Shown here: piece by piece, positions 1-64,000 of the stretch
Numbering within the stretch: position 1 is the stretch's first letter
Layout of the letters: each line of letters begins with the position of its first letter
NCBI GenBank assembly: GCA_965203565.1
Contig: OZ241896.1
Location: 553,707 to 617,706 of the forward strand
Reading direction: 5' to 3'
DNA from: Vicinamibacterales bacterium
GTDB taxonomy: Bacteria > Acidobacteriota > Vicinamibacteria > Vicinamibacterales > UBA8438
Length of the DNA stretch: 64,000 bases
Position numbers and translations under genes: made by a program
Notes under the pieces: model-generated
Seen by the model: the letters and a program-made list of their open reading frames with translations, nothing else
Told to the model about the DNA's origin: nothing
The model's database searches: none

Positions 1-20
1 TCGAGAAACGGGAGGCGCAT

Positions 21-135
21 GAACGATATTATGCTATAAAAACATTATGCTTTATAGACATTATGCTTTATAAGCATTATATTCTTGGAAAAGCATTTAT
101 CTTCTTGAAAAATATTTATTCCTGGGACAACGCTT
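21..135. promoter_or_regulatory. AT-rich intergenic island with 16-bp-phased direct repeats and ATGCTT/AAGCAT half-sites
   Basis: This stretch is sharply AT-rich against GC-rich surroundings. ATTATGCT(A/T)TA starts at 28, 44 and 60, an exact 16-bp spacing. The palindrome ATGCTT-TAT-AAGCAT lies at 63-77, and another AAGCAT at 91-96. The region lies downstream of apaG and upstream of a possible leftward gene that runs off the window. Confidence 0.4.
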
Positions 136-525
136 TTAATGGATCGTGTACGGCTCGCTCAGCGTGAAGGCGGCTATCTCGACGTCGAACCGCCGGCCCG
201 ACGCGTTCACCATCTGGTACGTCCCCGCCATCGTGCCGAACGGCGTCGGGAGCGGGCAGCTCGACGTGTACTCGAACGATTCGCCGGGGGCGAGCGTCGG
301 CTGCCGGCCGACCACGCCGAGGCCGCGGACCTCCTCGACGCGGTTGTCGGCGTCGGTGATGGTCCAGTGGCGGCTGACGAGCTGGACGGTGTCCGTTCCC
401 TCGTTCGAGATCTCGATGGTGTACAGGAAGAGCCAGAGGTTGCGCGACGGCTGGGACCGTCCGGGCGAGTACCGCGCGGTGACGTGGACCCGCACGCCGT
501 CGGTCACCGCCTCCGACGTGTGCAC
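136..525 (-). CDS. apaG: ApaG (DUF525) protein
   Basis: This is the C-terminal 129 codons of track ORF 136..1209(-), with an in-frame GTG at 525. The sequence VRVHVTARYSP...LWLFLYTIEISNEG...SRHWTITDADNRVEEVRG...GESFEYTS is typical of ApaG in both length and motifs. Confidence 0.85.
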   Translation of the reverse strand: MHTSEAVTDGVRVHVTARYSPGRSQPSRNLWLFLYTIEISNEGTDTVQLVSRHWTITDADNRVEEVRGLGVVGRQPTLAPGESFEYTSSCPLPTPFGTMAGTYQMVNASGRRFDVEIAAFTLSEPYTIH

Positions 526-570
526 GCCCGGTTGCCGCTGCTGAGGCACGCGAGATAATACGATGCTGGA

Positions 571-1239
571 ATGATCTCCATCAACACGCTGCTGGACGCC
601 TACCGCCGGGGGCTGTTCCCGATGACGGTGGAGGGCCGCATCGCCTGGTTCTCGCCCGAGCGCCGCGGAATCCTGCCGCTCGACCGGTTTCACGCGCCGC
701 GGCGGCTGCGCCGCGTCCTGCGCCAGGGACGGTTCCGCGGCACGACCGACCGGGCTTTCGCCAGAGTGATCGCGGCCTGCGCCGACCGGCCGGACGAAGC
801 GGGCCGCTGGCTCGACGCCGAGCTGATCGCGAGCTACGTCGCCCTGCACGCGGCGGGGCGCGCGCACTCGATAGAAGTCTGGCGGGGAGAGGATCTGGCC
901 GGGGGGTTGTACGGCGTGAGCCTGGGCGGGGCGTTCTTCGGCGAATCGATGTTCCACTCGGTGACCGACGCGTCGAAGGTCGCGCTCTGCCTGCTGGTCG
1001 AACGGTTGCGGCGGCGGCGGTTCCAGTTGCTCGACGTCCAGTGGGTGACCCCGCACCTCGCCCGCTTCGGGGCGATTGCAGTATCCCGGCGCCGGTACCT
1101 GGCGCTGCTCGCGGCGGCGCTGGCGGCGGACTGCCGCTTCGCCGACGATCCGCCACGGGCTGTTACGGCGCCGGCCGGTCGAACGCCGGCCGATCCGTCC
1201 GCTGCGCAAGGTCCCAGCTCAGGTCGTAGACCAGCCTGA
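571..1239 (+). CDS. aat: Leucyl/phenylalanyl-tRNA--protein transferase
   Basis: The 222-aa ORF carries LLDAYRRGLFPM, WFSPERRGILPLDRFH, GGLYGVSLGGAFFGESMF and KVAL..LVERL, the conserved L/F-transferase blocks. Confidence 0.9.
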   Translation: MISINTLLDAYRRGLFPMTVEGRIAWFSPERRGILPLDRFHAPRRLRRVLRQGRFRGTTDRAFARVIAACADRPDEAGRWLDAELIASYVALHAAGRAHSIEVWRGEDLAGGLYGVSLGGAFFGESMFHSVTDASKVALCLLVERLRRRRFQLLDVQWVTPHLARFGAIAVSRRRYLALLAAALAADCRFADDPPRAVTAPAGRTPADPSAAQGPSSGRRPA

Positions 1240-2824
1240 CCACGCGCGTCATCTTCTCGTAGTCGAGCGTCTCCGGGCGGTCGCGCGCCGTGTGGTAGTC
1301 GGGGTGCAGGCCGGTGTGCACGAAGATCGCCGGCACCCGGTGGAAGAGGAACGGCCACTGGTCGCTGCGGCGCAGCAGGTTCGAGCGGTTGTTGTCGTAC
1401 CGGAACCGCAGGTCGAGGTTCGTCAGGCGGTTGGCGGCCTCGGCGGCTTCCCGCAGGCCGGCGCTGAAGCTGGCGCCGATGACGTTGACGGCGTTCCGGT
1501 TCGATTCGGCCGTCTGCGGCGCGAGTCCGGTGTAGCGGCTCCCCCCGCCCTCCGGGACTTCTTCGCTGCGGCCGATCATGTCCAGATTGATCACGGCGAC
1601 CGTGTCGCGCAGCGGCGCGAGCGGCTGCTCCGCGTACGCCCAGGAGCCGAGCAGGCCCCGCTCCTCCGCGTTCCACGCCGCGAGCAGGATCGACCGGGCG
1701 GGGCGCGTCCCGCCGCGGCGGGCCGCGGCGTACGCTTCGGCGATCTCCAGCAGGCCGGCCACGCCGGAGGCGTTGTCGTCCGCGCCGTTGAAGATCCGGC
1801 TCCCGGACGCTCCTTCGTGGTCGAAGTGGGCGCAAATGATCAGCCATTCGCCGCGCCGGCCCGGATCGGACCCTTCGATCAGACCGACGACGTTGTCGAC
1901 CGACACCGCGTCGCGCCGCACCGACGCCGCCACCTCCACCGTGACGCCGGGGATCTCCACCGGCGCGGCGCCGCCGGCCTCTTCGGCGCGCTGCGCCAGC
2001 TCCTCCAGCGTCCCGCCGGTCCGGCCCACCAGACGCTCGGCCATCTCGACCGATATCCGGACGGCCGGAATGCGCAACGGGCGGACCCAGGCCGCAAGCT
2101 GGTAGCGGGGCACGCGCGGCGGCTCGGCCGGCCATGCCCGGGCGGCCAGATCGGGGATCGACCACCGGCTGGCATGGTTGTGCACGTCGTCGACGATCGC
2201 GATCGCCGCCGCGCCGCGGCGCTGCGCCTCGAGCGCCTTGCGGACGGTCCGGCCGCGCTCGGACGCCACGACTCCGGCGAACCGGCTCTCCGGATCGAAT
2301 TCCCCCGGCTCGTGGTCGAGCACGAGGACGATCTTGCCGGCGACGTCCGCGCCGCGGTAGTCGTCGTGATCGAGGTCGGGCGCCGAGATTCCGAAGCCGG
2401 CGAACACCACCGGGCCGGCGGCGCGTCCGCTCCCGCTGAACGGCGCCGGGAAGAAGTCGCGCGTCATCTCGGCCGCCTCGACGTCGCCGCCGTCCAGCGT
2501 CCGCCACGCGTTCCCGTCGCCCAGTGCGGGCACGATCAGCTCGACCGGGCGCCGGAAGCTCCGGCCGGGGGCCGGCCCGCGCAGCCCGGAGCGCTCGAAC
2601 CGGTCCTCGATGTGCTGCGCGGCCAGACGGTTCCCGCGCGTGGCGGCCAGCCGTCCCCGCATGGCGTCCGAAGCGAGCAGCGCCACCTCGCGCTCCAGGT
2701 CGGCCGCCGTGATCGACTCGCGGCCGGGCGGCGGCGGCTGGCCCGCGGCGGGGCGCAGGACGAGCAGTCCGGCGCAGACGATCAGTCCGGCGGCGGCGGC
2801 GCGAACGGTCATCGGCGCGGCCAT
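1163..2824 (-). CDS. M28-family aminopeptidase with PA domain, secreted
   Basis: The 553-aa ORF has an N-terminal signal-like segment. FDHEGASGSRIFNGADDNASGVAGLLEIAE and NLDMIGR are M28 zinc-peptidase signatures. Confidence 0.85.
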   Translation of the reverse strand: MAAPMTVRAAAAGLIVCAGLLVLRPAAGQPPPPGRESITAADLEREVALLASDAMRGRLAATRGNRLAAQHIEDRFERSGLRGPAPGRSFRRPVELIVPALGDGNAWRTLDGGDVEAAEMTRDFFPAPFSGSGRAAGPVVFAGFGISAPDLDHDDYRGADVAGKIVLVLDHEPGEFDPESRFAGVVASERGRTVRKALEAQRRGAAAIAIVDDVHNHASRWSIPDLAARAWPAEPPRVPRYQLAAWVRPLRIPAVRISVEMAERLVGRTGGTLEELAQRAEEAGGAAPVEIPGVTVEVAASVRRDAVSVDNVVGLIEGSDPGRRGEWLIICAHFDHEGASGSRIFNGADDNASGVAGLLEIAEAYAAARRGGTRPARSILLAAWNAEERGLLGSWAYAEQPLAPLRDTVAVINLDMIGRSEEVPEGGGSRYTGLAPQTAESNRNAVNVIGASFSAGLREAAEAANRLTNLDLRFRYDNNRSNLLRRSDQWPFLFHRVPAIFVHTGLHPDYHTARDRPETLDYEKMTRVVRLVYDLSWDLAQRTDRPAFDRPAP

Positions 2825-2930
2825 TATCGCAGAAGCGGCGGCGCCTGCCCGTCACGGCCGGGCGCCGGGGAGGACCGTCGCGGCGTCGATGTGCAAGGTC
2901 GTGGTCTCGACCCGGCGGCGGCGGCGCGCG

Positions 2931-4457
<1,527 letters not shown>

Positions 4458-4495
4458 CGAAGTGGTATCCTACCGCCTTTCGGCCCTCTCCCCCG

Positions 4496-4888
4496 ATGCC
4501 AGAGCCGCCGGCCCGGCCGGGCAGCCTCGAGAGTCAGCGGCGCGCGGCCGTGACGATCGGCGTCGACGCGGCGGTACGCCACGTCTTTCTCTGCTGCGAC
4601 CAGACCCACCCGAAGTGCTGCGGGGCGGAGCGGGGAAAGCGGGCCTGGGACTACCTGAAGCGCCGGCTCGCCGAGCTGGGGCTGTCGGCGCAGGGCGGGG
4701 TGCTGCGCACCAAGGCCAACTGCCTGCGGGTCTGCGAGGGCGGACCGGTCGCCGTCGTCTATCCGGAGGGGGCGTGGTATCGTGAGTGCGATCCGCCCGC
4801 CCTGGAGCGGATCATCCGGGAGCATCTGGTCGGGGGGCGCGTGGTGGCGGACCTGCTGATCACCGAGCGCGCCCTCCGCGGGTCGTGA
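4496..4888 (+). CDS. Thioredoxin-like [2Fe-2S] ferredoxin-domain protein
   Basis: The 130-aa ORF has the Cys pattern VFLCCD...KCCG...[21 protein letters not shown], typical of (2Fe-2S) ferredoxin-domain or sucrase-ferredoxin-like proteins. Confidence 0.7.
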
Positions 4889-4893
4889 AGCCG

Positions 4894-5778
4894 ATGGATC
4901 TTCGAGGCGTCTTTCCGCCGATACCGACGCCGTTCCGCGGCGGCGAGCTCGACCTCGACGCCCTGGGCGGCAACTGCGTCCGCTGGATGGCGACCGGCCT
5001 CCACGGGCTGGTCGTCCTCGGATCGAACGGCGAGGCTCCCCTGCTCGACGATACGGAGTCGGACCGGGTCGTCGAGGCCGCCCGCGCCCGCGTGCCGGCC
5101 GGCAAGCTGCTGATCGCCGGCGTCGCCCGCGAGTCGACCGCCGGGACGATCCGCGCCGCGCGCCGCGCGGCCGAGCTGGGCGCCGACGCGGTGCTGGTCC
5201 GCACGCCGTCGTTCTTCCGGCAGTGGGTCTCGGACGACGCCCTGGCCGATCATTACGCGGCGGTGGCGGACGCGTCGCCGGCGCCGGTCATCCTGTACAA
5301 CTTCGCCGCGCTCACCGGGGTCAGCCTGACGGTGGCGGCCGCGGTCCGCCTCGCCGCGCACGCCAACGTCGTCGGGATGAAGGAGTCCGGCTCGGACGTC
5401 GGATTCCTCTCGGAGCTGATCGACGCGACTCCCGAACAGTTCAGCGTGCTGTCGGGGTCGGCGGCCGTCTTCTACGCCAGCCTGCTCTCGGGGGCGGCCG
5501 GCGGCGTGCTCGCCCTGGCGTCGGTGGTCCCGGAGCTCTGCGTCGAGCTGTTCGACCTCGTGCGGGCGCAGCGGCTCGCCGAGGCGCGGACGCTCCAGCG
5601 CCGGCTGACGCCGCTGGCCCGCCTCGTCACCCGCCTGCACGGCGTGCCCGGCCTCAAGGCGGCGCTGTCCGTCGCGGGTTACGCAGGCGGGGAGCCCCGG
5701 GCGCCGCTGCGCCCGGCCCCGCCGGACGCGGTCGCCGAGTTGCGCCGGGCGCTGGAGGCGCTGACGACGCCGGCATGA
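4894..5778 (+). CDS. Dihydrodipicolinate synthase/N-acetylneuraminate lyase family protein
   Basis: The ATG at 4894 lies inside track ORF 4786..5778, with an alternative GTG at 4885. The sequence is MDLRGVFPPIPTPF...LVVLGSNGEAPLL...AGV...AADAVLVRTPSFF. The precise substrate is not assignable. Confidence 0.8.
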   Translation: MDLRGVFPPIPTPFRGGELDLDALGGNCVRWMATGLHGLVVLGSNGEAPLLDDTESDRVVEAARARVPAGKLLIAGVARESTAGTIRAARRAAELGADAVLVRTPSFFRQWVSDDALADHYAAVADASPAPVILYNFAALTGVSLTVAAAVRLAAHANVVGMKESGSDVGFLSELIDATPEQFSVLSGSAAVFYASLLSGAAGGVLALASVVPELCVELFDLVRAQRLAEARTLQRRLTPLARLVTRLHGVPGLKAALSVAGYAGGEPRAPLRPAPPDAVAELRRALEALTTPA

Positions 5779-7295
5779 CTTGCGATGCATCCGCCCGCCG
5801 GCGCGTGCGCCCGGCCGGCTGGCGGCGTCCGACGGCGGCCTGCGCGCTCGTGCTGGCCGGCGCCTGCGCCACGAACCCGGTCACCGGCAAGCGGGAGCTC
5901 GCCCTGATGACCGAGGCCCAGGAGATCGCGATGGGCCGCGACGCCGACGCGCAGATCCGGGAGCAGATGGGGGTGTACGACTCCCCGGCGCTGCAGGCGT
6001 ACGTCGAGGACCTCGGCCATCGGCTCGCGGCGGTCTCGCACCGGCCGAACCTGCCGTGGCGTTTCGCGATCGTCGACTCTCCCGCCGTCAACGCGTTCGC
6101 GCTCCCCGGCGGGTACGTCTACCTGACGCGCGGGATCATGGCGTATCTGGGCGACGAGGCGGAACTGGCGGGCGTGCTCGGGCACGAGATCGGCCACGTC
6201 ACCGCGCGCCACTCCGTCCAGCAGTATTCGCGGGCCGCCGGCGCGCAGTGGGGCTTGGCGCTCGGGCAGATCTTCGCGCCCCGGATGCGGAGCAACCCGT
6301 ACGGGTCGCCCGGGCTGGCGGACGCCGCCGCGTCCGGTCTCGGCGTCCTGCTGCTCAAGTTCGGGCGGGACGACGAGAAGCAGGCCGACCGGCTCGGCGC
6401 CGAGTATGCGGCCGGCGGCGGCTGGCATCCGGGCGGCGTGGCCAGGATGCTGGCGACGCTGGGCCGGGTCGGCGAGGCCAGCGACCGCCGGGGCGTGCCG
6501 AACTGGCTGGCGACCCATCCGGAGCCGCAGGCGCGCGTGGCGGAGGTGGCGCCGGAGGTCGATGCGCTGCTGCAAGCGATCGATCCGGGCGGCCTGCGCG
6601 TCGACCGCGACGGCTACCTCGACCGGATCGTGGGGCTCCGGTTCGGGGACGACCCGGAAGAGGGGGTCGCGCGCGCCGGCGAGTTCCTCCATCCCGAGCT
6701 CCGGTTCGGCCTCCGGTTTCCCGAAGGCTGGGAGATCCGGAACGGCCCGTCGGCGGTCGGCGCGCGCCAGCCCGGAGGGCGCGCCGCCGTGGTGCTGCGG
6801 CTGGTGGAGGACGCCCGCGGCGAGGACCTGCCCGCGATCGTCCGGCGCGAGATCGGACGCGGCGGATCGGCCGTGTCGGGCGATCTCGCGGCCGTCAACG
6901 GGCTGGACGCGTTCCTCGGGTCGTACCAGCGCGACGTCGACGACGTCGGGCGGGTCATGGTCCGCGTGGCGTGCATCCGCCACGAGGCGCGCGCCTACCT
7001 GGTCGAGGGGAGCGCGCCGGTCGACGACTTCCCCCGCGTCGAGCGCGACCTCGACCGGGCCGTTCGGTCGTTCCGGCCGCTGACCGCCGCGGAGGCAAGC
7101 CGGATCGTCCCGAACGAGATCGCCCTCCACGTCGCCCGCGCCGGCGACACGTGGGAGCGGATCGCCCGGCGCGAGGGTCGGAGCACGGTGGAGGCGGCGG
7201 CGCTGGCGGTCATGAACGGGTACTCCGCCGACGAGCCGCCGCGGGCCGGCGACCGGCTCAAGATCGTCGTGCCGGGACGGACCGACGGACTGTAA
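5775..7295 (+). CDS. M48-family zinc metalloprotease lipoprotein with C-terminal LysM domain
   Basis: The ATG at 5775 overlaps the upstream stop as ATGA. A lipobox-like LAGAC, the HEIGH zinc motif (GVLGHEIGHVTARH) and VNAFALPGGYVYLTRG are present. The C-terminus, HVARAGDTWERIARREG...GDRLKIVVP, is LysM-like. Confidence 0.85.
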   Translation: MTCDASARRRVRPAGWRRPTAACALVLAGACATNPVTGKRELALMTEAQEIAMGRDADAQIREQMGVYDSPALQAYVEDLGHRLAAVSHRPNLPWRFAIVDSPAVNAFALPGGYVYLTRGIMAYLGDEAELAGVLGHEIGHVTARHSVQQYSRAAGAQWGLALGQIFAPRMRSNPYGSPGLADAAASGLGVLLLKFGRDDEKQADRLGAEYAAGGGWHPGGVARMLATLGRVGEASDRRGVPNWLATHPEPQARVAEVAPEVDALLQAIDPGGLRVDRDGYLDRIVGLRFGDDPEEGVARAGEFLHPELRFGLRFPEGWEIRNGPSAVGARQPGGRAAVVLRLVEDARGEDLPAIVRREIGRGGSAVSGDLAAVNGLDAFLGSYQRDVDDVGRVMVRVACIRHEARAYLVEGSAPVDDFPRVERDLDRAVRSFRPLTAAEASRIVPNEIALHVARAGDTWERIARREGRSTVEAAALAVMNGYSADEPPRAGDRLKIVVPGRTDGL

Positions 7296-7332
7296 CTCGC
7301 TGTCGAACAGTGTGTTACGTTGATGCGTCCGC

Positions 7333-7361
7333 TTGACACCAGCAGGCCGCCGGGCGAAAAT
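7333..7361 (+). promoter_or_regulatory. Candidate sigma70-type promoter TTGACA-N17-GAAAAT
   Basis: A perfect -35 hexamer at 7333-7338 is followed by a 17-nt spacer and GAAAAT at 7356-7361. This would give a very short leader for the ATG at 7375. Confidence 0.3.
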
Positions 7362-7374
7362 GGCCGCTATCGCC

Positions 7375-7908
7375 ATGGAACAGGCTCTACTGCTGAACGC
7401 CACTTACGAGCCGCTGAGGATCGTCGACTGGCGCAAGGCGATCACGCTCTGGCGTCTGGGAAAGGTCGAGGTGATCGCGGTCCACGACCGCGAAGTGCGC
7501 TCGGTGTCGGTCAGCTTCAAGCTCCCGTCGGTGATCCGGCTGCTCCGCTGCATCACCATCCGGCGGCGCTTCGACTACGTGCCGTTCTCGCGGGCGAACA
7601 TCTACGCCCGCGACGGCCACCGCTGCCAGTACTGCGGCAAGGGCTTCCCCGTGTCGGAGCTGACGTTCGACCACGTGACGCCGGTGTCGCAAGGGGGGCG
7701 GAAGGATTGGGAGAACATCGTCACGTCGTGCGTGGCGTGCAACCGCCGGAAAGGCGGCCGCACGCCGGCCGAGGCGGGCATGCGGGTGATTCGCCCGCCG
7801 CGCCGTCCGACCCGCGCGCCGGTCGTGCGCCTGACGTTCGGCCTGCGCAACGCGCCGGAAAGCTGGCGCGACTACCTGTACTGGAACGTCGAGCTCGACG
7901 AGACGTAG
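7375..7908 (+). CDS. HNH endonuclease (small stand-alone family)
   Basis: The sequence MEQALLLNATYEPLRIVDWRKAI...RDGHRCQYCG...LTFDHVTPVSQGG...NIVTSCVACNRRKG carries the HNH/zinc-ribbon motifs. An alternative start at 7360 lies in the same frame. Confidence 0.85.
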   Translation: MEQALLLNATYEPLRIVDWRKAITLWRLGKVEVIAVHDREVRSVSVSFKLPSVIRLLRCITIRRRFDYVPFSRANIYARDGHRCQYCGKGFPVSELTFDHVTPVSQGGRKDWENIVTSCVACNRRKGGRTPAEAGMRVIRPPRRPTRAPVVRLTFGLRNAPESWRDYLYWNVELDET

Positions 7909-7951
7909 CCGCGGCCTGCGCGGCGTTCGTCGATCGGGTCCGCCTCGCGGC

Positions 7952-9001
7952 ATGAGCGGGCAGCCGCCGCGCCGCGGGCGCCCGCGCATCACCGCCGTCC
8001 GGCCGCCGCGGGCGGTCGAAGGCGGGCGGGTGACCATCGAGGGGGCCGACCTGCGGCCGGACGGCGCGTCGCTTCCGGACGTGCGTCTGGGGGCGCAGTC
8101 CGCCCGCGTCGCCTGCGCGTCGAAGCGGGCCGTGGCGGTCGTCGTGCCGCCCGGGGTCGAGGGCGGACGCACGCCCGTCCGGGTCGGCGCTGCGCGGCGG
8201 GAGACCGCATTCATCGACGTCGGCGTTCGTCTCGCGACCGGCCTGCACCAGGTCGACAACCCGGCGGTGGACGGCGACGGCGCGATCTACTGCACCTGCA
8301 GCGGCCCCCGCGGCGAGCAGACGCCGGTGTCGGTCTTCCGCGTGAGGCGGGACGGGTTCCGCGAGCCGTTCGTGTCGGGCATCACCAACGCCACGTCGAT
8401 GGCGTTCGCCCCCGACGGCCGGCTCCACGTGTCGAGCCGGTACGACGGGGCGGTGTACCGCGTCGCCGCGGACGGCTCGTTCGAGGCGGCGGTGTCCGAG
8501 CTCGGCGTGGCGTGCGGGCTGGCGTTCAGTCCCGACGGCGCGCTCTACGTCGGCGACCGATCGGGCACGGTGTTCCGCATCGGGAGCGGGGACCGCACGA
8601 CGCCGTTCGCGACGTTGCCGGCCAGCGTCGCCGCATTCCACCTGGCGTGGGGACCGGACGACGCGCTCTACGTGACCGGTCCCACCCTGGCGACCCGCGA
8701 CCGGGTCTACCGGCTCGACCGCGCCGGGCGGGTCGAAGAGTTCTGCGCCTGCTTCGGGCGGCCGCAGGGGCTCGCGTTCGACGGGAGCGGCGCCCTCCAC
8801 GTGGTCGAGGCGCTCGCCGGCGCAAGCGGCGTCTACCGCGTGGAGCAGGACGGATCGGCGACCTGCGTGGTCGCCGCCCGCGCGCTGGTGGGACTCGCGT
8901 TCGATCCGATCGACGGCAGCCTGATCGTCGCTTCGAACGACACCGCCTACCGAACGGGCGCGGCCTCCGCCCGCCCGGTCAGCCGATCGGCAGCGCCTTG
9001 A
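7952..9001 (+). CDS. IPT/TIG domain plus NHL/SMP-30-like beta-propeller protein
   Basis: The 349-aa ORF has N-terminal [23 protein letters not shown], which is IPT-like. Repeats such as [22 protein letters not shown] and [14 protein letters not shown] are propeller blades. Confidence 0.65.
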
Positions 9002-9031
9002 CAGCCCGAAGCCGCGCATCCTTCGGGCGGT

Positions 9032-11206
9032 TCAGCCGCGCCGGCCGTATTTCGCCTTCGCTTCCCGCCGGCGCGCGTGGAGGATCGGCTCGGTGTAGCC
9101 GTTCGGCTGCGCGCGTCCCTTGAAGACCAGATCGCAGGCGGCCTGGAAGGCGACGCTCTCGTCGAAGCGGGGCGCCATCGGCCGGTAGCCGGGGTCGCCG
9201 GCGTTCTGGCCGTCGACCACCGCGGCCATCCGCTCCAGCGTCTCGCGCACCTGCGCCTCGGTGCAGACGCCGTGGCGCAGCCAGTTGGCGATGTGCTGGC
9301 TCGAGATGCGCAGCGTCGCCCGGTCCTCCATCAGGCCCACGTCGTCGATGTCCGGCACCTTGGAGCAGCCGATTCCCTGATCGATCCACCGCACGACGTA
9401 GCCCAGGATCCCCTGGGCGTTGTTGTCGAGCTCCTGCCGGATCGCCTCCGGCGGCCAGTCCGGCCGCTCGGCGCGGGGGATCGCCAGGATCCGGTCGAGG
9501 TCGGCCGGCGGACGCGACCGCAGCTCCGCCTGCCGCGCCGCGACGTCGATCTGGTGGTAGTGCATGGCGTGCAGCGTGGCGGCGGTGGGCGACGGCACCC
9601 AGGCGGTGGTGGCGCCCGCCTCGGGGTGCGCGATCTTGGCCTGCAGCATGTCGGCCATCCGGTCGGGCATCGCCCACATCCCCTTGCCGATCTGCGCGCG
9701 TCCCGGCAGTCCGCACGCCAGACCGACGTCGACGTTCCAGTCCTCGTAGGCCGTCATCCAGGCCGCGGTCTTCATCTCCTTCTTGCGGATCATCGGCCCG
9801 GCCTCCATCGCGGTGCGGATCTCGTCGCCGGTGCGGTCGAGGAAGCCGGTGTTGATGAAGAAGACGCGGTCCGCGGCGGCGCGGATGCACTCCTTCAGGT
9901 TGACCGTGGTCCGCCGCTCCTCGTCCATGACGCCGATCTTGAGGGTGTGGCGGCCGAGGCCGAGCGCGTCCTCGACCTCGCCGAACAGCCGGTCCGTGAA
10001 GGCGGCCTCCTCCGGTCCGTGCATCTTCGGCTTCACGACGTAGATCGACCCGGCGCGGCTGTTCCGGCGGCTTTCGAGATCGCGCAGGGCGATCGCCGAC
10101 GTGACCATCGCGTCGAGGAACCCTTCCGGCGCCTCCCGGCCTTCCCGGTCGAGCACCGCCGGGTTCGTCATCAGATGTCCGACGTTGCGGATCAGCATCA
10201 GGCTGACGCCGGGCAGCACGAGGCGCGAACCGTCCGGCGCCACGTACTCGCGGGGCGGGTTCATCGCCCGGTCGACCATGCGGCCGTCCTTCTCGAACCG
10301 GGCGGTCAGATCGCCGGCGATCAGGCCGAGCCAGTTCCGGTAGGCGGCCGTCTTGTCTTCGGCGTCGACCGCGGCCACCGAATCCTCCAGATCGACGATC
10401 GTCGTCGTCGCCGCCTCCAGCACGACGTCCCGGACGCCGGCGGCGTCGTCCCGGCCGACGGGGTGGCCGCGGTCGATCGCGATCTCGACGTGGAGGCCGT
10501 GGTTCCGGAGCAGGACGGCCGACGGCGCGGCGGGGTCGCCGCGGTAGCCGGCGAGCTTCGACGGGTCGGCCAAGCCGGTCGATCGGCCGCCGGGCAGCGC
10601 GACGGTCAGGGCGCCGTCCGTCACCGCATAGGCCGCCGCGTCGGCGTGGCCGCCGCCGGCGAGCGGGGCCGCGGCGTCGAGGAAGGCGCGGGCGCGAGCG
10701 ATGACGCGGGCGCCGCGCACCGGGTTGTAGGCGGCGGTCCGCTCCGCGCCGCCGGTCTCCGGGATCACGTCGGCGCCGTACAGCGCATCGTACAGGCTGC
10801 CCCAGCGGGCGTTGGCGGCGTTCAGCGCGTAGCGCGCGTTGGTGACCGGCACGACGAGCTGCGGGCCGGCGACGGTCGAGATCTCCGGGTCGAGGTTCGC
10901 CGTGCGCACCGTGAAGCCGCCGCCTTCCGGCGCGAGGTAGCCGATCTCCCGCAGGAAGGCCCTCTGCTCGGCCGGATCGACGGGCCGCTCCCGGCGCTCC
11001 CGGCACCAGGCGTCCATCCGCCGCTGGAGCTCGTCGCGCTTCGCCAGCAGCTCGCGGTTCCGCGGACCGAGGCGGTGGACGATCCGGTCCAGCCCCGACC
11101 AGAACGCCGCCGGCGACACCCCGGTTCCCGGCAGCGCCTCGTCGTTGACGAAGTCGTGCAGCACCTTCTCGACCCGGAGCCCGCCGGCCGCTATCCGATC
11201 CGTCAT
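9032..11206 (-). CDS. glcB: Malate synthase G
   Basis: The 724-aa ORF runs [30 protein letters not shown]...[13 protein letters not shown]...GVMDEERRT...[12 protein letters not shown]. Both length and motifs are typical of GlcB. Confidence 0.95.
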
Positions 11207-11289
11207 GCGCTCCCCCTGCCCGCCGCGACGATTCTACTGCGCCGGCGTGATAGCATGAGCGATTCGGCCCGCAGTGGCGGTTCCACACC

Positions 11290-14178
<2,889 letters not shown>

Positions 14179-14319
14179 ATGCCGCACTTGCCGCGAGAGG
14201 CCGTTGCCGGAAACCAGACGCGTTCGTTTCTTCATGCCTGACGGTCTCCCCCGGAGGCGCTGCAAAACGATGCTCGGAAGGCGGAAGTTCGGCGCCCCTC
14301 TGCATCTGGACAATGCGTC

Positions 14320-15258
14320 GTGAAAAAGAACACGAAAAGCCCGGCGCACGTTCAGCGGACGATCCGCCGTACGGTTTCCTGTTCCGGGATCGGTCTGCAC
14401 TCCGGCCAGAAGGGGACGCTGCGTCTCAGTCCTGCGCCCGCGGGTCACGGGATAGTCTTCAGGCGGCTTGATCTGGGCGGGCTGGAGATTCCGGCCAAGG
14501 TCGGATACGTGGCCGGCATGCACTACGCCACCGGTCTGGCCCGGGGCGATGCGTCGGTCGAAACCGTCGAGCACCTGCTGGCCGCACTGGTGAGCCTGGG
14601 GATCGACAACATCGTCGTCGAGTTGAATCAGGCCGAGGTGCCGATCATGGACGGCAGCGCGGCGTCGTTCGTGTACCTGGTGCACGAAGCCGGCGTCAAG
14701 CCGCTGGCGGGCCCGCGCCGCTTTCTGAAGGTCGTCAAGCCGATCTCGCTGTCCCGCGGCGAGAAACGGATCGCCCTCTATCCGTCGGACCATTTCAACG
14801 TCACCTACAGCATCGGCTTCGACCACCCGTTGCTCAGGCATCAGACGCGCACGCTGCGGCTGACCGAGGAATCGTTCATCGACGAGATAGCGTCGGCCCG
14901 GACGTTCGGCTTCCTGAAGGAGGTCGAACTGCTGCGCCGGAAGGGTCTGGCTCTCGGGGGATCGCTCGACAACGCGATCGTTCTCGGAGAGACGGGCGTC
15001 CTGAACAACTCGCTGCGGTTCGAGGACGAGTTCGTCCGTCACAAGATCCTGGACGTCATCGGCGATCTCGCCCTGGTCGGGCATCCCCTGATCGGCCATC
15101 TGGTGGCCCACCGCGGCGGTCACGCGCTGCACGCCAGCTTCGCCAGATGGCTGCTCGAGGAGACCGACGCCTGGCGCCTGGTGGAGTTTCCCGCCGAGCC
15201 GGAGTCGGCTTCCGCGCCGGTCGCCGTCGAGGCGCAGGACCCCGCGCCCGCGGGCTAG
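14320..15258 (+). CDS. lpxC: UDP-3-O-acyl-N-acetylglucosamine deacetylase
   Basis: The 312-aa ORF with a GTG start carries QRTI...SGIGLHSG, TVEHLLAAL..LGIDN and DEFVRHKILDVIGDLAL.G, all LpxC hallmarks. Confidence 0.95.
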   Translation: MKKNTKSPAHVQRTIRRTVSCSGIGLHSGQKGTLRLSPAPAGHGIVFRRLDLGGLEIPAKVGYVAGMHYATGLARGDASVETVEHLLAALVSLGIDNIVVELNQAEVPIMDGSAASFVYLVHEAGVKPLAGPRRFLKVVKPISLSRGEKRIALYPSDHFNVTYSIGFDHPLLRHQTRTLRLTEESFIDEIASARTFGFLKEVELLRRKGLALGGSLDNAIVLGETGVLNNSLRFEDEFVRHKILDVIGDLALVGHPLIGHLVAHRGGHALHASFARWLLEETDAWRLVEFPAEPESASAPVAVEAQDPAPAG

Positions 15259-15545
15259 AGCCGCTTCGCCTGCTCGCGCCGCCTCCCGGTCAGCTTGCGC
15301 ACGTACGCTCCCGCCTTCTCGTTCTCGTACGTCACCGTGTTGAGGAACAGGCTTTCGATCAGGTACGCGCGCCGGTCGGCTTCGCTCATCTGATCGATCA
15401 GGTGGCGGATCTCGCGCATCATGTCTTCGAAGGTGCGATCCAGGCCGTACCGGCCCGTGAGCTCCTTGTCGAGGGCTTCGATGACGGCCAGCAGGTCGCC
15501 ATCCAGCCTGACCTCCGATCCGGAACGGGTCGTGACGGTGTTCAT
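15255..15545 (-). CDS. Hypothetical 96-aa protein, last gene of the ECF sigma/STAS operon
   Basis: The ORF start overlaps the STAS gene stop by 4 nt. It is predicted helical and charged, with no TM segment, no Zn-binding Cys/His and no family I recognise. Its stop shares the palindrome CTAG with the convergent lpxC stop. Confidence 0.55.
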   Translation of the reverse strand: MNTVTTRSGSEVRLDGDLLAVIEALDKELTGRYGLDRTFEDMMREIRHLIDQMSEADRRAYLIESLFLNTVTYENEKAGAYVRKLTGRRREQAKRL

Positions 15546-15889
15546 TCCTGTTCTCCGAAGCTGCTCACGGCGCTCGATTCGTCAGCGTGCAGCTCGATGA
15601 AATTCTGGACGCCGGTCATCGTCAGCATCGTTTCAACCCGCTTCTGCACGCCGGCGAGCTTCATCGCGCCTCCCGCCTGCGCCGCCTGCCGGTACAGATC
15701 CATCAGGCAGCCGATGGAGGCGCTGTCGATGTACGTGACGTCGGACATGTCGATGACCACCTTGGGCGCCTCGCGGCCGAACAGCGTCGATACGACGCTC
15801 GAGAAGGCGGTCAGCAGCGAATAGACCAGGCGGGCTTCGCCGACGCGGACGATGTCGACGTCGTCGGACCGTTCGGTTGAGACGTTCAT
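15542..15889 (-). CDS. STAS-domain protein (anti-sigma-factor antagonist, SpoIIAA/RsbV-like)
   Basis: The 115-aa product starts at the ATG at 15889, which overlaps the sigma gene stop as ATGA. VVIDMSDVTYIDSASIGCLMDLYRQA...MKLAGVQKRVETMLTMTGV is a typical STAS core with the conserved Ser. Confidence 0.8.
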   Translation of the reverse strand: MNVSTERSDDVDIVRVGEARLVYSLLTAFSSVVSTLFGREAPKVVIDMSDVTYIDSASIGCLMDLYRQAAQAGGAMKLAGVQKRVETMLTMTGVQNFIELHADESSAVSSFGEQE

Positions 15890-16536
15890 TCGCGTGCTCC
15901 ATTCACGGACGTGGCGCTCACGAGCCGGCCCCCGGGTGCGTGGACCGGGGGCGACTCCGTTTCGAGCTTGACGAGCTGGCGGGCCAGCTCCCGCCGGCCC
16001 CGGCTGATCCGGGACTTGACGGTGCCCACCGGCAGCGCGAGACGCCGGGCGATTTCGTCGTACGTCAGCTCCTGCATGTCCCGCAGCAGGACCGCCTCGC
16101 GCAGCACCGCCGGCGCCCGCAGCATGGCGCGCCGCAGCAGGTCGCGCTGGTCCGCCCGCTGGAGCTGCGCCAGCGGGTCCGACCCGGCGGCGGCGGGCCC
16201 GGCCTCGGCGGCGTCCACCCCCCGGTCGATCGTTTCCCGCTCCTTGCGCACCCGCCGGTAGTGGTCGATGCACAAGTTGCGGCCGACGCTGACGAGCCAC
16301 GTCTGAAAGTTGGCCCGCCGGTCGAACGCGTTCAGGGCCTTGAACACCTTGAGGAAGATCTCCTGGGTCAGATCCTCCGCTTCCTCGCGCCGCCCGACGA
16401 ACGTGTACGCCACGTTGAAGACCTTGCGCCGGTATCTTTGCACGATCGCGCTCCACGCCTGCTGGTCGCCGCGGAGACAGGCCTCGATCAGGCGATCGGT
16501 CGTCGCCTCCTCCGGTGACGCGGAGTTCGCAGGCAT
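15886..16536 (-). CDS. ECF-type RNA polymerase sigma-70 family factor
   Basis: The 216-aa ORF has region 2 (AEDLTQEIFLKVFKALNAFDRRANFQTWLVSVGRNLCIDHYRR) and region 4 (LTYDEIARRLALPVGTVKSRISRGRRELA). Confidence 0.9.
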   Translation of the reverse strand: MPANSASPEEATTDRLIEACLRGDQQAWSAIVQRYRRKVFNVAYTFVGRREEAEDLTQEIFLKVFKALNAFDRRANFQTWLVSVGRNLCIDHYRRVRKERETIDRGVDAAEAGPAAAGSDPLAQLQRADQRDLLRRAMLRAPAVLREAVLLRDMQELTYDEIARRLALPVGTVKSRISRGRRELARQLVKLETESPPVHAPGGRLVSATSVNGARE

Positions 16537-16584
16537 GCGGCGAGTGTACCACCGGCTGGATTGCGTCCCCGCGCCGGGCGTACA

Positions 16585-17853
16585 ATGCCGCGTTCGCGCC
16601 GGGGCGCGGAACGGGACCGCTTGACTGATTCACAAGCCGCGCCGCCGCGCGCGGACGCCGCGCTCGCCGAGATCGCCCGCCGCGTGGGCACTCCGGTGTA
16701 CGTCTACGACGCGCCGCGGATCAGGGAACGGTACGCGGCGTTCGACGCAGCGTTCGGCGGCTACCCCCACCGCGTGCACTACGCACTGAAGGCGAACTCG
16801 GCGCTGGCCGTGGCGCGGCTCGTCCGGGAGCTCGGCGGGGGGGTGGACGCCAACTCCGGAGGAGAGATCGACGTCGCCCTTCGCGCCGGCTTCGCGCCGC
16901 GGGACATCGTGTTCAGCGGCGTCGGCAAGACCGAAGCCGAGCTGGCGCAGGCGGTGGCGCTCGGCGTGCACGCCATCAACGTCGAGAGCGCCGGAGAGCT
17001 GGAACGGATCGGCCGGATGGCGCGCGCCCGCGGGTCCCGCGTCCGGGTGGCGCTGCGCGTGAATCCTGACGTGGCGGCCGGCGCGCATCCGCACATCTCC
17101 ACCGGCCGGCGGACGCACAAGTTCGGCGTGCCGATCGGAGCGGCCCGCGAGCTCTGCGCCCGCGCGACGGCGCACGACGGGCTGCAGATGGCCGGGCTGC
17201 ACGTCCACGTCGGATCGCAGGTGGCTTCACCGGGTCCGATTCGGGACGCCCTCGGCGCGGCCGCGGCGCTCGCCGCCGACCTGCTCGGCGACGGGTGTCC
17301 GCTGGAGCACGTCGACGTCGGCGGCGGTCTCGGCATTTCGTACGACGGGTCCGAGCCGTTCGACGTGTCCGCTTACGCGCGGACCGTCGTCGAGGCGGTG
17401 CGGCCGACGCGGCTCCCGATCGTCGCCGAACCGGGCCGGTGGATCGTCGGCCCGGCGGGTGTGCTCGTGGCGAGCGTGGTCGACGTGAAGGAGCAGGACG
17501 GCGGCCGGCGCTTCGTCGTCCTGGACGCCGGGATGAGCGAGCTGCTGCGGCCGGCGCTCTACGGGGCGTTCCACCGCATCGAGCCGCTGGCGCCGCGGCC
17601 GAGCCGTCCGGTCGTCTGCGACGTGGTCGGACCGATCTGCGAGACGAGTGACGTCGTCGGAGCCGCGCGCTCGATGCCGCGGCCGGAAGTCGGCGACCTC
17701 ATGGCGATATTCGACACCGGCGCCTACGGCGCCTCGATGGCGTCGAACTACAATCGCCATCCGCTCCCGCCCGAAGTGATGGTCGACGCCGGCGCGTGGC
17801 GCGTCGTGCGCCGCCGCCAGACTTTCGACGACATGGTCGGATTGGAGACCTGA
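16585..17853 (+). CDS. lysA: Diaminopimelate decarboxylase
   Basis: The ATG at 16585 lies inside track ORF 16561..17853. TPVYVYD...HYALKANS...DANSGGE...VGSQ...DVGGGLGI...EPGR...GAYGASMASNYN are the PLP-dependent fold-III decarboxylase motifs. Confidence 0.93.
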   Translation: MPRSRRGAERDRLTDSQAAPPRADAALAEIARRVGTPVYVYDAPRIRERYAAFDAAFGGYPHRVHYALKANSALAVARLVRELGGGVDANSGGEIDVALRAGFAPRDIVFSGVGKTEAELAQAVALGVHAINVESAGELERIGRMARARGSRVRVALRVNPDVAAGAHPHISTGRRTHKFGVPIGAARELCARATAHDGLQMAGLHVHVGSQVASPGPIRDALGAAAALAADLLGDGCPLEHVDVGGGLGISYDGSEPFDVSAYARTVVEAVRPTRLPIVAEPGRWIVGPAGVLVASVVDVKEQDGGRRFVVLDAGMSELLRPALYGAFHRIEPLAPRPSRPVVCDVVGPICETSDVVGAARSMPRPEVGDLMAIFDTGAYGASMASNYNRHPLPPEVMVDAGAWRVVRRRQTFDDMVGLET

Positions 17854-17861
17854 CCGCCGCG

Positions 17862-18446
17862 ATGCTGATCGCCTTCGAAGGGCTGGACCAGAGCGGAAAG
17901 GAGACCCAGGCGCGCCTGCTGCGCGACCGCCTGCGGTCGGCCGGCCGGAAGTCCCGGGTGGTGTCGTTTCCGGACTACGGGACGGCGATCGGCGAGGAGA
18001 TCGCGCGCGCCCTGGCCGGCGAGCGCGATTACGGACCGGAGGTGATGCAGCTACTGTACGTCGCGAACCGCTACGAGCGGCGGCCGGACCTCGTTCGATG
18101 GCGCGACGCGGGCATCGTGCTGCTCTGCGACCGGTACGTCGCGTCGAGCGTCGCCTACGGGGAAGCGCAGGGGCTCGACCCCGCGTGGCTGGCGGACCTG
18201 CAACGCTTCCTGCCCCCGCCCGATTTCACGGTTCTTCTCGACGTCACTCCCGAGACGGCGGTGGAGCGGAAGGCGGCCGGCCGCGATCGGTACGAGGCGG
18301 ATCGTGCGTTGCAGGCGCGGGTGCGGGACAGCTACGCGCGTCAGGCGCAACGGCCCGACTGGCTGCGCGTGGACGGCGGTCTGCCCGTGGCGGACGTGGC
18401 CGCGGCGATCGCCGAGGCGGTCTATCCGCGACTCGAGCGACCGTGA
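17862..18446 (+). CDS. tmk: Thymidylate kinase
   Basis: The ATG at 17862 gives MLIAFEGLDQSGKETQ (P-loop). DRY..SS.AYG is also present. Confidence 0.9.
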   Translation: MLIAFEGLDQSGKETQARLLRDRLRSAGRKSRVVSFPDYGTAIGEEIARALAGERDYGPEVMQLLYVANRYERRPDLVRWRDAGIVLLCDRYVASSVAYGEAQGLDPAWLADLQRFLPPPDFTVLLDVTPETAVERKAAGRDRYEADRALQARVRDSYARQAQRPDWLRVDGGLPVADVAAAIAEAVYPRLERP

Positions 18447-19158
18447 GGCCGGAGACCTCGCGCGCGCCGGCCGCGCGCAGCACCCGCGCGCACGCGTCGA
18501 GCGTGGCGCCGGTGGTCATGACGTCGTCGGCGATGACCACGATCTTTCCGGCGACCGACGCGCGAACCCCGAACGGTCCGCGGCCGGCCAGCTCGAACGC
18601 TCCCCTCACGTTCGCGCGCCGCTTCCGTGCGGGAAGCGTCGTCTGCGGTTGCGTGCGCCGGGTGCGGCGGAGGAGGTCCTGGACAGGCGGCCCCAGCCGC
18701 GCGGCCAGGTCGCGCGCCTGGTTGAAGCCGCGCTCGAGTCGGCGGCGCCGGTGCAGCGGCGCCGGGACGATCAGGTCGGCGGAGTCGAGCAGGTCGCGTC
18801 CGGCTTGCCGCATGAGCGCGGCCAGCGGCTCGGCCAGCGAACGCCGGCCCTGATACTTGAACGCGTGGATGATCGTGCGCAGCGCGCCGTCGTACCAGCC
18901 TGCCGCGCGCCGCTGCACGATCGGCCGCCGCCGCGCGCGCCGGTCACGGCAGAGGCGGCAGACGCCGGCGACCGGGAGCGGCGCGCCGCAACTCCGGCAC
19001 CGCGGCGGCGTAATCAGGCGGACGCGGCGCCAGCACTCCGCGCAGACGACGCCGTCGGTCGGCCGGTCCAGCACCGCGCCGCATGCCGCGCAGCACGGCG
19101 CCCAGGCGACGGCGAGCAGGCCGTCGGCGAGACGCCGGATGCCGGCGGCGATCCTCAT
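18244..19158 (-). CDS. comF: ComF-family protein (phosphoribosyltransferase domain)
   Basis: N-terminal Cys pairs (CCAACG...CAECW...CRSCG...CRLC) are followed by RGFNQA and the PRTase motif VVIADDVMTTGATL. A low-complexity Pro/Arg tail overlaps the 3' end of tmk by about 200 nt. Confidence 0.8.
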   Translation of the reverse strand: MRIAAGIRRLADGLLAVAWAPCCAACGAVLDRPTDGVVCAECWRRVRLITPPRCRSCGAPLPVAGVCRLCRDRRARRRPIVQRRAAGWYDGALRTIIHAFKYQGRRSLAEPLAALMRQAGRDLLDSADLIVPAPLHRRRRLERGFNQARDLAARLGPPVQDLLRRTRRTQPQTTLPARKRRANVRGAFELAGRGPFGVRASVAGKIVVIADDVMTTGATLDACARVLRAAGAREVSGLTVARVADRPPRRSPRPRPPRADRRPRAASRAVAPDARSCPAPAPATHDPPRTDRGRPPSAPPPSRE

Positions 19159-19176
19159 GCGGCGCCCTGGCGGCGG

Positions 19177-19577
19177 TCACGCCGTTTCCGGCGCGGGGAC
19201 CCGCGCCGCTTCGCCCCACAACCGCTCGAGGTCGTAGAAGCGGCGGGTGTCCGGCGTGAAGACGTGGACCACGAAGTCGAAGCAGTCCACGAGGACCCAT
19301 TCGCCGCGGTCGTATCCCTCGACGTGCGACGGCGCGTCCGGCGAATGGCGGAGCCGCCGCCTGATCTCGTCGACGACGGCTTGCGCCTGCCGCGCGCTCC
19401 GCGCCGAGCAGACGACGAAATGGTCGGTGAACGCGTGCGCGTCGCCGATAAGCAGCACCACCACATCGAACGCCTTCTTGTCCAGGGCCGACCGGACGGC
19501 GGTCCGCACGCCTTCCGGCAGGGCGTCGAACGCGTCGATGGCCTCGAGGGCCGGCGCCGGCGTCGGATTGCGGTCGC

Positions 19578-19581
<4 letters not shown>
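19177..19581 (-). CDS. rsfS: Ribosome silencing factor RsfS (iojap family)
   Basis: The ATG at 19581 gives a 134-aa product. KKAFDVVVLLIGDAHAFTDHFVVCSARSARQAQAVVDEI...GEWVLVDCFDFVVHVF...R.FYDLERLW is classic RsfS. Confidence 0.9.
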
Positions 19582-21614
<2,033 letters not shown>

Positions 21615-21616
21615 GC

Positions 21617-21937
21617 TTACTCGCCCGTCTCGATCCCCGTGATGCGCACCCGCGTCAGCTCCGTCCGGTGCCCGATGGTGCGGCGCCACGCCTTGCGGCG
21701 CTTCTTGCGGAACACCCGGATCTTCGGCCCGCGCTCCGCGCCTTCGACGACGCCGACCACGCGCGCGCCGGCGACGAACGGCGCGCCGGCGACGAAGCCG
21801 CCGTCATCGTCCGAGAGGAACAGCACCCGATCGAAGATTATCGGCTCGCCCGCCGGTACGGCGCAACGATCGATCGAGACGACCGCGCCGGCCTCCACCC
21901 GGCTCTGCCCGCCCCCGCTCTGGATGACTGCGTACAC
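21617..21937 (-). CDS. rplU: 50S ribosomal protein L21
   Basis: The GTG at 21937 gives (M)[16 protein letters not shown]...[20 protein letters not shown], 106 aa. The extension of the track ORF to 21979 runs into the repeat element and is not credible. Confidence 0.93.
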
Positions 21938-21951
21938 TTCAGCGCCCTTGA

Positions 21952-22110
21952 CAGCCCGTGGCGAAAGTCCCCGCTGCATTCGAGCGGCGATGCATCCCGC
22001 CTGACGGCGTTGTTCGTCGGTTGCGTATGCCCAATATGCGCCCTCCTCACGCCTTGTCAGCCGGGCGCCTCACCGCTCTCGGCGCCCCGCGGGGATTCCA
22101 CCACGGGCTG
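21952..22110 (+). mobile_element. 159-bp TIR element, copy 1 (MITE-like), TSD TTGA
   Basis: The ends are CAGCCCGTGG...CCACGGGCTG, a perfect 10-bp TIR. TTGA at 21948-21951 is repeated at 22111-22114. The copy is near-identical to copies at 26933, 41777 and 63797. Confidence 0.85.
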
Positions 22111-22172
22111 TTGAGATCGCAAAGCCTACTACCCCGCGCGCCCGGCTGTAAAGCGCGTCGAAGCCCCTCGCT

Positions 22173-23006
22173 TTACTTGAGGAGGATGCGGGCGCCTCGG
22201 ATGCTCTCGGCGCTCAGGGTGCCGAGAAACGAAGGGATCAGACGGTCCATCAACTCGAAGTACGACGACAGCGCCGGCGTGTTCCGCGCGGCGTCGTACA
22301 GGATTTCCTCCCGGTGGCGCTCGGTGTACAGGGTCGCTCCGGTGCGCCCGTCGATGAAGATGAACTTCGGGCTCAGCACGTAGCCCCGGCGGTCGCGGTA
22401 CGCCCGGACCGGCGCAACCTGCCGCCGGCCGAACTCGTCGTAGACCTCCCGTTGCCGGGTGACCATCCCCGAGCGCTGATGCGGCGTGAAGTACACCGTC
22501 CCGGTGACGATCAGCGGATCCTGGAACTCTTCGCCCAACTGGCGCCAGTAACTCGTGTTGGCGAAGATGTGCTCGAGGTTCTCGACGTCCTCCTCCGAGT
22601 ACCGCTCTTGCGCATCCTCGTCGCCGGCGTCGTCTCCGGCCGCGGCGCTGTCTCCGGCCTCGGCGCTGTCCCCGGCCGCGGCGGCGTCTGCGCGCTCTCC
22701 GCCGTTCCCCGGGGCCCCGCCGCCCTGCTCCTCCGCGACCGCGGTCAACTCGATGACGTCGGCGTCGATGACCTGGAACTCCGAGTTGCTCCGGAGCTGG
22801 CTCTTCAGGAGCCGCGCGGTCTCCAGGTTCGTGTCCACCTCGTCGCTCCCGCCCGTCACGAATCCGGCGACGAGCACGCGCTGGAACCCCGACGCGTCGA
22901 GCTTCGGCTCGAGGGGCGTCTCGACCGGCACCTCGTAGTAGTTCGTGCACGCGGCCGCCGCGGCCAGCGCCGCCGCGCTACCGATCGCTCTCAGTGAGAC
23001 GGTCAT
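22173..23006 (-). CDS. Hypothetical lipoprotein with acidic low-complexity insert
   Basis: The 277-aa ORF has the signal plus lipobox MTVSLRAIGSAAALAAAAAC. An internal AGDSAEAGDSAAAGDDAGDED repeat is present. I recognise no family. Confidence 0.7.
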   Translation of the reverse strand: MTVSLRAIGSAAALAAAAACTNYYEVPVETPLEPKLDASGFQRVLVAGFVTGGSDEVDTNLETARLLKSQLRSNSEFQVIDADVIELTAVAEEQGGGAPGNGGERADAAAAGDSAEAGDSAAAGDDAGDEDAQERYSEEDVENLEHIFANTSYWRQLGEEFQDPLIVTGTVYFTPHQRSGMVTRQREVYDEFGRRQVAPVRAYRDRRGYVLSPKFIFIDGRTGATLYTERHREEILYDAARNTPALSSYFELMDRLIPSFLGTLSAESIRGARILLK

Positions 23007-23328
23007 TGATTTCCCTGAACAGGTCGTAGTTCTGCTGGATCATCGTGTTGTCCGGGTCGAGATCCAGCGCCCTCTCGTACGCCTCGCGCGCCCTGTCGAA
23101 CCGTCCGTCGCGTTCGTAGGCGATGCCGAGGTTGTTCCAGGCCGCGGCGTAGGACGGATCGATCTCCACGGCGCGCTCCCACCGGTAGATCGCTTCCTGC
23201 CACAGCCCCCGCTGCACGACCGCGATGCCGAACTCGACCTGCGCCTTCGCGTCGGACCGGGCGTCCGCGGCGGCGGTCCCGCCTGCCGCCGCCAGCATGC
23301 ACGCGACGATGCAGGCCCGGATGCGCAT
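22978..23328 (-). CDS. TPR-repeat lipoprotein
   Basis: The ATG at 23328 gives MRIRACIVACMLAAAGG. TPR motifs follow: WQEAIYRWERAVEIDPSYAAAWNNLGIAYERDGRFDRAREAYERALDLDPDN. Confidence 0.75.
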   Translation of the reverse strand: MRIRACIVACMLAAAGGTAAADARSDAKAQVEFGIAVVQRGLWQEAIYRWERAVEIDPSYAAAWNNLGIAYERDGRFDRAREAYERALDLDPDNTMIQQNYDLFREINDRLTESDR

Positions 23329-23393
23329 CTGACTCGTTTCACTATAGCCAGCGCATCCGGCGCACGCAAGCGTGAACGGTTCATGGCACGATA

Positions 23394-24491
23394 GTGGCAT
23401 GGATAAACGAGCAGCGCATGGACCCGCTCGACGCCGTCACGTTGTCGGTGCTTCTCGGCGCGCCGCGGAGCAGGCGCATGCTCCAGCCGCGCCGGGCCGC
23501 GGGCGGGGACGGCGATCAACGGGCGCTTCCGGCGTTCGACGAGCTGCTCGACCGGATGGAGGCTGCGGACGGCGCGCTCCGGGACGAGGTGGAGCGCGCG
23601 GCGCGGGAGGCGGTCCGGATCCTGGCGCTGGCGGCGCAATGCGGAGCAGCGCCGCTGGCGTTCGGCTCGCCGGTCTATCCCGCCGCGCTGGCGGCGATCC
23701 CCGACCCTCCGCCGATCCTGTGGCGCCGGGGCGCGGCGGCGGTGCTCGAAGCGCCTGTCGTCGCCGTCGTCGGGTCCCGCACCGGCTCCCGGTACGCGCT
23801 GGAGGTGGCGGCGCGCCTGGGGTCCGAGCTGGCGGGCCGCGGCGTGGCGGTGGCGAGCGGCTTGGCGCGGGGCGTCGACGCGGCGGCGCACCGCGGCGCC
23901 CTCGCTGCGGGCGGGCCGACCATCGCGGTCCTGGGGTGCGGCGTGGACGTCGTCTATCCGCCGGAGCACGGCCCGTTGATGGAAAAGGTCGCCGCCGGAG
24001 GCGTCGTCGTCAGCGAGTTCGCTCCGGGCGCGCCGCCGAGGCCGTTCCATTTCCCGCAGCGCAACCGGATCATCAGCGGGCTGTCGCTGGCGGTGGTGGT
24101 CGTCGAAGCGTCCGAGCGCAGCGGCTCGCTCGTCACCGCCCGGCACGCCGCCGAGCAGGGCCGGGAGGTGATGGCGGTCCCCGGCAACGTGCTGACCGGC
24201 CGATCCCGCGGCGGCCACGCACTGATCAGGGATGGGGCGAAGATCGTCGAGACGGCGGACGATATTCTGGAAGAGATCGGTCCCGCGGCCGGGACGGGCC
24301 CGCGCAGCGAGGCGAACGCGCCGGCCGGTGACGAGCTGTTGCAGCGGATGGACCGCGGCGAGAGCTACGACATGGACGATCTGGCCGAGCTCTCGGGACT
24401 GAGCCGCTCCGCGCTCTCGTCGCGCGTGCTGGAGCTCGAGCTGCAGGGCCGCCTCACCCGGCTGGCCGGCGGCCGGTTCAGCCGCTCCTGA
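23394..24491 (+). CDS. dprA: DNA-processing protein DprA (Smf)
   Basis: VAVVGSR..S.YA...LA..GV.VASGLARGVDAAAH.GAL...G.TIAVLG.G.D..YP.E...L and FP.RNRIISGLS are present. An alternative start lies at 23418. Confidence 0.9.
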   Translation: MAWINEQRMDPLDAVTLSVLLGAPRSRRMLQPRRAAGGDGDQRALPAFDELLDRMEAADGALRDEVERAAREAVRILALAAQCGAAPLAFGSPVYPAALAAIPDPPPILWRRGAAAVLEAPVVAVVGSRTGSRYALEVAARLGSELAGRGVAVASGLARGVDAAAHRGALAAGGPTIAVLGCGVDVVYPPEHGPLMEKVAAGGVVVSEFAPGAPPRPFHFPQRNRIISGLSLAVVVVEASERSGSLVTARHAAEQGREVMAVPGNVLTGRSRGGHALIRDGAKIVETADDILEEIGPAAGTGPRSEANAPAGDELLQRMDRGESYDMDDLAELSGLSRSALSSRVLELELQGRLTRLAGGRFSRS

Positions 24492-24535
24492 ACGGAGGAT
24501 GGTAGGGTAGAGAAGGGAGAGAGGATCGAACCGGT

Positions 24536-26932
24536 ATGGCGAAAGCGCTCGTCATCGTCGAATCGCCGGCCAAGGCCAGGACGATCAACAAGTACCTGGG
24601 CAAGGACTTCAAGGTCGTGGCCTCCATGGGGCACGTCCGCGATCTGCCCAGGAGCAAGCTCGGCGTCGACGTCGACACGGGGTTCGCGCCCGAATACGTC
24701 GTCATCCCGGAGCGGAAGAAAGTGATCAGAACGTTGCGCGACGCCGCCCGGAACATCGACCGCGTCTACGTCGCGACCGACCCGGATCGCGAGGGCGAAG
24801 CGATCGGCTGGCATCTCGCGAAGGAGCTCGGCGCCGGCAAGCGGCGCGTCAGCCGCCTGACGTTCAACGAGATCACCAGCGCCGCGGTGCGCGCCGCGCT
24901 CGAACGGCCGGTCGAGATCGATCAGCGCATGGTCGACGCCCAACAGGCGCGCCGGGTGCTCGATCGGCTCGTCGGGTACAAGCTGAGTCCGCTGCTCTGG
25001 GACAAGGTGCGGCGCGGCTTGTCGGCGGGCCGCGTGCAGTCGGTGGCGCTCAAGCTGGTCTGCGACCGCGAGGACGAGATCGACCGGTTCGTCCCGAAGG
25101 AGTACTGGCGCATCACGGCCCGGCTGGCGGGGCGCGCGCCTCCGGAGTTCAGCGCGCGGCTCGTCAAGAAGGGCGGCAACGCCCTCGAAATCGGCGGCGA
25201 AGCCGAAGCGAAGGCGGTGCTCGCCGGGCTGGACGGGGCGGCCTGGATCGTCGATTCGGTCGTGACGAAGGAGCGCAAGCGGCGCCCCGCGCCCCCGTTC
25301 ATCACCAGCAAGCTCCAGCAGGCCTCGCGGTTCCCGGTCAGGCGGACGATGCAGATCGCCCAGCAGCTTTACGAAGGAATCGAGCTGCCCGGCGAAGGCT
25401 CGGCCGGGCTGATCACGTACATGCGGACCGACTCCACCCGGATCGCCGAGCAGGCGCTGGGCGAGGTTCGCAAGCACGTCGCCGCGGAGTTCGGCGCCGA
25501 GTACCTGCCGGCGCAGCCGAACCGGTACCGCGCGAAGAAGGACGCCCAGGACGCGCACGAGGCGATCCGGCCGACCGCGGTCGATCGGACCCCGGCAAGC
25601 CTGCAGCCGCATCTGAGCCGGGAGCAGCACTACCTGTACCGCCTGATCTGGAGCCGCTTCGTCGCGTCCCAGATGCCGCCCGCCACGTTCGACGACACGA
25701 CGGTGGAGATCGCCGCCGGCGAGTACCGGTTCCGGACCAAGGGGTCGGTGCTGAAGTTCGACGGCTGGATGGCGGCCTGGGGCGGGGCCGCCGCCGCGGC
25801 CGCCCCGGCGCCGGCCGGCGGCGAGGAGGACGACGCGTCGAAGCCGTTGCCGCCGCTCGAGAAGGGCGATCGCCTGACGCTGAAGGCGCTGACGCCGGAG
25901 CAGAAGTTCACCCAGCCGCCGCCGCGGTTCGGCGAGGCCACGCTGGTCAAGGAACTCGAGGAGAACGGCATCGGGCGCCCCAGCACCTACGCCGCGATCA
26001 TCGGGGTTCTGCAGATGCGCGAGTACGCCGAGAAGATCGAGGGGCGGTTCAAGCCTACCCGGCTCGGCCGGCTGGTCACCCGGCTGTTGTCCGACAGCTT
26101 CGACGACATCGTCCAGGTGGCGTACACGCGCGAGATGGAAGAGCGTCTCGACCGGATCGAAGAGGGCGAGGCTGATTACGAAGGGACGATCGGCAGTTTT
26201 TACCGAACGTTCAGCACCGATCTGGAGAAGGCGGCCAGGGCGATGCCGGACGTCAAGGCGAACGGGCTGCCGAGCGACGAGACGTGCGACAAGTGCGGGA
26301 AGTCGATGGTCCTCAAGGTCGGGAAGTTCGGGATGTTCCTGGCCTGCTCCGGCTATCCCGACTGCCGGAACACGCAGGAGGTCGACAAGGCCGAGGAGCC
26401 GGCGGAAGACGTGCAGGAGAGCTGCGAGACCTGCGGCCGTCCGATGGTGGTCAAGCGGGGCAGGTTCGGGCAGTTCCTGGCCTGTTCGGGGTATCCGGAG
26501 TGCAGGACGACCCGCAAGCTGATCGCGACTTCCGGGGGGCTCGCGAGCGCGAAACCCGACCGGCCGCTCGACGAGTCGTGCCCGAAGTGCGGGAAGCGCC
26601 TCGTGATCAGGCACGGGCGGTTCGGCGAGTTCACCGCCTGCTCCAACTATCCGGCGTGCCGCTACCTGAAGCACGAGAGCACCGGCGTGGCCTGCCCGCG
26701 TGACGGCGGCGACGTCGTGGTGCGGCGGTCTCGGCGCGGCAAGGTGTTCTACGGATGCGCCAACTACCCCGACTGCGATTTCGTCGTCTGGAACAAGCCG
26801 GTTGCAGAAAAGTGCCCGGCCTGCGGCGCGGCGTTCCTGGTCGAGAAGGTGACCAGGCGCAACGGGCGTCAGGTGCAGTGCTGGAAGGACGCCTGCGACT
26901 ACGTGCGCAGCGAGGAGCTGGCCGCTGTCTAG
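24536..26932 (+). CDS. topA: DNA topoisomerase I
   Basis: The 798-aa ORF carries a TOPRIM start (MAKALVIVESPAKARTINKYLG), the active-site region GLITYMRTDS, and four C-terminal CxxC...CxxC zinc ribbons. Confidence 0.97.
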   Translation: MAKALVIVESPAKARTINKYLGKDFKVVASMGHVRDLPRSKLGVDVDTGFAPEYVVIPERKKVIRTLRDAARNIDRVYVATDPDREGEAIGWHLAKELGAGKRRVSRLTFNEITSAAVRAALERPVEIDQRMVDAQQARRVLDRLVGYKLSPLLWDKVRRGLSAGRVQSVALKLVCDREDEIDRFVPKEYWRITARLAGRAPPEFSARLVKKGGNALEIGGEAEAKAVLAGLDGAAWIVDSVVTKERKRRPAPPFITSKLQQASRFPVRRTMQIAQQLYEGIELPGEGSAGLITYMRTDSTRIAEQALGEVRKHVAAEFGAEYLPAQPNRYRAKKDAQDAHEAIRPTAVDRTPASLQPHLSREQHYLYRLIWSRFVASQMPPATFDDTTVEIAAGEYRFRTKGSVLKFDGWMAAWGGAAAAAAPAPAGGEEDDASKPLPPLEKGDRLTLKALTPEQKFTQPPPRFGEATLVKELEENGIGRPSTYAAIIGVLQMREYAEKIEGRFKPTRLGRLVTRLLSDSFDDIVQVAYTREMEERLDRIEEGEADYEGTIGSFYRTFSTDLEKAARAMPDVKANGLPSDETCDKCGKSMVLKVGKFGMFLACSGYPDCRNTQEVDKAEEPAEDVQESCETCGRPMVVKRGRFGQFLACSGYPECRTTRKLIATSGGLASAKPDRPLDESCPKCGKRLVIRHGRFGEFTACSNYPACRYLKHESTGVACPRDGGDVVVRRSRRGKVFYGCANYPDCDFVVWNKPVAEKCPACGAAFLVEKVTRRNGRQVQCWKDACDYVRSEELAAV

Positions 26933-27091
26933 CAGCCCGTGGCGAAAGTCCCCGCTGCGTTCGAGCGGCGATGCATCCCGCCTGACGGCGTTGTTCGTCG
27001 GTTGCGTATGCCCAATATGCGCCCTCCTCACGCCTTGTCAGCCGGGCGCCTCACCGCTCTCGGCGCGACGCGGGGATTCCACCACGGGCTG
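26933..27091 (+). mobile_element. 159-bp TIR element, copy 2, TSD CTAG
   Basis: The element begins immediately after the topA TAG stop. CTAG at 26929-26932 is repeated at 27092-27095. It has the same TIRs and interior as copy 1, with a few substitutions. Confidence 0.85.
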
Positions 27092-27099
27092 CTAGCCGG

Positions 27100-27204
27100 C
27101 AGCCCGCGCAGGAAAGCCCCGCTGCATTCGACGGGCGCTGAATCCCGGCTGAACGGCCTTGTCAGCCGGGCGCCCCGCCCGTGTTTCGAGCCGCCGCGCG
27201 GTCA
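27100..27204 (+). repeat. Internally deleted, diverged derivative of the TIR element
   Basis: It shares CAGCCCG.G..GGAAAG.CCCGCTGCATTCGA...CCTTGTCAGCCGGGCGCC with the full element but lacks the central ~42 bp. CCGG is present on both sides (27096-27099 and 27205-27208). The 3' boundary is uncertain. Confidence 0.5.
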
Positions 27205-29034
27205 CCGGTCGATCAGCGCGAACGTCAGGATCACGTCGCCGGCGGGGACCGTCACGTACTGCACGCCGTTCACCTGGTAGGTCAACTGCGACGCGCTGAC
27301 GCCGGCGCCGGTGTGGAAGCGCCAGAGCAGCTCGCCGGTCGCGGCGTCGAGGGCGACGAACGCGCCGAGGCGCTCGGCGGTGAACACCAGCCCTCCGGCG
27401 GTGGCGAGCGTGCCGGCGGACGGCCCGCCCTCGATCGCGGTGCGCCAGATCAGCTCCCCGGTCGCCGGGTCGTACGCCGAGACGTTGCCGCGCGCCGGGG
27501 CGGCCGACAGGCGGCGGCCGGCGGTGCTGAACTGGCCGGGCCGGAGGGTGTCGCCGACCGGGATGGCGGTCATGAAGATCGGGAAGTCGCGCCCCGCCAC
27601 GTACAGCAGGCCGGTCCCCGGGTGGAACGCGCTGACGCCGTAGTGCACCCCTTCGCGCGGCGCGTGGAGCGCGCCGTCGAGGGTCGGCGGCGTGTAGAAC
27701 GGCAGCTTCGGGTACGAGCCGAACTGCGGGTAGACGTTCTCCGTGGGGAACTGCTCGGCCAGCGGGACCATCGGCTCGCCGGCGGCGGTGTGCGGAATCG
27801 GCTGGGTCGGCCAGGGCTCCTCGCCCGGCGTCTCGGTGTCGGTCGGCACCGGCGTCTCCACTATCGGGTTGATCGGCTCGCCGGTCTCCCGGTCGAGGAT
27901 GTACAACAGGCCGTTCTTGTTGCCGGCGGCCGTCATCGGCGTCGTTCGGCCGTCGATCGCGACGTCGAAGAGCGTCGGCTGCTGACCCGCGTCGTAGTCC
28001 CAGAGGTCGTGGTGGATCTGCTGGTAGTACCACTGGATCCGGCCCGACCGCAGGTCGAGCGTCACGAACGCGTTCGTGAACAGGTTGATCCCCTTGCGCG
28101 CCGATCCGTCCTGGTCGGGCGACGGGTTGGCGACCGTGAGATGCACGGTGTCGGTCGCGGGATCTATCGCCGGCGTCCCCCAGACGCCGCCGCCGTGCCG
28201 CACGCCGCCGACCCACGTGTCCCCGGCGATCTCCCAGCCCTGGTCCTCCGGGCCCTGCGGAATGGTGACGAACGTCCACAGCAGCTCGCCCGTCCGGCCG
28301 TCGAGGGCGAGGACGACGCCGCCCGGGATGTGGCTCTCGCTCAGCGCCGTCCCGACGACGACGACGCCGTCGTGGTACTGCGGCGCCATGTTGTAGCGGT
28401 ACCCCCAGGCGGTCGCGTTTTCCCCGAGTCCGTCCGTGGTCAGCGCGTCGTCCATCTCCGGATGCCGGGCCCGCAGCACGTCGGTGAGCGCGTGGGACGT
28501 CCCGCCGCGGCCGAAGCCGGCCACGAACTCGCCGGTGCGGGCGTCGAGCGCCATCACGCGGGTGTCGTCGGCGGTGTAGATCGTCCCGTCGCCGTACGTC
28601 GCGCCGCGCGTGCCGCTCGCCTCCCCGTTGCGCCATACGGGACGCCCCGTCGCGGCGTCGAGCGCCGCCACGCTGTCCGGCGTCGTCAGGTACATCACGC
28701 CGTTCGCCACGATCGGCGCCGCCCGGCCGCTGGCCGAGTGGTGCAGCCAGCGGACGGCGAGCGATCGCACGTTCGACGCGTCGATCTGGTCCAGCGGGGC
28801 GTAGCGGGAGTTCCGGACGTCGAAGTTGGGCCGGGGCCAGTCGGCGGAGGTCGCCGGATCGACCGACGGCAGCGGGACGAAGGCGTCGGCCCGGGCGAGC
28901 CGCGCGCCTCTGGCGATGTCCGCCGCCAGCTCCTCGGGCGTGCGCGGGGTCTGGCCGCCGGCCGCCGAGACGGCCAGCGCCAACCCACCCGCGGCGACTG
29001 CCGCGTTGGCGGCTGCGCTCCGCAACTTCCTCAT
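27202..29034 (-). CDS. PQQ-dependent dehydrogenase family protein (8-bladed propeller), secreted
   Basis: The ATG at 29034 gives MRKLRSAAANAAVAAGGLALAVSAAGG. WLHHS...P.V.NGVMY, HHDLWDYD, GNKNGLLYILDRETGE and repeated W-docking blades are present. The track ORF extension to 29802 is rejected. Confidence 0.8.
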   Translation of the reverse strand: MRKLRSAAANAAVAAGGLALAVSAAGGQTPRTPEELAADIARGARLARADAFVPLPSVDPATSADWPRPNFDVRNSRYAPLDQIDASNVRSLAVRWLHHSASGRAAPIVANGVMYLTTPDSVAALDAATGRPVWRNGEASGTRGATYGDGTIYTADDTRVMALDARTGEFVAGFGRGGTSHALTDVLRARHPEMDDALTTDGLGENATAWGYRYNMAPQYHDGVVVVGTALSESHIPGGVVLALDGRTGELLWTFVTIPQGPEDQGWEIAGDTWVGGVRHGGGVWGTPAIDPATDTVHLTVANPSPDQDGSARKGINLFTNAFVTLDLRSGRIQWYYQQIHHDLWDYDAGQQPTLFDVAIDGRTTPMTAAGNKNGLLYILDRETGEPINPIVETPVPTDTETPGEEPWPTQPIPHTAAGEPMVPLAEQFPTENVYPQFGSYPKLPFYTPPTLDGALHAPREGVHYGVSAFHPGTGLLYVAGRDFPIFMTAIPVGDTLRPGQFSTAGRRLSAAPARGNVSAYDPATGELIWRTAIEGGPSAGTLATAGGLVFTAERLGAFVALDAATGELLWRFHTGAGVSASQLTYQVNGVQYVTVPAGDVILTFALIDR

Positions 29035-29063
29035 CGGACTCCCTCCCCGCTCAGGCTCCGTGC

Positions 29064-30029
29064 TCACCGCACCGTGACGGTCACTTCCCGACTGCTCGCC
29101 GCCCCGCCGTCGTGCGCCAGCGCCCGCAGCACGAACGTCCCCGACGCGCCGAACGTCGCCCGCACCCGATGCCGGCCGTCCGCGGGCAGCGGCGGCGGCG
29201 CCCACCCGCGCGTCCACGGCGACCCGTGCTTGAAGTCCGGGTACGCCTTGAACGGCCGGGGGTCGAACGTCACGCGGCCGCCGTCGCCGCGGTAGACGTG
29301 CCACGCCACCCGCAGCCCCAGGGCGGCGCCCTGGAACGGGCCGCCGCGGGCCGGCTGCGGGGCGGGGACCCCGTCGTCGCCCGCCACCGCGACCAGCTCG
29401 ATCGGCTGGCCGACCGCGGCGCGGCGGCGCGCCGCGCCTTCGATCCGCACCGTCGGCGCCTGGTTGCGCTCGGTGATTCCCTGCACGTCGAAACCGGTGT
29501 GCTGCCGGTAGATGACGCGCCGGTCGAGGAGGAACTCCGGAATCAGCGCCGCGTGCGCCCGCTCGGTCTTCCCGTGCGCCGTCAGCGTCCAGACCAGCTC
29601 CCGGCCGCCGAAGTCGGCCGGTACGGTGACGCTGAAGACGTTCAGGTTGCGCCGCGGCAGGAACCAGGTCGGCTGCCCCCGGTCCGGTCCGCCCGGATCG
29701 ATCCGGTTGTCCGGGCCGATCGGAACGTGGAGATGCTCTTCGTAGTTCCGGTTGAGGTAGCCGAACAGCAGCGCGATCGTCCCGTCCGGGTTCGCCGTCC
29801 ACCCTTCGAATGACGGGGCGACGTTCTGGCCGCGCGAGTACGTGATCTGGCCGGCCGCGGCCGAGAGGACGAGCGCCGCCGAGCCCGCCGCTGCCGCCAC
29901 CGCCGCGGCGCGCCGCGGCAATCCCGCGCCCCGCGCCCGCCGGCGGCCCGCGGGGAAAGCCCGCGCGGCGCCGAGACCGGCGATGCGCCCGGCTGCCTTC
30001 GTCACGGCGCTGTCAATCGTTCTGCGCAA
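29064..30029 (-). CDS. Hypothetical secreted protein (Tat-like N-terminus, C-terminal Ig-like region)
   Basis: The 321-aa ORF sits inside the PQQ/haem operon and its start overlaps the upstream gene end. I recognise no family. The start codon is uncertain. Confidence 0.6.
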   Translation of the reverse strand: MRRTIDSAVTKAAGRIAGLGAARAFPAGRRRARGAGLPRRAAAVAAAAGSAALVLSAAAGQITYSRGQNVAPSFEGWTANPDGTIALLFGYLNRNYEEHLHVPIGPDNRIDPGGPDRGQPTWFLPRRNLNVFSVTVPADFGGRELVWTLTAHGKTERAHAALIPEFLLDRRVIYRQHTGFDVQGITERNQAPTVRIEGAARRRAAVGQPIELVAVAGDDGVPAPQPARGGPFQGAALGLRVAWHVYRGDGGRVTFDPRPFKAYPDFKHGSPWTRGWAPPPLPADGRHRVRATFGASGTFVLRALAHDGGAASSREVTVTVR

Positions 30030-31383
30030 GCCGCCGGCGGGCGGTCAGCTCTTCCTCGTACTGCTCCTCGGTCAATCCGACGAACCGCCCGAGAAAGAAG
30101 AACATGTCGTCCATCGACCGGCTGCCGAGCCCGCGCCAGTTCCGCGGCGCGATGACGTTCCGGTTCCCGGCGGAGTTGTCGTACCAGGCGATGGCGTGCA
30201 GGATCGTCCCGGCCGGCAGCAGCGGCGCGGCGTGGTCGGCGTAGTTGTACACCTTGACCCAGTTGTGGTCGTAGCCGGCGCAGGTCAGCGTCTCCCGGAC
30301 GCCGTCCGGGTACTGCGCGTTGAGGCACATCCGCCTGCCGCCCGCGTGCATGTGCGGTTCGAACGTCACCAGCTTCGACGGCCGCTTCGTCACCCCGAGC
30401 GCATCGAACCGGACGTTCTCGGCCCCCGCCGGGATGTCCAGGTCGTTGAAGGCGAGGAAGACGCCCGGCCCCGGCGCGGCGTACTTCGGCGCGTAGCCGG
30501 CCGGATGGAACTTGAAGCCGACGTCGAGCCGCGCCGTCACCTCCTCGCCGAACGCGTGGGTGTGCACCCGCCAGTGGAGGTACGACCCGGCCGGCAGCCT
30601 GATCCCCAGCCCGTCGGGGTAGCGCGTCGCGTTCTGCCCCGCCTCGTGCGTCATCATGAACGCGCCCTCGATCGGGTTGACCGGCCCCGGCGTGTCGCCT
30701 GCGCCCGGCGCCCCCGCCGTGATCCCGGCGTGGTGAATCACCGAGTAGCCGCCGGCGCCGTCCGCCCCGCCGTAGCCGCCGTCCACCCGGACCTCGTGGA
30801 CCTCGACCGCCTCGACGTACCGGTCCTCGGCCAGCCCGACCGGCGTCGACTCCCAGTAGCCGTGCCAGTCGGCCGCCACCGCCTCGACCACCTTCTCGGG
30901 CGACGAGACGATCAGATCGGGCGTCCCGATCGTCCACTCTCTGCCGTTCGGGAACTGCCGGGGCGGCGGCAGGTCGGCCGGGTCGCCGCGCGGCGCGCCG
31001 GCGTCCACCCAACGGCCGATGAGGGCGATCTCCTCGTCGCTCAGCGACGGGTCGTCCTTGAACGCCTGGATGCCGACCGTCTTCTCGATGAACCACGGCG
31101 GCATCGTGCGCGCCGCCGTCCGCACCCTGATGGCGCGCGCCCAGGGCCGCACGTCGCGGTAGGTGAGCAGCGCCATCGGCGCGCCCCCGCCCGGCCCCGG
31201 CCGATGACACCCCTGGCACGACCGCTGGAGGATCGGCGCGACGTCCTTCGTGAACGTCACTTCCGCCGCGTCCTGTTCGGCCCCCGCCGGCGCGGCCCCG
31301 AGGGCGAGCATGGCCAGCGCCGGCGCCGCTCCCGCGATTACCGCTCGAATGATCGCCGCTTCGGCGTTCGATCCGACCCGCAT
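30013..31383 (-). CDS. c-type cytochrome-domain protein (CxxCH) with His-rich C-terminal domain
   Basis: The ATG at 31383 is followed by a signal peptide and then FTKDVAPILQRSCQGCHRPG, a PSCyt-like haem c motif. Downstream, IHHAG...HWRVHTHAFG...EPHMHAGGRRM resembles the HH/HxH/M copper sites of PHM/DBH-like monooxygenases. The copper-site reading is inference. Confidence 0.7.
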   Translation of the reverse strand: MRVGSNAEAAIIRAVIAGAAPALAMLALGAAPAGAEQDAAEVTFTKDVAPILQRSCQGCHRPGPGGGAPMALLTYRDVRPWARAIRVRTAARTMPPWFIEKTVGIQAFKDDPSLSDEEIALIGRWVDAGAPRGDPADLPPPRQFPNGREWTIGTPDLIVSSPEKVVEAVAADWHGYWESTPVGLAEDRYVEAVEVHEVRVDGGYGGADGAGGYSVIHHAGITAGAPGAGDTPGPVNPIEGAFMMTHEAGQNATRYPDGLGIRLPAGSYLHWRVHTHAFGEEVTARLDVGFKFHPAGYAPKYAAPGPGVFLAFNDLDIPAGAENVRFDALGVTKRPSKLVTFEPHMHAGGRRMCLNAQYPDGVRETLTCAGYDHNWVKVYNYADHAAPLLPAGTILHAIAWYDNSAGNRNVIAPRNWRGLGSRSMDDMFFFLGRFVGLTEEQYEEELTARRRLAQND

Positions 31384-31406
31384 TCCTGCATTCCTCCCCG
31401 GCCGCC

Positions 31407-32042
31407 CTACCGGTGCTCCAGCACGCGCAGATGAACGGCGGCGACCATGTGCATGTAGCCGCCCACGCCGGCGTAGCGGTCGGCGGCGGCGGCGCGGATA
31501 TGCTCCAGCGCTTCGCCGTCCCGCCCCTGCGCCTCGTGGTACAGCCCGACGTACAGGTGAGCGTAGAACCGGCCCGAGGGGGCGTCGCCGGCGGCGGCCA
31601 GGACGTCGGCCGGCGGGAGATCGCCGCTGAACATCCGGTAGATCTCGCGCATCGGCGCGCGCGGGTCGGGGCCTGTCGGCAGCAGCGCCGCCCGGGCCGC
31701 CGCCGGCGACTCGGCCCGCGCGACGCAGAGGTAGTGCCAGGCGGCGTTCTCGACGTCGTTGGGATTCACCGTCCGGTGCGACTCGAACTGCGCGCGGCAG
31801 TCGTCGTACCGCTCCGCGTAGTAGAGCGCGATGCCGCGCTGCCACAGGTGGGGAGCCCGGTCCGGCAGCAGCTCCGCCACCTGGTCGAATCCCGCCGCCG
31901 CCGCGACGATGCCGCCGCGCTCGAAATCAACGACGGCGCGCTCGAAGATCGCCTCCGCCGCCCCCTGCGCCCGGACGGCCGGCGCCGCGGCCGACGCCGC
32001 GAAGATCACGCCCGCCGCCGCGCAGGCGCACGGCGCCTTCAC
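31407..32042 (-). CDS. Hypothetical secreted helical-repeat (TPR-like) protein
   Basis: The 211-aa product starts at a GTG overlapping the upstream stop as GTGA. The signal or lipobox-like start is VKAPCACAAAGVIFAASAAAPA. The frame is that of track ORF 31407..33314(-). Confidence 0.6.
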   Translation of the reverse strand: MKAPCACAAAGVIFAASAAAPAVRAQGAAEAIFERAVVDFERGGIVAAAAGFDQVAELLPDRAPHLWQRGIALYYAERYDDCRAQFESHRTVNPNDVENAAWHYLCVARAESPAAARAALLPTGPDPRAPMREIYRMFSGDLPPADVLAAAGDAPSGRFYAHLYVGLYHEAQGRDGEALEHIRAAAADRYAGVGGYMHMVAAVHLRVLEHR

Positions 32043-33397
32043 TGGTCGTAGTCCGCCGCCGCCAGCGACGCGCGGATCACCTCGTTGTCGTTCCGCTGCA
32101 CGACGTGCCGGTTGGCGAACGCCGGGTGGGACCAGTTCACCAGCCGGTCGAACCGGCGCTGCGGCCCGTATCCTGAGTGGGAGGTCGCTTCGAGCAGCAT
32201 CGTCCGGTCGACCTCCACGTACCCCTCGGGGGTGAAGCGCGCGATGATCAGGTATCCCTCGTCGTTGCTCACGAAGTAGCGGCCGCCCTGCCGCACCATG
32301 TAGGCGGTTCCCCAGCGCGCCTGGACGGTCATCCGGTCGCTCATCCAGAGCCGCTCGCCGGTGCGGGCGTCCAGGCCGCGCAGCTCCCCGTAGCTCCCGA
32401 CGCCGTAGACGTGGCCGGCGGTGACGATCGGCGTGGTGATGAGCGCGTGCAGCCCGTCGGTCTCGTCCGGCATCTCGCTGCGGCTGGCCCCTTTCCAGAG
32501 CACCGAGGCCGACGGCCGGTCGGTGTCGAGCCGCATCATCATCGAACCGTAGTAGAACTGGCTCACCAGCAGGTAGTCGCCGTCCCGGACCGGCGTGGCC
32601 ACGCTCATCCCGGCGCCCACCTCCCACGGCTCCTCCCAGTACGTCTCGCCCGTCTCCGGGTCGAGCGACACCAGCGCCGCCGCGTGCCAGACGATGAGCT
32701 GCCGGACGCCGCCCGCCTCGTAGATGACCGGCTGGCCGTATCCCATCTCGCCGACCACCTCCACGGCGCGCCACAGCTCGGCTCCGGTCCGCTTGTCGAA
32801 CGCGACCACCAGCGCGTCCGGCTCGCCGCCGACGATGGCGATCAGCCGGTCGCCGTCGACCAGCGGCGCGCTCGCCACTCCCCAGGTGGCGACGCTCGTG
32901 TCGTAGTCGTCGATGTAGTTCCTGCTCCAGATCAGTTCGCCCGATGCGGCGTCGACGCACCGCAGCGCTCCCGACGCGCCGACCGCGTACACCCGGTCGC
33001 CGTCCACCGTCGGGGTGGCGCGCGGCCCGATGGCGTACGACGCCTGGAGCATCCGGTACGACGTGGCCCACTCGTGGGTCCACAGCACCGCCCCGGTCTC
33101 TTCGTCGAGGGCGACCAGACGTTCGGTCCCGTCGAGCGTGCGCGACTCCGGGTCCTCCCGCCAGTCGAGGACGAAGACCCGTCCGTCCGCCACCGCCGGT
33201 CCCGCGAAGCCGGACCGGACCGGCGTGCGCCACGCCACCTTCAGGCCCGAGTCGGGAAACCGGTCGACGATCCCGGTCTCGCTCCACACCGCCAGACGGC
33301 CCGCCCCGCGCCACTGGGGCCAGTCGTCGGCCTGCGCGTGAGTTGCGCCGAAGACGACCCCCGCCGCGACGAAGGTCACAATTGCGAAACGTCTCAT
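32039..33397 (-). CDS. PQQ-like (BamB-type) beta-propeller repeat protein, secreted
   Basis: The ATG at 33397 gives MRRFAIVTFVAAGVVFGATHAQADDWPQWRG. Repeated ..A.DG.V(Y/F).... blades follow. Confidence 0.75.
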   Translation of the reverse strand: MRRFAIVTFVAAGVVFGATHAQADDWPQWRGAGRLAVWSETGIVDRFPDSGLKVAWRTPVRSGFAGPAVADGRVFVLDWREDPESRTLDGTERLVALDEETGAVLWTHEWATSYRMLQASYAIGPRATPTVDGDRVYAVGASGALRCVDAASGELIWSRNYIDDYDTSVATWGVASAPLVDGDRLIAIVGGEPDALVVAFDKRTGAELWRAVEVVGEMGYGQPVIYEAGGVRQLIVWHAAALVSLDPETGETYWEEPWEVGAGMSVATPVRDGDYLLVSQFYYGSMMMRLDTDRPSASVLWKGASRSEMPDETDGLHALITTPIVTAGHVYGVGSYGELRGLDARTGERLWMSDRMTVQARWGTAYMVRQGGRYFVSNDEGYLIIARFTPEGYVEVDRTMLLEATSHSGYGPQRRFDRLVNWSHPAFANRHVVQRNDNEVIRASLAAADYDQ

Positions 33398-33478
33398 CCG
33401 GTCACTCCTTCTCTCGCTCCGACGATCCACCGCATTCTATTCCGTTCGGCCGCGCCGCGTCGATCATCACGGGAAGGT

Positions 33479-33808
33479 ATGCTTGGCGTCATGGTTTCCC
33501 CTCTGGGCGCCGTGATTCGGGAGGCGCGGGCGCGATCCGGGTTGACGCAGGCGGAGCTCGCGAAGCGCGTCCGGATGACGACGTCCGCGATTGCGCGGTA
33601 CGAGTCGGGGCGGATCCGCCCTCGGTTCGAGACCGCGCGACGCTCGGTCGAAGCGTGCGGTTTCGAGTTGCGCATGGAAGTGGCGCCGCCGAGTTCCCAG
33701 CGCCGCGCTGCGGCCGATGCGGCGCTCGGCCGCAGCGTGGAAGACCGCCTGCGGACGAACGACTCTTTCACGCAGCTCGCCACCCGGCTCCGCCATGGGC
33801 GACCCTGA
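33479..33808 (+). CDS. XRE-family helix-turn-helix protein (antitoxin-like)
   Basis: The 109-aa product carries IREARARSGLTQAELAKRVRMTTSAIARYESGRIRP, a classic HTH_XRE. Its 3' end overlaps the next gene by 14 nt. Confidence 0.8.
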   Translation: MLGVMVSPLGAVIREARARSGLTQAELAKRVRMTTSAIARYESGRIRPRFETARRSVEACGFELRMEVAPPSSQRRAAADAALGRSVEDRLRTNDSFTQLATRLRHGRP

Positions 33809-34322
33809 CGCTCCGCCGCTCGATTCCGAAGCCCTGGTGAACCTCCTTGCCGCGCACGGCGTGGTCTACGTCCTGGTCGGCGGCCTGGCGGCAGTGGCGC
33901 ACGGCGCGGCGCGCGCGACGTTCGACATCGACATCGTGCCGCAGTGGAAACCCGCGAACCTCCGGGCGCTGGCCGATGCGCTGCGCGCCGCGGACGCCCG
34001 CCTCCGCGTCCCCGGCGTCGCCGCGCCGGTGGAGGCGCCTTTGGACGGCGGGACGTTCACCCGATACGAAGTTTCGACGTGGAGGACGAACTACGGCGAC
34101 ATCGACGTCGTCGTCGGGACGCCGACCCGTACGCGGGGGCGTCTCGCATCGTTCGAGCAACTGGCCGCCAGGGCGCACGCGCGTCGGCCGTTCGGCCTGA
34201 CGATCCTGGTGGCTGATCTGAATGACGTCATCGAGTCCAAGGAAGCGCTGGACCGGGAGCCGGACCGGGCGGCGTTGCCCGAACTGAGGCGGCTGCGCGA
34301 TCGGTTGCGCCGTCCGGAATAG
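33795..34322 (+). CDS. Small nucleotidyltransferase-fold protein (pol-beta superfamily)
   Basis: The 175-aa product carries YVLVGGLAAVAHGAARATFDIDIV, which fits the G[GS]x9-13DxD NTase motif. It appears translationally coupled to the HTH gene. Confidence 0.7.
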   Translation: MGDPDAPPLDSEALVNLLAAHGVVYVLVGGLAAVAHGAARATFDIDIVPQWKPANLRALADALRAADARLRVPGVAAPVEAPLDGGTFTRYEVSTWRTNYGDIDVVVGTPTRTRGRLASFEQLAARAHARRPFGLTILVADLNDVIESKEALDREPDRAALPELRRLRDRLRRPE

Positions 34323-34350
34323 CCGCTGCATCGGACCGCCGGTCAGGCTG

Positions 34351-34977
34351 TCAGGCCGCGGCCCGTTCGACGGCCGCGCGCAGATCGGCGTACCGCACCG
34401 CCCCGTCCCGCCGCCGCGGCCCGCGGCGGAACAGGGAACGGAGCGAGCCGAGTCCGATCGTCTTCTGGCCCGGACGCTCGCGGTCCAGGCGCCGCCGGCC
34501 GACGACGTAGAACGTCCACTGATCGACGTCCAGCGGATCGGCGGTGCGCCGGTCCGGGAGCCCCAGCACGCAGAAGACGTAGACGTCCGCCACGCGCCGC
34601 GGCTTGGACAGCACCGTGGTCCGGTTCGTCTCCGGGTCCCAGACCTGCTTCCGCGGGGCGACGTCGAATTCGATGGTCGACGGGCGGTCCTGCCGCCACG
34701 CCTGGACGTACGCCGCGCTCTTCACTTCGATCGTGACGCCCGACCGGGTCCGCAGGTCGAACGCCGCCTGCTCGACGCGCGGCTGGTGCGCCATGCCGAG
34801 CGCGCTCGCCACCAGGAACTCGGCCAGCACGCCGCGCCACGCGTTGCGCAGCAGGTCCGAGTACGACCAGCGCCAGCAGTCGAGCAGCGTCGGCCCGACG
34901 GCCGCGCCGCTCGCGTGGAAAGGTTCATCGCCGGACTTGAGCCCCGGACCGGGGCTCTTTCGCGCCGCCGCCGCCAT
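34351..34977 (-). CDS. Hypothetical PD-(D/E)xK nuclease-fold protein
   Basis: The ATG at 34977 gives a 208-aa product. AEFLV...FDLRTRSGVTIEVKSA fits the E...D...ExK restriction-endonuclease-like motif. The N-terminal extension of the track ORF is repeat-element sequence and is rejected. Confidence 0.55.
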   Translation of the reverse strand: MAAAARKSPGPGLKSGDEPFHASGAAVGPTLLDCWRWSYSDLLRNAWRGVLAEFLVASALGMAHQPRVEQAAFDLRTRSGVTIEVKSAAYVQAWRQDRPSTIEFDVAPRKQVWDPETNRTTVLSKPRRVADVYVFCVLGLPDRRTADPLDVDQWTFYVVGRRRLDRERPGQKTIGLGSLRSLFRRGPRRRDGAVRYADLRAAVERAAA

Positions 34978-35085
34978 GCCGTTCCGAAACGTGCGCCGCG
35001 CCGCCGCCGCCCAGGGGCGGAGCGGAGATCCGGAGCCGGATCCGAAACGGCCCGGCCGCACCGGCGCGCGCGGGCGGATTGTACA

Positions 35086-35203
35086 CAGCCCGTGGCGGAG
35101 GTCCCCGCTGCATTCGAGCGGCGATGCATCCCGCCTGACGGCGTTGTTCGTCGGTTGCGTATGCCCAATATGCGCCCTCCTCACGCCTTGTCCAGGCGGG
35201 CGC
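35086..35203 (+). repeat. TIR element, copy 3 (3'-truncated or diverged)
   Basis: The first ~105 bp match copies 1, 2, 4 and 7. After CCTTGTCCAGGCGGGCGCC the similarity ends, just before the LysR-family gene stop at 35208. Confidence 0.75.
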
Positions 35204-35207
35204 CCCG

Positions 35208-36092
35208 CTACGCCGGCGCGCTCGCCCGCGCCGCTTCGAGGAACTCGGCGGCGGCGTGCGACATCTCGCCCGAGCGCCGGTAGACCAGCCGCACCTGGCG
35301 CGGGAGCCTGAGCTGCCGCACCTTCACCGCGGCAAGCTGCCCGCGCGCGATCTCGGTGCGCGCGCAGCGTTGCGGGAGGAGCGCCACGCCGAGGCCCATC
35401 TCGACCGCGCGCTTGATCCCGTCGAGGCTCGGCAGGCCGATCTGGATGTTGATCGAGGTGTGGCGCTGCTCGTACAGCCGGAGCACGCGTTCGCGGGCGG
35501 GCGACGCCTCGTTGTGGGCAATGACCGTCTGGCGGCCGAACTCCTCCATCGTGATCCGCCGCCGCCCGGCCAGCGGATGCTCCGGGCTGATCAGCATCAC
35601 CAGCTCGTCCTCGCCGAGCGCGAGCGTCCGCAGGCCCCGCTCGCGCGGGGGGAAGGTCAGCACGCCGAAGTCGAGCGACCGGCTGAGCACCTCGCGCGCC
35701 ATCCGCCGCGCCGGGACGCGGCGCACCTCGACCTGCGCGTGCGGGTGGCGCGCGCGGAACCGCTCGACCACCGGCAGCAGCACGTGCACCGCTCCCTCGT
35801 TCGCCCCGATCAGCACCCGCCCGCGCCGCAGGTCCTGGAGCTCGCGGACCGCGCCCTCCGCCTCGTCCTTCAGCCGGGTCAGCCGCTCGGCGTAGTCGAG
35901 CAGCAGTTCGCCGGCCTCCGTGAGCTGGCCCCCCTTCGACGACCGGTCGAACAGCCGCTCGGCGAGCTCCGCTTCGAGCCGCCTGATCGCCTGGCTCACC
36001 GCCGGCTGCGTCCGGTGCAGGCGGGCGGCGGCGCGCGAGAAGCTGCGCTCGGCCGCCACGGCGAGGAAGACCTGGAGCTCGGCGAGGTCCAT
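35208..36092 (-). CDS. LysR-family transcriptional regulator
   Basis: The 294-aa ORF has the N-terminal wHTH MDLAELQVFLAVAAERSFSRAAARLHRTQPAVSQAIRRLE. It is divergent from leuA. Confidence 0.9.
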   Translation of the reverse strand: MDLAELQVFLAVAAERSFSRAAARLHRTQPAVSQAIRRLEAELAERLFDRSSKGGQLTEAGELLLDYAERLTRLKDEAEGAVRELQDLRRGRVLIGANEGAVHVLLPVVERFRARHPHAQVEVRRVPARRMAREVLSRSLDFGVLTFPPRERGLRTLALGEDELVMLISPEHPLAGRRRITMEEFGRQTVIAHNEASPARERVLRLYEQRHTSINIQIGLPSLDGIKRAVEMGLGVALLPQRCARTEIARGQLAAVKVRQLRLPRQVRLVYRRSGEMSHAAAEFLEAARASAPA

Positions 36093-36214
36093 CCGAGAAT
36101 TATAATAAATGCTTATCCAATCGTAATATTTATAATCTTGACTTAGATCGCGCCGGCGCGCGTTAATAGACAGGTGGGCGTGAGTCGATCAGGTCGGTCC
36201 GACCGGGAGGCGCC
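36093..36214. promoter_or_regulatory. AT-rich divergent LysR/leuA control region with T-N11-A dyad
   Basis: ATAA-N7-TTAT lies at 36102-36116 and fits the LysR T-N11-A box. A perfect TATAAT hexamer and a TTGACT hexamer lie nearby. ATGCTT at 36109-36114 matches the half-site repeated at 21-135. Confidence 0.45.
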
Positions 36215-37420
<1,206 letters not shown>

Positions 37421-37484
37421 TTCCGCGCAGTCCCGGCGCAGCAGTATCAACAGCGCAACACCGACAGGATCCCGGCATGACCCG

Positions 37485-38558
37485 ATGAAGGCGACGATTG
37501 CGCTCCTCCCCGGCGACGGGATCGGTCCGGAAGTGATCGACGCGGCGGCGCGCGTCCTCGACGCGGTCTCGGCGCGGTTCCACCACACCCTGGCGCTCGA
37601 GCGCCATCCGATCGGCGGAGCGGCCCTCCGCGCCGGCGAACCGCCCCTGCCCGACGCCACGCGGGCGGCGTGCGCGGCGGCCGACGCCGTGCTGCTCGGC
37701 GCCGTCGGCGACCCGGAGTTCGATCGCGGACCGAGCGAGGGGAGGCCGGAGACGGCGCTGCTCCAGCTTCGCCGCGACCTGGGGGTGTTCGCCAACCTGC
37801 GGCCGGCCCGGGTCTGGCCCGGCCTGGAGGACGGCGGGTCGCTGAAGCCGGAGGTCGTGCGCGGCCTCGACCTGCTGATCGTCCGGGAGCTGACCGGCGG
37901 GCTGTACTACGGCGAGCCGCGCGGCCGGACCGACGACGGCCAGGCCGCGTTCAACACGATGCGCTACACGCGGCCGGAGATCGAGCGGATTGCGGTCGTG
38001 GCGTTCGAGTCCGCCCGGCGGCGGCGCGGCCTGGTGACGTCGGTCGACAAGGCGAACGTGCTGGAGACGTCGCGGCTGTGGCGCGAGGTGGTCACCGAGG
38101 TCGGCGGGCGCTACCCCGACGTGCGCCTGGAGCACCAGTACGTCGACGCGTGCGCGCTGCTGATGGTGTCGAACCCGCAGAAGTTCGACGTTGTAGTGGC
38201 CGGCAACCTGTTCGGCGACATCCTCTCGGACGAGGCGGGCGCCGTGGTCGGATCGCTCGGCCTCCTGCCGTCGGCCAGCATCGGCGGGCGCGGCGGCCTG
38301 TTCGAGCCGGTGCACGGTTCGGCCCCCGACATCGCGGGCCGGAACGCGGCGAACCCGGTGGCCGCCATCGCATCGGCGGCGCTGCTGCTGCGGCACGCGC
38401 TCGGCGCCGAGGCGGAAGCGGACGCGATAGAGCGCGCCATCGGCGGCGCCCTGGCGGACGGCGTGCGCACCGCCGACCTGCTCGGCGGCGGCGCGGGACC
38501 GGCCGCCTCCTGCACCGAGATGACCGGCGCCGTGGTGGAGAGGCTGGACCGCGGGTGA
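37485..38558 (+). CDS. leuB: 3-isopropylmalate dehydrogenase
   Basis: The 357-aa ORF carries IALLPGDGIGPEV...RELTGGLYYG...DKANVL...NLFGDILSDEA...GSLGLLPSAS. Confidence 0.95.
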   Translation: MKATIALLPGDGIGPEVIDAAARVLDAVSARFHHTLALERHPIGGAALRAGEPPLPDATRAACAAADAVLLGAVGDPEFDRGPSEGRPETALLQLRRDLGVFANLRPARVWPGLEDGGSLKPEVVRGLDLLIVRELTGGLYYGEPRGRTDDGQAAFNTMRYTRPEIERIAVVAFESARRRRGLVTSVDKANVLETSRLWREVVTEVGGRYPDVRLEHQYVDACALLMVSNPQKFDVVVAGNLFGDILSDEAGAVVGSLGLLPSASIGGRGGLFEPVHGSAPDIAGRNAANPVAAIASAALLLRHALGAEAEADAIERAIGGALADGVRTADLLGGGAGPAASCTEMTGAVVERLDRG

Positions 38559-41500
38559 CGGCGGCGCCGCGGGCCCGCCGGCGCGGCGGCGTCGCGCGGC
38601 GGGCGCTGTTCGTCTCGTTCGTCCCGGCGTTCGCCGCGACCTGCCTGGCGGGCGCCGCCCGCGGCCAGCCCGCCGCGCAGGACGCCGCGGCCGCGCGGAC
38701 GGCGCGGCCTGCGGCGGTGGCGATAGCCCCGTTCGCGAACCTGTCCGGCAATCCCGCCCATGCCTGGCTCGGGGCCGGCATCACCGAGACGGTCGCGGCG
38801 GACCTCGACCGCATTCCGGCGCTCATGGTCGTCGGCGGCGGCTCGCTGAGCCGCGGCGCGGCCGGTTCCCAGCGCAGCGCGCCGGCGGCGCGCGCCGCGG
38901 CCCGTGCGCTGGGCGCCGCCTGGGTGGTGGCCGGCGGGTTCGAGCAGATCGGCCGGCGGGTCTGGGTGACGGCGCGCATCCTGGACGTCGAAACCGGCGT
39001 CGTCCGCCGGATCGTCACGGTGGACGGCGAGGCCGGCGAGCCGTTCGCGCTTCAGGACCGCATGTCCGGCGCGTTGCGGGACGGGTTCGCGGAGATCCTG
39101 TCCGGCGCCGAAGGCGGCGGCGGGCGGAAAACGGCGGCCGGCGCGCCGGCCGCCGAGGCGCCGCGGGCGGCGACGGACGACGACGCGCTCCCGCCGGATG
39201 ATCCGGCGCGGCCGGCGGGCGCGGCCGGCCGCTCCGCCGATCCTGGTCCAGCCGCTCCGCGGCGGCGGCTCGGCGGCGCGTTCGGAGCGGTCCCGGCGCC
39301 GCCCGGATCGATGCTTCCCGAATCGGCGCTTCCCGACCCGCCGCGGCCGGCGCGCCGGCGTTCCCCGGAGGCGCCGCCTGTGGCGACGTCGCCCGAGGCG
39401 TTCGCGCCGGCGCCGAGCCTGCCGGACGCCGCGGCGTTCGCCGGCGCCGCGGGCGCCCTGGTGATCGACGACGGCGCGCCGCAGTTCGGCGTCGCGGCGG
39501 GCGCCGGGATCCTGACCGGCCGGCCGATGGTTCGGCCGCCGCGCACGCCGGCGCCGCCGACCATCGACGGCCGGCTCGACGACGCCGCGTGGACCCGCGC
39601 GGCGCACATCACGGAGTTCGTGCAGCTCGCCCCGCGCGCCGGCGCGCCGGCCAGCGAAGCGTCCGACGTTTACGTCACCTACGACGGCTCCACCCTGTAC
39701 CTCGGCTTCCACGCGCACTTCTCGGACCCGGAGACGCTGCGGGCGAACCGGAAGGACCGGGACGTGCGGACCGGCGACGACGTGTTCTGGGTGTACTTCG
39801 ATCCGTTCCTCGACCAGCAGCGCGCGTACTCGTTCGGCGTCAACGCCTACGGCGTGCAGCTCGACGCGATCGTCAGCACGCGCAGCGGCGGCGGGTTCGG
39901 CGGCAGGGGCCGGGGCGCCGGCATCCGGCTGCCGTTCGGCGACGCCTCGTGGGACGCCCTGTTCGACAGCGCCGGCCGGATCGTCGCCGACGGGTTCACG
40001 GCCGAGATGGCCATCCCGTTCAAGAGCCTGCGCTATCCGCGGCGCGCCGGCGCCGCGCCGCACCAGTGGGGGTTCCAGGTCGCCCGGCGGATCCCCGGCA
40101 AGAACGAGACGGCGGTATGGGCGCCGGTGACCCGCGAGATCGCCGGCTTCCTGCCCCAGATGGGCGTCATCGAAGGAATGACCGGCCTGTCGACCAGCCG
40201 GAACGTCGAGATCCTGCCCACGTTCACCGCCGTGCAGCTTGGCGCGCTCGACGACGCGGGGAGCTTCGCCGACGACGACGTGCGGCCCGAGGGCGGGGTG
40301 AACTTCAAGTACGGCGTCACGTCGAACCTGACGGCCGACGTGACGTTCAACCCCGACTTCTCCCAGATCGAGTCGGACCGGCCGCAGATCGAGGTCAACC
40401 AGCGGTTCGCGCTGTTCTACCCGGAGCTGCGGCCGTTCTTCCTCGAAGGGGCCGAGATCTTCAACGTCCGCGCGCCGGTGCGGATCGTGCATACGCGCAC
40501 CATCGTCGACCCGCGGTACGGCGCGAAGCTGACCGGCAAGGTCGGCAGGACGACGATCGGCGTGATGTACGCCAACGACGAGTCGCCGGCCGGCCTCGAG
40601 GACGATGACGCCGCGGCCGCCATCGATCCGTCGGCGCAGACGTTCGTCGGGCGGGTGCGGTACGACCTGTACGCCGAGTCGTTCATCGGGGCGACGTTCA
40701 CCGACCGCGAGCTGCTCGGCGGCTTCAGCCGGGTCGCCGGCCTCGACAGCAACTTCCGTCTCGGGAACACCCACGAGATCGGGATACGCGCTTTCGGCAG
40801 CCGGCATCGCGACGTGGAAGGCGTCGAGACGTCGGGGCATCTGCTCAACGCGAACGTCCGGAAGCGGGGGCGGAGCTTCAGCTACCTGCTGGCGGCGTAC
40901 TCGCTCTCGCCGGATTTCAGGACCGACGTCGGCTTCGTATGGCGGACCGACCAGCGGTGGACGTACGGCGAAGTCGAGTACCGGTGGTGGCCCGAGCACT
41001 GGCTCACCCGGTGGGGGCCGCGCCTGCGCTACTCGCGCAGCTACAACTTCGACGGCGTCCTCGAGGACGAGCAGGCGAGCGCGGGCGTCAACTTCGCCTT
41101 CGCCGACGGCATCGACGTGAACGGCGACGTCCGCCGCGACATGGAGCGGTTCGGAGGGATCGACTTCTTCAAGTCCCGCTACCGGTTCTTCGCCGTCGTG
41201 ACCAAGGTGCGCCAGCTCTCGTTCGGCATGGGGGGGAACGGCGGCGACCAGATCTTCTTCGACGAGGAGAACCCGTACCTGGGGCGCGACACCGGCTGGA
41301 GCGGCTTCGCCAACCTGCGCCTGATCCCGCGGCTCGAGTCGCGCATCAACGTCGACACGAACCGGTTCGTCGACGTGCGCGGCGGCGACGCGCTGGTGTT
41401 CGACGTCAACATCTTCCGCACCCTGACGACGTACCAGTTCACCGACCGGCTGCTGCTCCGGAACATCAGCGAGTACAACAGCTTCGACCGGAAGCTCAGC

Positions 41501-41698
41501 CTCAACTTCCTCTTCACCTACCGGGTGAACGCCGGCACCGTCTTCTACGTCGGGTACGACGACCGGTACCAGCAGGCTGACCGCATCGTCCGCGACCGCG
41601 ACGGCGACGGCGTCGACGACCGGTTCTTCCACACCACCGAACTGCGGCGGACGAACCGCGCCCTCTTCACGAAACTGCAATACCTCTTCCGCTACTGA
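38555..41698 (+). CDS. Large secreted protein: TolB-N-like domain, Ala/Pro-rich linker, CBM9/DOMON-like and DUF5916-like barrel (paralogue 1)
   Basis: The GTG at 38555 overlaps the leuB stop as GTGA, and a signal peptide follows. AIAPFANLSGNPAHAWLGAGITETV is the N-domain. IDGRLDDAAWTRAAHITEFVQ and the long beta-rich C-terminus ending KLQYLFRY are also present. Confidence 0.75.
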   Translation: MTAAPRARRRGGVARRALFVSFVPAFAATCLAGAARGQPAAQDAAAARTARPAAVAIAPFANLSGNPAHAWLGAGITETVAADLDRIPALMVVGGGSLSRGAAGSQRSAPAARAAARALGAAWVVAGGFEQIGRRVWVTARILDVETGVVRRIVTVDGEAGEPFALQDRMSGALRDGFAEILSGAEGGGGRKTAAGAPAAEAPRAATDDDALPPDDPARPAGAAGRSADPGPAAPRRRLGGAFGAVPAPPGSMLPESALPDPPRPARRRSPEAPPVATSPEAFAPAPSLPDAAAFAGAAGALVIDDGAPQFGVAAGAGILTGRPMVRPPRTPAPPTIDGRLDDAAWTRAAHITEFVQLAPRAGAPASEASDVYVTYDGSTLYLGFHAHFSDPETLRANRKDRDVRTGDDVFWVYFDPFLDQQRAYSFGVNAYGVQLDAIVSTRSGGGFGGRGRGAGIRLPFGDASWDALFDSAGRIVADGFTAEMAIPFKSLRYPRRAGAAPHQWGFQVARRIPGKNETAVWAPVTREIAGFLPQMGVIEGMTGLSTSRNVEILPTFTAVQLGALDDAGSFADDDVRPEGGVNFKYGVTSNLTADVTFNPDFSQIESDRPQIEVNQRFALFYPELRPFFLEGAEIFNVRAPVRIVHTRTIVDPRYGAKLTGKVGRTTIGVMYANDESPAGLEDDDAAAAIDPSAQTFVGRVRYDLYAESFIGATFTDRELLGGFSRVAGLDSNFRLGNTHEIGIRAFGSRHRDVEGVETSGHLLNANVRKRGRSFSYLLAAYSLSPDFRTDVGFVWRTDQRWTYGEVEYRWWPEHWLTRWGPRLRYSRSYNFDGVLEDEQASAGVNFAFADGIDVNGDVRRDMERFGGIDFFKSRYRFFAVVTKVRQLSFGMGGNGGDQIFFDEENPYLGRDTGWSGFANLRLIPRLESRINVDTNRFVDVRGGDALVFDVNIFRTLTTYQFTDRLLLRNISEYNSFDRKLSLNFLFTYRVNAGTVFYVGYDDRYQQADRIVRDRDGDGVDDRFFHTTELRRTNRALFTKLQYLFRY

Positions 41699-41776
41699 CC
41701 GCCGGCGGACGCGCGGCGCCGCCCGTCTCGGCGCCTCACGGGGCTCCGCCGCGGGCTGGTAACATGTGAGGCTTGG

Positions 41777-41935
41777 CAGCCCGTGGCGAAAGTCCCCGCT
41801 GCATTCGAGCGGCGATGCATCCCGCCTGACGGCGTTGTTCGTCGGTTGCATATGCCCAATATGCGCCCTCCTCACGCCTTGTCAGGCGGGCGCCTCACCG
41901 CTCTCGGCGCCCCGCGGGGATTCCACCACGGGCTG
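41777..41935 (+). mobile_element. 159-bp TIR element, copy 4, TSD TTGG
   Basis: TTGG at 41773-41776 is repeated at 41936-41939. The copy lies between the two tandem DUF5916-like paralogues. It carries GCATAT instead of GCGTAT in hairpin 3. Confidence 0.85.
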
Positions 41936-42043
41936 TTGGCCCATCATCCGGCGCCCCCGCTGCTGCGGGGACGCCGCGCCGCGCACCCTGCCGCAACTGG
42001 TCGGCCCTGCATTCCGCGCCCGGTCCGCGGCGGACGCGCCGCC

Positions 42044-45000
42044 GTGACGGCCGCCGCCGCAAGCTGCCTGCTGGCGATCGGCGCGGCGCGGCCGGCGGCC
42101 GGTCAGACGACGATCGGCGCAACCGGCCCTGCGGCCGGTCAGGCGGCGGGGGAGGAGCCGGCGGGCGCGCCGCGGCCGCCGCCGCAATCCGCCGCTGTCG
42201 CGGTCGCGCCGTTCGCGAACGTCTCCGGCCATCCGGCCGACGCCTGGCTCGGCGCAGGGGTCGCCGAGACGGTCGTGACCGGCCTCGACCGGCTCCCGGC
42301 GTTCACCGTCGTGGCGGTCGCGCCGGCCGGCGCTGCGGAGGTCGCCGCGGCCGGGGACGGAGCGCCGGACGAGGCGGCGCGGCTTGATCGGGCGCGCGCG
42401 GCCGGCGCCGCGTGGCTGGTGGCGGGCGCGTTCGAGCGGCGCGGGGCGCAGCTTCGGGTCACGGCGCGCATCGTGCACGTCGAGACCGGAGAGGTGCGCC
42501 GGACGATAGAGGTCGATGGCGACGGCGGAAGCCTGTTCGATCTCCAGGACCAGGTGACGGCCGAGCTGCGCGACCGGCTGACGGAGGCCGCCGGACTGCC
42601 GGACGCCGCGCGCGGCGCAGGCCCCGCCGAAGATGCGGCCGCAACGGCGCTCCGGCCGCGCGCGCGGAGCGGCGGCGCGTTCGGGGCGGCGGCGGCCGAG
42701 GCGGGGACGCCTGCCGTCCCGGCCCCGCCGACCGGCCGGCGGCCGCGGTTCGCACCGCCGCCTCCGGCGCCGTCGGACGGCTTCTCCCCGTCCGGGCCGG
42801 GCGGGCCGGCGCCGGAGGACGTGACGGGCGCCATCGCGACAGACGACACAGCGCCGCGGTTCGGCGTCGCCGCGGGCGCCGGCGTGCTGACCGGCCGGCC
42901 GGCGGTCCGGCCGCCCCGCACCCGGATCGCCCCGATCGTCGACGGCCGGCTCGACGACGCCGTCTGGACCGGCGCCGCGCGCATCACCGAGTTCGTGCAG
43001 TTGTCGCCGCTCGACGGCGCGCCCGGCACGGAGGCGACCGAGGTGTACGTCGCGTACGACAGCGCCAACATCTACCTCGGCTTCCGCGCCCGCTACACCG
43101 ATCCGGGGATGCTGCGCGCGAACCGGACCGACCGCGACCGGGCGCCCGGCGACGACGCGTTCTCGGTCTACTTCGACCCGTTCCTCGATCAGCAACGGGC
43201 GTACGTCTTCACCGTGAACGCCTACGGCGTGCAGAGCGACGGGATTCTGAGCGCGCGGGGGGGCGGCGGAGGCGGTTTCGGCGGAGGCGGCGGGCGCGAG
43301 CCGCGCGGGTTCTTCGGCCCTCCGCGGGGCGACCGGTCGTGGGACGCGCTGTTCATCACCGCCGGGCAGGTGGCGGCGGACGGGTTCACAGCCGAGATGG
43401 CCATCCCGTTCAAGAGCCTGCGCTACCCGCGGCGGACCGGCGGCGCGCCCCACCGGTGGGGGTTCCAGGTGGCCCGGCGGATCCGCGGGAAGAACGAGAC
43501 GGTGGTCTGGGCGCCCGTCTCCCGCGCGGTGGCCGGCTTCCTGCCCCAGATGGGCGTGCTCGACGGGATGACCGGGCTGTCGACCAGCCGCAACATGGAG
43601 ATCCTGCCGACGTTCACCGCGCTCCGGTTCGGGACGCTCGACGAAAGCGGGCGGTTCGGCGACGGCGCCGTGCAGCCGGAAGGCGGGGTGAACTTCAAGT
43701 ACGGCGTCACGTCGAACCTGACGGCCGACGTGACGTTCAACCCCGACTTCTCCCAGATCGAGTCGGACCGGCCGCAGATCGAGGTCAACCAGCGGTTCGA
43801 GCTGTTCTTCCCGGAGCTGCGGCCGTTCTTCCTGGAAGGCGCGGAGATCTTCCAGTTCCGGGGGCCGGTCAACCTGGTGCACACCCGCACCATCATCGAC
43901 CCGCGCTACGGCGCGAAGCTGACCGGCAAGGCGGGCGATACGACGATCGGGGTGATGTACGCCAACGACGAGGCGGCCGGCGAGGCCGACGACGCCGGCG
44001 CCGCGGCCGGCCGGCCGGCGCACACCTTCGTCGGGCGGATGCGGTACGACCTGTACGCCGAGTCGTACGTCGGCGCCATCTTCACCGGCCGCGAGTTCGC
44101 CGGCAGCTTCAACCGGGTGGCCGGCGTCGACAGCAATTTCCGCCTCGGGACCACGCACGCGTTCGGCGTCCGCGCCGTCAGTGCGCGGGACCGCGGCCTC
44201 GACGGGACGGAGGCGTCGGGCTACCTGCTCGACGCGAGCTTCCGGAAGACCGGCCGGAACCTCAGTTACCTCCTGGCCCACTACGCGCTGTCGCCCGGCT
44301 TCACGACCGACGTCGGGTTCGTTCGGCGCACCGATCAGCGCGCCACGTTCAGCAACGTCGCGTACCGGTGGTGGCCGGAGCACTGGGTGATCAGCTGGGG
44401 GCCGGACTTCAACTACATGCGCGGCTACAACTTCGCGGGGATTCTGGAGGACGAGCAGGCGAGCGGCGGGCTGAGCTTTTCGTTCACGAACAACATGCGG
44501 CTCGACGCCAGCCTCCACCGCGACATGGAGCGGTTCGGGGGGATCGACTTCTCCAAGACCCGCTACCGGCTGTTCGGCGTGGTCAGCGCCAGCCGGCGGT
44601 TCTCGTTCGGCCTCGGCGCGAACGGCGGCGACCAGATCTTCTTCGACGAGGACAATCCGTACCTCGGCCGCGACAACGGCTGGAGCGGGTTCCTCAACCT
44701 GCGGGTGTTTCCCCGGTGGCAGTCGCGGATCAACGTCAACACCAACCGGTTCGTCGACGTGCGCGACGGCGGCGCGCTGGCGTTCGACGTCAACGTCTTC
44801 CGCGCCCTCACCACGTACCAGTTCACCGACCGGCTGGCGCTGCGGAGCATCAGCGAGTACAACAGCTTCGACCGGAAGCTCAGCCTCAACCTCCTGCTGA
44901 CGTACCGCGTCAACGCCGGCACCGTCTTCTACGTCGGGTACGACGACCGGCGCCAGCGGGCCGACCTGATCGAGCGCGACGTCGACGGTGACGGGATGGA

Positions 45001-45082
45001 CGACCGGTTCTTCCCGTCGACCGCCCTGAAACGGACGAACCGCGCCATCTTCACGAAGCTGCAGTATCTGTTCCGTTACTGA
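42044..45082 (+). CDS. Large secreted protein: TolB-N-like domain, linker, CBM9/DUF5916-like (paralogue 2)
   Basis: The GTG at 42044 (VTAAAASCLLAIGAARPAAGQ) lies in the frame of track ORF 41783..45082. The architecture and C-terminus KLQYLFRY match paralogue 1. The upstream part of the track ORF is repeat-element sequence. Confidence 0.75.
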   Translation: MTAAAASCLLAIGAARPAAGQTTIGATGPAAGQAAGEEPAGAPRPPPQSAAVAVAPFANVSGHPADAWLGAGVAETVVTGLDRLPAFTVVAVAPAGAAEVAAAGDGAPDEAARLDRARAAGAAWLVAGAFERRGAQLRVTARIVHVETGEVRRTIEVDGDGGSLFDLQDQVTAELRDRLTEAAGLPDAARGAGPAEDAAATALRPRARSGGAFGAAAAEAGTPAVPAPPTGRRPRFAPPPPAPSDGFSPSGPGGPAPEDVTGAIATDDTAPRFGVAAGAGVLTGRPAVRPPRTRIAPIVDGRLDDAVWTGAARITEFVQLSPLDGAPGTEATEVYVAYDSANIYLGFRARYTDPGMLRANRTDRDRAPGDDAFSVYFDPFLDQQRAYVFTVNAYGVQSDGILSARGGGGGGFGGGGGREPRGFFGPPRGDRSWDALFITAGQVAADGFTAEMAIPFKSLRYPRRTGGAPHRWGFQVARRIRGKNETVVWAPVSRAVAGFLPQMGVLDGMTGLSTSRNMEILPTFTALRFGTLDESGRFGDGAVQPEGGVNFKYGVTSNLTADVTFNPDFSQIESDRPQIEVNQRFELFFPELRPFFLEGAEIFQFRGPVNLVHTRTIIDPRYGAKLTGKAGDTTIGVMYANDEAAGEADDAGAAAGRPAHTFVGRMRYDLYAESYVGAIFTGREFAGSFNRVAGVDSNFRLGTTHAFGVRAVSARDRGLDGTEASGYLLDASFRKTGRNLSYLLAHYALSPGFTTDVGFVRRTDQRATFSNVAYRWWPEHWVISWGPDFNYMRGYNFAGILEDEQASGGLSFSFTNNMRLDASLHRDMERFGGIDFSKTRYRLFGVVSASRRFSFGLGANGGDQIFFDEDNPYLGRDNGWSGFLNLRVFPRWQSRINVNTNRFVDVRDGGALAFDVNVFRALTTYQFTDRLALRSISEYNSFDRKLSLNLLLTYRVNAGTVFYVGYDDRRQRADLIERDVDGDGMDDRFFPSTALKRTNRAIFTKLQYLFRY

Positions 45083-45122
45083 GCCGGCGCCGCCGGGGGC
45101 GGCGAATGAAGTCTTCTCAAGT

Positions 45123-46457
45123 ATGATCGGACCGAAGCTCGTTCCGAGCATGCCTCCATCCCGGAAAATCCGCCGCGTCCTGCGCCTGGCGGGCGGGAAC
45201 GCGCTCCTGCTCGTCGCGGGGCTGGCGCTGGTCGCGCTGGCCGGCGAGACGTACTTCCGGCTCGCGGCGCCGTTCACCTCACCCAACGACTGGCCGCGCG
45301 ATCTGTACTTCCGACTCACGTCGCTCAGCAAGTGGCCTCCCAACGAATTCGTCCCGGGAGTGGGCTACGTCAGGAAACCCGACATCGAGTTCCTCCATAC
45401 GAACAGGTTGAACGTCTGGAACGTCTCCCGCACCAACCGCCTGGGGTTCTTCGACCGGGACCCCCCGAGCCCCGAACGGGCCGCGGCGAGCTGTCACGTC
45501 GCCATGCTCGGCGCCTCCTTCGTGGAGGCGCTGGAAGTCCCCATCGAGGACAAGCTCCACGTTCGGCTCGAAGCGCTCGCCGCCCGCGCGCTGCCGCACG
45601 TGGACGTCACCGCTTCGGCCTTCGGCGTCGGAGGAACCGGCCAGGCCCAGCACCTGGCGTTCTACGACGCCTACGTACGGCCGCTGCGTCCCAGGCTGCT
45701 GGTGCTGGTCGTCAGTCCCAACGACTTCCCTCGCAACTCTCCCATTCTGGAGGCGTTGACGCGGAGATGGGATCCGGAGCGCATGCCGCACCACAGCATC
45801 GAAAGGCGCCCGGACGGGAAGATGACGTTGCGCCCGCCTCATCCCGACTTCGCGGAGTTCAGGCCGCCTCGACTCCCCGGACCGCCGGAGCTCTGGGCCG
45901 CCCGCGCCCTGGAGGCGGCGAGCGCGTTCTCCTGGTTCGCGGGCTGGCTGGACGCCAGGACCAGAGCAAGCCGGTTGTTTCGTCCCGACCCAGACCCCGA
46001 GCTCGTCATGCGGGTGGAGCAGCTGGGCCGGCGTCCCCGCTATGCGAAGCTGCTCGAGGGACTGGAGCCGGCCATGCTGCAGAACATGCAAAGGACGCTC
46101 GCTTCGAGGAACCCGCCGCCCGTCTTCTTGGAAGCCCTGGCCTACACGGCCTTCGCTCTCGAGCAGTTCAAGGAGCGTGCGGACCGGGACGGCGCCGAGC
46201 TGATCATCCTGGCGGTGCACCGACACCGCACGTCGGCCCATGGAGTTCGCCTGCTCCACCGCCTGAGCGCAATGGCCGGGCGCTTGAGCATTCCCGTCAT
46301 CGATCAAGGGGCTTACATCCTTCGTCAGGGCGCTGCGGTCGAAGATGCGCAGTGGCCTCACGACGGCCATTGGAACGCCGCCGGCCACCGCTGGGCGGCG
46401 GAGGCGCTGCTGGAGCACCTCGAGCGGCGCTTGGAAATCTGCCGTCGATCCGGATAG
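45123..46457 (+). CDS. SGNH/GDSL-like hydrolase, membrane-anchored (paralogue 1)
   Basis: An N-terminal TM helix is followed by block I VAMLGASFVEA and a C-terminal block V-like HDGHWNAAGHRWAAEALL. An alternative start lies at 45150. GC looks lower than the flanks by eye. Confidence 0.6.
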   Translation: MIGPKLVPSMPPSRKIRRVLRLAGGNALLLVAGLALVALAGETYFRLAAPFTSPNDWPRDLYFRLTSLSKWPPNEFVPGVGYVRKPDIEFLHTNRLNVWNVSRTNRLGFFDRDPPSPERAAASCHVAMLGASFVEALEVPIEDKLHVRLEALAARALPHVDVTASAFGVGGTGQAQHLAFYDAYVRPLRPRLLVLVVSPNDFPRNSPILEALTRRWDPERMPHHSIERRPDGKMTLRPPHPDFAEFRPPRLPGPPELWAARALEAASAFSWFAGWLDARTRASRLFRPDPDPELVMRVEQLGRRPRYAKLLEGLEPAMLQNMQRTLASRNPPPVFLEALAYTAFALEQFKERADRDGAELIILAVHRHRTSAHGVRLLHRLSAMAGRLSIPVIDQGAYILRQGAAVEDAQWPHDGHWNAAGHRWAAEALLEHLERRLEICRRSG

Positions 46458-46484
46458 TCAGGAGGGGGAGCTGACAGCCGGACC

Positions 46485-47720
46485 ATGATGCGGGCGAACG
46501 TCCGTCGCATGCTGCGGGTGGCCGGTCTGAATGCGGCGTTGCTCGCCGCCGGGCTGGCGCTCACTGCTTTCGGCCTGGAGGTCCGGCTGCGGCTGACCGC
46601 GCCGTTCATGGCGACGTACGCGCCGTCACGCTTCGTCTCCGGGGTCGGACTCGTTCGGGCGCCGGACGCGGAGATCCGCTATACGAACGGCCTCGACTTC
46701 TGGACGGTGTCCCGAACCAACCGGTGGGGTTTCCTGGACCGTGAGCCGATCAGCCCGGATCGAGCCGCATCGAGCTGCCACGTCGCCGTGTTCGGCGATT
46801 CCTTCGTCGAAGCGAAGGAAGTGCCGATCGCCGACAAGATGCACGTCCGGTTCGAGGCCCTGGCCGCCCGACGGCTGCCGCACCTGGACGTGACCGCCTC
46901 GGCGTTCGGATTCGGAGGCACCGGGCAGATCAACCAACTGCCGTATTACGACGCGTACGCGCGGCGCCTGCGCCCGCGGCTCCTGGTGCTCGTGTTCGTC
47001 GAAAACGACTTCGCGGACAATTCGGCGCTGCTGGACACGTTTTCCCTGCGCAGTCACGTGGACCCGGCCCATCTCCCCTTCCAGTACGCGGAACGAAGGG
47101 CGGACGGGCGGATCGCGTTCCTGCCGCCGGACCCGGACTGGGAGGCGCACGTCCGGCCGCCGTCACGGGCGTCCACCGTCACGGCCCGACTGCTCGGCGC
47201 GTCCTGGCTGGCGCAGTGGCTGGCCGCCAAACGCAACGCCTTGTTCCCCGCGGACGTCGACGCCGACGAGCGTCTGGCCGTCCTGCGCCGGCGAGCAGGC
47301 GGCGAGCGGCTCCTGCGGATGCGGTCGCCCGGAAGCGTCGACAGGACGTTCGCCGGCGAAGCCCTCCCGCCCGCTTTCGAGGACGCCCTGGCGTTCACCG
47401 CCTTCGCTCTGGATCAGTTCAATGCGCGTGCGGAGCGCGACGGCGCCGCGCTGATCATCCTGGCGTCGCACCGGATGCGCATGGCGGGGGCTCGCGTCTT
47501 CGATCGGTTGCGCATCATGGCCCGGACGCGCGGCGTCCCGGTCGTCGACCAAGGCGACTACATCCTCCGCCGGGGGGCGCGCCTGAAGGACGCGCACTGG
47601 CGTCACGCACCCCACTGGAACGCCGCCGGCCACCGCTGGGCGGCGGAAGCGCTGCTGGAGTGGCTGCAGGGCAATCAGGCGGTTTGCGGCTCTGCTATGA
47701 TTCCCGTTCCGGCGCGGTGA
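46485..47720 (+). CDS. SGNH/GDSL-like hydrolase, membrane-anchored (paralogue 2)
   Basis: VAVFGDSFVEA is the GDS motif, and the C-terminal PHWNAAGHRWAAEALL is present. The stop codon at 47718-47720 overlaps the first bases of tRNA-Ser. Confidence 0.65.
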   Translation: MMRANVRRMLRVAGLNAALLAAGLALTAFGLEVRLRLTAPFMATYAPSRFVSGVGLVRAPDAEIRYTNGLDFWTVSRTNRWGFLDREPISPDRAASSCHVAVFGDSFVEAKEVPIADKMHVRFEALAARRLPHLDVTASAFGFGGTGQINQLPYYDAYARRLRPRLLVLVFVENDFADNSALLDTFSLRSHVDPAHLPFQYAERRADGRIAFLPPDPDWEAHVRPPSRASTVTARLLGASWLAQWLAAKRNALFPADVDADERLAVLRRRAGGERLLRMRSPGSVDRTFAGEALPPAFEDALAFTAFALDQFNARAERDGAALIILASHRMRMAGARVFDRLRIMARTRGVPVVDQGDYILRRGARLKDAHWRHAPHWNAAGHRWAAEALLEWLQGNQAVCGSAMIPVPAR

Positions 47721-47808
47721 GGTGGCCGAGAGGCTGAAGGCGGCGGTTTGCTAAACCGTTGTAGGGTTGACAGCTCTACCCAGGGTTCGAATCCCTGCCT
47801 CACCGCCA
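47716..47808 (+). tRNA. tRNA-Ser (anticodon GCU)
   Basis: The acceptor stem is GGTGAGG/CCTCACC and the D-arm is GCCGAGAGGCTGAAGGC. The anticodon stem GCGGT/ACCGT carries the loop TTGCTAA. A long variable arm, the T-loop GGTTCGAATCC and an encoded GCCA 3' end complete the structure. Confidence 0.9.
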
Positions 47809-47835
47809 ACCATTCAATCCGGTTCGAGCATCTCG

Positions 47836-49146
47836 ATGGGCGATCCGATGGCGCTGGACGCGGAACGCTGGTTCGGACTGTCGCAGCACGGGACGACCGT
47901 GCGCACCGAGGTCGCGGCGGGCGTGACCACCTTCCTGACGATGGCGTACATCGTCTTCGTCAACCCGCAGATCCTCTCCGAAGCCGGCATGCCGTTCGGC
48001 CCGGTCTTCGTGGCGACCTGCGTGTCGGCCGCGTTCGCCACGCTGGTGATGGGACTGTACGCCAACTACCCGATCGCGCTGGCGCCGGGGATGGGACTCA
48101 ACGCGTTCTTCGCCTTCGGAGTCGTCCTGGGGATGGGGCACGCCTGGGAGGTGGCGCTCGGCGCGGTGTTCGTCTCCGGGGTGCTGTTTCTCGCCCTGAG
48201 CGTGCTGCCGGTGCGGAAGTGGATCGTCAACGCGGTCCCGCGGGCGCTGAAGATGGCGATCTCGGCCGGCATCGGCCTGTTCCTCGGCGTCATCGCCCTG
48301 CGGAACGCCGGCGTCGTCGCGGACAGCCCGGCGACGCTGGTCACCGCCGGCGATCTGGCGGCGCCGGAGCCGGTGCTCGCGCTGCTCGGCTTCGGCGTCA
48401 TCGCGGCGCTGACGGCGCGCCGCGTGCCGGGCGCCGCCATCATCGGCATCCTCGGCGTCACCGCCGCCGGCGTCGCCTGGGGCGTGTCCGAATGGAAAGG
48501 TTTCGCGGCGCCGCCCCCCGACCCGACGCCGGCGCTGCTGGCGCTCGACGTCTCCGGGGCGCTGCAGGCCGGGATGATCACGGTCATCCTGACGTTCCTC
48601 ATCGTCGATCTGTTCGACACCACGGGCACGCTGATCGGCGTGGCGCAGCAGGCGAACCTGCTCGACGCGCAGGGGCGGCTCCCCCGGATCGAGCGCGCGC
48701 TGGTCGCCGACTCCACCGGGACGGTGGCCGGCTCGCTGCTCGGCACGTCGCCGGTGACCAGCTACATCGAGAGCGCGGCCGGCGCCGGCGCGGGGGGACG
48801 CACCGGACTCACCGCGGTCGTCGTGGCCGGCCTGCTCCTGGCCTGCCTGTTCTTCGCGCCGCTGGCCGAGTCGATCCCGGGGTACGCCACCGCGCCGGCC
48901 ATCCTGTACGTGGCCTGCCTGATGACGAAGGCGCTGGTCGACGTGGACTGGGAGGACGTCACCGAGTGGGCCGCCGCCGTCGTCACCGCCATCGCCGTCC
49001 CGTTGACGTTCTCGATCGCCGACGGCATCGGCATCGGCTTCGTGACGTACGTGGTGATCAAGGCGCTGGCGGGCCGGTTCCGCGACTGTCCCGTGACGCT
49101 GGCGGTGGTGGCGGCGCTCTTCGCGGCGAAGTTCGCGCTGCTGTAG
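47836..49146 (+). CDS. NCS2-family purine permease (AzgA-type adenine/guanine/hypoxanthine)
   Basis: The ATG at 47836 gives ...FGLSQHGTTVRTEVAAGVTTFLTMAYIVFVNPQIL...GMGLNAFFAF. About 12 TM segments are apparent. The upstream part of the track ORF overlaps the tRNA. Confidence 0.88.
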   Translation: MGDPMALDAERWFGLSQHGTTVRTEVAAGVTTFLTMAYIVFVNPQILSEAGMPFGPVFVATCVSAAFATLVMGLYANYPIALAPGMGLNAFFAFGVVLGMGHAWEVALGAVFVSGVLFLALSVLPVRKWIVNAVPRALKMAISAGIGLFLGVIALRNAGVVADSPATLVTAGDLAAPEPVLALLGFGVIAALTARRVPGAAIIGILGVTAAGVAWGVSEWKGFAAPPPDPTPALLALDVSGALQAGMITVILTFLIVDLFDTTGTLIGVAQQANLLDAQGRLPRIERALVADSTGTVAGSLLGTSPVTSYIESAAGAGAGGRTGLTAVVVAGLLLACLFFAPLAESIPGYATAPAILYVACLMTKALVDVDWEDVTEWAAAVVTAIAVPLTFSIADGIGIGFVTYVVIKALAGRFRDCPVTLAVVAALFAAKFALL

Positions 49147-49195
49147 CAGCCCGTGGCGGAACCCCGCGCGGCTGTCAGTCAGGGCCCCGCGGGCC
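49147..49195 (+). repeat. Remnant of the TIR element (5' end)
   Basis: CAGCCCGTGGCGGAACCCCGCG starts immediately after the permease TAG stop. It retains TGTCAG and CCCCGCGGG blocks but lacks the 3' terminus. Confidence 0.55.
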
Positions 49196-49230
49196 GAGTC
49201 CGGCCGGCGGGGAAGATTGGAGGACGAGCG

Positions 49231-50310
49231 ATGCTGACGAGACGACACGGGCGACTGAACCGGCGGGAGGCGCTCGCGCTGCTCGGCGCGGGCGCGGCCG
49301 GCGCCGCGGCGGCGTGCGGCGACCTGGCGCCGGTCGTGATACCGGAGCCGGAGCCGGTTACGCCGCCGCCGCCGGAAACCCCGCGCATCCGGGCGATCCT
49401 GCGCGACATCTGGCCCACCGAGCTGACGCACGGCACGACGTTGTTCCACGAGCACGTGTCGATGAACAACCAGTTCTGGATCGACATGGGCCTCGAGCGC
49501 CTGATCGACCCGTCCCGGCCGTTCTTCATGGAGGACCTCGACTACATGGTGGCCGAGATGCAGGCCGCCGCCGAAGACGGCGTCGCCTGCATCGTGGACG
49601 GCGGGCATGCCGACATGGGCCGCGACGTGGAGTTCATCCGCGCGCTGTCGGAACGGTCGGGGATGCCGATCGTCGTGAGCGGCGGGTACTACCACGAACC
49701 GATCTTCCCGGCGGAGCTGCACGACCGGAGCGAGGACGATCTCGTCGAAGAGCTGGTCCGCGACGCCGCCGCGGAGCGCTGGGGCGCGTTCGGAGAGATC
49801 GGATTCTCCGCCGAGAGCACGCCGACCGAGCGCAAGGTGCTGCGCGCCGTCGGGCGGGCCCACTTGCGGACGAACCTGCCGATCTTCACGCACACCGCCA
49901 ACGGCGCGAAGGCGGTCGAGCAGCTCGACCTGCTCGAATCGGTCGGCGTCGACCCCCGGCGCGTGGCGATCGGGCACCTCGGCTACCCGGAGGTGACGGT
50001 CCATGCGGAGATCTGCCGGCGCGGGGCGTACGTCGGCTTCGACCGCCTGGGCGGCGACCCGGAGGCGGACGCCGCGCAGGTCCCGATGGTGCTGGCTCTC
50101 CTCGAAGCCGGGCATACCGAGAACGTGCTGCTCGCCTCCGACTTCGCGCTCGAGCACGAGACGCGGGGCCGCGGCGGTCCCGGCTACGGCAAGGTGGTGA
50201 CCCGGTTCGTCCCGCTCCTGGAAGAGGCCGGCCTGGACTACGACACCCTGCGGACCCTGACGTCCGACAATCCTCGCCGGTGGCTCGCCTTCGGTCTGCC
50301 GACCGCGTGA
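49231..50310 (+). CDS. Phosphotriesterase-family (PTE/PHP-like amidohydrolase) protein with Tat-type signal
   Basis: GGAGGA lies 6 nt upstream of the ATG at 49231. MLTRRHGRLNRREALALLGAGAAGAAAAC is twin-arginine and lipobox-like. TLFHEHV (HxH), the GFSAE region, HT and ASD blocks are present. Confidence 0.75.
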   Translation: MLTRRHGRLNRREALALLGAGAAGAAAACGDLAPVVIPEPEPVTPPPPETPRIRAILRDIWPTELTHGTTLFHEHVSMNNQFWIDMGLERLIDPSRPFFMEDLDYMVAEMQAAAEDGVACIVDGGHADMGRDVEFIRALSERSGMPIVVSGGYYHEPIFPAELHDRSEDDLVEELVRDAAAERWGAFGEIGFSAESTPTERKVLRAVGRAHLRTNLPIFTHTANGAKAVEQLDLLESVGVDPRRVAIGHLGYPEVTVHAEICRRGAYVGFDRLGGDPEADAAQVPMVLALLEAGHTENVLLASDFALEHETRGRGGPGYGKVVTRFVPLLEEAGLDYDTLRTLTSDNPRRWLAFGLPTA

Positions 50311-50329
50311 CGTTTCCAGGGGGAAGCGC

Positions 50330-51322
50330 GTGACGACGGGAACGACGAGCATCCTGATGGCCGCCGCCCTGGCGGCCGGCGCGCCGGTTGCGGCGGCGGC
50401 GCAGCCGGGCGGCGGCGGGCCGCGCACGCCGTGGGGCGACCCGGACCTGCAGGGGATCTGGGGCGCGGGCTACATCCTGACGCCGCTCGAACGGCCCGAC
50501 GAGTACGAGGGGCGCGAGTTCCTGACCGACGACGAGGCGGCTGCGCTGGAAGGCCGCGCGGCCGGCCCCGGACGGGACCGGCGGGCCGCGCCGGGGACGG
50601 TGGCGGACGTGGAGGGCGCGTACAACGATGCCTACAGCGGGCGCGGCCGGCGTGTGGTCCGGACGCGGCGGACGTCGCTGATCGTCGATCCTCCGGACGG
50701 GAAGATCCCGTTCACTCCCGAGGGCCGCGCCCGGTGGGAGGCCGAAGTCGCGGAGGCGGATCGGATCCGGGATCGGGCCCATCATCCGGAAGACCAGCAG
50801 GACGACCGGTGCGAAGGGATCACCCTGCCGGTTCAGTACGGCAACGCCCGCGTCTCCGGCGGACACAGCCGGATCGTGCAAAGTCCGGGGCTGGTGTCGA
50901 TCTACTACGAGTCGGGGCATCAGGGCGGCCAGTACCGCCACGTCCCGCTCAGCGGCGGCGGGGGCCCGGCGCCTCACGTGCGGCAGTGGTTCGGCCGGTC
51001 GGCCGGCCGCTGGGACGGCGACACCCTCGTGGTGGAGGTCTCCGGCTTCAGCGACCGGACGAGCTTCTACGGGTCGCGCGCCGCCCTGCGCCTCGTCGAG
51101 CGGTTCACCCGCGTCGAGCCGGACCTGATCCTCTATCGGGTGACGATAGAGGACCCGACCGCCTTCTCCCGGCCGTGGACGATGGAGGCGCCGCTGTCAC
51201 AACTCGACAACCGGGCGAACCAGATATACGAGTCGGCCTGCCAGGAGGGCAACTACGCGCTGACCAGCATCCTCGCCGGCGAGCGGGTCCTCGAACGGGC
51301 GGCTCGCGGCGCGAGCAGGTAG
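50330..51322 (+). CDS. Uncharacterised secreted protein, WGDPDLQG...ACxEGNY family (paralogue P1)
   Basis: The GTG start is followed by a signal peptide. The motifs are TPWGDPDLQGIW, SLIVDPPDGKIPFTPEG, WDGDTLVVEVSGF and YESACQEGNYAL. Confidence 0.75.
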   Translation: MTTGTTSILMAAALAAGAPVAAAAQPGGGGPRTPWGDPDLQGIWGAGYILTPLERPDEYEGREFLTDDEAAALEGRAAGPGRDRRAAPGTVADVEGAYNDAYSGRGRRVVRTRRTSLIVDPPDGKIPFTPEGRARWEAEVAEADRIRDRAHHPEDQQDDRCEGITLPVQYGNARVSGGHSRIVQSPGLVSIYYESGHQGGQYRHVPLSGGGGPAPHVRQWFGRSAGRWDGDTLVVEVSGFSDRTSFYGSRAALRLVERFTRVEPDLILYRVTIEDPTAFSRPWTMEAPLSQLDNRANQIYESACQEGNYALTSILAGERVLERAARGASR

Positions 51323-51323
51323 A

Positions 51324-52991
51324 TCATTTCGGATCCGGGCCGCCGCCGGTTCGTCCGGCAATGCTGAAAGCCGGATTCCCGTTGTTGGGAATTCTGAAGT
51401 TGAGCAGCGTGCATCCCCCGTGATGGAAATCGACCAGCGGGACAAGACTCGCTTGCGCCATCGCCTCGTTGAGCTCGGCCGCCCTGACCGCGGCTTCGTC
51501 GGGACTGTCGCCCCAGGGAGTGGCGCACCAGAACGGAAAGAGCGCCAGGACCGGTCCGGGGAGCCCCTCGACGAGCGCATCGACGTCCTCCGGCGCGCCG
51601 AGCTCCTTGAACTTGGCCACTCGTATCGGATAACCGGCGGCGGTCAGCGGTCTGGAGTCGAATTGCAGCTCCTCCGGAACGATCAGGGTCGTGTCCGCGG
51701 CGGCATGCTCCTGGATCCACGCCACGGCGTTCACGCGACTGTCGCCCGCGACCTGCAGCTGCTGTCTGCTGAACTCGCGGATGGGCGCGTGCAATCCCCC
51801 TGCGAAGACGCCGAGAAAGACGGCGCCGCCGATCGCCTTTCGATACGCCGGAGTCTTCACACGGCGGATCCAGGGCGCGCGCATCGCCAGCCCGTGCAGT
51901 GAATATACGCCCGCAGCGACCATGACCGCGACAAGCGGAAACACGGGCAATATGTTGCGCTGAAACTCGGCCGACTGCCTTGAAAGAAGGACCGCCAGCG
52001 CGGCCGGAAACGAGGCGAAGACAAGCGCCCGCCGCCAGTCCGACGCCGCAATGGAAACCAGGCCGATCAGGCCGAGCACGAGACCGAGGCCGCCGAAGTC
52101 TCTGGAAAGGGCGTCGACGTAAAACAGCAGGGTGTCGATTCCGGGGTCCCCGCTGTCGCCCGGATGCGTCTCCAAGGCGTAATGCCTCCTTTCCCTCGAG
52201 AGGCTGTTCAGGAAACGCGGCAGTTCGATCACGCTGTAAGGCGTGACAGCGAGGAACGACAGGCCGGACGTCGCCGCGGCGATGACCATCGCCTCCAGCC
52301 GGCGGCCGCGCTCCACGAGCAGCCAGACTGCAATCAGGAGAGGCAGAATCAGAAGGCCGTACGTGTACTTGCTGCCGGCCGCCAGACCGGCGCAGACCGC
52401 CGGCGCGGCGGCGAACCGGCGCGGCGATGCGGGAGAGATCTGCAGGATCGCAGCCATCCCCAGGGTGACGAAGCAGGCGCCGACGATGTCCACGTTCATG
52501 TAGCGCCATGACATGCTGAAGTAATAATTCGAAAGCGCCAGCACGAGCGGCGCGAGCAACAGCGCTCCAGGCCGGCGCAACAGCCGCTGCGCCGCTGCGC
52601 CGCTTGCCGCCAGCGCCACGACCGAGAGCAGCGCGAAAAGTTGCCGTGCTTTCTCGACGACGGGCGGAGCAGTGTAGAACGGAAAGGACACGTCCCCGAT
52701 GTTCTCGATTCTCACGCCGTCCTGCAGGTTCAACTCGGGGGCGGCGACGACGTAACCGACGGCCATCGCCGACGCCGCCAGGTATTTGGGAAAGGATGGA
52801 TAGTTAAAAGAACCCGGATCAAAGTCCCCGGTCTTCAGTATGTGGCCCGCCCGCCAGGCTATGACTCTTTCGTCAAGGTGCTGCGGATAGGGCAAGGATG
52901 CGGAAATGTGTTCGGCGCGCAGGTGGAAACTCGCGACGCAGATGGCGAGCAGCGCAAGGTGGCGGCAGCCGCGTGGCGTCGCGAGAAGCAT
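51324..52991 (-). CDS. GT-C fold glycosyltransferase (GT39/ArnT/PMT_2-like) membrane protein
   Basis: The ATG at 52991 gives a 555-aa product. It is polytopic with an early periplasmic-loop acidic motif (HLDERVIAWRAGHILKTGDFDP) and a C-terminal soluble domain. It is visibly lower in GC than its neighbours. Confidence 0.6.
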   Translation of the reverse strand: MLLATPRGCRHLALLAICVASFHLRAEHISASLPYPQHLDERVIAWRAGHILKTGDFDPGSFNYPSFPKYLAASAMAVGYVVAAPELNLQDGVRIENIGDVSFPFYTAPPVVEKARQLFALLSVVALAASGAAAQRLLRRPGALLLAPLVLALSNYYFSMSWRYMNVDIVGACFVTLGMAAILQISPASPRRFAAAPAVCAGLAAGSKYTYGLLILPLLIAVWLLVERGRRLEAMVIAAATSGLSFLAVTPYSVIELPRFLNSLSRERRHYALETHPGDSGDPGIDTLLFYVDALSRDFGGLGLVLGLIGLVSIAASDWRRALVFASFPAALAVLLSRQSAEFQRNILPVFPLVAVMVAAGVYSLHGLAMRAPWIRRVKTPAYRKAIGGAVFLGVFAGGLHAPIREFSRQQLQVAGDSRVNAVAWIQEHAAADTTLIVPEELQFDSRPLTAAGYPIRVAKFKELGAPEDVDALVEGLPGPVLALFPFWCATPWGDSPDEAAVRAAELNEAMAQASLVPLVDFHHGGCTLLNFRIPNNGNPAFSIAGRTGGGPDPK

Positions 52992-52993
52992 TT

Positions 52994-53908
52994 TTATTGC
53001 CGACCTGCAAAGGGACCTTCGACTGCTTTTCGATCCAGCCGCCAGTCGGCGCCGACGATTTCGGCGACCACCCGCTCGGCGAGCGGCGGGCTGATCCCGC
53101 ACGAGGCGTCGTTGATGCGGCATTGCGCCAGCGTCAGCGAGCAGCCGCAGGGACACCCGTCCTCGTTGAGGCGCTGCAGGACCTGCTCCTTCTGCCGCGG
53201 CGTCAGTTCCGACAGGTCGAGTCCGGGGATGCTGGTGGCGTGGGCCGCGTTGACGAGGCGCGTGGTGTCGTTCCCGTCGATCAGATCGACGTCGACCGCG
53301 GTCGGGAGCGCCGTGAGGTAACGGACCTCCTGCTCGAACACGGCCGGGCTGATCAGCCCCACGTGGGTCTGTGCAATCCGGCCCTCCGGGTCGACGACAA
53401 ACGACGTGGGGAGCGCGAAGACGCCGGGGAACCGCCGGTTGATCTCCTCGGTCGCCATGACGATCGGATAGTTGATCCCCATCTCGCCTGCGAACGTCTC
53501 GACCGCCGCCGCGCCGCCTTCGTCGGTCGAGACGCCGATCACCTGCAACTGGTCGGGGTAGCGGTCCTGCAGCGCGATCAGGTCCGGTATCTCCTGCCGG
53601 CACGGTCCGCACCAGGTGGCCCAGAAGTTCACCAGCGCCACCTTCCCGCGCCAGTCGCGCGTCGAGATCGTCCGGCCGTCGAGCGTCCGCATCGTCAGAT
53701 CCTCGACCGGGACCGGCTCGCGGAGCAGCTCGATCGTCATCCCGCCGTCCGGCAGCGGATGGACCGGTTCGGGCGCGGGCGGCGCAGGGTCGCCGGACGG
53801 CCCGCAGCCGGCGGCCGGAAGAGCAGCGCCGGCGGCGGCGAGGACGGCGACCGTGAAGGCGCCCGCCGTGGCGGCGCGTGCGGGAAGACGTCGCGGAAGA
53901 CGTTTCAT
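52994..53908 (-). CDS. TlpA-like thiol:disulfide oxidoreductase lipoprotein with C-terminal Cys-rich domain
   Basis: A lipobox (LPAAGC) and the redoxin core LVNFWATWCGPCRQEIP are present. The C-terminus is LNEDGCPCGCSLTLAQCRINDASC. The stop lies 2 nt from the GT-C gene start. Confidence 0.8.
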   Translation of the reverse strand: MKRLPRRLPARAATAGAFTVAVLAAAGAALPAAGCGPSGDPAPPAPEPVHPLPDGGMTIELLREPVPVEDLTMRTLDGRTISTRDWRGKVALVNFWATWCGPCRQEIPDLIALQDRYPDQLQVIGVSTDEGGAAAVETFAGEMGINYPIVMATEEINRRFPGVFALPTSFVVDPEGRIAQTHVGLISPAVFEQEVRYLTALPTAVDVDLIDGNDTTRLVNAAHATSIPGLDLSELTPRQKEQVLQRLNEDGCPCGCSLTLAQCRINDASCGISPPLAERVVAEIVGADWRLDRKAVEGPFAGRQ

Positions 53909-54001
53909 GAGATCAGGCGCTTCGGGCGCCGCCCCCTGCGGCGGTTCATTGTACCGCCTGTTCCGGCCGCACGGGCAGCAAGAGCATCCTGGTTCGAAAG
54001 C

Positions 54002-54055
54002 GGTCAGCCGGGCTCCTCACCGCTCTCGGCGCGACGCGGGGTTCCGCCACGGGCT
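54002..54055 (+). repeat. Remnant of the TIR element (3' end)
   Basis: GTCAGCCGGGCTCCTCACCGCTCTCGGCGCGACGCGGGGTTCCGCCACGGGCTG matches the last ~54 bp of the full element. Confidence 0.65.
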
Positions 54056-54070
54056 GCAAGGATCCGAGGA

Positions 54071-55450
54071 TCACCGGTAGCCGAACTCGACGGCCGCCGC
54101 GAGGGCGAGCGCTGCGACGACGTACAGCTTGAGCAGCAGGGGCGCGACGAAGGCGACCCAGCGTTGGTACGGGATCCGGGCGAGCGCCAGCATCCCCATC
54201 AGCAGCGCGTTGGTCGGGACCAGCATGTTCGTGAAGCCGTCGCCGAACTGGTAGGCGAGCACCGCGGTCTGGCGCGTGACCCCGGTCAGGTCGGCGAGCG
54301 GCGCCATGATCGGCATCGTCACGTACGCCTGCCCCGAGCCGGACGGGATGAACAGGTTGCAGACCGTCTGCGCCGCGAGCATGCCGATTGCGGCGGCGTG
54401 GGCCGGCAGCGAGCCGAGCGGCGCGGCCAGCCAGTGGACGATCGTGTCGATGACGCGCGCGTCGGCCAGCAGCACCTGGATCGTCCGGGCGAAACCGATG
54501 AGGAGCGCGGACGGCGTCATCTCCGCCGCCCCGGCGAGGAACGCGCGCGCCGCCGCGTTCGGCCCGACCCCGCCGGCCAGCGCCGCCAGCAGCCCGATGG
54601 CGAGGAATACGGCCGACAACTCGGCCAGATACCAGCCGCGGGCCACCGCGCCGTGGACGAACAGGGCGACTCCGGCGACCAGGATCAGGACGACTCCGGT
54701 GCGCCGCCAGGTAAGCGGCAAGCCGGCCGCCGTCTCGAAGCCGTGCGCGTAGTCGACGTCCGCCACGAGGCTCGACCCGGGATCGCGGCGCACGCGCGCG
54801 GCGTAACGCAGGACGTGGTGCGTTCCGACCGCCGCGCAGACCAGCAGCAGCCCCCACCGCACCGGTTGGCCGGAGGTCAGCGGGACGCCCGCGACGTCCT
54901 GGGCGATCAGCACGGTGAACGGATTGAGCGCCGCGCACGCATAACCGACCCCGGCGCCGGCGTAGACGATCCCGACCGCGACCACGGCGTCGAGCCGCAA
55001 CGCCAGGCACATCGCCACCAGGATCGGCACGAACGGCAGGTACTCCTCGGCCATGCCGACGGTCGACGAACCGAGCGCGAACAGCCCGACCAGCCCGCCG
55101 ACGAGCCACGCCGGCCGGGACGCCAGCCGCGAGACGGCTGCGCCGACCGCCGCGTCGACCGCGCCGGTGACCACCACGACGCGGATGACGCCGCCGACGA
55201 GGAAGACGAAGAAGATGATTTCCTGCGCCGCCGCCAGGCCGGCGGGAACCGCGGTCAGGAACGCCAGCGGCGGCGGCGGGTCGGCGTCTATCGCGCGGTA
55301 GGTTCCTTGCACGACCTGCCGGCCGTCCCGCTCGAACTCGCCGGCCGGGATCGCCCAGCTCGCCGCCTGCGCGAGCACGATCAGCGCGAAGACGAGAACG
55401 AGCGAGTCGGGAAAGCGGCGCGGGAACGCGGCCTCGCGAGCAGGCGACAA
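54071..55450 (-). CDS. YfcC-family (DcuC/ArcD-like) membrane transporter
   Basis: The 459-aa polytopic ORF starts FP(D/H)..VL.F.LI.LA. The blocks GAVDA.....L, ..MAEE and ...NPFTV.IAQ are typical of the YfcC family. Confidence 0.75.
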   Translation of the reverse strand: MSPAREAAFPRRFPDSLVLVFALIVLAQAASWAIPAGEFERDGRQVVQGTYRAIDADPPPPLAFLTAVPAGLAAAQEIIFFVFLVGGVIRVVVVTGAVDAAVGAAVSRLASRPAWLVGGLVGLFALGSSTVGMAEEYLPFVPILVAMCLALRLDAVVAVGIVYAGAGVGYACAALNPFTVLIAQDVAGVPLTSGQPVRWGLLLVCAAVGTHHVLRYAARVRRDPGSSLVADVDYAHGFETAAGLPLTWRRTGVVLILVAGVALFVHGAVARGWYLAELSAVFLAIGLLAALAGGVGPNAAARAFLAGAAEMTPSALLIGFARTIQVLLADARVIDTIVHWLAAPLGSLPAHAAAIGMLAAQTVCNLFIPSGSGQAYVTMPIMAPLADLTGVTRQTAVLAYQFGDGFTNMLVPTNALLMGMLALARIPYQRWVAFVAPLLLKLYVVAALALAAAVEFGYR

Positions 55451-55554
55451 ACTAGGGCCCGCCGTCCAGAGGCGGCTTGAAAAGCCTTCGCATCAGGTCC
55501 CGCCGACGCTCGTCCAGGCGGTGCTCCGGAAGCAGCTCGGAGCGCCGGGGCGGG

Positions 55555-56556
55555 CTACTTCGACGCCGGCGCGGCGGCGGCCTCTTCGGCGCGCGACCCG
55601 CGGAGCGCGTTCGGCAGGAAGTAGTTCCCTTCGTGGCACGCATATTCGTACAGCGACCCGTCGAGCGCCGTCATCGGCATCGACGCCGTCCAGGAGCCGG
55701 TCCACACGGTCGGGTCGGTCACCGTCACCTGGTAGTCGATCGTGTCGGCGTCGATGCGGGTGAACCGCTCGACGACGTGCAGATGCTCGTCGCCGCCGGA
55801 GACGGTGCCGGTCCGCTGCCCGATCCTGTCGTTGAAGTTCGTGCTCTCGACCACCAGCGTGTCGCCGTCCCAGTATCCCCGCGCGTCGCCCAGCCACTGG
55901 CGGATCGCCGGGGAGACGGCCGCCCGTCCACCCGGAGCGTCGTCCAGCGGGATGATCCGGGCGTCGTGGATCATCTCGACGACGATCGCCACGTGGTCCG
56001 GCGTCTGGAGGATCTGGTAGTTGTGGTTGTAGAACCCCGGCGTCATCGCGCCCGGCATGCCGCGGGTGATGCACCGGTCGTAGGTGTTGAAGTCGGTGTA
56101 CGTGTCGAAGCTGGCGCCGCCGATCGAGCTGTAGGAGCTCTTCCGGCCGCGCTGCAGCTCCTGCTCGGCCGGCGTCGCCGCCGGCAGCCGGCCGTCGGCC
56201 GGCCGCACGATGAGGGACGTCCGCCTGGACAACTCGCCCTGCTCGAGCCAGTAGTCGTTGTAGAAGCCGACCGGGTCGCCGCTCGGGCGATCGTCGCTCA
56301 GCCCCGCCTCAGGGTTGCGCAGGGCCCATTCCTCGTCGGTCAGCACTTCCTTGCCGGCCAGATCCTCCGGCCGCTCCAGCGGCGTGGTGGTGGTGTTCGT
56401 CCAGACCCCCTGCAGGTCCGGATCGCCCCAGGACGTCACCGGCGGGGACGACGAACCGGCGGCGGCGTCCTGTCCGGCGGCCGGCGGCGGAGCGAGCAGC
56501 AGCAGCAGCAGCACGGCGACCGGCGCGAGCAGCATTCCGACAGCGCGATGGCGCAT
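55555..56556 (-). CDS. Uncharacterised secreted protein, WGDPDLQG...ACHEGNY family (paralogue P2)
   Basis: AAGGAGG precedes the ATG at 56556, and a signal peptide follows. The motifs are TSWGDPDLQGVW, SLIVRPADGRLP, WDGDTLVVESTNFNDR and YEYACHEGNYFL. Confidence 0.75.
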   Translation of the reverse strand: MRHRAVGMLLAPVAVLLLLLLAPPPAAGQDAAAGSSSPPVTSWGDPDLQGVWTNTTTTPLERPEDLAGKEVLTDEEWALRNPEAGLSDDRPSGDPVGFYNDYWLEQGELSRRTSLIVRPADGRLPAATPAEQELQRGRKSSYSSIGGASFDTYTDFNTYDRCITRGMPGAMTPGFYNHNYQILQTPDHVAIVVEMIHDARIIPLDDAPGGRAAVSPAIRQWLGDARGYWDGDTLVVESTNFNDRIGQRTGTVSGGDEHLHVVERFTRIDADTIDYQVTVTDPTVWTGSWTASMPMTALDGSLYEYACHEGNYFLPNALRGSRAEEAAAAPASK

Positions 56557-56593
56557 CACGACCTCCTTGTCCGTCACTTCGTCCGTCACCTCG

Positions 56594-57613
56594 TCACTTG
56601 GACCGTCCCGCCGCCTCGAGGACCCGTTCGCCCGCCAGGATGTTCGGCATGCTGTAGTTCCCCTCGTGACAGGCATATTCGTACAGGTCCCCGTCGGTCC
56701 TGACGAACGGGAACTCGCCCGAGAAGCTGCGCGTCCACCGCGTCGGGTCCTCTATCGTGAACCGGTAGTCGATGGCGTCGTCGCCGACCCGGGTGAACCG
56801 CTCGACGATCCGGATGGTGTCGTCGGTCCGGCCGTTCGACGCCCGCACCTCGATCTCGTCCGCGCCCTGCACCCCCGGCTCGCCTTCCGTCCGCCGGACG
56901 TTGGTCGTTTCGACGACGAGCGTGTCGCCCTCCCAGCGTCCGCGCATGTCGCCCAGGTACTGGCGGATGCGCGGCGGGAGGTGAGGCCGGCCGTCGAGCG
57001 GGATGATCCGGGTGTCGTGGATCATCTCGACCTGGATCGCCACGTAGTCGGGGGTCTGGAAGATCATGTAGGTGTTGTTGTACGGCCCGGGCATCATCGG
57101 CGGGCCGGCGGACCAGACGATGCAGCGGTCGTTGAGCTGGAAGTCCATCCAGGTGTCGGCCTCGCCGCGGGTCAGCCGCTCCTCGGAGCGCCTGGCGGCG
57201 TGCCGCGCGTACTCGGGCGTCACGGGCGGGATGCGCCCGTCGGGCGGATCGACGATCAGCGACGTGCGCCCGGTCGGCCGGGTGCCAAAGTCGAGCCAGA
57301 AGTTGTTGTAGGCGCCGACGTCGCCGCCGGCCACCGTCTTCTCGGGCGGCGCGTGCAGCAGCCGCTCGTTCCGCTCGACCCGTTCGCGTTCGAGCGCGAC
57401 GATCTCGTCCTCGGTCAGAAACTCCCGGTCCGCGAGATCGTCCGGGCGCTGCACCGGCGTGATCGTCTTGTTCGTGTAGGTCCCCATCAGGTCCGGATCG
57501 CCCCACGGAGTCCGGGGCGCGGTCCAGCCGCCCGCGTCCTGACCGGCGGCGGCCGGCGCCGGGCCGGCGAGCGCTACGGCGATCGACCATGCGACGAGAT
57601 GCGACTGCTTCAT
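56594..57613 (-). CDS. Uncharacterised secreted protein, WGDPDLQG...ACHEGNY family (paralogue P3)
   Basis: GGAGG precedes the ATG at 57613, and a signal peptide follows. The motifs are TPWGDPDLMGTY, SLIVDPPDGRIPPVTPE, WEGDTLVVETTN and YEYACHEGNYSM. Confidence 0.75.
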   Translation of the reverse strand: MKQSHLVAWSIAVALAGPAPAAAGQDAGGWTAPRTPWGDPDLMGTYTNKTITPVQRPDDLADREFLTEDEIVALERERVERNERLLHAPPEKTVAGGDVGAYNNFWLDFGTRPTGRTSLIVDPPDGRIPPVTPEYARHAARRSEERLTRGEADTWMDFQLNDRCIVWSAGPPMMPGPYNNTYMIFQTPDYVAIQVEMIHDTRIIPLDGRPHLPPRIRQYLGDMRGRWEGDTLVVETTNVRRTEGEPGVQGADEIEVRASNGRTDDTIRIVERFTRVGDDAIDYRFTIEDPTRWTRSFSGEFPFVRTDGDLYEYACHEGNYSMPNILAGERVLEAAGRSK

Positions 57614-57635
57614 GGCTGCTGCCTCCACCCGCCGA

Positions 57636-58859
57636 TCATACTCCTCCTCGCCAGTCTTGCGGGCGGCTTTCCGCACGCCGTTGCGCCGCCGCCTCGCCCG
57701 AGCGCATCAGCGCGAACCGCGTGCTGATCGGGCCGATCATCTCGAAGACGGCGACCGCCGCCAGGACCACGGTGGAGACGACCGGGCCGAACGTGTCGTA
57801 GCGCTGCTCGATCGCTATCGTCAGTCCGACCGCCAGTCCCGCCTGCGCCAGCAGCCCGAACCCGAGGAAGTTTCGGACGTTCGGGTCGAGCCGCAGCCAC
57901 CGCGCCCCGGCGACCGCGCCGACGAACTTGCCCGCCGAACGGCCGGCCACGTAGACCAGCCCGACCGCGCCCATCGCCGGGACCAGCGTCAGATCGAGGT
58001 CGGCGCCGGCGATGACGAAGAAGATGGCGTAGAACGGCGGATCGGTGCCGGCCAGCGTCTCGAACAGGCTCCGGCTGCGTGCGGTCAGGTTCACCATGGT
58101 CGCTCCCACGGCGAGGCTGGCGACGAGCGGCGAGAGCTCGAGCAGGCGGGAGACGCCGACGCAGAGCAGGATCGAGCCGGCGAGCAGGATCAGCATCTCG
58201 CCGGTCTCGCGCACCCGGGTCGACCAGCCGGCCAGCAGCATGCCGACCAGGTACCCCCAGGCGGCCGAACCGGCAAGCTGCCAGATCAGCGGGAAGGCGG
58301 CCCGGTGGACGGCGTCGAAGAGCGACGCGCCGCCGAGGCCGGACGCAAGGTCGATCGTCGCGGCGGCGGCGGCGTAGGCGGCGATGCAGAACAGGTTGTT
58401 GACGGCGATGATCCCGAGCAGGTTCTCGGTCACCGGCCCGGCGCTGTCGCATTCGCGGATCACCATCAGCGTGGAGGCGGGGGCGGTGGCGATGGCGACC
58501 GCCCCGAGCAGCAGGGCGACCTGCCACGGCTGGCCCAGGACCAGGACGCCGGCCGTGACCAGCGCCGCCGCCAGCACCGATTCGATCAGCGTGAGCTGAA
58601 GGAACTGCCGGCCGAGGCGGCGGAACCGCGAGAACTCGAAGACCGATCCGATCGAGAACAGGATCAGCCCGAGCGCCACCTCGCTCAGCACTTCGAGCGC
58701 GAGCAGGTTCTCGGCCGACACCCAACCGAGGATCGACGGGCCGAGCGCGATGCCGGCCAGGATGTACCCGGTGACTTCCGGTATCCGCACCACCTTGACC
58801 AGGTGTCCGGCCAGCAGCGCCAGCAGCAGGATGAGGCCGAGCGAGGTCAGCTCGTCCAT
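57636..58859 (-). CDS. Cation:proton antiporter (CPA2/Kef-type membrane domain)
   Basis: The 407-aa ORF starts LGLILLLALLAGHLVKVVRIPEVTGYILAGIALGPS. It has about 11-12 TM segments and no RCK domain. Confidence 0.85.
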   Translation of the reverse strand: MDELTSLGLILLLALLAGHLVKVVRIPEVTGYILAGIALGPSILGWVSAENLLALEVLSEVALGLILFSIGSVFEFSRFRRLGRQFLQLTLIESVLAAALVTAGVLVLGQPWQVALLLGAVAIATAPASTLMVIRECDSAGPVTENLLGIIAVNNLFCIAAYAAAAATIDLASGLGGASLFDAVHRAAFPLIWQLAGSAAWGYLVGMLLAGWSTRVRETGEMLILLAGSILLCVGVSRLLELSPLVASLAVGATMVNLTARSRSLFETLAGTDPPFYAIFFVIAGADLDLTLVPAMGAVGLVYVAGRSAGKFVGAVAGARWLRLDPNVRNFLGFGLLAQAGLAVGLTIAIEQRYDTFGPVVSTVVLAAVAVFEMIGPISTRFALMRSGEAAAQRRAESRPQDWRGGV

Positions 58860-58865
58860 GGCGGG

Positions 58866-60140
58866 TCACGGCAGGAGGAGACCGAGGCGGCGGCCGGCCC
58901 GCTCCAGCTCGACGAACGCCGGCGCGGCGCGCTCGGACGACAGCAGGCTGCGCGCCTCGTCGGCGGCGGCGACCTCGGCGCCGTCGATCCGCAGCAGCCG
59001 GTCCCCGGGGCGGATGCCGGCGGCGGCCGCCCGGCTGCCGGGAGCGACCGCGTCCACGGCCAGACCGGCGGGCGGAGGCGCCCAGACCAGGCCGGCGGCG
59101 TCCGGGCGGGACGCCGGGGAACCGGCGTCGGCCGACGCGCCCGGCATCGGGACGTTGACCACGTCGCCGCCCCGGTCCACGGTCAGCACGAACGCGACGT
59201 TCGCGGCCGCGCCGGCGATCGGTTCGAGTTGCGCCACGTCCGTGACCGGCGCCGCGTTGACGGCGAGCAGGACGTCGCCGGGGGCGACGCCGGCGGCGTC
59301 CGCCGGCCGGCCGGTCCACACCTCGCGCACGAGAAGCCTCGGCCGCCGGCCGAAATGGTCCTGTTCCGCTTCGGTCATCGGCTCCAGCCGGAGCCCGTAC
59401 CGCGCGGCGAGCCGTCCGGCGATCGACTGCCCGTCGCGCAGCAGCGCCGCGATCCCGTCCACGACGACGGCGGCGAAGCGATCGGCGCACGGGATGACGA
59501 CGGCCATCAGGCCGCCGTCGAGGTCGAACACCCCCCCGCCGGCCATCTCCCGGGTCCAGGTCACGCTCGAGAGCAGCTCGTCGACGAGCCGCCCGCCGCA
59601 CCGCACCGGCGCGGCGCCGAGGAAGTGCGCCGGCGTGAAGTGCACCTGCCGGCCGCGCCGCCACACGGCGAGCGCCCACTCGCCGCGGCCGAGGCCCGCC
59701 GCCGCGCGCGGCCGGGGCGGGCTGAGCCCTTCCACGGGCGACATGCGGAGCGCGGCGACAGGCAGGTCCGGACCGGCCGTCACCGAGGCGACGCCGACGT
59801 CGCCGGCCGGCGTCGAAAGGATGGCGGCGTCGGGAAAACGCCGCTCGGTGCGCCCGGTCACCACCAGGTCCGGCTCCCAGACGATGCCGCTGCGCCCGAG
59901 GCCGGGCAGGCCTACGACGCTCACCTCCACGTCGTCCGCCACCGCCGCGAAGTACTCGGCCATGGCGTCGATCGCCCGGCGTTGCGACAGGCGGGCCAGA
60001 CGGCCGAGCTCGGCCTGCGACGGCCCCGGCCGCGGCTCGTCGGTCGTGGCGGGCCCGGGGCGCAGCAAGCCGCCCACGACCAGGATCCCGGCGGCCACGG
60101 CGGCCAGGGTCACGAGGTACCGGCGGTCGATCGGGTCCAC
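58866..60140 (-). CDS. HtrA-like trypsin-fold plus two PDZ domains, catalytic residues apparently missing
   Basis: An N-terminal TM anchor is present. The position of GNSGGP reads MAGGGVF, and no His occupies the TNxHV position. Two PDZ-like segments are present: GVAPGDVLLAVNAAPV and GIRPGDRLLRIDGAEV. Confidence 0.6.
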   Translation of the reverse strand: MDPIDRRYLVTLAAVAAGILVVGGLLRPGPATTDEPRPGPSQAELGRLARLSQRRAIDAMAEYFAAVADDVEVSVVGLPGLGRSGIVWEPDLVVTGRTERRFPDAAILSTPAGDVGVASVTAGPDLPVAALRMSPVEGLSPPRPRAAAGLGRGEWALAVWRRGRQVHFTPAHFLGAAPVRCGGRLVDELLSSVTWTREMAGGGVFDLDGGLMAVVIPCADRFAAVVVDGIAALLRDGQSIAGRLAARYGLRLEPMTEAEQDHFGRRPRLLVREVWTGRPADAAGVAPGDVLLAVNAAPVTDVAQLEPIAGAAANVAFVLTVDRGGDVVNVPMPGASADAGSPASRPDAAGLVWAPPPAGLAVDAVAPGSRAAAAGIRPGDRLLRIDGAEVAAADEARSLLSSERAAPAFVELERAGRRLGLLLP

Positions 60141-60249
60141 AAGAGGAGGAAGGAACGCAGGGGGCGGAGCCGATCCGCGCCGGCGGCGGCCCTCCGCGAA
60201 GCAGGACGGCCCCGGCTGAAACCGGAAAAGACTGCGGCGCGCCTTCGGA

Positions 60250-61992
60250 CTATCTGCCGGGCTGCTCCGTCGCCGCGTCCACGGCGCGCGACCCGCTCAG
60301 AATGTTGGTCATGCCGTAGTTGCCTTCATGGCACGCGTACTCGACCAGCTCGTACTGGCTGTCGTCCTTCTCGAATCTGAACATCGCGGTCCACGGCCTC
60401 GTCCAGACCTTCGGATCGTCGATGGTGAACCGGTACTCGAGCATGCCGGGACCGATGCGCGTGTACCGCTCGGTCAGCTTGAGGTCCTCGGTGGACCCCC
60501 GGTACGACGCGCGGCCGTTGAAGTTGGTCGTCTCTATGACGAGCGTGTCGCCCTCCCACCGGCCCTGCGGGACGCCCAGCCAGAGCTTGAGGTCCGGCCC
60601 GGCGGCCGGCCGCGGCGTGGTCGGAACGAGCCGCGTCTCGTGGATCATCTCCTTCGTGATCGCGACGTATCCCGGCCCCTGCGCAATCTGCAGTCCGTTG
60701 TTGTAGACCGACGGCATCATCATCGACGGCAGGCCGCGCGTGATGCACCGGACGTACGGCGTCAGGTCTTCGGGGCCCGCCGACGGCCCGCGCGTGTACG
60801 CCCGCAACTCCATTTCGGTCTTCCTGGCCAGCTCCTCGCCTTCCGGCGTCAGCGGCGGGATCCGGCCGTCGGGCGGATCGATCACCATCGCCACCTGCGT
60901 GGAGACCGCGGCGTTCCCGTAGCCGAGCGTCGTGTCGCGCCACTCCCGGTCGTACCCCCAGATGCTGCCCAGCGTCCCGCCTTCGCGCCGCGCCACCGCC
61001 TCCTCGACGGTCAGCTCGTCCCCCGCGACGTCGTCGGGACGCTCGAGCGGGATGCCGTGCGAGGAGTTGCTGGTCCAGATCCCTTGCAGGTCCGGCTCGC
61101 CCCAGGACGTCCGGGGCGCTTCGTACGGTCCCTGGTCCATGGCGACCACCGGGGTCAGGTCGACCTCGACGCCGGCGAATCCGGTCTCCACCACCTCGAT
61201 GCGCACGTTGTCCGGACCGGCGACGAACGCCTGCCGCGCCGAGGTGCGGCCGTTCTCCGGGACGATCGGCTCCTGCCGGAACCGGACGCCCTGCCCGCGC
61301 ATCTCCGCCGCCGCCGCGTCGAGGTCGGAGACCATGAAGCCGAGATGGTCGATGGCGCGCCCTTCGGTGGTGGCCGGCGTGCTCCCTTCGGGATGCGCGG
61401 AAACCAGGAGCCAGACGTCGTCGAACAGCAGGCCGTCCAGCATCCCCCGTAGCGAGGCCGGCGCGCCGCCCATCACGTCGCGGTACCAGCCCAGCGTCGC
61501 TTCCGGGTCGGTGGCGCTGAGGTGGACGTGGTGGAAGCCGAGATGCTCGTGGTCCTCCACCAGCTCGATCCGGGTGCCCCACGGATCGAAGATGAAGGCG
61601 ATCTTGAACAGGCCGGGGACGTCGCGCACCATCGAGCCGTCTTCGAACCGCTGCAGCCGGATCCCCGAGCCGCGGACGCCGATCGACTCGAACTCGGCCA
61701 TCTTGGCCGTCAGGTCGGGAAACGAGAAGCCGATGTGGTTGACGCCGGTGCCCTGCGTGCCTCCCGTCGTCGCCTGCGGGACGAAGACGATCTCCACGCC
61801 GCCGCAGTCCGCGGCGTCGTCCCGGTCGGCGAGCGGCTCGCAGCCCATGTGATCGGAATACCACTCGACCCCTTTCGCGGGACTCGACGTCGTGATGTGG
61901 ACGTGGTGGTAGTCGGCCGCCCGGACCGACGCCGGCGCCAGGATGAGCGTCACTGCCGTCAGCAGCGCGAGAGCGACACGGTTCCAGGTCAT
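60250..61992 (-). CDS. Fusion protein: two VOC (glyoxalase/dioxygenase-fold) domains plus WGxPDLQG...ACHEGNY family domain (paralogue P4)
   Basis: GGAGGA precedes the ATG at 61992, and a signal peptide follows. The VOC modules are YHHVHITT...VNHIGFSF...FIFDPWGTRIELVE and FHHVHLSA...IDHLGFMV...NVRIEVVE. The C-terminal part carries TSWGEPDLQGIW, IDPPDGRIPPLTPEG, WEGDTLVIETTNFNGR and VEYACHEGNYGM. Confidence 0.75.
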   Translation of the reverse strand: MTWNRVALALLTAVTLILAPASVRAADYHHVHITTSSPAKGVEWYSDHMGCEPLADRDDAADCGGVEIVFVPQATTGGTQGTGVNHIGFSFPDLTAKMAEFESIGVRGSGIRLQRFEDGSMVRDVPGLFKIAFIFDPWGTRIELVEDHEHLGFHHVHLSATDPEATLGWYRDVMGGAPASLRGMLDGLLFDDVWLLVSAHPEGSTPATTEGRAIDHLGFMVSDLDAAAAEMRGQGVRFRQEPIVPENGRTSARQAFVAGPDNVRIEVVETGFAGVEVDLTPVVAMDQGPYEAPRTSWGEPDLQGIWTSNSSHGIPLERPDDVAGDELTVEEAVARREGGTLGSIWGYDREWRDTTLGYGNAAVSTQVAMVIDPPDGRIPPLTPEGEELARKTEMELRAYTRGPSAGPEDLTPYVRCITRGLPSMMMPSVYNNGLQIAQGPGYVAITKEMIHETRLVPTTPRPAAGPDLKLWLGVPQGRWEGDTLVIETTNFNGRASYRGSTEDLKLTERYTRIGPGMLEYRFTIDDPKVWTRPWTAMFRFEKDDSQYELVEYACHEGNYGMTNILSGSRAVDAATEQPGR

Positions 61993-62068
61993 GGCGTGAT
62001 TCCTCCTCGGATGACGCGGCCCGCGGGCCGCCGGCACTCGTGCCCCGAAGGATATCAGAGACGCGGCG

Positions 62069-62215
62069 TCAGCGTTGCTCCGGCGGCGGCGCGCACGCCG
62101 CCGCGGCCTCCCGCCGCATCACCTGCGCCCGGTGCAGCAGCACGTACAGGTCGGCGAGCCGCGGCAGCTCCGGATGCAGGCGGCGCACGAAGTCGCGCGG
62201 CTCGACGCCGGTCAT
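62069..62215 (-). CDS. Possible 48-aa ORF translationally coupled to the DUF2911-like gene
   Basis: Its ATG overlaps the upstream stop as ATGA at 62212-62215. The product is MTGVEPRDFVRRLHPELPRLADLYVLLHRAQVMRREAAAACAPPPEQR. I recognise no family, and it could be a chance ORF in GC-rich DNA. Confidence 0.25.
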   Translation of the reverse strand: MTGVEPRDFVRRLHPELPRLADLYVLLHRAQVMRREAAAACAPPPEQR

Positions 62216-62865
62216 TCTCCGATGGTGAACGGCACGGACGCAAGGACGTCGTCCCAGACGAGCGCCAGCCGTCCCCCGGCGTCGCTCACGTCGAGGAACT
62301 GCCAGGACAACTGATCGAACGAGCGGGAGGCGGTCTCGCGCCGCATCGGCATCCGGACGACGTCCCTGTCCGGCGTGTAGTAGTACGCGCCCCAGAGCGC
62401 CGCCTTGTTCTCGTAGTCGTACCGCTGCTGCGCCGGCCAGGTCGAGACGATGAACGTCCAGGGATCGGTCGCCAGGTCGATGAAGACGGTGTACTCGCCG
62501 GGCGGGATGGCCTGCGTCCCGAAGACCAGCGGCGCTTCGGTCAGAAGCTGCGTGGAGGCGTTGGCGCCGGCGCGCCAGACGGGAGCGCCGTCGCTGAGCC
62601 ATTCGGCGTAGTCGGACGGACCGAACAGGTCGCGCCCGCGCTTGATCGGGCGGCCGTAGCGGATCTCGATCCAGCGCCCCCCGACGTACCCTTCCCGCTC
62701 GTCGTGCCGCCCGCCCACCTGCGTGGCCGACCGCCCCGGCGGACTCGCCGCCCGCCGTTCCTGCGCAAGCGCGGCGACGCCGCTGCCGGCGAGCCAAACG
62801 GCCCCGAAAACCCCGACGCCCCCGAGGACCCGAACGGCGCTCCGGACGCCGGCGATGATCCGCAT
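62212..62865 (-). CDS. DUF2911-like secreted protein
   Basis: The ATG at 62865 is followed by a signal peptide. WIEIRYGRP.KRGR..FG...VWRAGANAST.L....L.FG...IP.GEYT.F and the beta-rich remainder resemble DUF2911. Confidence 0.6.
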   Translation of the reverse strand: MRIIAGVRSAVRVLGGVGVFGAVWLAGSGVAALAQERRAASPPGRSATQVGGRHDEREGYVGGRWIEIRYGRPIKRGRDLFGPSDYAEWLSDGAPVWRAGANASTQLLTEAPLVFGTQAIPPGEYTVFIDLATDPWTFIVSTWPAQQRYDYENKAALWGAYYYTPDRDVVRMPMRRETASRSFDQLSWQFLDVSDAGGRLALVWDDVLASVPFTIGE

Positions 62866-62925
62866 GGGAGCAAGATAGCGCCATCGCGCCCGGAAAGCCA
62901 TCGGCGCGCGGAGCGCTCGGGCTGT

Positions 62926-63780
62926 TCAGGGCTTGCCGAGGGAGCCGCGTTCGACCGGCGTGTCGGGCAGCCGGCCCCACAGGTTCCACGAGGCGTCGAA
63001 GCTGCGGACGCGGGGGTAGCCGAGCAGCTGCGTCAGCACGAACCAGGTGTGGGCCGACCGGATTCCGATCGCGCAGTAGGTGATCGTTCCCTTGTCGGCG
63101 GTGACGCCCCGGCCCGCGTACAGGGCCGCCAGCTCGTCCGCCGGCTTGAACGTCCCGTCCGCGGCGAGAGCATCCTCGTAGTGGATGTGGGTCGCCCCGG
63201 GGATGTGGCCGGCCCGCTCGGCGCCCTGGGGCGGTTCGAACATGAACCGTTCACCGCGGTATTCCTCGGGCGTGCGGACGTCCAGCAGGACCTGATCCGC
63301 CGCGCCCACTGCGGTCCGGACCCGAGCCTCGAGGGCGCGCAGGTCCGGATCAGGGGCGCGGGCGCGATAGGCGGCGGCGGAGACGGTCGGCTCCTCGGTC
63401 GTCAGCGCGTGTCCGTCGACGACCCACTTCCTGCGCCCGCCATTGAGGACGCGCACGTCGGCGTGGCCGACGGATCGGAGAAACCAGAACACCCACGGCG
63501 CCATGGCGCCGTGGTCGCTGCAGGCGACGACGGTGGTGTCGTTGGCGATGCCCGAACGGCCGCAGAGCGCCTCCACCGACTCCTTGTCGAAATTGACGCT
63601 CCAGTCCGGCTTGAGCAGGGTCCCGGGACCGCTCCAGAACACCGCCCCGGGGATGTGGCCCGACTGGTGCGGCGCCGGGTCGAAATGCGCGTCCACGATG
63701 CGCACCCGCGGATCGTTCAGATGGGCGGCGACCCAGTCGGTTTCAACCAGGGCTTCGGGGTGGGCGTACGCTTTCGTCAT
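62926..63780 (-). CDS. Two-domain rhodanese (thiosulfate/3-mercaptopyruvate sulfurtransferase)
   Basis: The 284-aa ORF has the start LVETDWVAAHLNDPRVRIVD...GHIPGA. The second domain carries the active-site loop TYCAIGIRSAHTWF. Confidence 0.88.
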   Translation of the reverse strand: MTKAYAHPEALVETDWVAAHLNDPRVRIVDAHFDPAPHQSGHIPGAVFWSGPGTLLKPDWSVNFDKESVEALCGRSGIANDTTVVACSDHGAMAPWVFWFLRSVGHADVRVLNGGRRKWVVDGHALTTEEPTVSAAAYRARAPDPDLRALEARVRTAVGAADQVLLDVRTPEEYRGERFMFEPPQGAERAGHIPGATHIHYEDALAADGTFKPADELAALYAGRGVTADKGTITYCAIGIRSAHTWFVLTQLLGYPRVRSFDASWNLWGRLPDTPVERGSLGKP

Positions 63781-63796
63781 CGAAGTCGCCGGTCAG

Positions 63797-63954
63797 CAGC
63801 CCGTGGTGAAAATCCCCGCTGCATTCGAGCAGCGATGCATCCCGCCTGACGGCGTTGTTCGTCGGTTGCGTATGCCCAATATGCGCCCTCCTCACGCCTT
63901 GTCAGGCGGGCGCCTCGCCGCTCTCGGTGCGACGCGGGATTCCACCACGGGCTG
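63797..63954 (+). mobile_element. TIR element, copy 7 (158 bp), TSD TCAG
   Basis: TCAG at 63793-63796 is repeated at 63955-63958. The copy starts 16 bp upstream of the rhodanese start codon and is the most diverged intact copy. Confidence 0.85.
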
Positions 63955-64000
63955 TCAGGGCCAGAGCCGGCCGTCGGCGACCGCGGCGGCGAAGCGGACA

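Follow-up and report, generated by a model that had tools for sequence, protein, structure and literature searches.

Which kind of element is the 159-bp repeat that recurs along the 64-kb window (the whole stretch of 64,000 nucleotides analysed here), and what moves it? Whole copies can be found at four places in the window, all on the plus strand, each 158-159 bp long and 94.3-100% identical to copy 1. Copy 1 (21952..22110, 159 bp) is flanked by TTGA at 21948-21951 and 22111-22114, copy 2 (26933..27091, 159 bp) by CTAG at 26929-26932 and 27092-27095, copy 3 (41777..41935, 159 bp) by TTGG and copy 4 (63797..63954, 158 bp, 94% identical to copy 1) by TCAG. The TAG stop codon of topA is contained in the left CTAG of copy 2. 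Copy 1 has the L21 gene on one side and the next minus-strand gene on the other. All four copies start with CAGCCCGTGG and end with CCACGGGCTG, the terminal inverted repeats (TIRs) being perfect over 10 bp and imperfect over ~23 bp when the inner inverted block is included. The sequence-only reading had proposed a MITE on the basis of these four near-identical copies, their perfect 10-bp TIRs and their perfect 4-bp direct repeats, all of which are borne out. Its statement that no transposase is encoded in the window also agrees with our check, in which none of the four mobile-element proteins in hand, and no transposase homologue, was found to be encoded there. No conserved ORF was found in the MITE. 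Across 196 MITE ends the first 10 positions are almost invariant, and sizes range from 56 to 263 bp with a mode at 158-159 bp, shorter variants measuring 56-90 bp and longer ones 164-263 bp. Hundreds of copies per genome, as that reading suggested, are plausible.

The same 64-kb window holds at least six partial copies. Four degenerate copies had been reported from the sequence, and all four exist, with minor adjustments to their coordinates. A 3'-truncated copy occupies 35086..35204 on the plus strand (element positions 1-118, 96.6% identity) and sits within a stretch of the window that is missing from L105, a strain 99% identical to the window. Directly downstream of copy 2, an older diverged derivative at 27100..27190 (plus strand) has lost part of its interior and lacks the right end; L105 has this derivative, whereas L099, a 97%-identical strain, does not. 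A 28-bp terminal remnant (CAGCCCGTGGCGGAACCCCGCGCGGCTG) at 49147..49174 (plus strand) follows directly after the TAG stop codon of a gene ending at 49146, and a 3' remnant covers 54003..54056 on the plus strand (positions 105-159, 91% identity). The count of four was too low, two remnants having been missed, namely a diverged 3' remnant at 41715..41758 (plus strand, positions 113-159, 81% identity), 18 bp upstream of copy 3, and an old remnant on the minus strand at 29946..29995 (positions 107-157, 84% identity), which can also be found at the orthologous place in L099, L101, L103 and L105.

Flanking duplications similar to those in the window can be found on copies elsewhere. In a survey of 98 elements from the window and 98 fetched loci, the 4-bp duplication is perfect in 56/98 elements and carries one mismatch in 29/98, whereas shuffled flanks give, by chance, 7.7 perfect duplications on average and 16 at most. 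The most frequent duplications are CTAG (13), CCAG (8) and TCAA (5), and the preferred target is CTAG, often a stop codon. In strains 97-99% identical to the window, the sites of copies 1 and 2 are empty and hold the duplicated 4-mer only once. For copy 1, L099 has a single TTGA, across which the window segments 14383-21951 and 22111-26932 both align, and for copy 2 a single CTAG is present in L099 as well as in L105. Since L105 has copy 1 and lacks copy 2, insertion polymorphism exists between 99%-identical strains. The L025 locus, tried as an empty site for the copy in L035, gave only an approximate match because the intergenic DNA has diverged.

Members of the family occur in 19 or more MAG assemblies, of which all but a few bear the label Vicinamibacterales or Vicinamibacteria, and copies from different species are ~93% identical where the flanking genes of these species share 72-87% identity. 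The 159-bp repeat is a genuine miniature transposon of soil Acidobacteria, with recent activity. The literature searched, for MITEs of Acidobacteria as well as for the terminal sequence, yielded no account of a MITE from Vicinamibacterales and no paper with that sequence in a relevant context. BLAST of plasmid records gave no MITE match. The viral contigs scanned gave none either, and one further scan of them counts for little, because the right end as its pattern defined it is a minority variant.

Regarding the source of the transposase, a scan of metagenomes for the 23-bp left end with any base but T after it returned a single match, L106. Its left end equals that of the MITE in 23/23 bases and lies at an insertion-sequence boundary beside CTAG, the locus reading CTAG followed directly by CAGCCCGTGGCGAAAGTCCCCGC and, 92 nt on, an ORF of at least 415 aa with matches to DUF772, DDE_Tnp_1 and DDE_Tnp_1_6. 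The Pfam scores of this transposase are 61.9 bits for PF05598 and 36.7 bits for PF01609, both over the cut-offs, and 26.7 bits for DDE_Tnp_1_6 (cut-off 25.1). Its best NCBIfam model is IS1182 (NF033551) at 168.9 bits, below the curated cut-off of 270, and the best NCBIfam IS5 model, NF033581, scores 72.4 bits, below the cut-off of 140. Full-length relatives of the ORF have 454 aa with 74-91% amino-acid identity and are found within ~1.49-kb elements, whose ends read, for example, CAGCCTGTGGCGAAAGTC...GGGCTTTCGCCACGGGCTG with CTAG/CTAG or CTAT/CTAT flanks. Common to these relatives are CAGCC(C/T)GTG...CACGGGCTG ends and CTAG duplications, and the whole clade has CAGCC(C/T)GTG ends, an AAAGTC motif and CTAG duplications. 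A 51%-identical plasmid element (pLB1), whose annotation is IS5 family, has the termini CAG..CTG and is flanked by a CTAA duplication. In L042, a MITE-bearing Vicinamibacterales locus, a truncated relative reads TTAG followed directly by CAGCCTGTGGCGAAAGTC, then ATGGCGATGGGC and a transposase fragment. Judged from these sequences, the autonomous partner is likely a ~1.49-kb IS5/IS1182-type insertion sequence encoding a 454-aa DDE transposase (DUF772 and DDE_Tnp_1).

Termini like those of the MITE do enclose a transposase gene, with the left 23 bp exact in L106 and complete ends in its relatives. The closest partner is seen at one end only, because L106 does not extend as far as its right end, and with flanks of 60% G+C its host is probably not the organism of the window. 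No intact partner was found in the window or in the 98 Vicinamibacterales loci (~0.8 Mb), nor was a genome found that carries the MITE together with an intact partner, the truncated copy in L042 being the only trace. The MITE and the insertion sequence have in common only the outer 16-23 bp; their interiors are unrelated, so simple internal deletion does not account for the MITE. The copies of the insertion sequence, flanked by CTAG, CTAT or CTAA, are also more CTAG-restricted in their duplications than those of the MITE.

Other candidates for a longer relative were rejected. Among the 98 loci, elements of 2067, 2148 and ~2158 bp with the same ends and a duplication proved to be MITEs carrying a group II intron, which uses the MITE right end as its homing site, and a 3120-bp pair is simply two MITEs. 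The only repeats above 350 bp common to the loci are this intron and an IS4-like element of 1337 bp, whose ends are unrelated. An IS4-family element in L105 adjoins CTAG, but its end is unrelated, and a candidate 1.7-kb pair in L085 has a chance end with one mismatch.

The reading that best accounts for these data, to which we give a probability of about 0.88, is that the 159-bp repeat is a MITE, i.e., a non-autonomous DNA transposon, moved in trans by the 454-aa transposase of a ~1.49-kb insertion sequence; it is supported by the duplications, the empty sites, a transposase with matching ends and the lack of an Rfam match. The ~23-bp ends, CAGCCCGTGG(C/T)G(A/G)AA..CCCCGC, would be bound and cut by a DDE transposase acting in trans and encoded in the only ORF of an insertion sequence from the IS5/IS1182 superfamily. 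A staggered 4-bp cut, preferably at CTAG or similar Y-Y-R-R tetramers, would be followed by gap repair yielding the 4-bp duplication, and movement may proceed by cut- or copy-and-paste. Since most such tetramers in a 72% G+C genome are found at stop codons, many copies land exactly on a stop codon, and since the duplication regenerates that codon, insertion leaves the protein unchanged.

That this particular transposase moves the MITE is what the shared ends suggest, and a different enzyme is improbable. The MITE might be moved by a DDE_Tnp_1 transposase of IS701 or ISH3 type, or by the nearby IS4-like elements, the matching end being a product of convergence or recombination. Such a view could draw on the exactly 4-bp duplications of IS701 and on the CRGT ends and 4-5-bp repeats of ISH3 (PMC2266710), on the presence of IS4-type elements in the same genomes as the MITE, and on the exactly matching insertion sequence, whose host is probably another organism than that of the window. 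However, the IS4-like elements examined have ends unrelated to those of the MITE, the IS701 end consensus (---YACT-Y--YR) does not fit it, and the 23/23 match sits exactly at an insertion-sequence boundary by CTAG, in a clade whose ends, motif and duplications are shared throughout. More improbable still is a REP/REPIN palindromic repeat spread by a RAYT (IS200/IS605-like HUH) enzyme, or another repeat lacking target duplications. While the high copy number, intergenic location, nearly full-length palindrome and strong hairpin would agree with it, as would the failure to find a partner in the same genome, it is contradicted by duplications that vary between copies and by empty sites with one 4-mer, and the ends match a DDE insertion sequence.

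The MITE reading can also be supplemented, without being replaced, by the proposal that the host keeps the element mainly for a role as functional RNA or regulatory module (an mRNA hairpin or a mobile promoter), transposition being only its means of spread; we regard this as possible but tentative. The element is predicted to fold into a hairpin, and this fold is supported by covariation: 98.5% of cells are paired across 51 distinct copies, and two-sided changes occur at seven pairs as against 1.8 +/- 1.0 in shuffles, none of 500 shuffles reaching the observed value and the signal being destroyed when the pairing partners are slid, although it rests on few lineages, mainly one subfamily, because divergence is low. 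Folding is more favourable for the minus than for the plus strand, both in folding energy (-99.4 kcal/mol, z -7.7, vs -86.5, z -5.9) and in the alignment fold (-92 vs -70.5). This asymmetry is visible only in folding energies and polymorphic pairs, and a naive arm-against-arm alignment gave no clear excess of G-U pairs on one strand. Sigma-70-like promoter matches (CTGACA, 16-nt spacer, CATATT) lie on the minus strand of copy 1 at 22033..22060, reading out through the left end, and identically in copy 2 at 27014-27041; they are matches to consensus only, and are the only two in 6 kb, where shuffled sequence gives a mean of 0.5. Between co-directional genes, called crudely from third-position G+C, the minus strand would be in the mRNA for 39 copies and the opposite strand for 13 (p = 0.0004), a split that becomes 23 to 3 when both neighbours are within 400 bp and 15 to 2 at stop-codon insertions, most of them at palindromic CTAG. 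Replication direction was rejected as the cause, since orientation flips repeatedly along three large contigs and is not tied to the halves of the chromosome. The high similarity of copies across species with more divergent flanking genes points the same way.

Against the proposal, a conserved hairpin could equally serve transposition at the DNA level and the cross-species similarity could reflect horizontal spread. Divergence is low, the gene calls are crude, the -35-like hexamer varies between MITE subfamilies and copy 3 of the window has the minority orientation. Moreover, the element matches no Rfam family: a tRNA is the sole Rfam match in the window at the gathering score, and a permissive search of copy 1 gave a best match of E = 3.8. 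A fuller and somewhat more doubtful version holds that Vicinamibacterales kept the MITE not merely as a genomic parasite but as a mobile regulatory module, with an outward promoter on the minus strand, a stable mRNA hairpin, copies surviving mainly when co-oriented with the neighbouring genes, and hundreds of ends offering a safe homing site for a group II intron. Taken with the stop-codon insertions, the orientation bias and promoter-like motif suggest that the element shapes operon expression, and the hairpin and the motif may affect neighbouring genes.

The intron within a MITE can be seen as a tidy case of a selfish element that lands harmlessly in another such element, and on the fuller version insertion sequence, MITE and intron would form a three-layer nesting. 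Vicinamibacterales, which are abundant soil bacteria and hard to culture, now have a defined, currently active MITE with a probable transposase. Its insertions could serve as a strain marker, as they differ between strains that are 99% identical, and there is a practical warning in that the repeat will break assemblies and create false ORFs in high-G+C genomes. The general understanding of MITEs is unchanged by these findings.

Among known systems, the candidate partner can be compared with both IS5 and IS1182. IS5-family likeness is found in its DUF772 and DDE_Tnp_1 domains, its YTAR-like 4-bp target duplications and the IS5 annotation of the pLB1 relative, whereas its transposase has 454 aa, its NCBIfam IS5 score is below the cut-off (72 vs 140 bits) and its ends read CAG, those of IS5 beginning with GG or GA; the window element itself differs in being a non-coding 159-bp repeat and not an insertion sequence. 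IS5 duplicates 4 bp at C(A/T)A(G/A) (PMC11677980), a pattern that CTAG and CTAA share. Regarding IS1182, likeness is found in the best NCBIfam model, the DDE_Tnp_1_6 match and the 4-bp direct repeats of the IS1182-family element ISPse1 (PMC3281130), while the score stays under 270 bits and the partner measures ~1.49 kb vs 1.65 kb for ISPse1. Correia elements of Neisseria and the ERIC/IRU repeats of enterobacteria resemble the window element as short non-coding hairpin repeats with inverted ends. Both are ~100-160 bp long, with very many intergenic copies and co-transcribed hairpins that have orientation-dependent effects on neighbouring mRNAs, and Correia elements have outward-facing promoters. 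Correia elements carry TA duplications, and no transposase is known for them; here the sequence is unrelated, the phylum is different, the duplications span 4 bp and in many cases contain no TA (TTGG, CCAG, TCAG), and there is a candidate partner insertion sequence. REP/REPIN elements are likewise short palindromic intergenic repeats with long persistence within a clade, but they have, to our knowledge, no target duplications and depend on an HUH enzyme (RAYT), whereas the window element has variable 4-bp duplications, clean empty sites and the ends of a DDE insertion sequence. As a short non-coding element with TIRs, variable duplications of fixed length, empty sites and ends shared with a transposase-encoding element, the 159-bp repeat has the features by which bacterial MITEs are recognized, and it is a new example of this well-known kind of element.

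On all the defining features tested, the repeat is a bacterial MITE. When copy 1 is compared by BLAST with the window (71.6% G+C), four full-length copies are found, 94.3-100% identical to copy 1 and all on the plus strand, namely copy 1 (21952-22110), copy 2 (26933-27091), copy 3 (41777-41935) and copy 4 (63797-63954). They start with CAGCCCGTGG, end with CCACGGGCTG and are flanked by the perfect 4-bp direct repeats TTGA, CTAG, TTGG and TCAG, respectively, exactly as the sequence-only reading had described. The four partial copies it had listed are real as well (35086-35204, 27100-27190, 49147-49174 and 54003-54056), and two further ones can be found at 41715-41758 and, on the minus strand, at 29946-29995. 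The sole Rfam match in the window is a tRNA, the element itself having no match.

topA ends at 26932, and three contigs (L099, L101 and L103) encoding TopA proteins 97% identical to that of the window are collinear with the window at ~97% DNA identity. In L099, the site of copy 1 is empty (...cgcgcccTTGAgatcgcaaag..., with one TTGA), as is that of copy 2 (...gcggtCTAGgcgtttcgcgcggtcacc..., with one CTAG containing the topA stop codon), where 13 bp only lie between topA and the convergent downstream gene. The closer strain L105, with a 99% identical contig, harbors copy 1 and lacks copy 2, its sequence at the latter site (gtCTAGccggcagcccgcgc...) being exactly that of the window minus copy 2 and one CTAG. 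The orthologous empty sites with a single 4-mer that the sequence-only reading had anticipated are thus found for TTGA in one strain and for CTAG in two; therefore, the element moved after the divergence of these strains, and every insertion duplicated 4 bp. An identity as REP or REPIN is rejected on account of these empty sites and of the variable 4-bp duplications. Regarding older copies, L105 has the degenerate one at 27100 and L099 lacks it, and the remnant at 29946 is kept in L099, L101, L103 and L105. Other differences between the strains include a 3.3-kb CarboxypepD_reg/outer-membrane beta-barrel gene, found in L099 and L105 and lacking in the window (31335-31403), and ~3.4 kb of the window (34069-37451, containing the truncated MITE at 35086) absent from L105.

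Beyond the window, at least 98 sites in the genome collection match the left end exactly over 26 bases; the matches listed derive from at least 19 assemblies, labeled nearly all as Vicinamibacterales or Vicinamibacteria (Acidobacteriota). Among 98 elements delimited in the window and the matched loci, the 4-bp duplication is perfect in 56 and has a single mismatch in 29; with shuffled flanks, perfect duplications number 7.7 on average and 16 at most. Copies elsewhere thus have duplications, too. The commonest, CTAG (13), CCAG (8) and TCAA (5), follow a Y-Y-R-R pattern. Element lengths are modular: besides the main form of 158-159 bp, short forms (56-90 bp) are reduced to the ends, with ~23 bp on the left and ~33 bp on the right, and long forms (164-263 bp) have additional small hairpins at fixed positions. 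Since two 56-bp copies of identical structure, in separate genomes, each have their own duplication, ~56 bp is probably all that movement requires in cis. A 90-bp variant is nested within another MITE copy (L047 4293-4382); at another locus, repeats of ~83 bp are arrayed in tandem (L045 5456-5950), and single units related to them adjoin MITEs at four loci (L050, L090, L082 and L068).

A group II intron (Rfam RF02003 and RF00029, with RVT_1 and GIIM domains in its ORF) interrupts the MITE in its right inverted end, at the identical nucleotide in four separate copies (L088 139-2205, L026 4165-6312, L015 ~115-2272 and L047 6492-8000). Three of these introns share one genome, and the fourth comes from another species; their mutual identities are 91-99%, and the minus-strand junctions read CAGCCCGTGGTG^GTGCGCC...CTCTAC^(G/A)AACCCCGCG. 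The intron apparently uses this MITE end as its homing site.

With regard to the source of the transposase, the metagenome scan was made with the 23-base left end followed by a non-T base, because the genome scan had demanded MITE bases 24-26. Its sole match, locus L106 (ctcCTAG|CAGCCCGTGGCGAAAGTCCCCGCcccgggaattgaagcc), contains an ORF that begins 92 nt after the end and, at 415 codons or more, runs off the contig, so that this closest partner is seen at its left end only. The protein matches DUF772, DDE_Tnp_1 and DDE_Tnp_1_6, and the best NCBIfam models are IS1182 (168.9 bits vs a cut-off of 270) and IS5_4 (72 bits vs 140). Its full-length relatives have 454 aa and reside in elements of ~1.49 kb, several assembly contigs being the element itself. 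Their boundaries are CTAG|CAGCCTGTGGCGAAAGTCCTCGA ... GGGCTTTCGCCACGGGCTG|CTAG in L111 and CTAG|CAGCCTGTGCTGAAAGTCCC ... CAGCACGGGCTG|CTAG in L118, with flanks CTAT/CTAT in L119 and CTAG/CTAG in six others (L107, L108, L109, L122, L123 and L124). Plasmid pLB1 carries a 51% identical element that is annotated as IS5 family, with ends reading CAG..CTG and CTAA as its duplication. The C(A/T)A(G/A) target of IS5 is duplicated over 4 bp (PMC11677980), and ISPse1, of the IS1182 family, has 4-bp repeats (PMC3281130). The candidate partner belongs to the IS5/IS1182 superfamily, its scores for both named families falling below the cut-offs.

The MITE and the insertion sequence have the outer 16-23 bp in common and nothing further in. 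The expectation of a transposase with matching ends is thus borne out by the left end of L106 and by both ends of its relatives, but not by an intact partner in a MITE-bearing genome: none bounded by MITE ends was found in ~0.8 Mb of Vicinamibacterales loci, where L042, from a genome full of MITEs, has a truncated relative only (TTAG|CAGCCTGTGGCGAAAGTC, then ATGGCGATGGGC, then a transposase fragment matching residues 134-201). In L106, the insertion sequence (1-1338) has 68.6% G+C vs 59.7% for the flanks (1343-4514); because of these flanks of ~60% G+C, the host probably differs from the organism of the window, and the contrast suggests a recent transfer from a higher-G+C host. Two IS4-like elements in Vicinamibacterales loci were rejected as partners, their ends being unrelated to the MITE. 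One IS4-like insertion sequence of 1337 bp and lower G+C occurs twice in one Vicinamibacterales genome (L005 3631-4967 and L084 2121-3457; 99.9% identical, ORF of 397 aa, ends ATCCCCTCATT). The IS4-family element of L105 (1-690, Nterm_IS4 and DDE_Tnp_1; orthologous to the position just left of 15253 in the window, which lacks it), again with an end unrelated to the MITE, adjoins the CTAG in which the gene at 14320-15258 has its stop codon.

Insertions at stop codons are many, with that at window 26929-26932 and 21 elements across the loci lying exactly on CTAG, TTGA or TCAG; as the 4-bp duplication restores the stop codon, the protein is unchanged. In a 72% G+C genome, stop codons supply the preferred target in large part. 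Orientation relative to genes, counted once per flank on crude gene calls from third-position G+C, is biased: between co-directional genes, the minus strand is in the mRNA in 39 cases vs 13 for the opposite (p = 0.0004), with 23 vs 3 where both neighbors lie within 400 bp, and 15 vs 2 at insertions abutting a stop codon. Most of the latter are at palindromic CTAG, which excludes target asymmetry as the cause, and chromosome halves are rejected as the driver since orientation does not track them. Over its full length, the element forms an imperfect palindrome; as RNA, its minus strand folds at -99.4 kcal/mol (z -7.7) vs -86.5 (z -5.9) for the plus strand. In the minus-strand consensus fold of 51 distinct copies (52 pairs, 98.5% of cells paired), two-sided changes occur in 7 pairs vs 1.8 ± 1.0 in shuffles (reached in 0/500), a signal that is lost when partners are slid and that is carried by few lineages, with low divergence among copies. 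In 6 kb, sigma-70-like matches ("CTAGCA-type" hexamers CTGACA, a 16-nt spacer, CATATT) are confined to copies 1 and 2, where they lie on the minus strand and point out through the left end. Taken together, the fold, the orientation and the promoter-like motif suggest post-insertion selection acting via transcription or mRNA structure.

The mechanism of this MITE is well supported. The element adds a further MITE for a poorly studied phylum, a known kind of element with a testable regulatory angle; Correia and ERIC elements have a similar lifestyle, yet are unrelated to it.
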